Source: Mantamonas sphyraenae STR306
Taxonomy: Eukaryota; Protista; CRuMs
Reading direction: 5' to 3'
Length of the DNA stretch: 64,000 nucleotides
NCBI GenBank assembly: GCA_026936335.1
Contig: JAPMXV010000073.1
Coordinates: 1 to 64,000 of the forward strand
The notes under the pieces are model-generated. The model saw only the letters and a list, made by a program, of their open reading frames with translations, was not told the DNA's origin and did not search any database. Within the stretch, counting starts at the first letter, position 1; each line of letters starts with the position of its first letter. The translations under genes and the position numbers were made by a program. Of the stretch, positions 1 to 64,000 are shown in pieces.

Positions 1-130
1 CCTAACCCTAACCCTAACCCTAACCCTAACCCTAACCTAACCCTAACCTAACCCTAACCCTAACCCTAACCCTAACCCTAACCCTAGCCCTGACCCTAAC
101 CCTAACCCTAACCCTAACCCTCTATCCTAA
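1..130 (+). repeat. Telomeric repeat (CCCTAA)n, TTAGGG type, degenerating inward
   Basis: About 20 CCCTAA units at the window start, with variants CCTAA, CCCTAG and CCCTGA. Confidence 0.97.
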
Positions 131-396
131 CGAATTCATTCTCAATGTCGTGATGAGTCCGGTCTATGTTGTGTGAGTTGTGCGTGTGTATACTGTCGGG
201 GTGGCTGAGTTGGGTGGTGACATGGGTCAGTAGGCATTGGGTGGGAGTGGAAATGTTGCTTGTGAGTGGCCGTCGTCCTGCAACGCCGCGCAGTCAGCAC
301 TGCCCATCCGCCTTCAACCAAAGTATCACCAACACCCACAACACCCTCCACCAGTCCAATACAATCCACTTACACTCCACTACCACCGCAACCACC

Positions 397-3300
397 ATGG
401 ACAATGACTACCCGAGCACTCCGAAGCAACAACACACACCCAACACCTACCCAGCGTGCGTTCTGCCTTCCACTCCGTTTTCTGACTGCCCGCCTCTCCA
501 GCTTCCTTGCCTCCTCCATGCCTCCGTCGCTTCCCTGCACTCCTCCCCTGCATCTCCACTTCCCCATCACCACCGCTGCTGCCTCCTCCGCTCTTCTCCG
601 ATCCCCTCTCCCCTGTCACTGCCCTCCCCGTTGCCAGTTTCCCCGTCTGCCAATTTCCTCCGCTTTCCCTCTTTGCTCGTTCCTGCCTCCCTTCACCCCT
701 GCTTCTGCCCTGACGGCGTCCATTTTGCCTTCCGCTCACCGTTTCCATCCCTCCCTGCCCCTCCGCGTCTCCCCACAGCTACGCGTACATGGTCCCTCCC
801 ATGGCTGCCCAGCCGTTTCCGAACATGCTGCCCGTCTCTGGCGTACAAAACCCGTACCAGCACCCACAACCACCCATCATCTGGGTCCCTGTCAACACCC
901 ACTCCCTGCAGCACCACGCATATGCTCATCAGGGCCATCCATACTACGCCTACCCTCCTCCGCCGCCTCCTCAGCCGCGACAAACCGCCCAGATGCACTT
1001 CGCTCAGACTCCGTCGTACCCTCCGCCTGCTCAACCCACCACCAACCACAACCGCGTCCGCAAACGCATCAGTCCTGCCTTTGTGGGCATCACACGGACC
1101 ACATCCACCACCACATCGTCGTCCTCCTCCCACCAGGCCACACGGCAGACTGGAGACGGCGACCACGACGACGCAGACCAGGACACACACACACAAGACA
1201 CCGGCGACGTGGAGGACCTGATGTTCCTGAATTTTGGCCGCCGTGAACCTCGGTCAATCTCCAGCAACTCAGAATGGATGGGCAGCTCACGGATGGAGGC
1301 GTTTGAAGAAGACGGCGAGGCAAACGACGCAACCCAGCAGCACGTGGACGACGAGTTGGAAACTCAGGGCATACTCAGCAATGCAGACACTGGTGATGCC
1401 ATGCATGAGGAGTACATGCCGCAAGAAGAGAGCGACGACGAAGCAGACGACATGGAGCAGGAGGACAGGGACGAATGGCAGCCGCGACGCACGAGAAGAC
1501 CCCGCGCACAACGGCGCAGAGGCCATATCAGCCGTCATGCTGGTCCACAAACGATCAAAGGCGGCGGACAGCGCAGGCGCAGGGTCACGGCTGGCAGTGG
1601 CACTGAGACAGGAACGTCGAGCACACGGGCAAGGAGAGCCATGAACGGAGACACCAGCGCCCAGAAGAAAGCAGGCGGGGCTAACATGAAAAAGTCGCCA
1701 GATGGTGTTGCGCGTACAGGGTGGACAGCGGGACACAACGACGAGCGCAGCCACAGCAACAAGAAGGAGCACACGGCACTGCTGAAGCACATGCACAACT
1801 TGGCCAACGAGCATCCCATTGACGACATTCCGGACCACGTAATCCTGCAGGCGCGTGTTCTGGTCTGCCATGGCACCCTGAACACGCTGGTCCGACAGAT
1901 TCAGCTCACTCTGGGCAACATTCCCCTCTCCCAGGGCGACATGGCCTTCTTTCTCACCCTTCTCGGCCGTGATGTGGATCAACAGGCGTGCAGAGCTGCC
2001 ATCCTCAACGCTGGTCTGGCCATGGGTGTGACCAAGGCTGGGTTGAAGGTGTGCTGGCTGGAGGAACCACACGACCACGGCGACCCCAACTACGCCCTCC
2101 TCCACCTGTTCATGGCAGAGATGGACACCCTTGGCAACAGGCCCCATCCCACCACCTGGAAGGAGCACAAGCAGACCCAGCTGTGGCTGCAGGAAGCACG
2201 ACGCCCTGCTGACAACGACAGCGACCCACACTGGACACAATGCGACTACGACCACCACCTCACCACCACCAACGTGGAAGAGTGGCATCCGGAGTCTGTG
2301 CGCAGTGGTTGGGCAGCGCATAGAACAAGCGACGAGCGTGGCAGCTGCACGGCGCGGGAGTTCCAGACGCTGCTGGCACACATGAAGGCACGCGCAGCCA
2401 AGCACCCTCGCCATCAGCATGCGCACGAGCACCATGCACTGCGTGAGCTGATCGACAACGGCAGCCTGATGTCCCTTGTGCGACACATCATCCTGGCACT
2501 GGGCAACGTTGGCGTGCCTCCTGTCGACCTGGCCTTCTTTGTCCGCCTCCTCAGGCCACCACTCACCTATCAGCAGGTGCAAGGTGCCATCAGCTACAAC
2601 CTCGCTCGTGGCGTCACCTCCCTCTCACTCAAGATCGCCTGGCTCGACACACCCAAACCCAGCGACGCCACACTGCACATCCTCCTGCACACCCTCCTCG
2701 ACCGCATCACACCCTACATCACCACCCGTCCCACCACCGTCGACGCCGTCAAACGCCCTCGACATCCCCGAGCTTATTCTGCCTGAAGCAACAGAGGAGG
2801 AGACGGTGGCCGTGGAGGATGGGCTGCCAGATGGCGTTGTGCGCAGTGGGTGGACAAACTGGCGCAAGAGCGAGCACATGCACAGCAACAAGAAGGAGCA
2901 CACGGCACTGCTGAACCACCTGCACACTCTGGCCAACGAGCATCCCATCGACAACATCCCCGACCTCATGACCCTGCAGGCGCGTGTTGTGGTCTGCCAT
3001 GGCACCCTGACCACGCTCGTCCGACAGATTCAGCTCGCTCTGGGCAACATCCCCCTCTCCCAGGGCGACATGGCACTCTGCCTCACCCTCCTCGGCCGTG
3101 ACATTGATCAACAGGCGTGCAGTCATGCCATCCACGACGCCGGTCTGGCCATGGGTGTGACAAAGGCTGGGTTGAAGGTGTGCTGGCTGGAGGAACCACA
3201 CGACCACGGCGACCCCAACTACGCCCTCCTCCACCTACTCATGGCAGAGATGGACACCCTTGGCAACAGGCCCCATCCCACCACCTGGAAGGAGCACAAG

Positions 3301-5112
3301 CAGACCCAGCTGTGGCTGCAGAAAGCACGACGCCCTGCTGACAACGACAGCGACCCACACTGGACACAATGCGACTACGACCACCACCTCCCCACCCACA
3401 AGGTGGAAAAGTGGCATCCTGAGTCTGTGCGCAGTGGCTGGACCGGTGCTGCAACATGCGACGAGCGTGGCAGCTGCACGGCGCGGGAGTTCCAGACGCT
3501 GCTGGCACACATGAAGGCACGCGCAGCCAAGCACCCTCGCCATCAGCATGCGCACGAGCACCATGCACTGCGTGAGCTGATCGACAACGGCAGCCTGATG
3601 TCCCTTGTGCGACACATCATCCTGGCACTGGGCAACGTTGGCGTGCCTCCTGTCGACCTGGCCTTCTTTGTCCGCCTCCTCAGGCCACCACTCACCTATC
3701 AGCAGGTGCAAGGTGCCATCAGCTACAACCTCGCTCGTGGCGTCACCTCCCTCTCACTCAAGATCGCCTGGCTCGACACACCCAAACCCAGCGACGCCAC
3801 ACTGCACATCCTCCTGCACACCCTCCTCGACCGCATCACACCCTACATCACCACCCGTCCCACCACCGTCGACGCCGTCAACGCCCTCGACATCCCCGAG
3901 CTTATTCTGCCTGAAGCAACAGAGGAGGAGACGGTGGCCGTGGAGGATGGGCTGCCAGATGGCGTTGTGCGCAGTGGGTGGACAAACTGGCGCAAGAGCG
4001 AGCACATGCACAGCAACAAGAAGGAGCACACGGCACTGCTGAACCACCTGCACACTCTGGCCAACGAGCATCCCATCGACAACATCCCCGACCTCATGAC
4101 CCTGCAGGCGCGTGTTGTGGTCTGCCATGGCACCCTGACCACGCTCGTCCGACAGATTCAGCTCGCTCTGGGCAACATCCCCCTCTCCCAGGGCGACATG
4201 GCACTCTGCCTCACCCTCCTCGGCCGTGACATTGATCAACAGGCGTGCAGTCATGCCATCCACGACGCCGGTCTGGCCATGGGTGTGACAAAGGCTGGGT
4301 TGAAGGTGTGCTGGCTGGAGGAACCACACGACCACGGCGACCCCAACTACGCCCTCCTCCACCTACTCATGGCAGAGATGGACACCCTTGGCAACAGGCC
4401 CCATCCCACCACCTGGAAGGAGCACAAGCAGACCCAGCTGTGGCTGCAGAAAGCACGACGCCCTGCTGACAACGACAGCGACCCACACTGGACACAATGC
4501 GACTACGACCACCACCTCCCCACCCACAAGGTGGAAAAGTGGCATCCTGAGTCTGTGCGCAGTGGCTGGACCGGTGCTGCAACATGCGACGAGCGTGGCA
4601 GCTGCACGGCGCGGGAGTTCCAGACGCTGCTGGCACACATGAAGGCACGCGCAGCCAAGCACCCTCGCCATCAGCATGCACACGAGCACCAGGCACTGCG
4701 TGAGCTGATCAACAACGGCAGCCTGATGTCCCTTGTGCAACACATCATCCTGGCGCTGGGCAACGTTGGCGTGCCGCCTGTCGACCTGGCCTTCTTTGTC
4801 CGCCTCCTCAGGCCACGACTCACCTACAAACAGGTCGCACCTGCCATCAGCACCACCCTCACCCGCGGCGTCACCTCCCTCTCCCTCAAGATCGCCTGGC
4901 TCGACAAACCCAAACGCAACGACGCCACACTGCACACCCTCCTCCACACCCTCATCGACCGCATCACACCCCACATCACCACCTGTCCCACCACCCCTGC
5001 ACTCGTCAACGCCTACCCCATCCCCTCCTTCACCCTGCCCAAGCGCAAAAACCCTTCCTCCTCCTCCTCCTCCTCCTCCTCCTCCTCCTCCAAACGCCAG
5101 CGCCTCGAATGA
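397..5112 (+). CDS. Telomere-adjacent repeat-domain protein, copy 1 (P/Q-rich and acidic N-terminus, 6 x ~190-aa domains, poly-Ser/KRQR tail); 1-nt frameshift near 2751
   Basis: Exon 1 at 397-455 (MDNDYPSTPK...), then intron 456-778 (GTGCGT...CACAG) splices in frame to ORF 789-2786. It continues in ORF 2476-5112. There is an extra A in gtcaaacgcc versus gtcaacgcc in the next repeat. Confidence 0.8.
2333..4678 (+). repeat. Near-perfect 1128-bp intragenic tandem duplication
   Basis: Identical shadow ORFs recur 1128-1129 bp apart (2850/3978, 3117/4245, 3260/4388). Confidence 0.9.
5056..5091 (+). repeat. (TCC)n microsatellite encoding poly-Ser; paralogous tract at ~8944-8994
   Basis: Read directly from the sequence. 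Confidence 0.9.
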
Positions 5113-5142
5113 ACCACCCTTTCATTCCCACACCCTTCCCAC

Positions 5143-5333
5143 TCACCCTCCCCTCCCCACCCACCCAGTCACCCTCTCCATCACCTCATTCGGCAGTGTC
5201 ACCCACCCTCCCCACCCTCTCTCCTCCACATACGCCTTCATCCCCCCACACCCAAACATCACCTCCCTCTCCTCCCCGTTCATCACCAACGCCGTCTCAA
5301 TCGCCTCGTCCACCTGTGCACCCCACCCATCCG
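5143..5333 (-). pseudogene. Orphan 3' fragment of the LRR-ANK-F-box-like family
   Basis: GAQVDEAIETALVMNGEEREVMFGCGGMKAYVEERGWGGWVTLPNEVMERVTGWVGRG matches the C-termini of the genes at 16719 and 19264. Confidence 0.88.
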
Positions 5334-5413
5334 CCTTCAACCAAAGTATCACCAACAACAACCTCCACCAGTCCAACACAATCCACATTCACTCCAGTAC
5401 CGCCACCACCACC

Positions 5414-8400
5414 ATGGACAACGACTACTCAAGCACTCCGAAGCAACAACACACACCCAACATCTACCCAACGTGCGTTCTGCCTTCCACTCCGTTTTCT
5501 GACTGCCCGCTTCTCCCGCTTCCTTGCCTCCTCCGTGCTTCCGTCGCTTCCCTGCACTCCTCCCCTGCATCTGCACTTCCCCCTCACCACCGCCGCTGCC
5601 TTCTCCGCTCTTTTCCGATCCCCTCTCTCCTGTCACTGCCCTCCCCGTTGCCAGTTTCCCCGTCTGCCAATCTCCTCCGTTTTCCCCTCTTTGCTCGTTC
5701 TAGCCTCCCTTCACCCCGCTTCTGCCCTGACGGCGTCCATCCCGCCTCCCGCTCACTGTTCCCACCCGCCGTTCCCCTCCCCGTCTCCCCCACAGCTACG
5801 GGTACATGGTCCCTCCCATGGCTGCCCAGCCGTTTCCGAACATGCTGCCCGTCTCTGGCGTACAAAACCCGTTCCAGCACCCCCAACCACCCATCATCTG
5901 GGTCCCTGTCAACACCCACTCCCAGCAGCACCACGCGTATGCTCATCAGGGCCACCCATACTACGCCTACCCTCCTCCGCCGCCTCCTCAGCCGCGACAA
6001 ACCGCCCAGGTGCGCTTCGCTCAGCCTCCGTTTCACCCTCCACCTGCTCAACCCACCACAAACCACAACCGCGTCCCCAAACGCATCAGTCCTGCCTTTG
6101 TCGGCATCACACGGACCACATCCACCACCACATCGTCCTCCTCCTCCCACCAGGCCACACGGCAGACTGGAGACGGCGACGACGGCAACGCAGACCAGGA
6201 CACACACACACATGACACCGGCGACGTGGAAGACCTGATGTTCCTGAACTTTGGCCACCTTGAACCACGGTCAATCTCCAGCAACTCAGAGTGGATGACC
6301 AGCTCAGGGATGGAGGCGTTTGAAGAAGACGGCGAGGCAAACGACGCAACCCAGCAGCACGTGGACGACGAGGTGGAAACTCAGGGCCCACTCTTCATTG
6401 AAGAGACTGGTGATGCCATGGATGAGGAGTACATGCCACACGTCGACAGCGACGACTACACAGACGACACGGAGCAGGAGCATACGGGCGAATGGCAGCC
6501 GAGACTCACAGGTAGGAGCATGAAGCGACGTCGCAGAGGCAACACCAGCCGTCGTACTGTTCCACAAAAGATGAAAGGCAGCGGACAGCGCAGGATCAGG
6601 GTCACGGCTGGCAGTGGCACAGAGACAGGAACGTCGAGCACATTGGCAAGGAGGGCCAAGAACGGAGACACCGGCGCACGGAAGACAGCAAGCGTGTACA
6701 AGACGAGCAAGCTACCAGATGGTGTTGTGCGCAAAGGATGGACAGCGGGAACCAGTGACGAGCGCAGCCGCAGCAACAAGAAGGAGCACACGACACTGCT
6801 GAAGCACATGCACACCCTGGCCAACGAGCATTCAATCGAAGACATCTCCGACCTCATGGCCCTGCAAGCGCGTGTTGTGGTCTGTCATGGCACCACGACC
6901 ACGCTGGTCCGACAGATTCAGCTCGCTCTGGGCAACATTTCCCTCTCCCAGGGAGACATGGCCTTCTTTCTCACCCTTCTCGGCCATGATATGGATCAAC
7001 AGGCGTGCACAAAAGCCATCATCAGCGCTGATCTGGCTGTGGGTGTGACAAAGACTGGGTTGAAGGTGTGCTGGCTGGATGAGCCACACGACCACGGCGA
7101 CCCCAACTACGCCCTCCTCCACCTGCTCATGACAGAGATGGACACTCTCGGCAGCAGAGCCCATCCCACCACCTGGAAGGAGCACGTGCAGACCCAGCTG
7201 TGGCTGCAGGAAGCACGACGCCCTGCTGACAACGACAGCGACCCACACTGGACACAATGCGACTACGACCACCACCTCAACACCACCACGGTGGACAAGT
7301 GGCATCCTGAGCGTGTGCGCAGTGGCTGGAGCATCACTCCGTACAACGACGAGCGTGGCAGCTGCACGGCGCGGGAGTTCCAGACGCTGCTGGCACACAT
7401 GAAGGCACGCGCAGCCAAGTACCCTCGCCATCAGTACACACACGAGCACCAGGCACTGCGTGAGCTGATTAACAACGGCAGCCTGAACTCCCTGCTGCGA
7501 CACATCATCCTGGCGCTGGGCAACGTTGGCGTTCCGCCTCTCGACCTGGCCTTCTTTGTCCGCCTCCTCAGGCCACGTCCCACCTACCAGCAATTATCCC
7601 CTGCCATCAGCGACACTCTCACTCGCGGCGTCACCTCCCTCTCCCTCAAGATAGCCTGGTTGGACAAACCCAAACCCAGCGACGCCACACTGCACACCCT
7701 CCTCCACACCCTCATCGACCGCATCACACCCCACATCACAACACGCCCCACCACCACCCACGCTGTAAACGCCCGCGACATCCCCGACCTTGTTCTGCCC
7801 GAACCAACAGAGGAGGAGAAGGTGGCCGTGGACGATGAACTGCCAGATGGCGTTGTGCGCAGTGGCTGGACTCGCTGGCGCAAGAGCGAGCGCAGCCACA
7901 GCAACAAGAAGGAGCACACGACACTGCTGAAGCACATGCACACCCTGGCGAATGATGATCCCATCGACGACATCCCTGACCTCATGACGCTGCAGGCGCG
8001 TGTTGTGGTCTGCCATGGCACCCTGGTGACGCTGGTCCGACAGATTCAGCTCGCTCTGGGCAACATCCCCCTCTCCCAGGGCGACATGGTCCTCTGCCTT
8101 GCTCTTCTCGGCCGAAATGTGGATCGACTGGCGTGCAGCCAGGCCATCCTCAACGCTGGTCTGGCCATGGGTGTGACAGAGGCTGGGTTGAAGGTGTGTT
8201 GGCTGGAGGAGCCACACGACCACGGCGACCCCAACTACGCCCTCCTCCACCTGCTCATGAATGAGATGGCCACTCTCGGCGACAGGCCCCATCCCACCAC
8301 CTGGAAGGAGCACCAGGAGACCCAGCTGTGGCTGCAGAAAGCCCGACGCCCTGCTGACAACGACAGCGACCCACACTGGACACAATGCGACTACGACCAC

Positions 8401-9015
8401 CGCCTTACCACCACCAAGGTGGAGCAGTGGCACCCTGAGTCTGTGCGCAGTGGCTGGAGCGCAGGAACTCTCAGTGACGAGCGTGGCAGCTGCACGGCGC
8501 GGGAGTTCCAGACGCTGCTGGCACACATGAAGGCACGCGCAGCCAAGCACCCTCGCCATCAGTACGCACACGAGCTCCAGGCACTGCGTGAGCTGATCAA
8601 CAACGGCGACCTGAAGTCCTTGTTGCGACACATCATCCTGGCGCTGGGCAACGTTGGCGTGCCGCCTGTCGAACTGGCCTTCTTTGTCCGTCTCCTTAGG
8701 CCACACCTAACCTACCAACAGGCGTCCAAGGCCATCAAGAACACCCTCACCCGCGGTGTCACCGCCCTCTCCCTCAAGATCGCCTGGCTCGACAACCCCA
8801 AACCCAGCGACGCCACACTGCACACCCTCCTCCACACCCTCATCGACCGCATCACACCCCACATCAACACCCGTCCCACTACCCCCGCACTCGTCAGCGC
8901 CTACCCCATCCCCTCCTTCACCCTGCCCAAGCGCAAAGACCCTTCCTCCTCCTCCTCCTCCTCCTCCTATTCCTCCTCCTCCTCCTCCTCCTCCAAACGC
9001 CAACGCCTCGAATGA
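5414..9015 (+). CDS. Telomere-adjacent repeat-domain protein, copy 2 (4 x ~190-aa domains), intact
   Basis: Exon 1 at 5414-5472 and intron 5473-5795 (323 nt, same length as in copy 1) are in frame with the 1069-aa ORF 5806-9015. Confidence 0.88.
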
Positions 9016-9258
9016 ACCCCTTCTGCCACTCAATCACTCCTCCCCTCCTCTTCCCGCCCACTACCCAATCATCCCCTCGTCGGCAACGGCCCTTCCATTC
9101 ACATTCCTCACGCACACACTCCCATGCAAACCAAAACCCGACACACCCGACCCGGCATTCGCTCCCCACAAACCCGCGCCCGCAGCATGTCGGCATGCAA
9201 GTCGCAAAGCAAGCACTTTGAACCCATTGCCATCACGTCACTCGACAACACGACTGCT

Positions 9259-12200
9259 TTAGTCGTTGTCCACATCCGCGCAGTTTTAAAACGCGTACGC
9301 CAGACGCTGCGACATCACCTCGGTGGTGCCGTATGAGCTCGGCAGATCCAGCTGAAACGAGCACGTGTGCGACTCGGGCAGAGCAGTCTCGGTGTTGCGG
9401 TACGCCGTGCTCAGCGTAAACGTGTAGCTCGCGTCCTCGCCCAACGGCAGACGCGATCGGCCCCACACAAAGCGCAGGAACAGCTGCCTCTCCTCCGGCG
9501 TGTAGTTCTCCATGCACTCCCAGAACATCTTCACCGTCTCGCTGTCCTTCGTGTACCCGCTGTAGTACGTGTGCTTCTTCAGCAGCTCCACCGGCACGTC
9601 GGCAACACCGCACATGCGCAGCTGGATGTCCTGCCACGTAAACAGCGAAAACAGGCGCACCGGCACCATGCCCGTCAGACCCTCGCGGATCCAGCCCACC
9701 TGCGTGTCAAACTCGTTCAGACGAGCCTGCTCCACAAGGCGCACGTACTCGTGGCGGTTCTCAATCGTCACCTTCTTGTGCTTGCCACCCTCCACAAGCT
9801 CCACCTCCGTGTCGTCCGTCAGATGCGTCGTGAACGTCGTGTCAATCACGTCGCCAAACATCTCCGACGTCACGCCCTTCTTGTAATTGTCCACGATGGC
9901 GTCGTTGCACTGCACGCACATCGTGTCCATGGCCACCAGATCCGCACGCGTCACCGGGAACTGCACCAGCTTCTTCCAGAACACAGGCGACATCGCAAGC
10001 TCCATCGTCATGTTCTGGCGCAGACCCACGCCCATCCGCTTGCCCAGGAACTGGTACTGGTCCTTGTACACCTGGCCCTTGCCGCTCGGGTTCGGCACAA
10101 ACGTGACACGGTGCATACCGTTGTCGCTCTTAAAGTTGCCCACATGCACAAGCAGGTCGATGTGCGGCGACTGGATCTCGCGGATCATCTGCGAGAACGT
10201 CTCACGGTACGGTCCGCCTGCATCGATCGACGACTCGCCCGTAAAGCCCAAGTGCCACGCCTGGCTGATCGACCTCTGGCGCAGGTTCTTCGCGTGCGTC
10301 TTGACAGCTGCCGCAATCTGGCCAAACACACTGCCCCAGCGTCTCCTCGCTCGGCTCCTGGTCCCACAGATCCACCGTCTTCTGGCGGTTGATCGTGATG
10401 TCCGGGCGATAGTCGCTGCAGTACGTGCCGTCCATACCCTGCTGCCACAGCTGCAACTTCGGTGCCGTAAACACAAGGCCGCGCGCACGCGAAAAGTCGT
10501 TTGCCAGGCTGAAGCGCGTGTCGATCTGCGTCAGGTCCACAAGCGGCAGGAACACGTTCATCGAGCCGTTGATCTGCTGTAGCACCACAAGGCGCTCCTG
10601 CAGCAACAACGTGTCCATGTCCGACAGGGCGCGGTAGCCAAGCAGCTACTCCTTGCTCGGTGCAAACGACGTCACGTCCTTGATGTCGCTCGGGTCACCG
10701 TCGGGCTTGCTCTTGCGCACAAAGTTCGTCGCCACCTCCACCAGCTGCTGGTCCTCCGTCTTGCCAAACGTGCTGTGGCGCTCCTGGAACGCGTCAAACT
10801 CGCCCTTCATGTTCTCCATGGCCGCCAAAGCGCCCTCCTTCGTGCAGCCAGTCGGGTTCACCGTGAAGCTCACGCCCCACTCCTTGGCGCTGCCGCTCTC
10901 GCTCTTGTTCTCCTTGCCCAGGCTCGCCGGCTTGAAGATCACCTTGTCTCCGGCGTCGTACAGGGAGATCGCAGGGAACAGGTCCTTGTCCGTGGGCAGA
11001 TCCTCGTACGCCTTGCCGTAGTCCGTGTCGTTGTGCTTGAACGAGATCCAGCCCTCGTCCACGGCCACCGTCACCGTGATCGTGTCGCCGCTGTTCATCC
11101 TGCCACCCTACCGAGCTGCTTCCGTCGTGGTACTTGTAGCTGCAGCCATAGTACGACCATGCCTGCGTCGACGACGTCTGGCCAATCCAATAGCTCGGCT
11201 CATGGCCCTGCTCGCTCACGCCCAGCATGATGTTGCCGCTCTGGCACTTTTCAATCTCGCAAATGAAGCTGAAGCGTCCACGCGCAGGTGTCTTGCACAT
11301 GATCGAGCGCCACGTGCAGTGGCTTTCGTCTGCCTCCAGTGTCTTCAGGTCGTCGCTCACACGCAGTGCGTTGTGTGCCGTGCTCTTGTCAAACAGCACC
11401 ATCGGCTTGCACGGGAACACCCAGTAGAACTTGCCCGTGTCAAACTCAAACGTGCGACCGGCCTTCTTCTTCTCCTCGTCGTGGTCATCCGGTAGGTTCG
11501 TCCACATGCCCAGCATGTCTTTGCCCTCCTCGTCGCGCGTGAAGAAGATGTAGTCGCCCTCTGCGACCTTGCACTTCTCGTCCAGCGTCACGCTCACGCT
11601 CGTCACCTGCTCCATCGAAATCTTCTTGCCCTTGCGAGCCTTGTTGTGCGCGCGCTCTCAAACGTCTTGCTGTTGCTCGTGTCCGTCCTCATCAGCACCT
11701 TGGCCACCGCCGTCTCCGACAGCGGCTTGTTGTTCAGCGACCCGTGCAAAAAGTCGGCCACCTCGCCCACGTCCTCAAACCACGTCTGCGTCTCGTCGTC
11801 GTCGCCGCTGCTGCTGCTAGAGCTGCTGCTGCTCGGCTTCTCTTCGCTCTCGCTGCTTGCACCGCCGCTGCTTGCGCCTTCACCACCTTCGACCTCCACT
11901 TCCACAACCTTCACCTCGCCCTCGCTCTCCCTGGCCTTGCCCTTGCCCTTCACATCTGCGGGCGCCGTCTTCTTGCTGCCCGTGGCCAAATGACGTGTGC
12001 TCACCATCAGTTCCACCAGCACCTGCAGGTGTGCAGGCGGCAGCGTGAACGTCTTGCCGCCCGGCTTGGAGCCCTTCTCCTTGTACAGCTCAAACATGGC
12101 CTTGCGCAGCTGCTTGTTCGCGGGAAGGTCGATCACGCCCGTCACGCTGCGCAACACAACTGCAAGCAGGCGCATGATGCGGGTGCCCATGTTGTTGCTG

Positions 12201-15200
12201 CCGTGTGCAAGGTACGTATAGAGCACGCTCACCACGCGGCGGGCATCCTCCGGTGCCACCTTGTTGGACTCCTTCGAGAACAGCGTCTCGGCGAGCCAGC
12301 ACGCAAGCGCGTCATTCGGCTTCTCCAGCACGTCCTTGTCGTTCTTGATCTGAGTCTCCGTGGCGCCGCTCTGCGCCTCGATCAGCTTCATCAGGCTGCT
12401 CACAATCTCCAGCACAATCGCCTGCTTCACCTTCATCGCGTCTGCGTCTTCGCTCGGCAGAACCTCCACCAGCTTGTTGCGCAGAAGCAGAATCGGCGAT
12501 GTCGACTGCGCCATCTCCTTGTCGCCCTTTTCCAGGTCGTCCTCGTAGGCCGCCGCGTTCAGCTTCAGCAGGTGCGTAAACGTGCTCACGCCACCCAGCT
12601 TCTCCATGCTGAACGTGTGTGCACTCGGCCAGTTCTTCATCAGCGAAAAGAACTCCTGGCGCGCAAACACAACGCACAGTGCCTCGGTCGAGCTCGCAAA
12701 TTGCGACATCAGCACAGTCCTCCACAGAGGTCCGCCTGCATTCAAACTCTTGGTCAGCGTCGGGTACTGTTTGCCCTCTTTCTTCTTCCTGCTCTGGCCC
12801 GGTGCGTCCAGCACCGCAAACGCCTGGTTCTCGCCCATCGATCCGAGGCTGCCCAGGTCAAACACAAGGTCCCCCTGTGCGTCCTCCTCCGCCGCCTGCG
12901 CCGTCGAGTCCTCCACGTTCTCCAGCTCCACGCTCCTTTCGACCATCCACGCAATCACGCCCTCCACGTCAAACTCGTCGCCCATGTCAGGGCACACCTC
13001 GTCCAGCGCCTTCTCCGCTGCCGCCTGGCCAAAGCCCAGCGCACGCAGGTTGTTCACACGCGCCTTGCGGATAAGCTCGGGCGAGCCGTACGTCTTGTTG
13101 CCAGACTCGCCACCGCCTCCGCCGCCCACGCGCGGGAACGTCACCTTGTCGTTCGGCGAGTACAGACTCACGCCTGCGTCCACCATCTTGTCCGTCAAGT
13201 CGCTGTACGTCTTCTTCGGGTGCTGGTGAGGGGATGGTGGTGGTTTGGATGGGGGTTGTGAAGACAGATAGTGCAGGATTAAGGGACTTTGGGGCGCGCG
13301 AGAGTGCCGCACGGGCCCGGTTTGGGAGGCGCCGGAGGTGAAGGTAGAGGGGGAAGGTGACGCTGGCTGGTGTGATTCCAGTAGCAATGGGTGCTGATGA
13401 AGGGATGGTCGTGGTTTGGATGGGGTTTGTGAAAACAGATAGTGAAGGATTAAGGGACTTTGGGGTGCGCGAGAGTGCCGCACGGGGCCTGTTTGGGAGG
13501 CGCCGGAGGTGAGAGTGGAGGGGGAAGGTGACGCCGGCTGGTGTAATTCCAGTAGCAATGGGTGCTGTTGAAGGGATGGTGGTGGTTTGGATGGGGGTTG
13601 TGGTAAAGGACCCGCGCTTTAACCAGAGTTTTGGGGTGCGCAAAAGTGCCGCACGGGCCCTGTTTGGGAGGCGCCGGAGGTGAGGGTGTATGACGATGGC
13701 TGGAGTGGTGAGGGTGTGGTGAACGAAACCCACAAAGATATATGCACCCACGACCCAGCGCTGATCCTTGATCTTGTCCAGCTCGTTGTCCGCCTTGGCT
13801 TCGCCCTTGAGCTTGCCGTTCACGTACAGCTTCCACGTGCCGCTCTCCACGTCGTAGCCGGCACTCAGGTACATCCAGGCGGCCACATCCTCCTCCGCCA
13901 ACATGTACCCCGTCTCCATAAAGCTCTTCTTCGACGGACGCAACGTGCCGCACTGCAGCTCACGCTTCGCGACGCGCACAACGAACAAGCGGTCGTCGTG
14001 CTTCGTGCCGCCCGTCAGCAGGCACTGGGCCTCGTTCTCGCCCGGCATGCCGTCACACTTGACCCACATCTCCACAGACATCCTCACCTTCGATCCGCCG
14101 CCCAGGTCCACACTGGCGTGCTCCTCGCTGCGAAAGTCCACCGCAACGCCACGCTCAAAGCGTGCCAGCTCCACCGTCTTCTCGCCCGCCCTGTCCAAAG
14201 TCCCCTGGTTGTTGCCATCGGCGTCGGTCGTGCACTTGTACTCGCCCCACGTCCACCTCGCGGAACACAAGGCTGTTGTGCACTCCCAGTTCAGCCTCCA
14301 CCTTCACCACCCTCTCCTCCGACGGCCAGCTCAGCTCGCCCGAGAAATCTCGGCCGTCCACCTTGTCGATCTTCAGCTCAATGGTGGCCAATGCCTCCAC
14401 CTCCGTGTACACGCCGATGAACTGCGCACCACGCTGCAACTTGAACAGCGAGCCCTCGAACGACGACACGTGCGAATCCACGTTGTAGCGCACTGCGTCA
14501 CCGCCGTTCACGCTGAAGGACACGCCTTTGCCCTGCGTCATCCCGTCACCCCACATGGCGCCCCACGGCTCGCTGAACTGCGCGACCAGGTTCTCTTGGG
14601 TCACAAACACCTCACGATTGTTGTAGTCGCGGCCGATGCCCACCACGTCGCCTGCGCCAAACATCGCCACAGAGAACGATGCCCCTGGGATGTCCTGCAG
14701 CTGATTCGTTCAGCTTCTCCCATTCGTCCAACTTGGGCTGCGCATCCTTCACCTTCTTCATGCTGCCCTCCTTTTGGGCGACGTCGCGCGCTCGGCACGC
14801 AGATCCCGTGTGACCTGCTCGCACTCCAGATCGCCCTCAAACGAAAGGAAACCGGGTACAGCGCTCCCAGCACCTCGATGTCGTTCAAGCACTGCGAGTC
14901 TTTGTCGCGGTAGTCCACGCACATGGCCTTGAGGACCACGGCGAGGGCGTCCAGCTCGCTGCCTGCGAAAGCCACGCGTCCCTGCGGCTGGTACATCGAG
15001 CGGATGGAGTCCTCCAGCGACTGCAGCAGGTTGTTTGCAGCTGTGGCCACCTTGGAGTTGAGCTCGATGCCGCACGCGTCCACGCCCTGCAGGGAGTGCA
15101 CGATGCCCAGGTGGTTGTACTCCTCCTTCTGGCCAGGGCTTGCGCTCTCCACGTTCTTCACGCGCGTCTCAAACGTGTCGGCCATCAACCGCAGACGTCT

Positions 15201-16110
15201 GGCTCCTCTTCAGGTACACGTCCTTGCCCCCTCTTCAGACACGCTGTCACTCACAGCCAGCGAGTCCAGAGCTTCCACACAGCCTCGAAACCTGCCTTAC
15301 GCAGCACAGCTTGCGTCTGCTTGTCCTTCGCCACGCACAAAACTCAGCACGCTCTTGGACACAGCCAGCGTGTCCACGTCGTGGCTCAGGCCCTTCAGTT
15401 GCTGCATGCGCTCCTTCGTCATCTCCTTTCAGGCTCCTCATCGCCTCCCTTGGCGTTCGTTCACCTTTGTTCCTCCCACTGCCCAACCAGCCGCCAAGCT
15501 TCGGGCTGCCGGGAACAGCCAAACAGACTGCAGCTCCGTCCCAGGGCGCCGGCGGCAGTGGCTCGTGTCGTCTGCACGCTGCGTGCAGGCAGAGCGTTGA
15601 CGCGGTGGGAGCTGGGTGCGAAGCCCAGAGTGAGGAAGTTGGCCTTTTCCGTCACTTCCTCCGCGTGCTTCTTGTACTGCCGTGGCCACCTTGGTCCTTG
15701 TCCTCCAGCTCGGCGTCGTCCTCTACGTCCGTGTTGGCGCTCAGGTTCGTCTGGCGCTGCGTCTGCACCCAGTGCACAACCTTGACGGCCTGCTTGTGCA
15801 CACGTTCTTCAGGTTCTTCCGCGCCTTTTCGTCCTTCTGCGTCGTGCAAACGTGACGGCCTCCACGGCCATGCCCTCGTGCTTAAGCATGGCGGCAAACA
15901 CAGTGCGCACTGCGCCCAACACCTCGTCCTTGGCCAGCTTCACGGCCTTGCCAGCAGCGGCGGAGCGCCCTTGGCGCAACCCACCACCAGGTCGTGTTCA
16001 ATGCTGGCAATGAGGTCCTGAAGAAGGGTTTCCGCCTCCCCTCGTAGCGCTCTAGCAAACGTTTTAGCAGCGTGGGCTTCCTTTGACGTGACGTGTGGCG
16101 CCTCCACACG
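9259..16110 (-). pseudogene. Decayed giant HECT E3 ubiquitin ligase (SPRY, LamG/ConA-like, UBA, SPRY, HECT)
   Basis: HECT motifs GESSIDAGGPYRE, FLRFVWGRSRLP, LPESHTCSFQLDLP. SPRY motifs GDTITVTV...LFPAISLY. UBA motif LRALGFGQAAAEKAL. LamG motif SVEMWVK...WKLYVNGKL. In-frame TAA at 9286-9288 precedes NCADVDND*, in-frame TAG at 10646-10648, and several frameshifts. The 5' limit is approximate. Confidence 0.85.
13218..13685. repeat. 171-bp tandem repeat (~2.7 copies) inside the HECT pseudogene
   Basis: gggtgctg...gggatggt...tttgggaggcgccggaggtga recurs at ~13218, 13389 and 13560. Confidence 0.88.
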
Positions 16111-16718
16111 CCATATTCCTTCCCGCCAACAAACGCCCTCCGTCACGCCCCATGTGTCCATTTTCACACATCATGGTTCCACTGCAGTCAATACCAGCTC
16201 CACTTTGCATGACCGCGTATGCATCAAAGGACGGTTGTACAGCGCATCGATGTGTTCAGCCCGTGCTTCCTCTCCCTTCGCAGCACGTCCCCGCGACCCA
16301 GCCTCCCGTTTCCCATCCCGCATTGTACACAAAGTGCCATTGTGCAGTGGTTACCCAATCAACATTTCCATAACACAGGCTGTGAACACGGCCATGCACT
16401 GCATTCGCTTGCCACTCACTGCGCCATCTGAAGCACCTCTTCCTCTTCTTCCACCCCTTCACACGCCTGTGCCATGTCCCCACACCTCACATCGACACAA
16501 ACGTTGGCATTGTTACCCATACATGCGACTCTCGCTCCCTGGCTATCCCCTCACCCTCCTCTTCCTCCAAACCCACCAAGTCACCCTCCTGCCTGCTTCA
16601 AAGGAACGTCCATTCCTCCTGCGGATCACACCCCAATCGTCACTACTCCTCACGTTGCCTTTTCTCCATCTCTCTCTTATCCTCCTCTTCAATCTCATCT
16701 CCCTCTTGCTTCCTCCCC

Positions 16719-17956
16719 TCACCTGGGTGCAGCACCCCTCCCCACCCACTCAATCACCCTCTCCATCACCTCATCTGGCAGTGTCACCCACCCTTCCCAC
16801 CCTCCTGCCTCCACGTACTCCTCCATCCCACCGGCTTCAAACATCGCCTCCCGCTCCTCCCCGTTCATCACCAACGCCACCTCCATCGCCTCATCCATCT
16901 GTCCACCCCATCCGATCCAATGCCACGCCTTCCTCCACCCTGCCTTCTTCACCATCTTCACCGTTTCCATCCTCGGTTTTGCGCCCCACGCCCGCAACAC
17001 CTCCACAATCCTCTCGTCCCCTCGCTTCACTGCTCGGTAGAGTGCCGTAGTCATCTCATGCTCCCCTGCAAATGTGTTCACAGGCACACCCCACTCTCTC
17101 AACGCAGCCATCTTCTCCACATGTCCACACTCCAAAAACTCCATATGCTGCTTCTTGTTTCTCGCCAACAGCGACTGCAAACCGTCATTGCGAACACCCA
17201 CGATGTTCCAGCACGACCGATTGACTTCCATTGCCTTTTTCAGTGCTGCTGCCCCCTTTCGACCGATTTTGTTGTCATCGAGGTACAGCAACTGCAAGCT
17301 GCGGTTCACAATCAGTGCCTCCGCCAGTGCTGCTGCTCCTTCCGCCCCGATACTGTTGGTACTGAGACTCAGTGTCTGCAAGCTGCTGTTCACCTTCAAT
17401 CCCTGTGCCATTGCTGCTGCTCCGTCTGCTCCGATGCTGTTGTAGCTGAGGGACAGTCTCTGCAGCTGGTTGTTCTCAGTCAGTGCTTGCCCAAGTGCTG
17501 CTGCTCCTTCTTCCCCGATTCTGTTGCCGTCGAGGTACAAGCTCTTCAAGGTGTGGTTCTCACTCAGTCCCTGTGCAAGTGCCGCCATTTGTCCCGCGTT
17601 GATGCAGCTGTAGCCAAGGGCCAGGGTCTGTAAGCCACTGTTCTCGGACAGTGCCTGTGCCAGCGCGGCTGCTCCTTCTGCTCCGATGCGGTTGCACCTG
17701 AGCCGCAGGGATTTCAAGGTGCTGTTCTTCCCTAGCGCCTTGGCCAGCGCTACCATCTCATTGTCTTCTAGCCCGATGTCATGAATATTCGTCTCCTATG
17801 CCCCACGTGTCAGCACACACTCCGTTGTTGCCCTTGAGGTCACCCTGCGTTCCAGTCCCAACCCACCTCTCCTTCCGCTTCCAGTGCACTGCCAATCCGT
17901 TCATGATCCCCACTCTGCAGCAGTTCCACCCATTCATCCATTTCCAGCGAGCTCAT
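16719..17956 (-). CDS. RI/NLRC3-type LRR (6) + ankyrin-like + C-terminal F-box-like protein
   Basis: Exon 1 at 17956-17867 (MSSLEMDEWVELLQSGDHERI), intron 17866-17796, in frame with ORF 16719-17756. 28-aa LRRs, TALYRAVKRGDERIVEVLRAWGA, WVTLPDEVMERVIEW. Confidence 0.85.
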
Positions 17957-19263
17957 TACGTCTGCGTTGCCTGTTTGTGAGCGTGTGTGCACCAGCTTCC
18001 CCTCCCTCCTCACCCGCCTTCCTCCACCTTCTCCCCTCTACAAGTTCTCCATCCACCCAATTTACCTACCTTGTGATTGTGTGAGAATGTACCGGTTGTC
18101 AGCTGCGTTGCATGCTGCTGCTGGGCTTGCCAAGTGTCTCCTGCACCGCCAAGTCCCTTCCCTCCCAGCCCCGACGTGCCATTGTTTGCTGACTGCCCGA
18201 TGCGTCCTACGCATCGCACAGCAAGTCACTGAATGGATTGCCGAGGCATGGCCTGCTGTGGTGCGTGCGGGGGCAGCACGCGACGTTCCTTCGCCACTTC
18301 CGTTCTTCGCCCCACCAGCCTCCTTCGTCCCGCCAAAACGGAAGAAGCAGGTTGAACGCAGCCCCAGCGCATCCACCAACCACCATTGCCAAATACGACA
18401 CACCGACACACACTATGGCATCAACCCACCTTCTTGGTCCAACTCGTTGCGTCAGTTGTGTTCGTCCTGCTTTCACACGCGCACTCTCTCCCACCCCACT
18501 GCCTGCTGCTGCACACCTGAATGCCTTCCCACCCCCCGTCCATCCAACATGGCCAGAACACTCCACCCATCCACAGGCACACACACAGCGCACTGCCCAA
18601 CCAACCAGCAGTGAATGCGCCTCTCATCACCCATGCCACGTTTAATGTCACCATCCCCACTTGCAGCCCTTGTTTTGTCCATGCCACACTCCTCTTCTCC
18701 TTCTCTCTGCCCCCTCTGATGCAACCATGGCATGGGAGGAGGTTTGGTAGGCGTGAACCCAACCTTTCTGCCCACCACGATGCATCCCCGTCATAGCACT
18801 CACCATGGATACCACGATCTCTCCATGGACAGTGTGTGGTGGCGTGGACCAACCCCGTTTCATGTGAAGATGGGCCCGAACACACGTCTGCGGAAGGCGT
18901 CACGAACACACTCACGCACACACGCACACGTTCACGACACGACACCCAATCGACCGACAGTCGCTCACCGTAACAGTGCACATGTCACCCACCGTGCTTC
19001 GTCGTCTCACTCATCCACCCTTCTCTGTCCTCCAAACACCCCCACCTTGGCAAACACAGACTGGCGTCGACCAAACACCTCCTCCCTTACTCCACCCTCC
19101 CACCCGTGTTCCCCTTCCCTCTTCAAACTCCCAATCCTGTGCCCACCCTTGACCCCAATGCCTCCTGGGCGACGACGGCGTCGGCCTGCCTCTCGCGTTC
19201 CCGGGAACTCGTCTCCTCTCCTTTGCCCTATCGCATCAAAATAACTTCCATTCTTCCTCCTGA

Positions 19264-20611
19264 TCACCCCAAACCTTCCATCCTCCTCGATATGTTGCCT
19301 CTTCTCAACCTCCGCTCCCTCCTCTTCTTCCTTTTCAACTCTCGCTCTTGCTTCCTCGCCTCGTCTGATCTACTCACAGCGACCCTTGCAGGTGCAGCAC
19401 CCCTCCCCACCCACCCAATCACCCTCTCCATCACCTCATCCGGCAGTGTCACCCACCCTTCCCACCCTCTCTCCTCCACGTACGCCTCCATCCCACCTTG
19501 CTCAAACATCGCCTCCCTCTCCTCCCCATTCATCACCAACGCCACCTCCATCGCCTCATCCACCTGTCCAACCCATCCGATCCAATGCCACGCCTTCCTC
19601 CACCCTGCCTTCTTCACCATCTCCACCGTTTCCATCCTCGGCGTCGCACCCCATGTTCGCAGCACCTGCACAATCCTCTCATCCCCTCGCTTCACAGCTC
19701 GCTCCAGCGCCGTAGACCTCTCGAAGTGTCGCCCCTCTGCAAACGTGTTCACAGGTACACCCCACTCCCTCAACGCAGCCATCTTCTCCACATCCCCACA
19801 CTCCAAAAACTCCAAGTGCTGCTTCCTGTTTCTCTTTGAAAGGGCCCCCAAAGCGTCATCGAATACGCCTACGATGTTCCAGCACGACCGGTTGTCTTCC
19901 ATTGCCTTTGTCAGTGCTGCTGCGCCTTCTGCCCTGATGCTGTTGCCGTGGAGGATCAGTACCTGCAGACTGTTGTTCTCAGCCAGCCCCTGCGCCAGTG
20001 CTGCTGCTCCTTGGTCCCCAATGCTGTTGTCCCAGAGGTTCAGTGTCTGCAAGCTGCTGTTCTCGCTCAGTGCCTGCCCCAGTGCTGCTGCTCCTTCGTT
20101 CCCGATGTCGTTTTTCCCGAGGTACAGTGTTTGCAAGCTGCTGTTCTCCACCAGTGCCTTCCCCAGTGCCGCTGCCCCTTCTACTCCGATGCTGTTCCAG
20201 CCGAGGTACAGTATCTGCAAGCTGCTGTTCTCCCTCAGTGCCTGCGCCAGTGCTGCTGCCCCTTCTGCACCGATGCTGTTGCTTCTGAGGTCCAGTATCT
20301 GCACGCTGCTGTTCTGAGCTAATGCCTCGGCAAGTGCCACTGCTCCTTTGTCTCCCACCTCCTCACTTGCAAGGCCCAATAGCTGTATGTGACGTGTGAG
20401 CACACGGTCCACCCATCCTACACACCATCACACCCGCAATACACCCTCCCTCCTTCCCTTCCCCTTGTGCGACGATCAACGTCACGCTCACCAACTCCCT
20501 CCCGATTTCTTTTTGCCAACTCACCATTCCCTCAGCCTCCAAAGCTTCCACAATCCGCCCATGGTCCCCGCTCTGCAACAGTTCCACCCATTCCTCTTTT
20601 CCCAAGCCCAT
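19264..20611 (-). CDS. RI-type LRR (5-6) + ankyrin-like + C-terminal F-box-like protein
   Basis: Exon 1 at 20611-20525 (MGLGKEEWVELLQSGDHGRI), intron 20524-20383, in frame with ORF 19264-20412. Confidence 0.87.
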
Positions 20612-23600
20612 GTTTCCTGCGATATTCCACTAGCGTCAGCTCCTCCCTGATTCCTCACTTTCCCCGTGCCTCTCTCTATCCCACCCACACAGCGCACAAG
20701 TCCCCGATACCCCCACCCTTCCCTACCCAATGACTGTTCTGAATGTGTGTTGTGTGTTGCGTTGGATGCAACTCCGCACAGAGGACCAGGAGCACTCTGC
20801 TGCTTCTTCCCCCTTTACATCCCGCGTTCACAGCACACACCTAATCACTGTTCACAAACTGCCCACCTACATTTTACCCAACTGCGCCACAATCCGCATT
20901 AGTACGGCGTTCCACCACACTTGCCCATGCCTCCAGGCCACTCCAGTCCCTCTTCCTCCATCCACCACCACCACCACACATGAATAAACCACACCTTCCC
21001 TCTTCACCATACAACCCTCCACACATTCCTCCCTCGTCCTTCCCAGCAGCGCCTGCCACGACTTGCCATCTTCCGTTGGCTCTTGTCTGCCCCCACTGCC
21101 CACACATGCCCTCTTTCGCACTGCCCAGTGCTTCCATGATCTGCTACCACTCTCCAGAGTGCTACACACAACGTTCTGTCTTTGTCCATCAGTGCCACCA
21201 GCATGGAAGGAAACAGTTGTCCTCCTCCTCCTGCTCCTCCTACCACTGCTGTGTTCACCCATGCGCCCCATACAATCCCAATGGCGTCCGCCAATCTCAT
21301 CCTTGCGACACGAATGACTCTCCACCTTGCTTCCTCTTCCCCAGTCTGAGTCGCCGCCCATTTTCCCTGCTCTTCGGCCTGCGTGTGCGGATGGCTGTGC
21401 CCATGCACACACATGCTACCCCAACCATCCCTCCTTCCCTCTCCACCACCATCCCTCTTCACCACCATCCATCCCCATCCCCATCCTCCCTTGCCACCCT
21501 GGGGTGATTTTGTCGCAGGGTGGCAATCCGACCTCCATCAACTCCGCCTCCCACACACGCCACAGGCCCCTCCACGCCCTCAACCTCCGTTCTCTGGGCC
21601 CGCATCATCCCACTCCACCTCTCCGCCAAGTTCTCCAAATTCAATGAAAAATGTGCCTGGTGGTGGTCGTGGCGTCGTTTTTGCTTGTCGCCTTGCCAGC
21701 CCAGCCGCACCTTGCCGCCTTCCTGCGCCACAAACCGCCCTCCCACGGACCACACACCCCCTTGATCAGCACGCCCACCTCTTGAACCTGTGTGCAGTCA
21801 CCCACACACTTCCCATGCACACTTCTACCGCAGTCAGGCTGTGCATTCGTGAGCAGTGTCGCAGAAACTCACGCAGCTGGTTTCAGGGCGGTGGCCGAGC
21901 ACCCGCACCTTTGCCGCCCCCCTGCTCACACCACAGGCCGCCCCATGCCCTCAGCCTCGGTCTCTGCCCTCTACACATCAACCACACCCCACTGACCCTC
22001 ATTCCACTTTTCGCCACTTTTCGACCATTGTCGACATGGTGAACAACCAGCCGCTCTCCACCAAAATCACCCCAAATACGAAACTGCGTCTGTGCGTGTG
22101 TTTCCCATGCACTCGTCAATCCGCTTGGCCTCAGGATCCAGCGGGTGCTGTGTGCCGACACAGGGCAGGTTTTGTGTGCGTTGATCCTCACAGCGGAGTT
22201 TTCTACTCGCGCCTGTGTCATTCACACAACCACGGGATCACTAAGGGGCAATAAGTCGCCATAACCTCCACCACGCACAGCAGCAACACACAGAGGCAAC
22301 CAGCAGAGAAACCAGAGGCTCGTTGAGACCACCTTCCCACTAATCCGCCGACCAACCAATGAACACCACCAGAGCAAGCTACAACTCAAATCCATTCATG
22401 CCACATGGCTGACAGGGTGAACGACACACACACACGTGCCATGCCAGTCGTCCAAGGTTGCCTTGGCCGCCCACACGCAGACTCATCCTCCCCACCCTCA
22501 CCTCCCCCATCCCCACACCTGATCCACCAACTGCAATGGATGTGCATTGGACTGCAATCCACGGGCACTGGCTCATCCAGCCACGGCGACCATGCAAAGC
22601 GGAGAACGAGTTCTCATCACCCCCTTTTCCCCCTTTGGAGGATGTTGTAGAAGGTAGCATGGGTTTGAAGAGTGGCAAGCCAACGTGAATGCATGGGAGG
22701 ATGGGCATGAACATGCGTGGTGGAGATGGGAACGAGCACGATTGAGAAAAAAGAGTTGCCAAAAAACGAAACGAGTTGAGTCTTGCTCAGCCTCGCCACC
22801 ACGCGTATGGACCTGCGGACATACTCCTCAAGTCTGCATTCTCCCCATCCACAGCACCACAGAGACGTTGGAAATCAAATGGACGCGTGCAAATTCCCTT
22901 TTCCATCCAACAAGCACCCGCCGTCCGCTGCATCTTCCATCCAGCATCAGCACCACCACTCCTTCGTGTCTCTGTCTCTTCCATGCTCACATCAACGATG
23001 GCCACAGGTCGCCCATTGTCTCTGTTGCCCCCCCATCCAGTGGCAAGAGAAACACACTCGCCCCTCACGCGCCCGCCAAGGCAGAGCATCGCCACACCAG
23101 AGCACCCACCGCAAGGCACCGCCTGGCCAATCACCCACGAGACATGAACTGAGACTGAAGAAAGCAAAGAAGCGTAGAAAGGATGGTGGTGACGCATCGG
23201 CACACAAGTCGTCAGGATCTGAGCCTTTTGGTGGGGCCTCCTGCACGGCGTGGTGGTGGCACTGCTGGCGAGTGTATTGCTGGGATGAATCGGGTGCCCC
23301 AAAGGGACCCACCTGGGGCATCGATGGGCAAACGATGGAAATGAACAAACAACAAAAAGAGGGGACGAGGAGGGGAACGATGGAGGCTGGGATGAACGAG
23401 TGTGGCCCAGCCGGCTTTCTCCCCTTTCCCAATCGGTGATGATGGACAACACAAGAGTGACAGTGCATACGGATCCACATGAACCCATGGACCTCTGTTG
23501 CTGGCTTTGTACCCCAATCTGATGGAAGGGCTGCTGGCACTGCCCAGGGACGACGTTTGACGCCAGGCAACGGAGGCAGAATCTGGAAGAAAGTGAGTGT

Positions 23601-24083
23601 GTGGGGGACGCTGCATGAAGCCACTGTGCGAGAACAACGCAGCACAACCACCGACAGTGCAGGGCGTGTGTGTAAGGAAGGATGTGGATGCAAATGGCAC
23701 TGTGTGCTGTGTGCCAGTGTGCCGAGGAACACGGTGACGGGGGCCAGGCTGGGTGGCAAAAAAGGCGGCTGCCACAATTGGCCACCCCGTTTTGCTGCCG
23801 CACACAACGGGCGGAGGATGGGAGCTGGCATTTTCCCATGTGGGAACGTGTGAAGCAACTGCATGTGGAGTACGACGAACACCCAAAGGAGGGATTGGAT
23901 GTGGAAGGGGAATTCTGGGAGGTGGTGGAGTGTGTGGGGGAGGATGAACGAGCAGAACGTAGGCCGGGGGATGGGGTGTCACCCACAGTGAACCACATCC
24001 ACATGCGCATGCATTTGCATGGCCAATTGAAGCAGTGTTTGCACAGTGTGGGCGTGTGAAACCCCTGTGGCCAGGAGGTGGCG

Positions 24084-24250
24084 GGGGCGAAAGTCGTGTG
24101 AGCTCGGCCTGTGTCACTGGCCCGGCCTCTCACGTGCCACTGCACAGTTCACCAGACTCCGAATTCAATGTACCCCCGCACATTGGTGATACCCATCCAT
24201 GGTACCAGCAACAAGACACATGCATATGTCTGTGACACCTCACAGCGTCG
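24084..24250 (+). repeat. ~166-bp dispersed repeat, copy A
   Basis: ggggcgaaagtcgtgtgagctcggcc...cacgtgccactgcacag...tgtctgtgac...gcgtcg. Also at 26915-27080 and partly at 40350-40488. Confidence 0.9.
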
Positions 24251-24295
24251 CTTTGCTTGTCCCGAGACCTTGGACGCCGTTGACCCCAAGACAAA

Positions 24296-26865
24296 ATGTC
24301 CTCAAGTAGCTCATCGTCATCATTCGTGGGCTCCACATCCCCGACACAAGTGAATGCAGTGAAGAATGATCTGCGTGAATCCAAAGTGGAGCTGTCGTCG
24401 GCGGAAAGGAAGCTGGAGGAAGCGAAAGCCGAGCTGAATCAAGCGAAAGCCGAGCTGAATCAAGCGAAAGCCGAGCTGAATCAAGCGAAAGCCGAGCTGG
24501 AGGAAGCGAAAGCCGAGCGGAAGGAAGCAAAAGCCGAGCTGAAGAAGGCGAGAACAGCTGCAGAATCCTCGCCCGACAATTCAGACCACAAAGAAGACAA
24601 GTCGATTGCGAGGGAGGAGTGGAAGACCGCCTCGGCAGAAGTCGACACCAAGTTGGCAGAAGTCGACACCAAGTTGGCAGAAGTCGACACCAAGTCGAAA
24701 CTGGTGGCGGAACTGGAACAGATTGTGGTTAAGCACATGAAGGAACTCATCAGTGATGACACAACCGAGGAAATCAAAGGTGCGTGTGTTTTGCCGTGGA
24801 GGGAGTTGCAAAGCAGGAGCACTGACACCAACGTCGACAACGTACGCAGGAGGTGGAGAAAAGCAAAGTAGGTGGGGTGAGGGGCCTGTGTTTTACCAAG
24901 TTTGACCACTCTAACATCTCTGTTTGCACACAGAACAATACTGGAAGGCCTTGTTGCTCGATGTGGATTCGTTGGGGCGTGCCAGCATAGCCAAGAAGCA
25001 CAAAATCGAAGGGTACACGTCCTCATCGTTCCATGACGCCCTGGCAGATGAATTTGTGCTGCAGTACCTGTGCTCAGATCCTGTGAAGGAGGTGCTGGAG
25101 CAGCCGGAAAGTGAGCGAACGGGCGAAGTTTTCTTTTGGGAGAGCCAGACGAGCACAGAGGCGTATGGAGAGGCAGCTGTGCAGCATAGTGTGTGTGGGT
25201 GTCTGGATACAATTGCGAGAGAGGCATTCACAGGCTGTGAGATGTCTCTGTGCACCAGCCAGTGAGTTGGGTTGTGTGCTGGGGCTGCGCTTTTGGTCGA
25301 CACAGCAGCACTGACACGGCAGAGGACGACTTAGAATGGACACAGTTGGTCGAGTGAATGTTTTCATCAAGTCGAAGGATGAACCGTACACAGCACTGGC
25401 GGTGAAGCCGGACCAATGTCTGTGGGTCGCGCTGCACACGTCTGAACTAGTGTTCTGGGTGGCAGAGGGCAAGGTGGATGGGAAGCAGTCGGGTGAAGCA
25501 GACGATGTCAAACTGATGGCGCAGCTGGTGTCTGTGGTGAAGCATGCCCAGACTGTGTACCGCATGGTGGAGGGGGAGCAACCGAGGACACTGCACGCCA
25601 ACGCACTGTACTTTGAGGGGGACACATGCTGGCTGTACGTGGCAGAGTACCGCTTGGGAGAGAAAGGAGCGGATGGGGTGACGAAGCAGAAGTTTAAGGG
25701 GCTGTTTGAGCGTGGAGGGGAAACGCGGGAGAAGTTTGTGCAGAGCATCCAACGCAGAATGGCCATTGCACGTGAAGAAGTCGATTGGGCCAAACAATGC
25801 TGTGAAAAAGTGAACGAGGTGCAGCCATTCCGCATGTCAACGACCACGGGTAGGAGCAAGAGGAAACGGGATGAAGATGAAGACAACAACAACAACACCA
25901 ACAACACCAAGGAGGAAGAGGAGGGGGGCACTGGACATGACAAAAAGCGGCAGAGAGTGAGTGGGAGGCAGAGAGGAGGCAGCAAGGGCAAGGTGAAGGG
26001 CAAGGGCAAGAGCAAGCATGGAAGGAAGCGAAGCATCAAGGAACGCGCGGAATCGCTGGTGGATGGATTGGTGGCGGATGGGTTTGGACACACTGTGACT
26101 GAAGAGGGTGTGGGCAGTGCATACATCGGATATGGCGTGTACAAGGGGAAACGATGTGCGTGCAAGGTGCTACTGCTGGAGCAGGGACATCAAGAGCAGG
26201 AGTTTGAACTGATGCGCGAGGTGTGGGAAGATGGCAACACCCTCAGTGGCTGCAAGCATGTGGTGGATGTATGGGCAGCAGAGGAGGAGGATGGGTACGG
26301 GGTCGTGGTCATGCCACTCTTGGAAACATTTCCCGCGGATTGGGCCAAGCTACTGTCGCTGCGGGGCTTTGTCAATGGGTTGCGAGAGGCGGTGATGGAG
26401 ATGCATGCAGCCGGGTGGATGCATGGCGACATCAAACCAGGGAACGTGGGGCTGGACGAACACGGGAGGGTGGTGTTGTTTGACTTGGAGTTGGCATGCA
26501 GGACCGACAGGCGATGGAAGGACAGGGTGGGCACAGAAGGGTACATGGCACCCGAAGTATGCATGCGCGAGTGGTACGACGAGCGGTGTGACTACTGGAG
26601 TGCAGGGGCGACCATTCGCAAGGTGCGAGAGTATTGGGACGACAAGGGGCGGCAGGAGGATGGACAAGTGACGACGTTGGTGCAGGGGCTGATGATGGAC
26701 GATCCGGGGGAGAGAACGTGGCCACTGCTTGACAGGAGTTCTCCCCCAGGGTCATCCTCATCGCAGGTGGGGAGCGGGAGGAGGAGGAGAGGTTTGCATG
26801 GGAAGGAGCGGGTGGATGTGCAGGGTGAGGAGGGTGGGCAGGGCGGTGGTGTGCAGACGAGATAA
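24296..26865 (+). CDS. Crinkler/RHS-like protein: coiled coil + putative PD-(D/E)xK nuclease + Ser/Thr protein kinase
   Basis: Introns 24780-24849, 24868-24933 and 25262-25322 join three ORFs in frame. Heptads KAELNQA. KPDQ...VAEGK...MAQL. Kinase motifs ACKV, HGDIKPGN, LFDLE, GTEGYMAPE, DYWSAG. Confidence 0.82.
24421..24545 (+). repeat. 21-bp coding tandem repeats (heptads); second 21-bp array at ~24635-24695
   Basis: aagcgaaagccgagctgaatc x ~6 including variants; ggcagaagtcgacaccaagtt x ~3. Confidence 0.9.
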
Positions 26866-26914
26866 GGTCAGGCTGTGAAGGCAGGTTTTGCGTCTCCCCA
26901 AGCCGGGGAGGGAA

Positions 26915-27190
26915 GGGGCGAAAGTCGTGTGAGCTCGGCCTGTGTCACTGGCCCGGCCGCTCACGTGCCACTGCACAGTCCACCAGACTCCAAACTCAAT
27001 GTACCCCCGCACATTGGTGATACCCATTCATGGTACCCGCAACAAGACACATGCATGCGTCTGTGACGCACACGGCGTCGTTTTCCACAAAAGGCCTGGT
27101 TTTGGCCTGGTTTTGGCCTGGTTTGGCCTGGTTTTGGCTCGTTTGGCCGAGTTTTGGCCCGGCTCGATTTTTGATTCACCTTTGGCCCAG
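26915..27190 (+). repeat. Dispersed repeat copy B followed by a ~10-bp TTTTGGCCTG array
   Basis: Matches copy A. Array ggttttggcct repeated at 27091-27170. Confidence 0.88.
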
Positions 27191-27437
27191 CTCCGACGCG
27201 GTCATTCCTGTCCACAAATCCATCCGACCGACAATCCGCGAGAGGGGCCCTTGGGTGGCCGACAACCAGAACGTAAAGCGAAGCCATGTTCGAGCACGAA
27301 AGCGAGGGGTGGAAACAGTGGGCGGTGGCGTGATCCTTGGGGCACCGCACTTGTTCTTCCACGCATTGTCCCTACCCCCATCCCCCCCTTCCCCTGTGCG
27401 TGTGTGTGTGCAAACGCATGTGTGGATTCTGACACGT

Positions 27438-28392
27438 TTAGGAGGAAGTGGCTGTGGGCAAGATACGACACATGGGTGGGCAGTTGGTATGTCGATTGAA
27501 GGTGTATGCCCCGTCATCACGCTCTGCACACTTCTCTGTATCTGACCAGATCATTCTTCCAGCCCCGTTCCTAGTGCAATGCTGGTGCATCCTTGTGTCG
27601 CCTTCCTTCGCCATGGACACCCAGTGAGGCCAAGAACACAGCATCTTCCCGGGAAACATCCTCCACCCAATCATCCTCTCCAAGCTCGTATCCACACTCG
27701 CACAGCACTTGCAAGGGAAGATACACATCATTGCCTCGTCGACACCCCACTTGATCCTATCCTGCTGCTTTGCAGGGATCTTCTGCCGCACCAACTCTGT
27801 CTCCTCCCACCTCTTCTGCACAGCCTTTCCACACTTGCTTCCTCCCATGGCCTCGTACATCCCTGTTGTCACCAGCATGAGTGGGCTGCGTGTCACCACT
27901 TTCTCCAACAGGCGCGGATCCTTGTGCTGCTGCCACAGGTCCCACCACCTGCACGCTTTCTCCCTCACTTTGCCATCGAATGCATGCAGCTTCTCAACTG
28001 CCGTCGAGCTGTCCAACGCGTACGGATACGCATATGTTTCCTTCTTCATGTCCTGAAGGCACCGGGACCGGAGAAACCCTTCAAGACCCTTCTCATTCCT
28101 TGGTCAATCACCCCATGGAGGACTCGCCGTCTCAACTCCTCGCCAACCCACCACGTCTCATCATTTCGAACAATCACATTGATCAGCACACTCACAGGGA
28201 ACCCGTCGTCCAGCAGCTGCATCCACCTTTCATCAGTGGCCACTTCTCTCTCCCTCCAATGTGGCCACACCCTGTCCGTGTCCACAAGCTTGCCCACCTC
28301 CACCCCATCCGCGTCATCCAATCCCTCCATGGCAACAACGATATCCTCCGAGTCGTCTCAGGGGAGCCTCTCGTACACTGTTCTGCCCATCC
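27438..28392 (-). pseudogene. 3' fragment of the F-box family gene, frameshifted
   Basis: ATDERWMQLLDDGFPV and KETYAYPYALDSSTAVEKL are homologous to the C-termini of the genes at 28446-38768. Confidence 0.85.
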
Positions 28393-28445
28393 GTTGTGGT
28401 GCAAGTGAGTGTCGAGGTGCGCCGGTCGGGACGGGATCACACCGA

Positions 28446-31400
28446 TCATTTTCCATTGCCTTCAAACGCTCTGTACACTTCCCTCAACTTTTTCAGTTCC
28501 TCTGTCTGCTGATGGTAAGGCACTATTGCGAAATATGCTCTGCCAGACACCAGAGACGCCAAAAAGTGGTCTCCTTCCTCGCTCCCCACATCCGTCCAGT
28601 CCTTCTCCCCAAACTCGTACCCACACTCCAACAGCACTTGACAAGGGATGAGCATCTCATCAGAATCCGATGAAAGCACATTGCGAGCCCATTCGCCCCA
28701 GTTTCCCCGTTGTGCATGGCACTCCCGCCGGACTTGCTCCACCTCTTCCCACCTCTTCTGCGTCTCCTCACCAAGTTTCTCTCCTTCCAAGGCCTCGTAC
28801 ATCCCTTTTGTCACCAACATATATGGGATGCGGGACACCAGTGCCTCCAGGACCTGCGGATCCTTGTGGTGCAGCAGCAGCTCCAGCAACATCCCGTTGT
28901 CCACCTTATCTCGGATTTCAAGCAGCTTCTCAAATGCCGTCGAGCTGTCCAACTCGTACAGATACGCATATGTTTCCTTCAAAGCTACCAAAGCTATTCG
29001 ACCGATTCCCGCCACCAACCGCTTCAACACGAGACTCAATCCTTGGTCAATAAGCCCACGGACGATGCGCCTCTGCAGCTCAACACTGTACTCACGGGCG
29101 CCGTGCGCACGAGGCACCATGATGCCCAGTACCTTCACAGGGAACCCACCGTCCAGCAGCTGCATCCACCGTTCGTCAGTCGCCAGTTCTTTCGACCACC
29201 ACCCTGTCTCCAGCTCTTCTGCGTTCACGAGCTTGCCCACCTTCACCACATCCGCGTTCTCCAGCCCCTCCAAGGCCACTGCCATCACCTCCGAGTCGTT
29301 GCAGGCGTCTTTCCTCACTGTTCTGCTCATCCACTGCCGCAGGTGATCCACAAAGGCTTCAGCCCCATTCTCTCTGCACACGCTCACACATCGATCCACC
29401 TGCTGTTGCCAACGTTTTTGCAAGCGTTTTCGAATGGCTTCGGCTCGTGCGTTCTCCTTCAGCTCGTTTGGCACCCACAATGCCCTGTCGTCGTCATCCA
29501 AGTTGTCCTTGGACAACAGGATTGACAACAGCCGTTCGTCATAGTCGCTTCTGTAGCACTCGAGCACGGTCTCGAGATCCAGTTGCGCCCTGTGCCGCCT
29601 CACTGCCCACAGTACAGCATCATTGCGTCCCCACGGCATCTCATTGGCATGCGTGAGGAATCGTTTCACATGCTCCTGCGGAAGCACCATGCCCTTGCTG
29701 TCAAGGACCGCCCTCAGATCACCAGGTGTGGCTACATCAATGACCGTCTCCCATGCCCCACGCTCCACCAACATTGCGATGGCTTGGTCACAGTAGCACT
29801 CCGCCACGGTGGCGTCATCCAACTGCTCCCCGTGCTGAGCCAACACCCAATCCGCAGTGAGCTTCTCTTCCTGGCCAAATCCTCGTGACCTCTTCATGAA
29901 TCGCAGCACATGCTCCTTCGGAAGCAGAATGCCCTTGCTGTCAAGGGTCGCCATCAGATCCCTTGGTTTGGCTACGTCAATAACCAACTCCCATGCCTCC
30001 CGTTCCACCAGCAAACGAATGGCTCCCATGTGTGGACGTACCTTGTACACCTTCGCCACAAAGTCGTCATCCAGCTGCTCCCCTTGGTGGCCCAGCACCC
30101 ACCCCACGACGACTAATGCATCTTCTCTTTGTGACCGCTCGAGAAATGGCAGCAAATGCGCCTGCGGAAACACCACGCCCATGCTGTCAAGTACTTCCGT
30201 CAGTTCCCTTGGTCTTGCAATGCCAGCGATTTCTTTCCAAGCCTCCCGTTCCACCAGGACAGCCAGAGGTTGCTGGTGATGATATCTTCGACACAGCTGT
30301 ACCACGGCATCGTTGTCCAGTTGTGACACGATTTGAGGTGTCCTGGCAATCCACTCCTCCGTTGCATGTTCTCCCTGTGCAGCCTTGAAGAAAAGTTTGG
30401 CATTTTCGACAAGTGTGGCGATGGCCTTCTCCTTGCCCTCCACCAGGACAAGTGCCCTGCGCAGTGCCTCGACTGGCGCATTCATGACCAGATCTTCAAA
30501 AGGTAGCGTGGACAGCACACATGAAACCAGTGCGTGGTTGTCCAGCACATCCTCCAACTCCTCCAACAGAGTCAAGTTCTCCTCCGACTCACAGACTGTT
30601 TGCAACGCCTTGGGCCATTCGGCTTCTGGCAGCATTTCTGCAATGCAGGCAAGCATGCCTTCGCAACCGCTCAGTCCCATTGCCATTGCTTCCTTCACAC
30701 CCGCAACGCCGTGTCCCACCAACACCTGCGTCAACGCAGTCGAGGTGTGCTCCACCCACCCGTCTCCCTCTTCCATTGCATACTTGACGTGTGCAACGAT
30801 GTTGGACAGTGGCACGTCTGCCAGTGTTCGTCCCGTCGAGTCCGCCTCACCCAAGAACACGTCCTCGACCCCCCGCCCGGCGTCCCCATCGTAAATCGCA
30901 TCCATATCGGCATCCATCTCCATCTCTTCCACGAAAAACTCCGGGGCACCTGCTGCCAACATAACACCTGCCATTGCCTCATCGAAAGGCAGACATTCCT
31001 TGACGACAGTCTGCAGAACGTAGAAATCTTCTTCGTCGTCCCAAATGTCGGCCAGTTCCGTTCGCCGCAGCACACAGTGCAGCGCAGGCAGTGTGCGTCC
31101 ACATAGAGATGGCAGTTCCTTTGCATACATGCGTGCAGGCACACTGTTCTCCCCAAACAGCTCAAAGAGGGCCCTGTTCAAGTACAGGCGGTTCAGCCGC
31201 GGCACACGGTGACGTTTGTCGCCAAACTTGACCACCACACCACCAATCTCGCCCAATATGGACACAAGGGTGCTCCTCAGTGGCTGATTGTCCACTTGGT
31301 ACAGGTTGCCCATGTCCACCATGTGTGTGTTGATGGAGAAGAGGGCAAGAGCACCAACCACGTCCAAACGAGGCACCACACGCTCCCACACCTCCACTGG

Positions 31401-31805
31401 CACCTGTGACAGCAGTGTCTCCATGCGAGAGGGCGGTGTTCTCTGGCGACGAGGGCGATGGGAGCGACGTGAGGCGGTGCTCTGTGCTGCGTCACCCAGC
31501 TGCTGCTGCTGGTTGCCGGATGCCGACCTGTCAGAAACACACGCAGCACACACAGGTTCAGCATGGCCATGTCAGCACAGAGAAAGGGTGGGGTGGGGAA
31601 GAATGGTTGAATGCTGTGCTTCCTACCTGCTTGTCTGTGTGTCGTCCACCGCCATGTCGTCTGTGTGGCTGGTGAGCTTTGCCAATGCTCGCATCTTGGC
31701 CACCCGCTGACGTTTGGGTGCAGGGGCGGCGTCCACCAATTGGCCACCTTCCTCATCAGCCACATCTTCCTCCTCTCCATCCACCGTGCTACGCTTGCGG
31801 GACAT
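28446..31805 (-). CDS. F-box protein with ~80-aa helical repeats, copy 1
   Basis: Exon 1 at 31805-31627 (MSRKRS...PKRQRV), 99-nt intron 31626-31528, in frame with the 1035-aa ORF. F-box motif LLSQVPVEVWERVVPRLDVVGALALFSIN. Confidence 0.85.
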
Positions 31806-32159
31806 GAATGTTTGTGTCCTCAGTGGTGGCCTTGAATGTGGATTTCCTTTGGCAAAGGCCGAGCTGGCACCACGTCCCAACACAACGATCGACCCCAACA
31901 TTTCATCCACATGGGACTCACGATGACGCTCGCACACTCTTCCGTCGTCTCTTCTCAGCATCTCAGAGAGCACCTTGTGTTTGCTGGATGGCTCCGATCT
32001 GATTCCAAACTCCACACCACCCACCCATGAAGAACGAACCAAGCCAACGACTCAACAACTCAACAAAAGGGGAGAACCAACGCAACAGCATGGACTCTGT
32101 TCCATCGCTGGTCCCTTGGAAAGACACACCACACACCAGAAAAAGTGCGTGATGACCCA

Positions 32160-35100
32160 CTACATTCCAAACGCACTGTACACTTCCCTCAGCCTTTCCA
32201 GTTCCTCTGTCTGTTCATCGTAATGTGCTAGTCTGCAATATGGTCTGCGGGACACTCTGATCCCCAAAGACGCCAAAAAGTTGGCTCCTTCCTCGCTTAC
32301 CCCATCCGTCCAGTCCTTCTCCCCAAACTCGTACCCACACTCCAACAGCACTTGACAAGGGATGAGCGTATCATCAAAACCCGATGACAGCACATTGAGA
32401 GCCCATTCGCCCCAGTCCTCCCGTTGTGCCTGGCACTCCTGGCGTACTTGCTCCACCTTGTCCCACCTCTTCAGCGTCTCCTCACCAAGTTTCTCTCCTC
32501 CCAAGGCCTCGTACATCCCTTTTGTCACCATCATGAATGGGGTGCGCGACACCAGCTCCTCCAGGACCTGCGGATCCTTGTACTGCAGCAGCAGCTCCAG
32601 CAACGTCAGCCTGCCCACTTCACCGTGCATTTCAAGCAGCTTCTCAAATGCCGTCGAGCTGTCCAACTCGTACAGATACGCATATGTTTCCTTCAAAGCC
32701 ACCAAGGCCATTCGGCTGGTTCCCGCCACCATCTGCTTCAATACGGGACTCATTCCTTGGTCAATAAGCCCACGGACGATGCGCCTCGGCAGTTCTTCGC
32801 CGTACTCATCGACTCCGTGCACATGAGGCATCATGATGCCCAGTCACAGGGAACCCATCGTCCAGCAGCTGCATCCACCTTTCGTCAGTGGCCAGCTCCT
32901 TCGACCACCACCCTTTCTCCAGCTCCTCTGCGTTCACAAGCTTGCCCACCTTCACCACATCCGCGTTCTCCAGCCCCTCCATGGCCACTGCTACCACCTC
33001 CAAGTCGTTGCAGGGTTCTTTCCTCACTGTTCTGCTCATCCACTGCCGTACGTAATTCACAAACGCCTCAGCCCCGTTCTCTCTGCACACGCTCACACAT
33101 CGATTCACCTGCTGTTGCCAGCGTTCTTGCACGCTCGTCCGAATGGCTGCGGCGAGTGCAGACCGCTTCAGCTCGGATGGCACCCACAATTCCCTGTCGT
33201 CGTCGTCGATGTTGTCCTTGGACAGCAGGCTAGGCAACAGCCTTTCGTCATAGTCACATCTGTAGCACTCGAGCACGGTCTCGAGCTCCAGTTGCGCCGT
33301 GTGCCGCTCCGCTGCCCACAGTACAGCATCCTCGCGCTCCCGAATTGCTTCATACGGCCCCGTTTTGCCAAGGACACGCGTGAGAAATGTCAGCACATGC
33401 TCCTTTGGAAGCACCATGCCGTTCCTGTCAAGGTGAGCCCTCAGAGCCCTAGGTTTGGCAACGTCAATAACCGTCTCCCATGCCTTCCGTTTCACCAGCA
33501 AACGAATGGCTTCCTTGTGCGGGTGTGTCCTGTACGTGTCCGCCACAGTGTCGTCATCCAGCTGGTCACCATGGTGGACTATCACCCACCTCACGGCGGC
33601 CTGGTCACCTCGTCGTGCGCGCTCGAGAAAAGGCAGCAGATGCTCCTTCGGAAGCACCATACCCTTTTTGTTAAGTACTTTCGTCAGTTCTTCTAGTATT
33701 GCAATGTCAATGGCTTCCTTCCATGCCTCCCGTTCCACCAGAACAGCCAGAAGTTCCTTAAGAGAATGCTCTTCATACAGCTGTACCACAGCATCGTTGT
33801 CCAGTTGTGACACGATTTGAGGAGTGGTGGCAATCCACTCCGCCGTTGTCCAATCCATCTGTGCAGCCTCGTTGAGCAGCTTGACGTGTTTGACAAGTGT
33901 GGCCATGGCCTTCTCCTCGCCCTCCACAAGGATGAGTGCCTTGTGCAGTGCATCAGCTGGTGCCTTCATCACAAGGGCTTCAAAAGAAAGCGTGGACAGC
34001 ACACATGAGACCAATGCATGGTTGTCCAGCACATCCTCCAACTCCTCCAACAGAGTCAAGTTCTTCTCCGACTCACAGACTGTTTGCAACGCCTTTGGCC
34101 ATTCGGCTTCTGGCAGCATTTCTGCAATGCAGGCAAGCATGCCTTTACACCCACTCAGTCCCATTGCCATTGCTTCCTTCACACCCGCAAGGCCATGGCC
34201 CACCAACACCTGCGTCAATGCGGAAGGTGTGTGCCGCACCCGCCCCTCTCCCTCTTCCATTGCATCCTTTACGCGTGCAACGATGTTGGACAGTGGCATG
34301 TCTGCCAGTGTTTGTCCCTTCGAGTCCGGCTTACCCAAGCACTCCTCGTCCGACCAGGTATTCCCGTCGTGGATTTCATCCCAGTCGGCATCCCTGTCCA
34401 AGCCTTCCACGAAATTATCCAAGACACCTGCTGCCAACATAACACCTTCCTTCGCCTCACGGAAAGGCAGACAATCCTCGACGACCAACAGCAGGTCGTA
34501 GAAATCTTCAAATTTCCAATCTTTGCTCAGTGTTGTTCGCCGCAGCACACAGTGCAGCGCAGGAAGTGAGCGTCCACACACACGCGGCAGATCCCTCGAA
34601 GACATGCGTGCAGGCACACAGTTCTCTCCAAACAGCTCAAACAGGGCCCTGTTCAAGTACAGGCGGTTCAGCCTCGGCACCCGGTGACGTGTGTCGCCAA
34701 ACTTGACCACCACACCACCACATTCACCCAATGCGGACACAAGGGTGCTCCTCAGTGGCTGATTGTCCACTTGGTACAGGTTGCCCATGCCCACCATGTG
34801 TGTGTTGATGGAGAAGAGGGCAAGGGCACCACCCACGTCCAAACGAGGCACCACGCGCTCCCACACCTCCACTGGCACCTGTGACAGCAGTGTATCCACG
34901 CGAGAGGACGGTGGTTTCTGGGGACGGGAGCGACGTGAGGCGGTGCTCTGTGCTGTGTCACCCAGCTGCTGCTGCTGGTCGCTGGATTCCGACCTGTCAG
35001 AAGCACACCCAGCACACACGGGTTCACCCTGGCCATGTCAGCACAGATAAAGCATGGAGTGGGTGAGAATGGGTGGCTTTTGTGCTTCCTACCTGCTTGT

Positions 35101-35271
35101 CCGTGTGTCGTCCACCGTCATGTCGTCGGTGTGGCTGGTGAGCTCTTCCGCTGCTCGCATCTTGGCCACCCGCTGACGTTTGGGTGCAGGGGCGGCGTCC
35201 ACAAAGCGGCCATCTTCCTCATCAGCTACATCTTCCTCCTCTCCATCCACCATGCTACGCTTGCGGGACAT
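32160..35271 (-). pseudogene. F-box protein copy 2, with a 5-nt deletion frameshift near 32845
   Basis: Intron 35092-34994. ORFs 32806-35019 and 32160-32834. cagt-cacagg versus cagtaccttcacagg in the paralogs. Confidence 0.8.
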
Positions 35272-35627
35272 GAATGTGTGTCCTCAGTGGTGGCCTTGAA
35301 TGTGGATTTCCTTTGGCAAAGGCCGAGCTGGCACCACGTCCCAACACCACGATCGACCCCAACATTGCATCCACATGGGACTCACGATGACGCTCGCACA
35401 CTCTTCCGTCGTCTCTTCTCAGCATCTCAGAGAGCACCTTGAGTCCGCTGGATGGCTCCCATCTGATTCCAAACTCCAACCCATGAACAGACCACCAACC
35501 CATGAAGAACTAACGAATCCAACGACTCAACAAAACATGGGGGACCAACGCAACAGCATGGACTCTGTTCCATCGCTGGTCCCTTGGAAAGACACACCAC
35601 ACACCAGAAAAAGTGCGTGATGACCCA

Positions 35628-38600
35628 CTACATTCCAAACGCACTGTACACTTCCCTCAGCCTTTTCAGTTCCCTTGTCTGCTGATCGTAATGTGCTAGG
35701 TTGCAATATGGTCTGCCAGACACTCTGATCAGAGACGCCAAAAAGTGGGCTCCTCCCTTGCTTACCTCACGCGTCCAGTCCTTCTCCCCAAACTCGTACC
35801 CACACTCCAACAGCACTTGTAAGCGGATGAGCGTATCATCAGAACCACTCGATGACAGCATCTTGCGAGCCCATTCACTCCAATCCTCCCGTTGTGCATG
35901 GCACTCCCGCCGGACTTGCTCCACTTTTTCCCACCTCTTCTGCGTCTTTTCACCAAGCTTCTCTCCTTCCAAGGCCTCGTACATCCCTTTTGTCACCACC
36001 ATAAATGGGATGCGCGACACCAGCTCCTCCAGGACCTGCGGATCCATGTGCAGCAGGAGCAGCTCCAGCAACGTGAGCCTACCCACTCCACCATGGATTT
36101 CAAGCAGCTTCTCAAATGCCGTCGAGCTGTCCAACTCGTACAGATACGTATATGTTTCCTTCAAAGCCATCAATGCCATTCGGCTGGTCCCTGCCACCAA
36201 CCGCTCCAACACGAGACTCAATCCTTGGTCAACGAGCCCACGGACGATGCGCCTTTGCAGCTCAACACTGTACTCCTCGGCTTCGTCGATTCCAGGCATC
36301 ATGATGCCCAGTACCTTCACAGGGAACCCATCGTCCAGCAGCTGCATCCACCGCTCCTCAGTGGCGAGTTCCTTCGACCACCGCCATGCCTCCAGCTCTT
36401 CTGCGTTCACGAACTTGCCCACGTTCCCCACATCCTCGTTCTCCAGCCCCTTCATGGCCACTGTCATCACCTCCGAGTCGTTGCATGGGTCTTTCCCCAC
36501 TGTTCTGCTCATCCACTGCCGCACGTATTCCACAAACGCCTCAGCCCCATTCTCTCTGCACACGCTCACACATCGATTCACCTGCTGATGCCAGCGTTCT
36601 TGCAGGCTCGTCCGAATGGCTGCGGCGAGTGCAGACCGCTTCAGCTCGGATGGCACCCACAATGCCCTGTCGTCGTCGTCGATGTTGTCCTTGGACAGCA
36701 GGCTAGGCAACAGCCTTTCGTCATAGTCACATCTGTAGCACTCGAGCACGGTCTCGAGATCCAGTTGCGCCGTGTGCCGCTCCGCTGCCCACAGTACAGC
36801 ATCCTCGCGCTCCCGAATTGCTTCATACGGCCCCGTTTTGCCAAGGACACGCGTGAGAAATGTCAGCACATGCTCCTTTGGAAGCACCATACCCTTGCTG
36901 TCAAGGACCGCCCTCAGATCCGTAGGTTTGGCAATGTCAACAACCGTCTCCCAAGCCTCACGCTCCACTAGCAAACGAATGGCTTCCTTGTTCGGGTGTG
37001 TCTTGTAAACGCTCGCCACCGTGTCTTCATCCAGCTGGTCCCCGTGGTGGACCAGCACCCACTCCACGGCGGCCTGATCAACTCTTCGGGCACGCTCGAC
37101 AAATCGCAACACATGCGCCTTCGGAAGCCTTTTACCCTTGCTGTCAAGTTCTTCAGTCAGTTCACTTGGTCTTGCAATGGCTTCCTTCCATGCCTCCCGT
37201 TCCACCAGAACAGCCAGAAGATCCTTGAGATGATACTCTCCACACAGCTGTACCACTGCATCGTGGTCCAGTTGTGACACGAATCGAGGTGTGCGGGCAA
37301 TCCACTTCGCCGTTGCATATTCTCCCCGTGCAGCCTCGAAGAGCAGTTTGGAATGTTCGACAAGTGTGGCCATGGCCTTCTCCTCGCCCTCCACAAGGAT
37401 GAGTGCCTTGTGAAGTGCATCGGTTGGTGCATTCTTGACCAAAACTTCGAAAGGTAGCGTGGATAGCACACATGAAACCAGGGCATGGTTGTCCAGCACA
37501 CCCGGCAACTGCCGCATCAGAGTCAAGTTCTTCTCCGCACAGAGTGCTTGCAACGCCTTTGGCCATTCGGCTTCTGGCAACATTTCTGCAATGCAGGCAA
37601 GCATGCGTCTACACCCGCTCAGTCCCATTGCTATTGCTTCCTTCACACCAGCAACGCCGTGTCCCACAAACACCTGCGTCAACGCAGTCGAGGTGTGCTC
37701 CACCCACCCCTCTCCCTCTTCCATTGCATACTTCATGTGTGCTGCGATGTTGGACAGTGGCACGTCTGCCAGTGTTCGCCCCTTTGAGTCAGCCTTACCC
37801 AAGCATACGTACTCGACCCCACTCCCGGCGTCCCCATCGTAAATCGCATCCATATCAGCATCCATCTCCACGAATTCCTCGACATACTCCCGGAGGTCAC
37901 CTGCTGCCAACAAAACACCTTCCTTCGCCTCAGGGAAAGGCAAACATCTCTCGACGACGTCCATCAGGTCGTAGCAATCTACGTCGTCGTCCCAACTGTA
38001 GTCGTACCAACTGCCGTCGTTGCAACTTTCGGCCAGTGTCGTTCGCCGCAACACACACTGCAGCACAGGAAGTGAGCGTCCACACACACGTGGCAAGTCA
38101 TCCACATGCATGCGTTCAGGCACACTGTTTTCCCCAAACAGCTCAAACAGGGCCCTGTTCCAGTACAGCCGGTTCAGCCGCGGCACCCGGTGTCGTTTGT
38201 CGCCAAACCAGACCACCACACCACCACATTCGCCCAATGTGGACACAAGCGTGCTCCTCAGTGGCTGGTTGTCCACTTGGTACAGGTCGCCCATGTCCAC
38301 CATGTGTGTGTTGATGGAGAAGAGGGCAAGGGCGGCACCGGCGTCCAAACGAGGCACCACGCGCTCCCACACCTCCACTGGCACCTGTGACAGCAGTGTC
38401 TCCATGCGAGAGGGCGGTGGTATCTGGCGACGGGAGCGACGTGAGGCGGTGTTCTGTGCTGTGTCACCCGGCTGCGGCTGCTGATCGCCGGCTGCCGACC
38501 TGTCAGAAACACACGCAGCACACACGGGTTCACCATGGCCATGTCAGCACGGATAAAGGGTGGAGTGGGTGAAAATGGGTGGCTACTGTGCTTCCTACCT

Positions 38601-38768
38601 GCTTGTCTGTGTGTCGTCCACCGTCATGTCGTCGGTGTGGCTGGTGAGCTTTGCTACCGCGCGCATCTGCTGACGTTTGGGCGCAGGGGTGGCGTCCACC
38701 AATTGGCCGACTTCCTCATCAGCCACATCCTCCTCTCCTCCATCCACTGCGCTACGCTTGCGGGACAT
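35628..38768 (-). CDS. F-box protein copy 3
   Basis: Exon 1 at 38768-38599, intron 38598-38500, in frame with the 965-aa ORF. Confidence 0.85.
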
Positions 38769-40349
38769 GAATGTGTGTCCTCAGTGGTGGCCTTGAATGT
38801 GGAGTTCCTGTGGCAAAGCCCGAGCACCCACAGTGGCGTCGTCTGTGACACCCTCCCTCTCAGTCGCCCATACCCATCCCCTCTCTTTCTCCTCTCTGTT
38901 CACACCCGCACCGGCTGCGAAGCACACCGAAAAGAGTGCACCTGCCATTGTGCGAGGTGTGTGCTGTGGCTGCTCTCCACAAAGGCCGATTGAACAACCC
39001 AAACACATCCATCGACTGATTCCATGCATTCCCCACCCTCTTCCATGTGTACCCCTGTTTCGCTTGCCCTGGGGCGCGGTGTGCTGGGGATTCGAGCGAG
39101 TGATCAGGAATCCGCCAGATTTTCACCAGTTCGCCCACCAGCCTTCGTCCTGCAACCCAGCGTCCCTGGACATCCCCCATACCGATCATCCAACGCCATC
39201 TTTATTCCCTCTGTGCTTCCCCTGCACCCCGTGCATGCTCACCACCCCATGTTGTCCCCACTCCTTCCTCCACGTTTGCGTTTTGCACCCCGTTTGCACT
39301 GCTTCCAGCTTTCCACTCACCCAAATTCTCCTTGCCCTCCCTTTGCTGCCACCCACGACCATTGAACAGGTTGCTTTGCACATCCTTGCCTCGTGTGTCC
39401 TCCCAATCCAACGCCAAATCCACCATGGTGTTCACATCCGTCCAGAGGTGCCTGTGCATGTCCCCACGTGCATTGCGGCATCCGTCGTTGTGTGTTCTTC
39501 TGTTCGGGGCTGCCAGCAAAAGCCCGCAGCTCCCGCGTCTCCTCTCCCCACCCTGTCGTCGTCCAACGACACAGCGGAAACGTCCATCGCTCACATCCTC
39601 CCAGCTGCCGTTGTCCTCATTGCTGTGTTCCACCGTGTCATCCACACTCGATAGGGGCAACCTGCGTCTCATGGGGTCCCCTTTTGGCCAGTGCCGTGCT
39701 TGTCCTTTTGGTCCATCGGGCGCCGACAAAAACCAAAAGACGAGGCTGACTCCACTTTCTCCCCTTCCTTACCCCCTCCATCCTTTCCTGCACCATTTCC
39801 CACACACCACCCAAGTGTCATGACACCCAAATCCAGGCGTCTGTCCATCCTCCTCTTCCCCGTCTCCCTTTCCATTCTTCAAGCAATCCATTCCCAACTC
39901 CTTCCTTCTCTCCCTCGTCTTCCTCAGCTACGCTGTGTCCCATTTTGCTTCTCCACGCCCACCCTCCCCTCAGTGTCCCTCCATCTTCCCTCCCACCCTG
40001 ATGCTCAACAGCAGCTGACATGTGCGTGTGCATCCCATGTGCCGTTTGATCTCCCCCCCTACTTCCATGTCATCCTCCCACACCAAACAAGCACCAGGTT
40101 GGCCCTGTGCGTTTCATCCCTGGGTTTCCTTTCTGCCCTTATGACGGAATGGGGCCGAGGGTGGCCAAATGCCTTTGTCACACGCTCTCTGTGCAAGCCA
40201 TCCGCCCCGCTCCACCCCGGAGTGCTTCCCCACCTCTTTGGGCATGTGGATTCTGCATTCATTTCCACCTGGCGATCATTCCACGTTGGGTTCACCCTAT
40301 TTGGCACCCATTCTGCTGCTCCATTCCACCGCCGTGTCGGCGCTGCTCT

Positions 40350-40595
40350 TGGCCCGGCCTCTCACGTGCCACTGCACAGCCCATCAGACTCCAGACTCAA
40401 TGACACCCCGCACATGGGTGATTTCCATCCATGGTGTCACCGACAAGACACAAGAATGTGTTTGTGACGCACACAGCGTCGTTTTCCATTTTGGCCAGAT
40501 TTTGGCAGTTTTTGGCAGATTTTGGCAGAATTTGCTCGATTTTGGCTCGGCCATGGCCCGGCCCTTTGGCACCTTTTTTGATTGAACTTTGGCCC
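40350..40595 (+). repeat. Dispersed repeat copy C (5'-truncated) with a 10-bp TTTTGGCAGA array
   Basis: Matches ~26948-27190. Confidence 0.85.
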
Positions 40596-40893
40596 TGCGC
40601 CCGCCACATGCCCGGTTTCCCCCATCTTGTCCGACACAGCTTGCAACAGGTGCTGCACCAGAACAACACATTGCAAGCATGGCACGGCCACTTGATACTC
40701 TTTTGCTGCGTCCGAGGAAGAAAGGTGTTGTGTCGGCCCCACTTTGCTTGCACATTGCCAATCGAGTGAACAAAGGCAATTCCACCGCCACTGCCCATGC
40801 CAGATCTGCGCTCTTGGTGGTGGTTGATGGATGGGGTGTGCCATGCGACGGGTGTGACACAACAACACGAAACACACACACAGTGGGGGAACA

Positions 40894-43022
40894 ATGAGCA
40901 CAATCGCACGGGGCAAGGGCAAGGGCAAGGGCCAGGCAGGCAGCAGCAGCAACACCAACCATGGGATGGGCAGTGCGCATGGTCTGTCCACGGATGGACC
41001 TGACCATTACCTGCAGTCGGAGCGCACAAAGGCGTACGGCCCTCTTTCGCCGCTGCAGGGCAAGGCAGGACCCGACACATCGCCGGCAGTGCGCACGCTG
41101 TATCATGACATGTACAAGAGTGGCCTGTGTACCGATGTGGAGATTGTGCTGGAAGGACTGGATGGGGCGGGTGAGTTGGAGCAAGGGGAAGAAACGAGAA
41201 GCAAAAGCAAAAAGCGGGGCAGCAGAGTGGCACACACACACACACACTGTGGGTTGCTGACACCAAAATGGGGGGAAATTGGATGACGAATGATGACGGG
41301 ACACACCTACCCGACAGATGGGGAGGAGTTGGGAGGAAAGGATGTGGTGCTTCGTGCACACCGTTCGTTTCTGTGTCTGCACAGCGGAATGTGGCGGTAT
41401 CTGCTGGAGGTTGAGGACGGGGCAGCAGCGTCGTCGGGGGCAGCGGTGTGGAACACAGCGGGGAGGATGGACAGGGAGGAGGGATGTTTCGAATGGTGGT
41501 GAAGCGGGGAACACAGAGTGTGGGTGTGTTGCGTGCAATGGAAGTGGCTGTGGGGTGGTGCTACGGCGGTACCCTGCCTGTGACCAACGTGGAGCTGTGT
41601 TACAGTCTGTTGGCCGTGGCACAGTTCTGGCTGATGCCCATGCTGACGGAGCATGTGATGCAGTGGGTGGGACAGGAACATGATGCAGAGACACTGGTGA
41701 GGATGTGTCGTGGGGGCAGTCTCGTGGGGGCCATGGGTGTCGCCGAGGTGGTGCACTCCAATGTGTACCATGCAAGTGTGTTGCGGGTGGCAAAGAAGTG
41801 GGACAAGGTGGCATATGCGGTGAGTTGTGGCATGGTGGCACGTGGGGCGTTTGGGTTTATGCGGGGCTGTGTGTTTGTGGCGATGGTCAAGGTGGCGTTG
41901 GAGCAGCATGGGGAGGAGGGAGTGGACAAGAGGAAGCTGGCACGGGTGGTGGGTGGGTATTTGGACAGTGTGGATGTGGAGGAGATGGTGGAGGCGGAGG
42001 AGGTGGAGTACTTGAGTGCATTGTTGGACGGCGTGAAGCATGACGAGGAGATGGGTTTGCTGAAGGCGGCACTGGCAACAGGTGCGAGTGAGGATGTGGT
42101 GAGAGAATTGTGTGTGTCAATTTCAGACAAGCTGGATGATCTTCGGGAGATGGGCGCGTGAACATGAGCGGGCTGCCGGTGTGGGTGGCAGAGTTGATTC
42201 TGAGTGCCGATGGGATCAAGGTGTGGACCATGAGGACGATGTGCTTGAGATTGTGGAGAGGTATGTAGAGGAACATGATGGGGAGGAGGAGGAGGAAGGG
42301 TGGGAGAGGCGGATGTATGGGTGTGTGCGGTTTGGGTTGTTGAGTCCGGAACGTCTGTACGGGATGAAAGTGGACGGAGAGTGGGACACGCGGTATGTGG
42401 ACTTGGTGGTGTTGACGAATGGTTTGGAAGATGCCCTGAGACTCAAGAGCGGCCAGGAACCAGTCCACAGCAAGAAACGAGAGTTTGGAGAAGCGATTGT
42501 CCCGAGCCTGGACTGGGACCGGGTCGACCAAAGCCGAGGAACATTCACGGAGGAGAGCATGGAGGAGAGTAGAGGGTATTGGACAACATGGATTGGCAAG
42601 AAGAAGCTGCGCTCGGGACAGCGATGGAGCGTGCGTGTGGACCGATTATCCGACGGCATGATCGGAATCTGCAACAGCACCTGTGATCCCAGAAGGAAAT
42701 ACGTTGGTAAGTCATCACATCTCAGAAACACCATACACCGAGTACTGACACCACATGGCTCACAGGCGGCATGCAGGGGAGCTATAGCTGGTACACGTAC
42801 AGCTCGGGTGCAACCACGTTCAGAAATGGAAGTGGAACCAACATTACCACGCGCTTCAAGCAAGGCGACATTGTGACGGTGGAGCTGGACACTACGGCCC
42901 ACACACTGACCTTCTCCCGCAATGGCAATGTCGACGTCACCATCGACAACATTGACGACGACCCATGGTACCCTGCTTTCAGCTGCTACAACTCCAGGAT
43001 GACCATTGTACCCACACCATAG
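40894..43022 (+). pseudogene. BTB-BACK-SPRY protein (Cullin3 adaptor type) with about 3 frameshifts
   Basis: TDVEIV/LRAHRSFL, WCYGG...LLAVAQFWLMPML (BTB). LILSADGIKV-DHEDDVLEIVERY, VRFGLL (BACK). FKQGDIVTVELD, WYPAFS (SPRY). Introns 41171-41317 and 42707-42765. Shifts near 41460, 42160 and 42224. Confidence 0.78.
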
Positions 43023-43685
43023 ACCAATCAGAGGAATCTGTACTTTCATTGTGTCTCGATGATGAACCACGCATAATCCCGCCATGGTCACCAGATCCAT
43101 GCCTGCCACACCCCGTCATCGGCTCTCCTCGACGAGCCAGCTCCGCATGCCCTGAATCCAACCAAGATCTCGATATGGATGATAATGGGAGTTGGAAGAT
43201 GGCTTACGGTGCCTTGCAACGGTACCTGAGGTGGACTGACACGTGCCGTGCGAGCAAAATGCCATGTCAGCGCGTGGCAGCAGACAGTTCCATTCGACTC
43301 CTGCACTCGACGCTGCACGTGCTGCATCTCATCATCACCCATCTCGAGAGCGGAGGAGTGACGGCATCGGGAACAGGCCCGGTGGACAACGGCGCTGAAA
43401 CTCGACAACACCCGTCTTCCATGCCCACATGGGCCACATCCCTGGACGAGGGAAGTGACAACAGCACATACTGCATACACTCTCTCATTATTTATCCACA
43501 CCCTTGCAAGACAGATCATCCTGGGCATCCATGGCTTCCCCTTGCGAGTTGAGACCCCACTCCCATCCAACCCCACTTCCCCCCCATGTGCAACACCCTC
43601 TCTCTCCTTCTCATTTGCGCCAACAACAACGATTGAAATGATTTTGTGCCACCCTCACACCTTCATTGCCCCCCTCCCCCTCCCG

Positions 43686-44867
43686 TCATGTGCTGTGCCC
43701 ACCATGTGCCTCCCGCATGTGGTCATACGTGGCCCCACTTGTGGTGAAGCCAAGGCCACACTTGTAGCACACATGGGTGCCACACACACACGCCACATGG
43801 TTGCATCCGCTCTCCTTGGCCAGCCCATGCCCACACGTGGGACACTGCCTCCACCCACTGCCTCGCCACAGCATCCCCAGCAGCTCATCCCCACGTCGGT
43901 TGTCCCTTGCCCACTGCTGGTACTTGCGACAGTCATGGTTGCCCCTTCCGTCGTCATCCCAGTGCACCTTGCACCCGTGGCACCACGCCTTGCCACATCG
44001 CTCACACTCGCATCGTGTGCTGCCCTGTCTCCGTGCCACCGCAGGATCCACCTTGCCCTCGCAGTCTGGCGTCACACACGCATGCCACTTGGCTGTGCGC
44101 ACATCCCATGCCAGCTTGGCCAGCGCCTCCTTGTCCCGCTTGCTCTGCAGCACCCTCATCGCCGTCTTGGTCGACACCCTCACCTCCTTCTTCTTCTGCT
44201 GCCCCTTCCCACCCGCCCAGCACATGCGACAGCGCAGAGGCATCATCCGCGACTCCACCTGCGCTGCAATGTCCATCCTGGCACAGTCCAGACACATCCT
44301 GTGCTCACATCGGGTGCCCAGAAAGGCCATCCCACTCTGCTCCTTGCTCTCCTCGCACACAGCGCAAGGGTAGCAGTGGTGGAACTTGCACTGGTCTCCG
44401 TGCTTGCAATCCTCCCCATGCTTGCACACACGCACTCCCTCGGCCCCACACGCCTTGCATCCTCCCTTGCTCTTGCTCTTGCTCCTGTTCTTGCTCTTGC
44501 TCTTCTCCACCTGTGTCTTGCTGCCTGCCCGTGTGCTCAGTGTCACTGTGCTCCGTCCCATGTGCACCTGTGTCACGCAGTGGTGGTCGCGGCATCGCTC
44601 TGGGCCGTACCGACACTTCTCGCCCCATGTGCAGTTCTTGTCCTTGGTCGTCTTTGCCCTGCATGTCCCACACACCCTCATCCTCCTGGTGCTGCTGCTG
44701 CTGCTGCTCTTGTGCTGTGTCTGCTCCTTGTCTGTGTCTGTGGTGCTGGTGGTTGTGCAGTGGTGGTTGCGACACTCCCCGGGGCCAAATCGGCACCGTG
44801 TGCCCCAGGTGCAGTTCTTCGGCTTGTCCGTCTGTGTTCCGCATGTGTTGCATGTGCGTGTGCTCAT
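43686..44867 (-). CDS. Zinc-finger header(s) + RBR (RING1-IBR-RING2) E3 ligase
   Basis: MSTRTCNTC...CRNHHC, two more related fingers, CAVC...CEHRMCLDC...CRMC, CVTPDC...CERCGKAWCHGCKVHW, QCPTCGHGLAKESGCNHVACVCGTHVCYKC. Confidence 0.87.
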   Translation of the reverse strand: MSTRTCNTCGTQTDKPKNCTWGTRCRFGPGECRNHHCTTTSTTDTDKEQTQHKSSSSSSTRRMRVCGTCRAKTTKDKNCTWGEKCRYGPERCRDHHCVTQVHMGRSTVTLSTRAGSKTQVEKSKSKNRSKSKSKGGCKACGAEGVRVCKHGEDCKHGDQCKFHHCYPCAVCEESKEQSGMAFLGTRCEHRMCLDCARMDIAAQVESRMMPLRCRMCWAGGKGQQKKKEVRVSTKTAMRVLQSKRDKEALAKLAWDVRTAKWHACVTPDCEGKVDPAVARRQGSTRCECERCGKAWCHGCKVHWDDDGRGNHDCRKYQQWARDNRRGDELLGMLWRGSGWRQCPTCGHGLAKESGCNHVACVCGTHVCYKCGLGFTTSGATYDHMREAHGGHST

Positions 44868-45197
44868 CCTGCGATTGAGTTGGTGTGGACATCGCATCGC
44901 CATCCTGGTCGCTTTTCCCTCTGCAGTGAGTGTGTGTGTGCAGTTGCGGAGAGTGCAGTGTTTGTGTGCAGTTGCCGAATTTCCTGGGGCCCTGTTCAAA
45001 AATCCGCCCACCGCCCACTGCCCCCACCCACCCAACCCAACCCAACCCAACCCAACACACACACACAACCATGAGCACACGCACATGCAACACATGCGGA
45101 ACACAGACGGACAAGCCCCAGGACTGCACATGGGGCACACGGTGCCGATTTGGCCCCGAGCAGTGTCGCAACCACCACTGCACAACCACCAGCACCA
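44741..45197. repeat. 127-bp inverted repeat (44741-44867 / 45071-45197) starting at two divergent ATGs; (CCCAA)n in the spacer
   Basis: By eye, the arms differ at about 6 positions. Confidence 0.92.
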
Positions 45198-46096
45198 ACA
45201 CACCCAACACCGCCGCCGCCGCCGCCAAGACGACCAAGGCAAAGCCAGGAAGGAGCATGACCCACCGATCCAGCAAGATCACCACGGAGACGAAGCGAGT
45301 GGCCAAGGCGCCGTTTGACCTGGTCTTCCTGGTCGACACGAGCACGTCCATGCAGGGCGATCGCATGTCTGCAGCCGCCGCTGGGTTCCGCGCCGTTGTG
45401 GGTGCCCTGCGCGATTGCGACCGGGTGAGCCTGTACACCTTTGCGGACAAGGTGAGGAGGGTGTTTGGGCCACTCAAGGCAGCCAAGGTGGATCTGGACA
45501 AGGCGGTGGGCACGCTGGAGGAGGCGTGTGGCAGCCATGGCAGTGGGGTGGAGCAGTTGCTGCAGGCACGGATGACGGATGAGGATCTGGCGAGGGTGTT
45601 GCGGGATCAGGCAGGCAGCAGCGCCTTCCAGCCGGACGGATACACGGCGCTGTACGACGGCATGGACACGGTGATGGACGCCATGGCACAGTGGCAGACA
45701 CGGAGCAACGCAGGAAAGAGTGCAGGCGCCAACCTGGTGGTGATCACCGATGGGGAGGACACGGCGTCGGTGCAGGCTGGGGCCAGGGACGTGACAGCCA
45801 AGCTGGGGGCAAGTGGCATCCGCAACTTTCACATGCACTTTGTGGGAGTGGGGCTGGACAGGAGGACGGGGGCAAGGTATGCCAGCATGTGCAAGGCGTG
45901 GACACACACACGCATGTGGCACAGCAAGGACGCAGAGGATCTGGGCACGCATCTGAAGCGCATCAGCACGATGGTGGTGGAGCAGATGGTGCAGGAGGAC
46001 AGGGAGGTCAAGGTGCATGTGCGCGAGCGACGCAGGCGCAAGGTGATTGGCCAGCGAAGGGTCAAGGACGATGGGGAGGGCAGTGGGAGGAAGTGA
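45071..46096 (+). CDS. Zinc-finger header + von Willebrand A domain protein
   Basis: MSTRTCNTC header. MIDAS motifs FLVDTSTSM, GYTALYDGM, LVVITDGED. Confidence 0.87.
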   Translation: MSTRTCNTCGTQTDKPQDCTWGTRCRFGPEQCRNHHCTTTSTNTPNTAAAAAKTTKAKPGRSMTHRSSKITTETKRVAKAPFDLVFLVDTSTSMQGDRMSAAAAGFRAVVGALRDCDRVSLYTFADKVRRVFGPLKAAKVDLDKAVGTLEEACGSHGSGVEQLLQARMTDEDLARVLRDQAGSSAFQPDGYTALYDGMDTVMDAMAQWQTRSNAGKSAGANLVVITDGEDTASVQAGARDVTAKLGASGIRNFHMHFVGVGLDRRTGARYASMCKAWTHTRMWHSKDAEDLGTHLKRISTMVVEQMVQEDREVKVHVRERRRRKVIGQRRVKDDGEGSGRK

Positions 46097-46270
46097 AGAA
46101 ATGCAGGAGAATGGCACACACATTCATGCAGAGAGGTAGAGAGAGAGGAGGAAGAGGTGGTGTCTATTTGGACACTTGCAATGGGTACGGATGGGCATGT
46201 GTGTGGAGATGGAAAACTGGGGTTGCGCCAATCGCCACACACACGCGCCCCAAATGGCAGGGTGAACACA

Positions 46271-48178
46271 TCACCTTACCTCTGAGCACTCGTGCGACTT
46301 GCCGCCCGGTGGATCGCCCACCCACGCCCGTGTCACTCCAGCCGGATCGAAATAAACGGCACGTGGTGGTTGGGAAACGGCACTCGTTTGCGGTAGAGCT
46401 CCTTTCGGAGAACAGGCGCGTTGACACACTTTGGAAAACCCAGCTGCCCGGAAGCACTTTCGCCGTTTGCCAAGCTTGGGAACGTCCAATGACAGCACCA
46501 CCCATCGATTGTACGTTTTGATGCCTGTCGACACGTGGAGACCCTTGCTCTTGCGCAGAGAGCGCACCTCCTCGCTCAGTGCGTCCAACCTGCTCCATGC
46601 TCGCTGCACCTCCTGGAGCACAGGCGCCTTGGCCGCACACTCGCCCAATTCCTTCCTCACTGTGTCTGGGAGCTTCCCGATGGAAAGGCGCGCATCCAGC
46701 ACGTCCTTCCACAAACGACGCATCTGCGGCAACTTGGCCTTGAGCTGCTTCAGGCTCTTGAGCGTCTTTGGCAGATCGATCACCGTCTTGATCATCTGGT
46801 CCACCTGCGTGATGCCCTGATGATGCCTTCAATGGTCTCCAGGTCCGTCTTGTCCACCGCCGCCACTGCCTTTTTCACAGCCAAGATGTTTGCAGAGATG
46901 GCTCGGATCGCCCCACCTGCCTGCTGCAGCACGTCCATGAATCCCACCACCGACTTGTTCACAGCACCCAAGGCACCGTCTCGCTTCTGTGCCACGCTTC
47001 CCTTGCAGCTGGCAGCAGCCACTTCACCGGGCAGGCGAGCAGGCACAGTTTTCAGCGCCGTCACAAGGCCCTGCACTGCCTCAGACGCACGCTCATACAT
47101 CGCATGCAGCGGATCCAACACCTTGCTGAATCCAGACTTGATCGTTTCGCCTGCGCTTTGCAGGTATGCGATGTAAAACTGCGCCACCGTAGCACAGCCA
47201 GCGCCCAGACTTGCCACGCACACAGCCACACGCACGCTCAGGTCCTGGTACGCCGCCAAGCCCAACTCGGGCAGCTCGATGGTCCAAGCGAATAGTCCGC
47301 GACGCTTGGGGCGGATGATGGAAGCCAGAGCCTGTGCCTTGTTGTCCTGCACGTTGAAACCTTGGGTCAGTGCACACTCGGTCAGCTGCGTCAACAACTT
47401 GGTGGGCATCACATCGCCTCCGCTGGACATTGTTTCCCTGATGTTGACCTGCTTGAGCACGGGTAGACACTTGCAGGCCGCCACCAGAGGCGTCAACATG
47501 TGCGGCGGGCACAGACTCGTCTTGCGCTTGCGAATGGTCAAGCCGCACGGAGAGTGCACGTGTTTGCGTGTCTTGCACGACACGGGTACGTGGGTGCACA
47601 CACGCTTTCGTGAGTGGCACCCTGAGCACCGGCACTTTGTCGACACACTTTTCCTGCTCCTGCAGCGGTCCCACTTTTTCCACGACACCCACTTTTTGCG
47701 CAAACAACGCGAGCAGCGGCACTTTGTCTTGACCGTCTTGCGTGTCTTGCATCGCGTCGGCTGGTTCCAGCACCTCTTTCGCCGCAGAACGCGCTTGCAG
47801 CGGCGTTCCATCCCTGGGACACACACCCTTTTCGAGCACGTTCGACAACCCGGCACGCACACTTTGCGCCGTCCTTTCCGGAACCCAGGCACGCACACGC
47901 GTTTGGAACACGAATGGCATCCGAAAACGCATACTTGCGTACACTTGAGAATGTTGCCAGGCACACACACGCTCTTGTCACAGTGTTTCACGCTCGCCGA
48001 CGATGGAACCGAGCGCTGACGGGGCGCAAACTCGTGCAGCCGCTCCATCGCACATCGCGGCAAACTCGGACACGTCCGCGTCTGCGTCGACCACTTCCTC
48101 GCTTTGGCACAAACACGTGTGTGCGATCGTCAGGAGGATCGCCACCATCAACGCGCTTCGCAGCGCACCCGCTTGCAT
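46271..48178 (-). pseudogene. Secreted-type Cys/Lys/Arg-rich repeat protein with helical C-terminus, frameshifted
   Basis: Signal-like MQAGALRSALMVAILLTIAHTCLC, repeats CSKRVCVPG. Pieces in ORFs 47978-48412, 46792-48063 and 46271-46804. Confidence 0.55.
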
Positions 48179-48670
48179 CGTGGGTTTTGTTGGGCATCCC
48201 ACAGCCAAACATTGCAACAGCTGATCCCATGGAGCCCATGCATGCGGTTCATTGCATGACACATGTGCCTGTGCATTGTCCACGTGGATCGAGTGGGTGG
48301 AACAAGCAGATGGCTTTGGCCACGATGATGGGTTTGTTGAACGGCCAATTGGGATCGAGATTGAGTCGCAGGATGGCGGGGAACAACAATGGGAACCATT
48401 GTGGATGACCATGGATGAGGGAATATCAGCAGCTGCGGTGCGCAGTGGGGACTACGCTTATCCTTTCACCCGTGGGTTTCATGGAGGGAGGGCTTCATTG
48501 AGAGTTGTGGAGAAAGACACACGCAGAGAGAGAGAGTGTGTGTGTGTCTTCAGTGACGTACAGGGGGTGGTGAGGTCGGGAAGGGTCATTGTGTGTGGCC
48601 AAAAACCCTCTCGCGTCACACTTGATCTTGCGCTGCTTGCTCACGCGGCCGACGTACAGACACGTTCAAG

Positions 48671-50632
48671 ATGAGTGAAGGACTGAGCGATGAGGAATGG
48701 ATAAATTTGCTGCATGGCGGTGATGAGCAAGCAATCAGTGAAGCCTTGGCAAGTGCTGGCAAAGTAAGTGTGGTGGATTTGAGGAGCATCCCTTCCGTGA
48801 TGAGGTCATGAGTGGCAGTAGACTGGGAAACTGACGGCACATCGCAGGAGCTGGACCTCGAGGACATCATGATCGGTGTCGAAGGTGCAGCTGCGTTGGG
48901 CACAGCACTGGCACAGAACAGCACATTGCAGAAGCTGTACCTCAGTCACAACAAGATCGGCGACGAAGGGGCAGCTGCGTTGGGAACGGGACTGGCACAA
49001 AACAGACCATTGCAGGAGCTGGACCTCAGAGGCAACCAGATTGGCGACGAAGGGGCAGCTGCGTTGGGAACGGGACTGGCACAGAACAGCACATTGCAGG
49101 AGCTGGACCTCAGAGGCAACCAGATTGGCGCCGAAGGGGCAGTTGCGTTGGTCACGGGACTGGCACAGAACAGCACATTGCAGAAGCTGTACATCAGTTA
49201 CAACAAGATCGGCGACGAAGGGGCAGCTGCGTTGGGAACGGGACTGGCACAAAACAGAACATTGCAGGAGCTGGACCTCAGAGGCAACCAGATTGGCGCC
49301 GAAGGGGCAGTTGCGTTGGTCACCGGACTGGCACAGAACAGCTCATTGCAGGTGCTGAACCTCAATGACAACAAGATCGGCGACGAAGGGGCAGCTGCGT
49401 TGGTCACGGGACTGGCACAAAACAGAACATTGCAGGAGCTGTACCTCGGAGGCAACCAGATTGGCGCCGAAGGGACAGCTGCGTTGGCCACAGCACTGGC
49501 ACAGAACAGAACATTGAAGGAGCTGGCCCTCGGTGGCAACAAGATCGGGGACGAAGGGGCAGCTGCGTTGGGAACGGGACTGGCACAGAACAGCACATTG
49601 AAGACGCTGGACCTCAGGAACAACCAGATTGGTGCCGAAGGGGCAGCTGCGCTAGGCAGAGTACTGGCACAGAACAGCACATTGCAGAAGCTGGACCTCA
49701 ACCACAACGAGATCGGGGACGAAGGGGCAGCTGCGTTGGCCACAGTACTGGCACAGAACAGTACATTGCAGGTGCTGGACCTCAACCACAACGAGATCGG
49801 GTACGAGGGGGCAGCTGCATTGGGCACAGCACTGGCACAGAACAGAACATTGCAGGTGCTGGACCTCAACCACAACGAGATCGGGGACGAAGGGGCAGCT
49901 GCGTTGGGCACAGTACTGGCACAGAATAGCACCTTGCAGAAGTTGAACCTCAACCACAACGAGATCGGGGACGAAGGAGCAGCTGCGTTGGGAACGGGAC
50001 TGGCACAGAACAGAACATTGCAGACATTGTGGATGTCTTCCTCGATCCCAAAGCTGACACGCAACAATCTGGCTCGCAATACCCAAAAGGCAACTGCCTT
50101 TGTCAACTCTGTCCGCAATGGTGATTTGGTGACCATGCAAGAACTCTTTGCATGGGGCGTTCATGTTGATGCGCTGGTGGACAAAGAACATTCCAAAACC
50201 CCGCTGCTAATCGCTGTTCAAGCAAATCAAGAAAAAGCTGCGAGAGCCTTGTTGGAGCATGGTGCCACTGTGACCCCTGATGTCAGGGAATGGATGGATG
50301 ATGTGGGCTGGTCAAGCGAGTGGCACTTTCTCTGGAGCCCACAGCTGGACAAGCAAATGGAGACGGCCATGGTGATGAACATGGAGGAGCGGGAAGTGAT
50401 GTTTGGCGCAGGGAGCATGGCCGAGTACGAGCCCACGGCTGAGTGGTGCACCCAGCCTGACGAGGTGTTATCGAGGGTCATGGGATGGCTGATACGACTG
50501 CCTGAGGAGCAGTCATCGACGCCAGCTGGTGGCAATCAAGCACGCAAGCGCCAGCTCGATGACGACGACGACGTAGTCAACACTACAGGCAACAATACCA
50601 GCACGAACGATACCAAACGGCAGCGTGTGTAG
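48671..50632 (+). CDS. LRR (14) + ankyrin + C-terminal F-box-like protein
   Basis: Exon 1 at 48671-48763 (MSEGLSDEEWINLLHGGD), intron 48764-48847. KTPLLIAVQANQEKAARALLEHGA, WCTQPDEVLSRVMGWL, ends KRQRV. Confidence 0.88.
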
Positions 50633-51249
50633 GCAATGTCTCTTTGCAAGCAGTCACACTTTGTGTTCTGTGCTCTCTTCCAGGACTGTAGCACATGGCA
50701 AGCGTTGGCTGGGATGTGGAAATGTGGAAGTGGTGTGTGGCTGGGGTCGACGACCGGAAAGACGACGGAAGATTGCGCGGAGCTCCTGCTCTGCCACCGT
50801 ACGCACGCAGCAAGGTGGAATACACCAGGGAGGCACATGGTATCATGCACAGTATGGGACGGGAACACGTGCCAGCAGGTTTGGCATGTTGTGGTGACAC
50901 CCGGGGCAGCGTCAACTTCTGCCAGAAACTGTGCCCTGCGCAGCGTGTATGTGCAGATACAACCCCAACGAACAGAGCCAAATGGTCATGGGCATGCACA
51001 CACACACACGAATCACCGCACATTGTGTGTGGTTGCATCGAGGACGACGCAGCAGTGGGGTGGGAATTCCACCCTTGGATTGCGACTGCATGCCGGGAAG
51101 ACCCCGTGGTTGTTGCGATCCCGATGCATGCAGTTTGCCAACACACTGTACTTGATGGTGATTCCACTGGCAAGAATGACAGTGGTACAACACAGCACAC
51201 AAAGAGCAAGAGAGACCACACCACAACCCAACACACCCAACCGCAAGAG

Positions 51250-51588
51250 ATGAGCACACGCGTTTGCCAGACTTGCCACCAGACCACAGACCGAACCCAG
51301 GATTGTCGCTATGGCCAGCGATGCCGGTATGGAGCCGAGCGATGCCGGTTCCACCACTGCCACCACCACCACCACCGGTCACGATGGAGTGGTGAGCACA
51401 GCCACCGGACGCAGCCGCAGCAGCAGCAGCAGCAGCAGAGACACACGAAGAAGCAGCGGGAGAAGAAGCAGGAGGCAGGAGACGAGGAGCAGGCAGAGGG
51501 AGCCATGACCGAGCAGCTGATGCAGGTGGTCGTCACCGTCAGCACAGCTGTGGTCACCAGCATCCTCCGATCACGCGGATGGATCTGA
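51250..51588 (+). CDS. Small zinc-finger-header protein (112 aa) with hydrophobic C-terminal helix
   Basis: MSTRVCQTCHQTTDRTQDCRYGQRCRYGAERCRFHHC...QVVVTVSTAVVTSILRSRGWI. Confidence 0.7.
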   Translation: MSTRVCQTCHQTTDRTQDCRYGQRCRYGAERCRFHHCHHHHHRSRWSGEHSHRTQPQQQQQQQRHTKKQREKKQEAGDEEQAEGAMTEQLMQVVVTVSTAVVTSILRSRGWI

Positions 51589-52732
51589 GCCCACCTGCCC
51601 CCCCCCTGGACGACACACGTGGAGGAGGAGAGGAGAAGGAGAGACTGGGAGAGACATGGAAGAGAGAAGTGAGCGGGTGAGATGACATTCTCTCTTTTTA
51701 TCCCTTTTGCTTGTGTCTTGGTTCCCCGCACCACCCCCAATGTGTGGCAATGACACCAATCAAGAGATGCAAAAGAAAGAACCCACCCACAGATGTGTGC
51801 GTGGGGTGGGTTGGTGTGTGTGTGTGTGTCGGTGCTGGTCATGGTGGATCACCATCCATTGTCTCGGGCCATCCGCTGCAGAGCTCGCACCAGCTGCACT
51901 CGGTCATCCCCCGACGCTCGCCCAGGGTCGATGTGGGCGTTGGCCAGAAAGGCGCGGTTGCCTCGGGCCAGGTTGGGAGCTCCGTCTGCGTTGATGGCCA
52001 TCCACCGGTAGTCACCGCCGGTGGTCCAGGGCATGTTGTGTGTGTTTGCTGTGGGTTGGGGTTGGGTAAGCGGGGTGCGCTAGTGTCATTGTGGGTCCCA
52101 TGGTGCCATTTTGTACCCGGCAGGTGCCACCCACATGCTTCTGGGATCGCAGCCATGGCATTCTCGGTGTGCAGTCTCCCATCGACCTCCACCGCCAGAA
52201 TTCCTGATTCCCCACACCGCACCCGCCAGTCGACGAGAACGGACACATGGGTGGCATGGGATGGTCTCATACGACGCTTGTGTTCCATGGAAGCCCATTC
52301 ATGCGGTTCATTGCAGGACACATGTGCGTGTGCATTGTCCAGGTGGATCGAGTGGGTGGAACAAGGAGTTGACTTTGGGCACGACGATGGGGTTCTTGAA
52401 CGGCCAATTGGGCGCGGGATTGAGTCGCACGTTGGCGGGGAACAACAATGGGAACCATTGTGGATGACCATGGATGAGGGAATATCAGCAGCTGCGGTGC
52501 GCAGTGGGGACTACGCTTATCCTTTCACCCGTGGGTTTCATGGAGGGAGGGCTTCATTGAGAGTTGTGGAGAAAGACACGCAGAGAGAGTCTGTGTGTGT
52601 GTGTGTGTTCAGTGACGTACAGGGGGTGGTGAGGTGGGGAAGGGTCATTGTGTTTGGCCAAAAACAACCCTCTCGCTCCACCCTTCGTCTTTGGCTGCTT
52701 GCTCACGCTGCCGACGTACAGACACGTTCAGG

Positions 52733-54184
52733 ATGAGTGAACGATTGATCAAGGAGGAATGGAGAAAGTTGCTGCATGGCGGTGATGAGCAAGCTATCAG
52801 TGAAGCCCTGGAACGTGCTGGCAAAGTATGTGTGTTGGATTTGAGGGGCATCCCTTCCATGGTGAGGTCATGAGTGGCAGCAGACTGGGAAACTGACAGC
52901 ACAATGCAGGAGCTGAACCTCCAACGCAACCAGATCGGGGACGAAGGGGCAGCTGCGTTGGGCACAGCACTGGTACAGAACAGCACATTGCAAGTCCTGA
53001 AGCTCGGAGGCAACGAAATCGAGGACCAAGGGGCGGCTGTATTGGGCACAGCACTGGCACAGAACAGCACAGTGCAGGTTCTGGAGCTCAATGGCAACCT
53101 GATCGGGGACGAAGGGGCAGATGCGTTGGCCACAGCACTGGCACAGAACAGCACCTTGCAGGTGCTGAGCCTCGGTGGAAACCTGATCGGGGACGAAGGG
53201 GCGGTTGCGTTTGGTTCGGAGCTGGCACAAAGCAGCACATTGCAGAAGCTGGTGCTTAATTACAACCAGATCGGGGACGAAGGGGCAGCTGCGTTGGGAA
53301 CGGGACTGTCACACAACAGTACATTGCAGGTACTGGAGCTCAGTGGCAACGAGTTCGGGTACGAGGGGGCAGCTGCATTGGGCACAGCACTGGCACAGAA
53401 CAGAACATTGCAGGTGCTGGAGCTCATGGACAGCCAGATTGGCGACGAAGGGGCAGCTGCGTTGGGCACAGCACTGGCACAGAACAGAACATTGCAGATG
53501 CTGAACCTCTTGAACAATCAGATTGGGGACGAAGGGGCAGCTGCGTTGTTCACCGGACTGGCACAGAACAGAACATTGCAGAAATTGCTGATTCCCTCTA
53601 TCCCATCGCTGACACGCAGAAATCTGGCTCGCAATACCCAAAAGGCAACTGCGTTCGTCAACTCTGTCCGCAATGGTGATTTGGTGACCATGCAAGAACT
53701 ATTTGCATGGGGCGTCCACGTTGATGTGCTGGTGGGCGAGGAACGTTTGATCACCCCGCTGCTGATCGCTGTTCAAGCAAATCAAGCAAAAGCCGCGAGA
53801 GCCTTGTTGGAGCATGGTGCCACTGTGACCCCTGCTGTCAGGGAATGGATGGATGATGTGGGCTGGTCACCCCAGTGGCACTTTCTTTGGAGCCCACAGC
53901 TGGACAAGCAAGTGGAGACGGCCATGGTGATGAACATGGAGGAGCGGGAAGTGATGTTCGGCGCAGGGAGCATGGCCGAGTACGAGCCCACGGCTGAGTG
54001 GTGCACCCAGCCTGACGAGGTGGTAACGAGGGTCATGGGATGGCTGATACGACTGCCTGAGGACCAATCACCGACGCCAGCTGGTGGCAATCAAGCACAC
54101 AAGCGTCAGCACGACGACGACGACGTAGTCCACACTACAGGCAACGATACCAGCATGCACGATACCAAACGACATCGTGTGTAG
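52733..54184 (+). CDS. LRR (8) + ankyrin + C-terminal F-box-like protein
   Basis: Exon 1 at 52733-52825, intron 52826-52909, in frame with ORF 52874-54184. Confidence 0.88.
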
Positions 54185-54803
54185 GCAAAGTCTCTTTGCA
54201 AGCAGTCACACGTTGTCTTCTGTGCTCCATTTTCCAGGAGTGTAGCACATGGCAAGCGTTGGTTGGGATGTTGCAATGTGGAAGTGGTGTGTGGCTGGTG
54301 TGGACGACCAGAAAGACGCCGGAAGATTGCGCGGGGCTCCTGCTCTGCCACCGTACGCACGCAGCAAGGTGGAATCCTCCAGGGAGGCAGATGGTATCAT
54401 GCACAGTATGGGACGGGAACACGTGCCAGCAGGTTTGGCATGTTGTGGTGACACCCGGGGCAGCGGCAACTTCCGCCAGGTTCAGTGCCCTGCGCTGCGT
54501 ATTAGCGCAGATACAACACCAACGAACAGAGCCAAATGGTCATGGGCATGCACACACACACACGAATCACCGCACATTGTGTGTGGTTGCATCGAGGACG
54601 ACGCAGCATTTGGGTGGGAATTCCACCCTTGGATTGCGACTGCATGCCGGGAAGACCCCGTGGTTGTTGCGATCCCGATGCATGCAGTTTGCCAACACAC
54701 TGTACTTGATGGAGATTCCACTGGCAAGAATGACAGTGGTACAACACAGCACACAAAGAGCAAGAGAGACCACACCACAACCCAACACACCCAACCGCAA
54801 GAG

Positions 54804-55142
54804 ATGAGCACACGCGTTTGCCAGACTTGCCACCAGACCACAGACCGAACCCAGGATTGTCGCTATGGCCAGCGATGCCGGTATGGAGCCGAGCGATGCC
54901 GGTTCCACCACTGCCACCACCACCACCACCGGTCACGATGGAGTGGTGAGCACAGCCACCGGACGCAGCCGCAGCAGCAGCAGCAGCAGCAGAGACACAC
55001 GAAGAAGCAGCGGGAGAAGAAGCAGGAGGCAGGAGACGAGGAGCAGGCAGAGGGAGCCATGACCGAGCAGCTGATGCAGGTGGTCGTCACCGTCAGCACA
55101 GCTGTGGTCACCAGCATCCTCCGATCACGCGGATGGATCTGA
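54804..55142 (+). CDS. Small zinc-finger-header protein, same protein sequence as 51250-51588
   Basis: Identical translation. Confidence 0.7.
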   Translation: MSTRVCQTCHQTTDRTQDCRYGQRCRYGAERCRFHHCHHHHHRSRWSGEHSHRTQPQQQQQQQRHTKKQREKKQEAGDEEQAEGAMTEQLMQVVVTVSTAVVTSILRSRGWI

Positions 55143-56308
55143 GCCCACCTGCCCCCCCCCTGGACGACACACGTGGAGGAGGAGAGGAGAAGGAGAGACT
55201 GGGAGAGAGATGGAAGAGAGAAAGTGAGCGGGTGATTCTCTCTTTTTATCCCTTTTGGCTTGTGTCTTGGTTCCCCGCACCACCCCCAATGTGTGGCAAT
55301 GACACCAATCAAGAGATGAAAAAAAAAAAAGAAAGAACCCACCCACAGATGTGTGCGTGGGGTGGGGTAGGGTGTGTGTGTGTGTCGGTGCTGGTCATGG
55401 TGGATCACCATCCATTGTCTCGGGCCATCCGCTGCAGAGCTCGCACCAGCTGCACTCGGTCATCCCCCGACGCTCGCCCAGGGTCGATGTGGGCGTTGGC
55501 CAGAAAGGCACGGTTGCCTCGGGCCAGGTTGGGAGCTCCGTCTGCGTTGATGGCCATCCACCGGTAGTCACCGCCGGTGGTCCAGACTCGGGCGCGTCGC
55601 TGTCGCTCGTTGGGCATCTTGTGTGTGCTTGCTGTGGGTTGGGGTTGGGTAAGCGGGGTGCGCTGGTGTCATTGTGGGTCCCATGGTGCCATTTTGTACC
55701 CGTCAGGTGCCATCCACATGCTTCTGGGATCGCAGCCATGGCTTTCACGGTGTGCAGTCTCCCATCGACCTCCACCGCCAGAATTCCTGATTCCCCACAC
55801 CGCACCCGCCAGTCGACGAAAACGGACACTTGGATGGTATTGGATGGTCCCACACGACGCATGTGTTCGATGGGAGCCCATGCATGTGGTTCATTGCATG
55901 ACACATGTGTCTGTGCATTGTCCAGGTGGATCGGGTGGGTGGAACAAGGAGATGGCTTTGGCCACGACGATGGGTTTGTAGAACGGCCAATTGGGCGCGG
56001 TGTTGAGTCGCAGGATGGCGGGGAACAACAATGGGAACCATTGTGGATGACCATGGATGAGGGAATATCAGCAGCTGCGGTGCGCAATGGGGACTACGCT
56101 TATCCTTTCACCCGTGGGGTTCATGGAGGGAGGGCTTCATTGAGAGTTGTGGAGAAAGACGCACTGAGAGAGAGTGTGTGTGTGTGTTCAGTGACGTACA
56201 GGGGGTGGTGAGGTCGGGAAGGGTCATTGTGTTTGGCCAAAACCCCTCTCGCGTCACACTTGATCTTTGGCTGCTTGCTCACGCGGCCGACGTACAGGCA
56301 CGTTCAGG

Positions 56309-58640
56309 ATGAGTGAAGGACTGAGCGATGAGGAATGGAGAACGTTGCTGCATGGCGGTGATGAGCAAGCCATCAGTGAAGCCTTGGCAAGTGCTGGCAA
56401 AGTATGTGAAGACATGAGGGCATCCCTTCTGTGGCTTGAGAGTGGCAGTGGACTGGGAAACTGACAGCACATTGCAGGAGCTGGACCTCAGCTACAACAA
56501 GATCGGCGACGAAGGGGCAGCTGCATTGGGTACAGCACTGGCTCAGAACAACACATTGCAGGAGCTGAACCTCCGTTTCAACCAAATCGGCGACGACGGG
56601 GCAGCTGTATTGGGCGCAGGACTGGCACAGAACAACACATTGCAGGAGCTGAACCTTGGACTCAACAGGATCGGCGGCGAAGGGGCAGCTGGGTTGGGAA
56701 GAGGACTGGCCCACAACAGAACATTGAAGGTGCTGAATCTCATGAGCAACCAGATGTGGGACGAAGGAGCAGCTGGGTTGGGCACAGGACTGTCACAGAA
56801 CAGCACATTGCAGGAGCTGGACCTCGGTGACAACCAGATCGGGGATGAAGGGGCAGCTGCGCTGGGAACAGGGCTGGCACAGAACAGTACATTGCAGGTA
56901 CTGGTGCTCGGACGCAACAAGATCGGGAACAAAGGAGCATCTGCGTTTGGCACAGCACTGGCACAGAAGAGCACAGTGCAGGTGCTGGAGCTCTGGAACA
57001 ACCTGATCCGGGTCGAAGGGGCGGTTGCGTTGGCCACAGCACTGGCACAGAACAGCACATTGCGGGAGCTTACCCTCAAGGAGAACCAGATCGGGGACGA
57101 AGGGGCAGCAGCGTTGGGCACAGGACTGGCACAGAACAACACGTTGGAGGTGCTGATCCTCCAGGACAACCAGATTGGCGATGAAGGGGCAGCTGCGCTG
57201 GGAACAGCGCTGGCACAGAATAACACGTTGGAGGTGTTGATCCTCCAGGACAACCAGATTGGCGATGAAGGGGCAGTTGCATTGGGAACAGGACTGGTAC
57301 AGAGCAGCACATTACAGGTGCTGGAGCTCAGGAACAACAAGATTGGCGCCGACGGGGCAGTTGCATTGGGCACAGCGCTGGCACAGAACAACACGTTGGA
57401 GGTGCTGATCCTCCAGGACAACCAGATTGGCGATGAAGGGGCAGCTGCGCTGGGAACAGGGCTGGTACAGAGCAGCACATTACAGGTGCTGGAGCTCAGG
57501 AACACCAAGATTGGCGCCGCAGGGGCAGTTGCATTGGGCACAGCGCTGGCACAGAACAACACGTTGGAAGTACTGAACCTTAGGCGCAACCAGATCGGCG
57601 ATGAAGGGGCGACTGTGCTTGGCACAGAACTGGCACACAGCAGCACATTGCGGCAGATGGACCTCAGTTACAACCAGATCGGCGACGAAGGGGCAGCTGC
57701 ATTGGCCATAGGACTGGGAAAGAACAACACATTGGAGGTGCTGTACCTCAGAGGCGAGTTGATCCGGGACGAAGGGGCAGCTGCGTTGGGCACAGCACTG
57801 GCAGAGAACAGCACATTGCAGGAGCTGTACCTCGGTGACACTCTGATCGGCGACAGAGGGGCAGCTGCGTTGGGCACAGCACTGGCACAGAACAGCTCAT
57901 TGCAGGTACTGGAGCTCAAGAACAACAAGTTTGGCGACAGAGGGGCAGCTGCGTTGGGCACGGCACTGGCAGAGAACAGCACATTGCAGGAGCTGTACCT
58001 CGGTGACACTCTGATCGGCGACAGAGGGGCAGCTGCGTTGGGCACAGCACTGGCAGAGAACAGCTCATTGCAGGTACTGGAGCTCAAGAATAACACGATC
58101 GGCAAAGTAGGGGCAGCTGCGTTGGGCACAGCACTGGTACAGAACAGAACATTGCAGAAATTGCGGATGTCTTTCTCGATACCTCGCATGCCACGCCACA
58201 ATCTGGCTCGCAATACCCAAAAGGCAACTGACTTTGTCAACTCTGTCCGCAATGGTGATGTGGTGACCATGCAAGAACTCCTTGCATGGGGCGTTCATGT
58301 TGATGCGCTGGTGGGCGGGGAACATCCAACCACCCCGTTGCTGATCGCTGTTCAAGAACATCAAGAAAAAGCGGCGAGAGTCTTGTTGGAGCATGGTGCC
58401 ACTGTGACCCCTCGTGTCAGAAAACGGATGGATGAACTGGGCTGGTCACCCCGGTGGCACTTTCTTTGGAGCCCACAACTGGACAAGCAAATGGAGACGG
58501 CCATGGTGATGAACATGGAGGAGCGGGAAGTGATGTTTGGCGCAGGGAGCATGGCTGAGTACGAGCCCACGGCTGAGTGGTGCACCCAGCCTGACGAGGT
58601 GTTAACGAGGGTCATGGGATGGCTGGCACGACTACCATAG
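56309..58640 (+). CDS. LRR (20) + ankyrin + C-terminal F-box-like protein, tail cut short by TAG
   Basis: Exon 1 at 56309-56401, intron 56402-56477, in frame with ORF 56436-58640. Confidence 0.88.
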
Positions 58641-58787
58641 GAGCAGTCATTGGCCAGCTGGTGGCAATCGGGCACGCAAGCGCCAGCACGACGACGATGA
58701 CGACGTATACAGGCAACGATACCAGCACGCACGACACCAAACGGCAAACAAAACTACCATCCACACGACCAACCCATCCAACAAGCG

Positions 58788-59964
58788 ATGAGCACACGCG
58801 TTTGCCAATCTTGCCACCAGACAACAGACCGAGCCCAGGATTGCCATTTTGGCGAGCGATGCCGCTTCGGCCCCGAACGATGCCGCTACCATCACTGCTA
58901 CCACCGGCGTGGATGGCAAAGTGAGTGCAAACACCGCATGGAGCACCAAAGCTACAAGGAGTGGCAGATGGAGCAGCCCTGGCGACGGAAGCAGGATCAG
59001 CGAGCACAGGACAACGAGCGGGAGGCACAGGACACCGAGCAGGCAAGGAAGATCCAGCTGCTGTATGAGGCTCCCAATGGCCGCACCGGTGCCATTCTCC
59101 TCACAGAGAACAGCACCATCGCCACGCTGCACACATCACTTGCTGACCGCGTGAGGATTCCCGAGGACAGGCTGTGGATGACACACCATGGGAAGCCGCT
59201 GCGTCCGTCGACATCGATATCAATCCACGACTACAACATCGATGAGGGAAGCATCGTCCGCATCATGCTGCGCAACTCGTGGCACCACGAGCCGCATGAC
59301 ACCGCGGAGACAGAGACAACCACGACACCGGCAGCCACACAATTCACATGTCCAATCTGCGACGACGACGAGGTCGACCCGTCCACCGAGGCCACGGCGA
59401 TGGGATGTGGTCACAGGTTCTGCCACCAGTGCTGGTCGAAACACATCGAGGCACGCCTGGGCGAGGCACCGCAGATCCGCTGTCTCGAGAGTGGCTGCGG
59501 AATGGTGGTGGACAGTGGTACGGTGAGCCGTGTAGCAGATCAGGAGCTGTGTGACCGCTACGAGCACATCTGCCTCGGCAAGGCTCTGGACGAGCTGGGA
59601 TTGCTGTACTGCGCCAACACAGAGTGCAGCAACGCCTTTGAGGCCGACGCTGGCGACAGCTACGTCTCCTGTGCCGCCTGTGGACACAAGCACATGTGTG
59701 TCATGTCGTGCAGCGTGGCACACCGGGATGACATGTGCTGAGGCCAGGGATGCATCGTCCATCCAGGAGGTGGCATCCCTGAAGACCATTGCCCAGACGA
59801 CAAAGGCATGTCCCGAGTGCAACACACGCATCGAGAAGAACGGTGGGTGCAAGCACATGACGTGCAAGAAGTGTCAGCACGAGTTCTGCTGGGGCTGTTT
59901 GCAGCCATACACACGCACAGCAAGAGGTCTCAGTGTACAATGTCTGGACACGTGTACAGTGTAG
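58788..59964 (+). CDS. Zinc-finger header + ubiquitin-like + RBR (Ariadne-like) E3 ligase; frameshift near 59690
   Basis: Header MSTRVCQSC. Ubl TIATLH...[15 protein letters not shown]...[16 protein letters not shown]1 CPIC...[13 protein letters not shown]2 [32 protein letters not shown] lies in ORF 59551-59964. Confidence 0.82.
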
Positions 59965-60947
59965 CACAGGAGCAGTGAGGAGGAAATGGTGTGTCTGGCT
60001 GCGGATGGAAGAGAGAATGGAGCGGGTGAGATGATGCATTCTCTCACTTGTTGTCACTCTTGCTTGTGTCTTGTTCCTCCGCACCCTCATGTGTGGCAAT
60101 GACACCAACCAAGGTATGAAAAAAGAAAGAACCCACCCACAGATGTGTGCGTGGGGTGGGTTAGGGTGTGTGTGTGTGTGGGTGCTGGTGCTGGTCATGG
60201 TGGATCACCATCCATCCAAGCAGACGTGGAAGTCCTCGCTCCACTCCTCAGCCGCCCCTCCTGGCCGATGCCCACGGTGGACGTGGGCACTGGACAGGTT
60301 GGGTCGTCCGCCTGCGTTGGTGCTCCTGCTCCGGTCTCCACCGCTGGTGGACCAGGATGGGGCGTGTCGCTGTCGCTGGTTGGGCATCTTGTGTGTGTTT
60401 GCTGTGGGTTGGGGTTGGGTAAGCGGGGTGCGCTGGTGTCATTGTGGGTCCCATGGTGCCATATTGTACCCGGCAGGTGCCACCCACGTGCTTCTGGGAT
60501 CGCAGCCATGGCTTTCTCGGTGTGCAGTTGCCCCTCGACCTCCACCGCCAGAATTCCTGATTCCCCACACCGCACCCGCCAATCGACGACAACGGACACA
60601 TGGGTGGCATGGGATGGTCTCACACGACGCATATGTTCCAAGGGAGCCCATGCATGCGGTTCATTGCATGACACAAGTGCCTGTGCATTGTCCAGGTTGG
60701 TCGGGGGGTGGAAGCAGACAAGTGTTGCCACCGCCATGTCCCTTTGTGCACCACCACCCTCTCCCCCTTGACGCTGCCTCTGTGCAGTGAATACACTGCA
60801 CATGGCGGTCACTCACATGTGCCTGCACACAAGGCTGCACATGCAGTGTGTGTGAGTGCAGTCGACTGTGCCCAGATGAACTTAAATAGGATCCAAGCGA
60901 CCTCCCGCCGCGACAAACCGACCATCCCAACCCATCCAACCCAATCC

Positions 60948-61106
60948 ATGTGTGTCACCACCCACCACCCAACCACCACCGCCATCCACGCACGCGCAGA
61001 GTGCATCTGGTGTGGAAACACCTTTTCCACACGAGGGATGGTGTGGACAGGCTTCCACTGGCTCTGCCGGCGGTGCTACGACGACGACGATGCCAGTCCC
61101 GGGTAA
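60948..61106 (+). CDS. Possible small CxxC-CxxC zinc-ribbon peptide
   Basis: CIWCGNTFSTRGMVWTGFHWLCRRCY, preceded by a CCAAC-rich leader like neighbouring genes. Confidence 0.3.
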   Translation: MCVTTHHPTTTAIHARAECIWCGNTFSTRGMVWTGFHWLCRRCYDDDDASPG

Positions 61107-61816
61107 GGATCTGTGGGGTGGACACGAGGTGAGGAGAGGAATGCCAATGAAGAGAGAGCACAGACACATACACACATTCTGTCCCTCGTTGCCTCCTCTT
61201 GCAAATCGATCACCGTGTGAGGGAAGGATGTGTTGAAGCAATCAGCCAGCTGCTGATAATGGGTCGTTGCAGTGTCCATTCTGGAGTGTGCTGCAGGGAG
61301 AGATGAAAGACACCAGCTTGCACTGCACCCACGTCCCACCCCTCCCTCCCTCCCTCGCTCTCCATGCAGGCCATTGCCACCCCACAGAAGCACGCACAGG
61401 GCCATCACCAGTCACTGCACGCAGTGCATGGCGGCATGGACGACAATGGTCGCCTCCCAACGTGCCGCCACCGCATGTGTGCAATGACCGTCTCACATGG
61501 CCCTGATTCCCGTGCGTCTGTGTAATCACTGGCCCAAACAGGAGGGAGTGGTGGGTTGGGGTGGGGGTATGTGGGTGTGTGGAAGGTGGGGCGTGTTTCA
61601 TCCCCAACCACCGCCCACTCCCTCCTATCTCATCGAGCATCCACTGCCTGTACGTCTGACGCGTGTGCAGTTCGATTTGCAGCACCATCTGACCATCCTC
61701 AATGATTGGATCACCACGGGGTGCTTTTCTGCTGACGGCGCTGAACGGTTGGGTTTGTGTGCAGTGACACAAAGGATGCCCCCGCTGACCCAAACAATCG
61801 ACACACGCGGCTGCAC

Positions 61817-64000
61817 ATGAGCACAAAGGAAGAGAGCGGTGCGCTGTGTCGGCGGTTGTTGGACTGTGAGGGCGAGGATGACCAGAGGAAGGCGTTGAAA
61901 GAGTGTGGGTTCCACAAGAAGGTCATCGAAGCCTTGATGGATGTGAATGCGTACGGTGTTGCGCTGGTGGAGCTGTATCAGATGGAGGACGACTGGATGG
62001 AGCTGCTGGATGAAGCTAGGATCAAGCGGGAGGGAGCGCTGGGACGGCGGCAGATCGAGCTTTGGGAGACGTTTATTCTGGACTGCGAGACCAAGGCAGG
62101 CATGGCGGTGGTGGAAGACAGGGGAGGTGAAGAGGAGGAGGAGGAGGCTGGTAAGTGAGAGGAGAGAAGAGGTTTGGGGGGGAAGGTTGGGGGAGGCGCT
62201 GACACCTGCCCGCGTGCTTGAGCAGAAAGGGCGTCCAGCTCGTCATCGGCAGGGAGTGTCGTGGGCATCATGGACTATTCACGTGTGATGCAGATGAGTG
62301 TGGTGCGTGGAGGGGATGTGTCGTCGGCAGGTTCGTCGAGTGGAGGAGGGGCGAAAGTGAAAGCGGGCGTTGTGAAGGAAGGGCAGATTGTGCCACACAA
62401 GCAAAACACGCGGGACAGGTGTGGATGGGACAAGGGCGGGATGAGCGATGTGCGTGTGCTGCTGCTGGGTTCGGATGGACAGGCACGAGGAAAGGTCAAG
62501 ATAAGCTGTGCAGAAGAGCAGAGGGCGGTGGAAGCAGCGCGACGAGTGGGCGGCTTGCTGACGAGTGCTGTGGGGGCGGCTGAACAGGTGGACTTTGTGG
62601 CGGAGATTCGTTCATTGAAGGCACCGATGGTGCACATCATGACACACATGGGGGTGGCAGTGGTGGAGGGAGAGGATGCCTCTGTGACGAGAAAGACGCT
62701 TGTGGACTCGCTGCGAGAAGCACGTCCCGTGGCAGTGTTTTTGAACGGATGCAGCAGTGCAGAGATGGCCATGGAGATCAATGACCATGTGCCACTGGTG
62801 ATTGGGTACACCGATGCTGTGGACGATCATGCGGCTTTGGACATGGCCAAGGTGTGGTATGGGAACATTGGGAGTGGAGAGACTGTGCAAAAGGCGTTCC
62901 GGGCTATGGTGGAAGCAGGAGGGGAGAAGGAAGGGCCGAAAGCACTGTTGTGTCTTTGGCAGGGCATGGAAGACACAGTGTTGGTCAACACGAGTGGAAA
63001 GAAGGCACAGGATGGATTTTCCAGGAGGCGTGTGGACAATCTGGGCAAAGCAAGAGAGCTTGTGCGACGAGAGGAGGTGCTGAAGGAGCTGCAGGAGGCA
63101 GAGGGAGTGGTGGTGGTGTGTGGTGCGCGGGGCATGGGCAAGACAAGCGTGGTGGAGATGCATGCGCAGGAGGTGAAGGAGAAGGGTGGCACGGATGTGG
63201 TGTGGTGGTGTGCGGGACAGAGCAGAGAGGCCTTGGTGAGTGACTTGCTGCAGTTGGGGGTGGTATTGGGCGTGTTCACGGATGCTGGAGTGCAGGCGGC
63301 TGAGAAGGAGGATGTGCGAGAGGGAATGGCAAAGAGGGTGATGCAGGCGTTGGATGGACAGCGGTGGATGTTGGTGATGGACGGGGTGGAGGCATGGGGG
63401 GATGTCAAGGCTTTTGTGCACGCAGGAGGTCGTGTGGTGATGACGACATGGCGGGATAGGATTTGGGACAAGCGGGTGGTGGACGCTGTGGTGAGGGTGG
63501 ATGTGATGCGGGATGATGAGGTGGATGCCGTGTTTGCGAGTGAGGGTGTGGTGGTGGATGGGGAGGAGGAGGAGGAGGCGTATGGGGAGCTGAAGAGGCT
63601 GCTGGATGGGATGGCATTGGCTGTGCGACAGGCAGCGGCAGTGATTGGAGAGTGGGGACAGGGTGGATCGGTGCAGAAGTACGTAAAGAGACTGGGACGC
63701 AGTCTGAGGCAGCTGGGAAAGAAAGTGGAGGGCGATGTGTACAGTGGAACAGCGTTGAGTGTGTGGCAGATTGCGATGGAAGAGGTATCGGGGAGGAACG
63801 AACATGCAGCAAGGTTGATAATGTGCATGGCGCTGTTGGATGGACAGGATCTGCCAAAGAGACTGCTGGTGACGCTGATGGAGCAGATTGCGGGTGTGCA
63901 GGACAAGGAAGAGGCGGAGGAAATGGCAGAGGAGGCATTGGAGGCACTGCAGAGAGTGTCGCTGGTGCAGCGGATGGTGGGGGAGGGAAGGAGTGGGTGG
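61817..64000 (+). CDS. NLR-like protein: SAM-like + CHAT caspase-like protease + NB-ARC (STAND); 3' end outside the window
   Basis: Exon 1 at 61817-62150, intron 62151-62225, then an open frame to the window end. PMVHIMTHMG and VFLNGCSS (CHAT His/Cys), GARGMGKTS (Walker A, 63122), MLVMDGVE (Walker B), VVMTTWR, DGMALAVRQAA, winged helix ALEALQRVSLVQ. Confidence 0.85.

Follow-up and report, generated by a model that had tools for sequence, protein, structure and literature searches.

The Mantamonas sphyraenae window (the whole 64-kb stretch of DNA analysed here) contains five paralogous two-exon LRR genes and one truncated relic, which probably represent a lineage-specific, subtelomeric, and tandemly duplicating family of intracellular repeat proteins that pair a variable binder with a constant end. 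M. sphyraenae is a free-living marine bacterivorous flagellate of the CRuMs lineage. Each of the five genes encodes a cap exon of 29-31 aa, then 6-20 LRRs, two ankyrin repeats, and a Trp-rich tail of about 75 residues. The five genes are recently duplicated and lie at a chromosome end: segmental duplications in tandem among them retain 83-89% identity, and dS between paralogues is 0.10-0.20. The window opens with (CCCTAA)n, and the LRR-ankyrin family is therefore subtelomeric. Family membership was counted inside this one 64-kb window, where tblastn finds five LRR loci and none further. The main ORFs lie at 16719-17756(-), 19264-20412(-), 48812-50632(+), 52874-54184(+), and 56436-58640(+), and the features are as follows.

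1..121, no strand: telomere repeat (CCCTAA)n, TTAGGG-type (TRF, 20.5 copies, 93% match; direct sequence reading)
5143..5388, minus: relic, or an 81-aa ORF standing alone, with just the final ~63 residues of the tail (tblastn E 8e-28 against the gene 1 tail; ORF listing; alignment)
5152-5193, minus: relic motif PNEVMERVTGWVGR (tail alignment)
17867..17956, minus: gene 1 exon 1, 30-aa header/cap (tblastn, predicted splice junction)
16719..17795, minus: gene 1 exon 2, ~7 LRRs, 2 ANK repeats, tail (ORF, Pfam, joined frame)
16737-16778, minus: gene 1 motif, stop 5 codons downstream
20525..20611, minus: gene 2 exon 1, 29-aa header/cap (tblastn, predicted splice junction)
19264..20382, minus: gene 2 exon 2, 6 LRRs, ANK, tail (ORF, Pfam, joined frame)
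19402-19443, minus: gene 2 motif, then a basic, NLS-like extension
48671..48763, plus: gene 3 exon 1, 31-aa header/cap (tblastn, predicted splice junction)
48848..50632, plus: gene 3 exon 2, 14 LRRs, ANK, tail (ORF, Pfam, TRF, joined frame)
50456-50497, plus: gene 3 motif, then an acidic/basic extension ending KRQRV
52733..52825, plus: gene 4 exon 1, 31-aa header/cap (tblastn, predicted splice junction)
52910..54184, plus: gene 4 exon 2, 8 LRRs, ANK, tail (ORF, Pfam, joined frame; product modelled with AF2)
54011-54052, plus: gene 4 motif (tail alignment)
56309..56401, plus: gene 5 exon 1, 31-aa header/cap (tblastn, predicted splice junction)
56478..58640, plus: gene 5 exon 2, 20 LRRs, ANK, tail (ORF, Pfam, joined frame)
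58590-58631, plus: gene 5 motif, stop 2 codons downstream

A first-pass annotation had described five genes sharing a header exon, and this exon (pattern EEW/DEW..LL..GD...I..AL...G) is present in all five two-exon predicted models, with tblastn matches between subfamilies at E 7e-6 to 1e-4. The predicted GT..AG introns (71, 142, 84, 84, and 76 nt in genes 1-5) are in phase 0, the joined frames contain no stop, and the predicted splice sites are the sole in-frame canonical option found. The range 16719-58640, earlier given as the family, does enclose the five genes; it also encloses unrelated ones (a kinase, a three-copy large-ORF family, RBR, and VWA), and a sixth copy of the tail lies outside it (5143-5388). 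The header is acidic, and no signal-peptide-like segment occurs at the N-terminus of any gene model. Among the effectors of intracellular pathogens, repeat proteins that end in ligase-hijacking motifs are typical (PMC4353913), and the products might in principle be secreted or injected into another organism; with such an N-terminus, and in a free-living bacterivore, this effector option of the first-pass annotation is extremely improbable.

The repeat arrays are RI-type LRRs by profile, period, and predicted fold, as proposed earlier on a count of 5-20 repeats (6-20 here). The Pfam profile LRR_6 (PF13516) matches in 5-18 stretches per protein (E 4e-27 to 4e-116), and the repeat period is strictly 28 aa, or 84 nt, with about 7, 6, 14, 8, and 20 units in genes 1-5. 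For the LRRs of the gene 4 product AF2 predicts an alpha/beta solenoid in which strands and helices alternate (pLDDT 85-98). Other RI-type LRR proteins (ribonuclease-inhibitor, NLRC3, or RanGAP-like) share the 28-residue alpha/beta repeat and the pattern L..L.L..N.IGD.GA..L; in contrast to these, the Mantamonas family has no NACHT or other signalling domain. Membership among the NLRs is rejected, with no NACHT or NB-ARC match and gene models that leave no room for an NTPase domain.

The LRR array is supported as the variable part of the family, both in copy number and in replacements at the x positions of the beta strand. Among the 84-nt units, replacements peak at the x positions of xLxLxxNxIG, where pN is 0.37-0.61; in the scaffold it is 0.02-0.06 for L and I and 0.12 for N. 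The pN/pS values at repeat positions 3, 6, and 8 (2.4, 3.4, and 1.3) come from a crude count that gene conversion confounds, and they do not amount to a formal test for positive selection. The range of 6-20 LRRs and the concentration of replacements at x positions bear out the earlier description to the extent of a family of variable-LRR binders. A whole-protein word search returns matches up to E 2.6e-122 in many protists and animals; coverage among the 933 matches listed is mostly of the LRR half alone (mostly 50-55% of the query), and none of those listed combines header, ANK unit, and tail in one protein.

The unit between the LRRs and the tail, previously called ankyrin-like, consists of ankyrin repeats by profile and predicted fold. 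The Ank_2 profile matches at E 6e-6 (27.2 bits, just below the 27.3 cut-off), and AF2 pLDDT is 75-93. The top 50 Foldseek matches in the PDB are all ankyrin-repeat proteins, mostly DARPins, at rmsd 1.3-2.6 A over 60-90 columns, with E-values of only 0.03-0.15.

Alignment of the six tail copies (genes 1-5 and the relic) gives 27 invariant columns, among them six residues of the terminal motif (P, E, V, R, V, W). Identity between the two subfamilies is about 45%, and cross-subfamily tblastn of the tail gives E 1e-24 to 1e-27, a likeness therefore far beyond chance. The conserved tail noted in the first-pass annotation thus stands, and its terminal motif needs amending: V occupies the fifth variable position in gene 4, and the relic carries PNEV. 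Half of the copies (genes 3-5) have Gln in place of the Leu of the LP dipeptide. The conserved part ends in a predicted amphipathic helix, PDEV..RV..W..R. Conserved sequence stops 3-8 residues past this helix, where genes 1 and 5 and the relic terminate, and no downstream exon common to the paralogues was found 3' of it. By sequence search the tail is an orphan without detectable relatives in the databases searched. A word search with the tail gives no match, and HMMER against 1.84 billion (1.84e9) representative proteins yields four matches and no true relative; P0001 and P0002 are spurious matches to bacterial proteins with GWxFxGW repeats, and the remaining two match in the same multi-stretch manner. 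No relatives were found in PDB sequences (profile search), Pfam, IMG/VR, or JGI metagenome contigs. AF2 pLDDT of the tail is below 50 (26-47), and the tail could be disordered rather than a domain.

Constraint on the family bears on whether these genes are simply decaying subtelomeric duplicates with no selected function, whose tails are alike through recent common descent. Divergence between neighbours is low (dS just 0.1-0.2), one copy is a truncated relic, and the C-terminal extension of genes 3 and 4 is lost in gene 5, where it is left only as an out-of-frame remnant (58645-58770). In genes 3-5, the youngest copies, the tail has a dN/dS of 0.67-0.82; the substitutions are few, and the values suggest that constraint there is weak or relaxed. 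However, the comparison of genes 1 and 2 gives a dN/dS of 0.27, none of the five genes has lost its open two-exon frame (388-751 codons) or its predicted splice signals, the tails preserve their invariant columns despite the divergence between subfamilies, and LRR scaffold positions are strongly conserved while x positions vary. Decay as the whole explanation is very unlikely.

In general, LPxE(I/V)xxxI is the core of the F-box, and cellular F-boxes are normally N-terminal. The first-pass annotation had interpreted the C-terminal motif as an F-box and the family as SCF substrate receptors, and had suggested F-box and PRANC profile searches of the tails as a check. Profiles for F-box (PF00646), F-box-like (PF12937), F-box_4, PRANC (PF09372), and SOCS_box give no match at E<=10 against whole proteins or isolated tails, whereas the same scan detects N-terminal F-boxes on the homologous LRR_6 proteins P0106 and P0111 (E 4.5e-5 and 3.2e-6). 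These two protist proteins have the same LRR type fused to a ligase-recruiting module, and in FBXL-type SCF receptors, too, an LRR array is the substrate-binding part; yet the F-boxes of P0106 and P0111 lie at the N-terminus, span about 40 residues, and are recognised by Pfam, in contrast to a single C-terminal helix without a profile match. A three-helix F-box module (~40-50 residues) is rejected: homology ends 3-8 residues past one helix, and with no conserved sequence or shared exon beyond it a three-helix, even a two-helix, F-box is absent. On sequence grounds the terminal helix resembles F-box helix 1, and the F-box domain itself appears to be absent; with one helix, no profile match, and Gln for Leu in genes 3-5, the receptor assignment is not supported.

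A narrower version holds that the terminal helix is a minimal C-terminal F-box, helix 1 only, which docks Skp1 and makes the proteins SCF receptors of reverse polarity. The LP and helix-1 hydrophobic pattern fits genes 1 and 2 and the relic (LPDEV/LPNEV..RV..WV), and the subfamily A sequence LPDEVMERVIEWV fits LPxE(I/V)xxx(I/V) and the hydrophobic positions after it. The tail has a PRANC-like placement, after two ANK repeats at the protein end, and this repeat scaffold with an extreme C-terminal motif parallels poxviral and Orientia ANK/F-box proteins. A neighbouring three-copy ORF family begins N-terminally with a very similar VPVEVWERVV, and HECT and RBR ligase genes also occur in the window. 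Most Skp1 contacts are made by helix 1 and the preceding loop, and poxviral and Orientia C-terminal F-boxes are truncated to two helices, or to one in CP77 (PMC4353913). Since CP77 is reported to bind Skp1 with its first helix alone (review PMC4353913), Skp1 docking by the tail is by analogy conceivable, if quite unlikely. However, the failed profile matches, the Gln substitutions, and the missing helices 2 and 3 all count against a minimal F-box. The N-terminus of the three-copy family itself has no F-box profile match, hhalign aligns it with the tail over 10 columns only (P 0.069), and the core pattern is low in information (3 occurrences in 132,033 residues of unrelated proteins; 1.3 per 100,000 expected from composition), with a chance rate of roughly 1-2 per 100,000 residues. 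The minimal F-box is, on balance, unlikely.

Alternatively, the helix could dock Elongin C in the manner of a BC box, like those of ASB proteins, VHL, and viral ANK/BC proteins; in Cul2/Cul5 substrate receptors, which the family would then represent, a C-terminal position is normal. In ASB and viral ANK/BC proteins, ANK repeats precede a helix at the C-terminus through which a cullin adaptor is recruited (PMC6232478), an architecture the Mantamonas proteins share, and the subfamily A residues T-L-PDE-V-MER-V have the spacing of the consensus [TSP]-L-x3-[CSA]-x3-hydrophobic (PMC6232478). Yet every copy has Val at the [CSA] position, genes 3-5 (half of the copies) have Gln for Leu, there is no SOCS_box or VHL profile match, no Cul box is conserved past the helix, and chance alone produces the pattern very often, at 169 matches per 100,000 residues. 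A BC-box role is highly improbable; membership in the BC-box or SOCS-box class is rejected on the Val, the Gln, and the lack of anything conserved downstream.

The favoured reading remains a family of variable binders with a constant end. Unequal recombination between 84-nt units would make the arrays grow and shrink, and the variable x positions would line the concave face that binds the ligand, as they do in other LRR proteins; in this family the ligands may be diverse. The ANK and tail module may link each paralogue to a shared partner or location, with the terminal helix the most likely docking element, and the basic C-terminal extensions of genes 2-4 may be nuclear localisation signals. 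Subtelomeric variant gene families in general show tandem paralogues, truncated relics beside the telomere, variation in repeat number, and fast divergence. In contrast to such families, the Mantamonas products look intracellular, and surface exposure or switching has no evidence here. Poxviral ANK/PRANC and Orientia Ank F-box proteins likewise carry a short helix of the LPxE(I/V) type after a repeat scaffold, at the very end of the protein, and form multi-copy families in genome termini. Unlike them, the Mantamonas tail has no PRANC or F-box profile match and an unconserved Leu, the scaffold is LRRs and two ANK repeats rather than a long ANK array, and the encoding genome is that of a free-living eukaryote rather than of a virus or intracellular bacterium.

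If this description holds, a member of CRuMs, a little-studied lineage, keeps a fast-evolving family of this kind at a chromosome end; its constant end is a domain without counterpart elsewhere in public sequence data, a new orphan domain to characterise, and the family offers a concrete way into the question of how recognition diversity arises in free-living protists. A bolder proposal, distinctly doubtful, is that a free-living deep-branching eukaryote has its own reverse-polarity cullin-RING receptors, in which a hypervariable LRR array that diversifies at the subtelomere and a one-helix C-terminal F-box mimic that docks Skp1 would be the cellular counterpart, and possible evolutionary source, of the minimal C-terminal F-boxes of poxviruses and Orientia, perhaps serving innate ubiquitin-coupled recognition. 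A cellular C-terminal minimal F-box, if true, would bear on how viral and bacterial ANK/F-box effectors arose; the sole present basis for that claim is a ten-residue resemblance. The genes of the window are mostly single-exon, and they include HECT and RBR ligase genes; the best matches of the HECT gene are from Mantamonas plastica (58%).

Positions 1-121 consist of about 20 CCCTAA repeats, which represent the C-strand of a TTAGGG telomere, and the 64-kb window is therefore a chromosome end that is subtelomeric throughout. The sequence has a G+C content of about 58% and is a mosaic-like assemblage of tandem segmental duplications (83-95% identity), and its introns are short, of the GT..AG type, and few in number. 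The genome of Mantamonas sphyraenae has a GC content of 59.19%, contigs ending in TTAGGG, and genes that are mostly mono-exonic (PMC10492846). Its predicted proteome is deposited on Figshare only (PMC10492846), and six ORFs of the window were absent from the protein collection by exact look-up. Together with the Mantamonas plastica affinity of the HECT ORF, these traits point to M. sphyraenae or a near mantamonad relative as the probable source, which would account for that absence; a human origin is rejected despite the TTAGGG repeat. Rfam and tRNA scans of the window gave no matches. Eukaryote-type genes in the window include HECT, RBR/IBR, VWA, and protein-kinase genes, which lie among several duplicated families:

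789-2786, 2476-5112, and 5806-9015 (region 303-8979), plus strand: another subtelomeric family, with internal tandem modules of ~1.1 kb (86-96% identity)
5143-5388, minus strand: relic, a truncated sixth tail copy with the last ~63 residues only, outside the range of the first-pass annotation
9286-10488, minus strand: HECT ubiquitin-ligase ORF (Pfam E 1e-59)
16719-20611, minus strand: LRR-ankyrin genes 1 and 2
25336-26865, plus strand: protein-kinase ORF (Pkinase E 2e-18), flanked by LRR-ankyrin genes 1 and 2 on one side and by the large-ORF family on the other
28446-31553, 32806-35019, and 35628-38525, minus strand: large-ORF family, three tandem paralogues (84-89% DNA identity)
43686-45242, minus strand: RBR/IBR ligase-like ORF, divergent from the VWA ORF
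44741-44867 and 45071-45197: inverted repeat of 127 nt (95% complementary)
44930-46096, plus strand: VWA-domain ORF, divergent from the RBR/IBR ORF
48671-58640, plus strand: LRR-ankyrin genes 3-5

The five LRR-ankyrin genes are filed here as a subtelomeric diversifying family. The first-pass annotation had described five genes sharing a header exon, and this family proves to be real and well delimited: a tblastn search with the LRR portion recovers just five loci, each consisting of a long ORF and, 71-142 nt upstream, an ATG-starting exon of 29-31 codons that encodes (E/D)EW..LL..GD...I..AL...G in all five genes. Headers were sought by local tblastn with two ~30-aa header peptides as queries. 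Reading the DNA directly, one canonical in-frame two-exon model is predicted per gene, with splice donors GTAAGT, GTATGT, GTGAGT, or GTGGGT, YAG acceptors, and phase 0 introns. The joined frames of genes 1-5 are all open (388, 401, 625, 455, and 751 codons, respectively); searches and folding used the exons separately, and the joined models were checked for an open frame only.

The first beta-strand of the LRR array marks the start of exon 2. The array is perfectly regular, built of 28-residue RI-type repeats (TRF period 84 nt), and has ~7, 6, 14, 8, and 20 units in genes 1-5. Pfam LRR_6 matches the five proteins with E values of 4e-27 to 4e-116. In a comparison of the 42 subfamily B units (genes 3-5), the proportion of replacement differences is 0.37-0.61 at the xLxLxxNxIG x positions, as against 0.02-0.06 at the scaffold L/I positions, 0.12 at N, and 0.11 at G. 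A crude pN/pS, counted across repeat units and thus confounded by gene conversion, is 2.4, 3.4, and 1.3 at LRR positions 3, 6, and 8. Such x-position variability would be expected of a diversifying binding surface on the concave face of the array. The paralogues are young, as their dS is 0.10-0.20. The dN/dS of the tail, the Trp-rich C-terminal end of ~75 residues, is 0.27 for gene 1 versus gene 2 and 0.67-0.82 among genes 3-5, where changes are few. The first-pass annotation had read the modular logic correctly, as a variable LRR array joined to a constant end.

Two ankyrin repeats follow the LRR array. Ank_2 scores 27.2 bits against a cut-off of 27.3 (E 6e-6), the AF2 pLDDT of the unit is 75-93, and its best Foldseek matches in the PDB are ankyrin-repeat proteins, mostly DARPins, at a best E of only 0.03. 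This Foldseek result bears on the ankyrin part only, because the tail is unfolded or of low confidence in the AF2 models (ankyrin unit plus tail; whole gene-4 exon-2 product). Among the matches listed for a word search that used the complete gene-4 ORF as query, similarity is confined to the LRRs and stops at or near their end; two of these matches, P0089 and P0090, are LRR-ankyrin proteins, and P0089 has no similarity to the tail.

The tail itself has the consensus GW...WH...W..Q.D...E.A.VMN.EERE.MF..G.M..Y......W.T.PDEV..RV..W..R, with 27 columns invariant across six copies. Subfamily A (genes 1 and 2 and the relic) and subfamily B are ~45% identical in the tail. Conservation ceases after the terminal PDEV..RV..W motif: a stop lies five codons on in gene 1 and two codons on in gene 5 and the relic, and genes 1 and 2 remain homologous at the nucleotide level for just 11 nt beyond the motif. 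In genes 2-4 the motif is followed by non-homologous, NLS-like acidic/basic stretches. In gene 5 the stop stands in place of a Glu codon present in genes 3 and 4, and the remainder of the acidic/basic extension is kept only out of frame (58638-58770), so that either the extension is dispensable or the gene 5 copy is starting to decay.

Relatives of the tail were sought widely. A word search with the tail region found no match, the tail profile found none among PDB sequences at E<=10, and scans of IMG/VR and of JGI metagenome contigs found none. Full HMMER with the tail profile against 1.84 billion representative proteins gave four matches. P0001 and P0002 are spurious: both are bacterial proteins with GWxFxGW repeats that the profile matches repeatedly, and P0003 and P0004 have the same multi-stretch pattern. 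A giant-virus origin was dropped after IMG/VR scans were empty for both the tail and the neighbouring large-ORF family. The tail is filed as a putative novel orphan C-terminal domain, and the proteins as RI-type LRR/ankyrin repeat proteins.

The first-pass annotation had interpreted the end of the tail as a C-terminal (inverted) F-box-like motif and the proteins as SCF substrate receptors. Pfam detects no F-box, F-box-like, F-box_4, PRANC, or SOCS_box domain at E<=10 in the whole proteins or the tails alone; with the header exons included, LRR_6 and weak ankyrin matches are all that the scan finds. This negative result is not a failure of the tool, as the same scan recognised the true N-terminal F-boxes in a pair of homologous LRR_6 proteins of other protists (P0106, PF00646, E 4.5e-5; P0111, PF12937, E 3.2e-6). 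Genes 3-5 carry Gln in place of the Leu of the LP dipeptide. The sequence leaves no space for F-box helices 2 and 3, and a downstream search for a hidden third exon encoding them found no conserved exon. The AF2 models place helices in the tail, one of them spanning PDEV..W, but at pLDDT 26-47 and undocked. Unrelated proteins totalling 132,033 residues contain the short core pattern LP.E[IVL]...[IVL] three times (composition expectation ~1.3 per 100,000). Comparing the tail by hhalign with an F-box alignment of two sequences, a very weak test, gave no match. The resemblance spans ten residues only; no computational test here favours SCF receptors, and two defining F-box features, when tested, were absent.

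Docking of the terminal helix to Skp1 is improbable given the missing Pfam F-box/PRANC match, the Leu not kept in genes 3-5, and the missing helices, although a review reports poxviral F-boxes to comprise just two helices, CP77 to bind Skp1 though it has the first helix only, and helix 1 to supply most Skp1 contacts (PMC4353913). A further point for Skp1 comes from the large-ORF proteins, which start VPVEVWERVV followed by an F-box-like L..L..IN..M (after the first Met, VPVEVWERVVPRLD....L.L..IN..M) and so look like carriers of an N-terminal F-box; however, Pfam (E<=10) and a PDB profile search both fail to recognise this N-terminus, and its hhalign alignment with the tail covers just 10 columns (P 0.069). 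The word search also brought up three unrelated protist LRR_6 proteins that likewise have an (L/V)PxE(I/V/L)-type helix near the C-terminus, after the LRRs (P0068, residue 450; P0074, residue 409; P0116, residue 282). Pfam finds an F-box in none of the three, and the arrangement may be chance or recurrent.

Docking to Elongin C through a BC-box-like helix is very unlikely indeed. The consensus is [TSP]-L-x3-[CSA]-x3-hydrophobic (PMC6232478); the [CSA] position fails in all tail copies, the Leu fails in subfamily B, and the pattern is very frequent by chance. An effector role, also raised in the first-pass annotation, is unlikely for a free-living bacterivore whose LRR proteins lack a signal peptide. 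For the family as filed here, the hypervariable LRR face would bind diverse ligands and the ankyrin-tail module would couple all paralogues to one common partner, with the terminal amphipathic helix as the best candidate docking element.

The other genes of the window are varied. The large-ORF proteins (737-1035 aa), of which the middle copy is truncated, lack any Pfam domain. Proteins of the 303-8979 family, likewise lacking a Pfam domain, end in a poly-Ser run and an NLS-like KRQRLE, an ending that resembles the KRQRV terminus of LRR genes 3 and 4. The HECT ORF has a GC3 of 0.83, higher than the 0.65-0.69 of the subtelomeric families, and its top matches are transcripts of Mantamonas plastica (EukProt; 58% and 57% identity), one with a SPRY domain. 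The protein-kinase ORF has a long acidic/basic, N-rich insert. The 127-nt inverted repeat gives the RBR/IBR and VWA ORFs the same N-terminal Cys/His-rich (CCCH-like) module. A tandem repeat with a 171-nt unit (2.7 copies, 87% match) lies at 13218-13687.

What the first reader, a model, noticed from the sequence alone, without database searches (positions are those of the whole stretch)
43686..59964. Portable MSTRxC zinc-finger header fused to interchangeable effector domains
Seen: a ~37-aa module MSTR-x-C-x2-C-x9-C-x5-C-x6-C-x2-HHC starts five genes: RBR E3 (44867-, with two further internal fingers), vWA (45071+), two short hydrophobic-tail proteins (51250, 54804) and Ubl-RBR (58788). Established: the C-x5-C-x6-C-x3-H core resembles Nab2-type CCCH RNA-binding fingers, and CxYGxxC resembles PBZ. 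The extra CxxC and final C give 8 possible ligands. Inference: a shuffled sensor or targeting module linking a common ligand (RNA or ADP-ribose) to ubiquitination, with the short forms as possible decoys or adaptors.
Basis: partly seen in the sequence, partly recalled or inferred. Interest (0 to 1): 0.8.

Follow-up and report, generated by a model that had tools for sequence, protein, structure and literature searches.

The report
Double-zinc CCCH header on ubiquitin ligases
In what is likely an intron-poor microbial eukaryote, a small zinc finger resembling known RNA-binding CCCH fingers, with four extra conserved residues predicted to hold a second zinc, sits at the front of two distantly related ubiquitin ligases and a vWA protein, where it likely steers them to RNA or RNA-bound targets.

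Summary
The module is real: 7 copies in 5 genes, 8 invariant Cys/His and 2 invariant Gly, none in 80 simulated windows, fewer amino-acid than silent changes between copies. Its core is a short CCCH finger of the ZC3H12/Regnase style (aromatic-Gly after C1 and C2), not Nab2-type and not PBZ. The extra CxxC and final H-x-C are as conserved as the core and appear in none of 40 database hits; no relative of the whole module was found. 'Interchangeable effectors' is overstated: there are three independent partners (RBR-A, vWA, Ubl-RBR-B). The two short genes are identical tandem copies and sister paralogues of Ubl-RBR-B that keep finger and linker but lack Ubl and RBR. One clean header transfer is visible: a 127-nt inverted copy, 95% identical, from the ATG to just past the finger. 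Ubl-RBR-B is frameshifted in the window, but two sequencing runs lack the extra base. Best reading (0.5): a lineage-specific, probably two-zinc CCCH variant acting as the RNA-targeting module of RBR E3 ligases, spread by local duplication. Zinc number, ligand and expression are untested. New variant of a known kind.

The parts
43686..44867 (-). RBR-A: three fingers followed by RING1-IBR-RING2 (catalytic C355-x-H357) and a short C-terminal C2H2-like tail, 393 aa from the MSTR start
44757..44867 (-). finger 1 of RBR-A (header; left arm of the inverted repeat 44741-44867)
44577..44687 (-). finger 2 of RBR-A (internal)
44373..44474 (-). finger 3 of RBR-A (internal, C-x2-C-x7-C-x5-C-x5-C-x2-HHC, His at both stacking positions, abuts RING1)
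44868..45070 (.). 203-nt spacer between the divergent RBR-A and vWA starts (loop of the inverted repeat)
45071..46096 (+). finger-vWA gene, 341 aa; header 45071-45181 is the right arm of the inverted repeat (45071-45197); vWA domain from about aa 83 with a DxSxS motif
48869..50632 (+). LRR-ankyrin gene, tandem unit 1 (neighbour; carried with the finger gene)
51250..51588 (+). short finger gene 1, 112 aa: finger, linker homologous to that of Ubl-RBR-B, 17-aa moderately hydrophobic tail
52904..54184 (+). LRR-ankyrin gene, tandem unit 2
54804..55142 (+). short finger gene 2, identical to gene 1 (339 of 339 nt)
56742..58640 (+). LRR-ankyrin gene, tandem unit 3
58788..59964 (+). Ubl-RBR-B: finger (58788-58898), linker, Ubl (aa 90-162), ARIH1/2-like RING1-IBR-RING2; frame broken near 59688 in the window, unbroken in runs X1 and X2

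Best explanation
A 37-residue CCCH zinc finger of the short ZC3H12/Regnase style, extended by four conserved residues predicted to bind a second zinc, heads two distantly related RBR ubiquitin ligases and a vWA protein, and likely serves as an RNA-binding targeting module. Step 1 (shown in sequence): C19-x5-C25-x6-C32-x3-H36 with aromatic-Gly pairs after C19 and C25. Step 2 (inferred): C6, C9, H35 and C37 close a second zinc site that staples the N-terminal CxxC hairpin to the end of the finger, making a self-contained domain that can be copied in front of other domains. Step 3 (inferred from ZC3H12C): aromatics 21 and 27 stack on single-stranded RNA bases. Step 4 (follows from RBR chemistry, untested here): the RBR modules take ubiquitin from an E2 onto the RING2 Cys and pass it to proteins brought in by the finger, as RNA-binding ubiquitin ligases do. 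Step 5 (shown in DNA): the module spread locally by internal triplication in RBR-A, by an inverted copy between RBR-A and the vWA gene, and by tandem duplication of an LRR-ankyrin + finger-gene unit, in which a short form without Ubl and RBR stands in two units and Ubl-RBR-B in the third. The short form would compete for the same ligand without ubiquitinating, but that is speculation.
For: Core: best PDB sequence match is the Regnase-1 (ZC3H12A) finger, E 3.6e-4, profile positions 14-36; Pfam zf-CCCH_4 in 4 of 6 members, best E 0.0041; PMC8136824 section 18 names aromatics in C1-X5-C2 and C2-X5-C3 plus two glycines as the ZC3H12 RNA-binding signature: glycines 7 of 7, W/Y/F at both positions 6 of 7. 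Extra ligands: 4 of 4 invariant against 0 of 27 other non-core positions, Fisher p 3e-5, while silent sites are near saturation (pS 0.54-0.82, pN 0.26-0.34 between distant copies); short vs Ubl finger pS 0.42, pN 0.09, p 0.0004. AlphaFold2 on 6 sequences gives an N-terminal hairpin and a helix at 29-35, mean pLDDT 69. Ligase cores: RBR-A C355 aligns with the RNF216 position that reads Ala in 7m4n and Cys in 7m4m; Ubl-RBR-B matches ARIH1/ARIH2 (E 3e-11, 1e-12); the two RBR cores barely align (best E 0.011), so the finger sits on two separate RBR lineages. CCCH plus E3 domain in one chain is a known design (PMC5707401 passages). Transfer: inverted arms 127 nt, 95%, beginning at the ATG, with no similarity beyond.
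Against: No binding, zinc or expression data. Spacing is x6, not the ZC3H12 x5, in 6 of 7; Pfam scores stay under the curated cut-off (13.9 vs 24.6 bits). RBR-A finger 3 has His at both stacking positions. ZC3H12 fingers work together with a PIN domain, absent here, and single short CCCH fingers may bind RNA weakly. The structure models are poor (pTM 0.35 and 0.18) and cannot place the zinc ligands; the only fold hits are short, non-significant zinc-knuckle/treble-clef hairpins (E 1.9 or worse). Between the window and the X1/X2 contigs Ubl-RBR-B differs at 11 non-synonymous and 3 synonymous codons, no different from neutral (p 0.77), and the window's copy is frameshifted.
Confidence: 0.5

Rival explanations
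1. The module is a protein-binding zinc finger (substrate, ubiquitin or self-association), possibly cross-braced like treble-clef fingers (C6/C9/C32/H36 as one site), and the CCCH look is a repurposed or partial resemblance; the short form would be a homotypic decoy.
For: It sits on E3 ligases and a vWA domain, both protein-handling; weak Foldseek rows are L24e/TRASH, PHD and RING hairpins (E 1.9-9, 15-18 aligned columns in most); stacking aromatics are replaced by His in RBR-A finger 3 and the third aromatic is missing in 3 of 7. N-terminal ubiquitin-binding zinc fingers on RBR ligases are known (recalled, no call).
Against: The aromatic-Gly pairs and the C-x3-H end match RNA-binding short CCCH fingers in PDB and in 15 of 16 library hits; the copies are basic (K+R 5-11 against D+E 2-4); fold hits are not significant and the wide structural search gave nothing at Z 2 or more.
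Confidence: 0.25
2. Mostly a by-product of a duplication-prone region: one working finger-RBR gene, with the vWA header an accidental capture of a start segment by fold-back duplication and the short genes and the frameshifted Ubl-RBR decaying leftovers.
For: All copies lie within 15 kb of tandem and inverted repeats; the short genes are truncated sisters of Ubl-RBR-B; neutral-like differences between the window and X1/X2 in Ubl-RBR-B; no further partners among the loose ends shown (19 of 24 rows).
Against: All eight ligands survive in every copy despite near-saturated silent sites; changes between short and Ubl fingers include three conservative Tyr/Phe swaps, and 3 silent changes fall on the short branch by outgroup; the vWA frame is intact with strong codon bias; X1 and X2 lack the extra base at 59688.
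Confidence: 0.17
3. The finger is a PBZ-like poly(ADP-ribose) reader that couples ADP-ribosylation to ubiquitination, as in CHFR.
For: C-x-[FY]-G-x-x-C is shared with the PBZ consensus, and PBZ on an E3 ligase has precedent (PMC4936651 passages).
Against: PBZ uses two Cys and two His; here the third ligand is Cys in 7 of 7 and the His follows three residues later; no PBZ family among the six Pfam families hit at E up to 10.
Confidence: 0.08

Closest known systems
ZC3H12/Regnase CCCH finger (PDB 2n5k; PMC8136824)
   Same: Short C1-x5-C2 spacing, aromatic-Gly after C1 and C2, C3-x3-H end; best PDB sequence hit.
   Different: C2-C3 is x6 in 6 of 7; added N-terminal CxxC and C-terminal H-x-C; no PIN nuclease; fused to RBR, Ubl-RBR and vWA instead.
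Nab2/ZC3H14 CCCH fingers (PF14608; PMC6371209)
   Same: Short spacing; aromatic after C1 and after C3 in 3 of 7 copies; weak Pfam hit in 2 of 6 (E 0.066).
   Different: Nab2 lacks the two glycines, which are invariant here; Nab2 works as tightly packed tandem fingers.
RNA-binding ubiquitin ligases with CCCH fingers (MKRN1/2; PMC5707401)
   Same: CCCH finger and E3 domain in one chain.
   Different: Those named in the passages read carry RING domains with CCCH; here RBR modules of two lineages and a finger with an extra ligand set.
RBR E3 ligases (ARIH1/2, RNF216, parkin-like Ubl-RBR; PMC9834252)
   Same: RING1-IBR-RING2 with catalytic Cys-x-His in both genes; Ubl before RBR as in parkin (parkin layout recalled).
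   Different: N-terminal fingers of this kind; Ubl-RBR-B ends after RING2 with no Ariadne domain.
PBZ finger (APLF, CHFR; PMC4936651)
   Same: C-x-aromatic-G-x-x-C start.
   Different: Third ligand Cys, not His; His spacing differs.

Membership tests
CCCH zinc finger (general) | C-xn-C-xn-C-x3-H ligand pattern | tested here: met
   C19, C25, C32, H36 in 7 of 7
CCCH zinc finger (general) | Pfam CCCH family score above curated cut-off | tested here: inconclusive
   zf-CCCH_4 E 0.0041 at best for single fingers; 13.9 bits vs cut-off 24.6 for RBR-A
CCCH zinc finger (general) | zinc bound by these four residues; RNA binding | not testable with these tools
   models too poor to place ligands
ZC3H12/Regnase-type finger | C1-X5-C2-X5-C3-X3-H spacing | tested here: not met
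   exact in 1 of 7 (RBR-A finger 3); x6 in 6 of 7
ZC3H12/Regnase-type finger | aromatic and glycine in both C1-C2 and C2-C3 loops | tested here: met
   Gly 7 of 7; W/Y/F at both positions 6 of 7
ZC3H12/Regnase family | PIN ribonuclease domain in the same chain | tested here: not met
   no PIN hit in any of the genes
Nab2-type finger | no glycines in the loops; aromatics after C1 and C3 | tested here: not met
   both glycines invariant; aromatic after C3 in 4 of 7
PBZ finger | two Cys and two His, consensus ending H-x3-[FY]-x-H | tested here: not met
   third ligand Cys in 7 of 7; no PBZ family
RBR E3 ligase | RING1-IBR-RING2 with catalytic Cys in RING2 | tested here: met
   Ubl-RBR-B only when read across the break, which X1 and X2 lack
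RBR E3 ligase | ubiquitin transfer activity | not testable with these tools
   needs an E2-Ub discharge assay
RNA-binding ubiquitin ligase | RNA-binding domain and E3 domain in one protein | tested here: inconclusive
   architecture fits; RNA binding of the finger is inferred only

The most novel reading that the evidence does not exclude
An undescribed binuclear zinc finger, a CCCH RNA reader nested inside a C2HC clasp, acts as a portable foreign-RNA sensor that this protist has bolted onto two RBR ligase lineages and a vWA protein within a fast-evolving LRR/ubiquitin defence cluster, with ligase-less short copies tuning the response as decoys.
Probability: 0.2. Interest if true: 0.72.

Novelty: new variant of a known kind. 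Interest (0 to 1): 0.42.

Why it matters
If the second zinc site is real it adds a nested two-zinc architecture to the CCCH class, small enough for a quick NMR structure. The locus also catches domain shuffling in the act: a header copied from the ATG to the end of the finger, and the same finger on two separate RBR lineages, which suggests repeated selection for coupling one ligand to ubiquitination. Its reach is limited for now: no relative outside this organism was found, and nothing about ligand or expression is shown.

Tried and rejected
Relatives of the whole module, none found: word search with vWA residues 1-45, no candidate among proteins of 187-597 aa; profile A3 against longer proteins, 24 hits of 78 candidates, all carrying ordinary CCCH Pfam families and plant names; HMMER over 1.84 billion representatives, 16 hits, 15 multi-CCCH proteins plus one repetitive protein, none matching profile positions 1-6; 0 of these 40 proteins has the upstream CxxC or the terminal H-C. 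DNA pattern of the eight ligands: 91 metagenome and 2 viral loci, mostly Cys-run or stop-containing frames, best 12.2 bits; 0 in prokaryote genomes with the glycines added; 1 viral match to the core pattern, in a frame full of stops; 2 viral loci from the profile, both rejected as a wrong-frame or short chance match. These patterns miss intron-split or differently spaced relatives, and eukaryotic coverage of the collections is limited. ESM Atlas: rows at 0.76 only, and no usable hit for the three-finger region. RBR-A core search: 223 candidates, none at E 1e-5. vWA: no PDB sequence hit at E 0.01. Structure: Foldseek nothing at E 0.001, wide VIA search nothing at Z 2, single-sequence model of the three fingers pLDDT 47. 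A homodimer-with-zinc prediction could not be run because the queue was full. No RNA holder listed. No whole genome is held, so copies elsewhere could only be glimpsed through loose ends. Earlier scan findings: none. Papers: a search for the spacing strings gave 1 listing, a spider-venom paper, not read; searches for CCCH-RBR fusions in protists or fungi gave no listing whose title or abstract start describes this; the 2007 RBR family review was not held; I recall fungal and plant RBRs with RNA-binding N-terminal domains but could confirm only the helicase-RBR subfamily (PMC2904391 passages). Tail of the short form as a remnant of the Ubl hairpin: it falls at that place in the pairwise alignment but the last 30 aa alone are not significant (1367 of 5000 shuffles). 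Tail as a membrane anchor: Kyte-Doolittle 1.99 over 17 aa but an unfavourable summed insertion estimate of +2.05 (scale values recalled); left open. Finger tree uninformative (supports 53-74).
Full report
Setting. The window (GC about 55-63%) holds long uninterrupted frames for a HECT ligase, a protein kinase, SPRY and LRR-ankyrin proteins, so it is read as an intron-poor eukaryote; that is inference. No whole genome is held. Three DNA runs of one study hold about 70% of the sampled words, and no RNA holder is listed.

Observation. Ten columns are invariant in the six distinct copies: C6 C9 C19 G22 C25 G28 C32 H35 H36 C37. The pattern is found 7 times in the window and never in 80 simulated windows; there is no eighth copy. 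The third RBR-A finger is shorter (x7, x5, x5). The MSTR starts are inferred: RBR-A and both short genes are open to earlier ATGs, but similarity between copies begins exactly at the ATG, the RBR-A extension scores as non-coding, and the short genes' extension has no significant coding signal (P 0.26).

It is selected as protein. Between distant copies pS is 0.54-0.82 and pN 0.26-0.34; short vs Ubl-RBR finger pS 0.42, pN 0.09 (Fisher p 0.0004). The four ligands outside the CCCH core are 4 of 4 invariant against 0 of 27 other positions (p 3e-5). The copies are related, so these p values are indicative only.

What the core is. The profile's best PDB sequence match is the Regnase-1 finger (2n5k, E 3.6e-4, positions 14-36). 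PMC8136824 (passages and section 18 read) describes the ZC3H12 finger as C1-X5-C2-X5-C3-X3-H with base-stacking aromatics in the first two loops and two glycines that Nab2 lacks. Here both glycines are in 7 of 7 and W/Y/F at both stacking positions in 6 of 7; the C2-C3 loop is one residue longer in 6 of 7. So C19, C25, C32 and H36 are most simply the CCCH site. Nab2 features (PMC6371209 passages) fit less well, and the PBZ consensus (PMC4936651 passages) fails at the third ligand. That leaves C6, C9, H35 and C37, which would make a second site enclosing the first. This is inferred: AlphaFold2 gives a hairpin at the CxxC and a helix at 29-35 with pLDDT 69 and pTM 0.35, and no fold match.

How far it reaches. 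All searches returned the CCCH core only or chance: 16 hits among 1.84 billion representatives, 24 of 78 candidates in the 5.8-billion set, none of the 40 with the extra ligands; 93 DNA-pattern loci all scoring 12.2 bits or less; 0 in prokaryote genomes. The full module is therefore unmatched in these collections, which are thin in protists. A paper search for the spacing strings found nothing relevant (listing only).

Partners and history. (1) RBR-A carries three fingers, then RING1-IBR-RING2 with C355-x-H357; nearest PDB sequences are RNF216 and ARIH1. (2) The vWA gene faces away from RBR-A across 203 nt; the two headers form a 127-nt inverted repeat, 95% identical, from the ATG to five codons past the finger, with nothing shared beyond. 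This is one clean, recent copy or conversion of the header; its direction is not known. (3) An LRR-ankyrin + finger-gene unit is repeated three times from about 48.2 to 60.7 kb. Units 1 and 2 hold the short gene, identical over 339 nt; unit 3 holds finger-Ubl-RBR, ARIH1/2-like. The short protein shares not only the finger but the following linker with Ubl-RBR-B (E 3e-4; 0 of 5000 shuffles, against 630 and 2489 of 5000 for the vWA and RBR-A controls) and the same 3' flank, so it is a sister that lacks Ubl and RBR rather than a separate fusion. The two RBR cores hardly align, so the finger has joined two RBR lineages. Independent partners: three.

Independent DNA evidence. In runs X1 and X2 one contig spans 58770-60027 with a base left out at 59688, which removes the window's frameshift; the window's copy is an assembly error or a broken allele. 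The short-gene contig has about twice the depth of the Ubl-RBR contig in both runs (115 vs 61, 157 vs 78), consistent with two collapsed copies, though the tool warns that depth is no copy number. Loose ends at the finger are only the known short-gene and vWA flanks (19 of 24 rows shown). Against a strongly constrained gene, the X1/X2 contigs differ from the window in Ubl-RBR-B by 11 non-synonymous and 3 synonymous codons, not distinguishable from neutral; three of those codons are in the finger and none touches a ligand.

Mechanism. Most likely (0.5) the finger binds single-stranded RNA through the ZC3H12-type aromatics and brings the RBR ligases to RNA-bound proteins, the design of RNA-binding ubiquitin ligases (PMC5707401 passages), with two-step RBR chemistry as in PMC9834252 (passages). 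Rivals: a protein-binding or self-associating finger (0.25), duplication debris around one working gene (0.17), a PAR reader (0.08). Tandem expansion of RBR genes has precedent in plants (PMC2904391 passages). A defence role is suggested only by the LRR and ubiquitin-rich neighbourhood.

Verdict. It works like a short CCCH finger on an E3 ligase; it fails strict membership of ZC3H12, Nab2 and PBZ; the extra ligand set is unmatched. New variant of a known kind, interest 0.42. No supplements were consulted.

Noticed in passing
window 28446-38405 (-): Tandem family of large proteins (992, 663+224, 925 aa) with no Pfam hit for the two scanned; their N-terminus looks F-box-like by eye (recalled pattern).
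   Followed up: partly
window 789-9015 (+): Tandem genes made of long internal repeats with His/Trp/Cys-rich units; no Pfam hit for the 665-aa one.
   Followed up: partly
window 46792-48048 (-): 418-aa protein with Cys-rich CxPG-type repeats and a helical C-terminal part; no useful Pfam hit.
   Followed up: no
window 9286-14081 (-): HECT E3 ligase in several frames (HECT E 6e-60), broken by introns or frameshifts.
   Followed up: no
window 41484-43022 (+): Adjacent frames with weak BACK and clear SPRY hits, probably one BTB-BACK-SPRY gene in pieces, next to RBR-A.
   Followed up: no
window 24118-24254, 26949-27194, 40350-40601: Short dispersed repeat, 75-82% identical, three copies.
   Followed up: no
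window 51656-52600, 55184-56200, 59980-60713, 48222-48640: Conserved segment between finger genes and LRR genes, four partial copies; its minus-strand frame scores as non-coding.
   Followed up: partly
window 45734-46091: Two contigs of run X5, a different study, match the vWA gene with 0 and 1 differences at depth about 3, so a very close relative occurs in another sample.
   Followed up: partly
window 50695-51249 vs 54249-54803: Differences between the tandem units are mostly transversions (19 of 26) and 23 of 26 lie before 50965; the finger gene itself is identical, suggesting recent gene conversion.
   Followed up: partly
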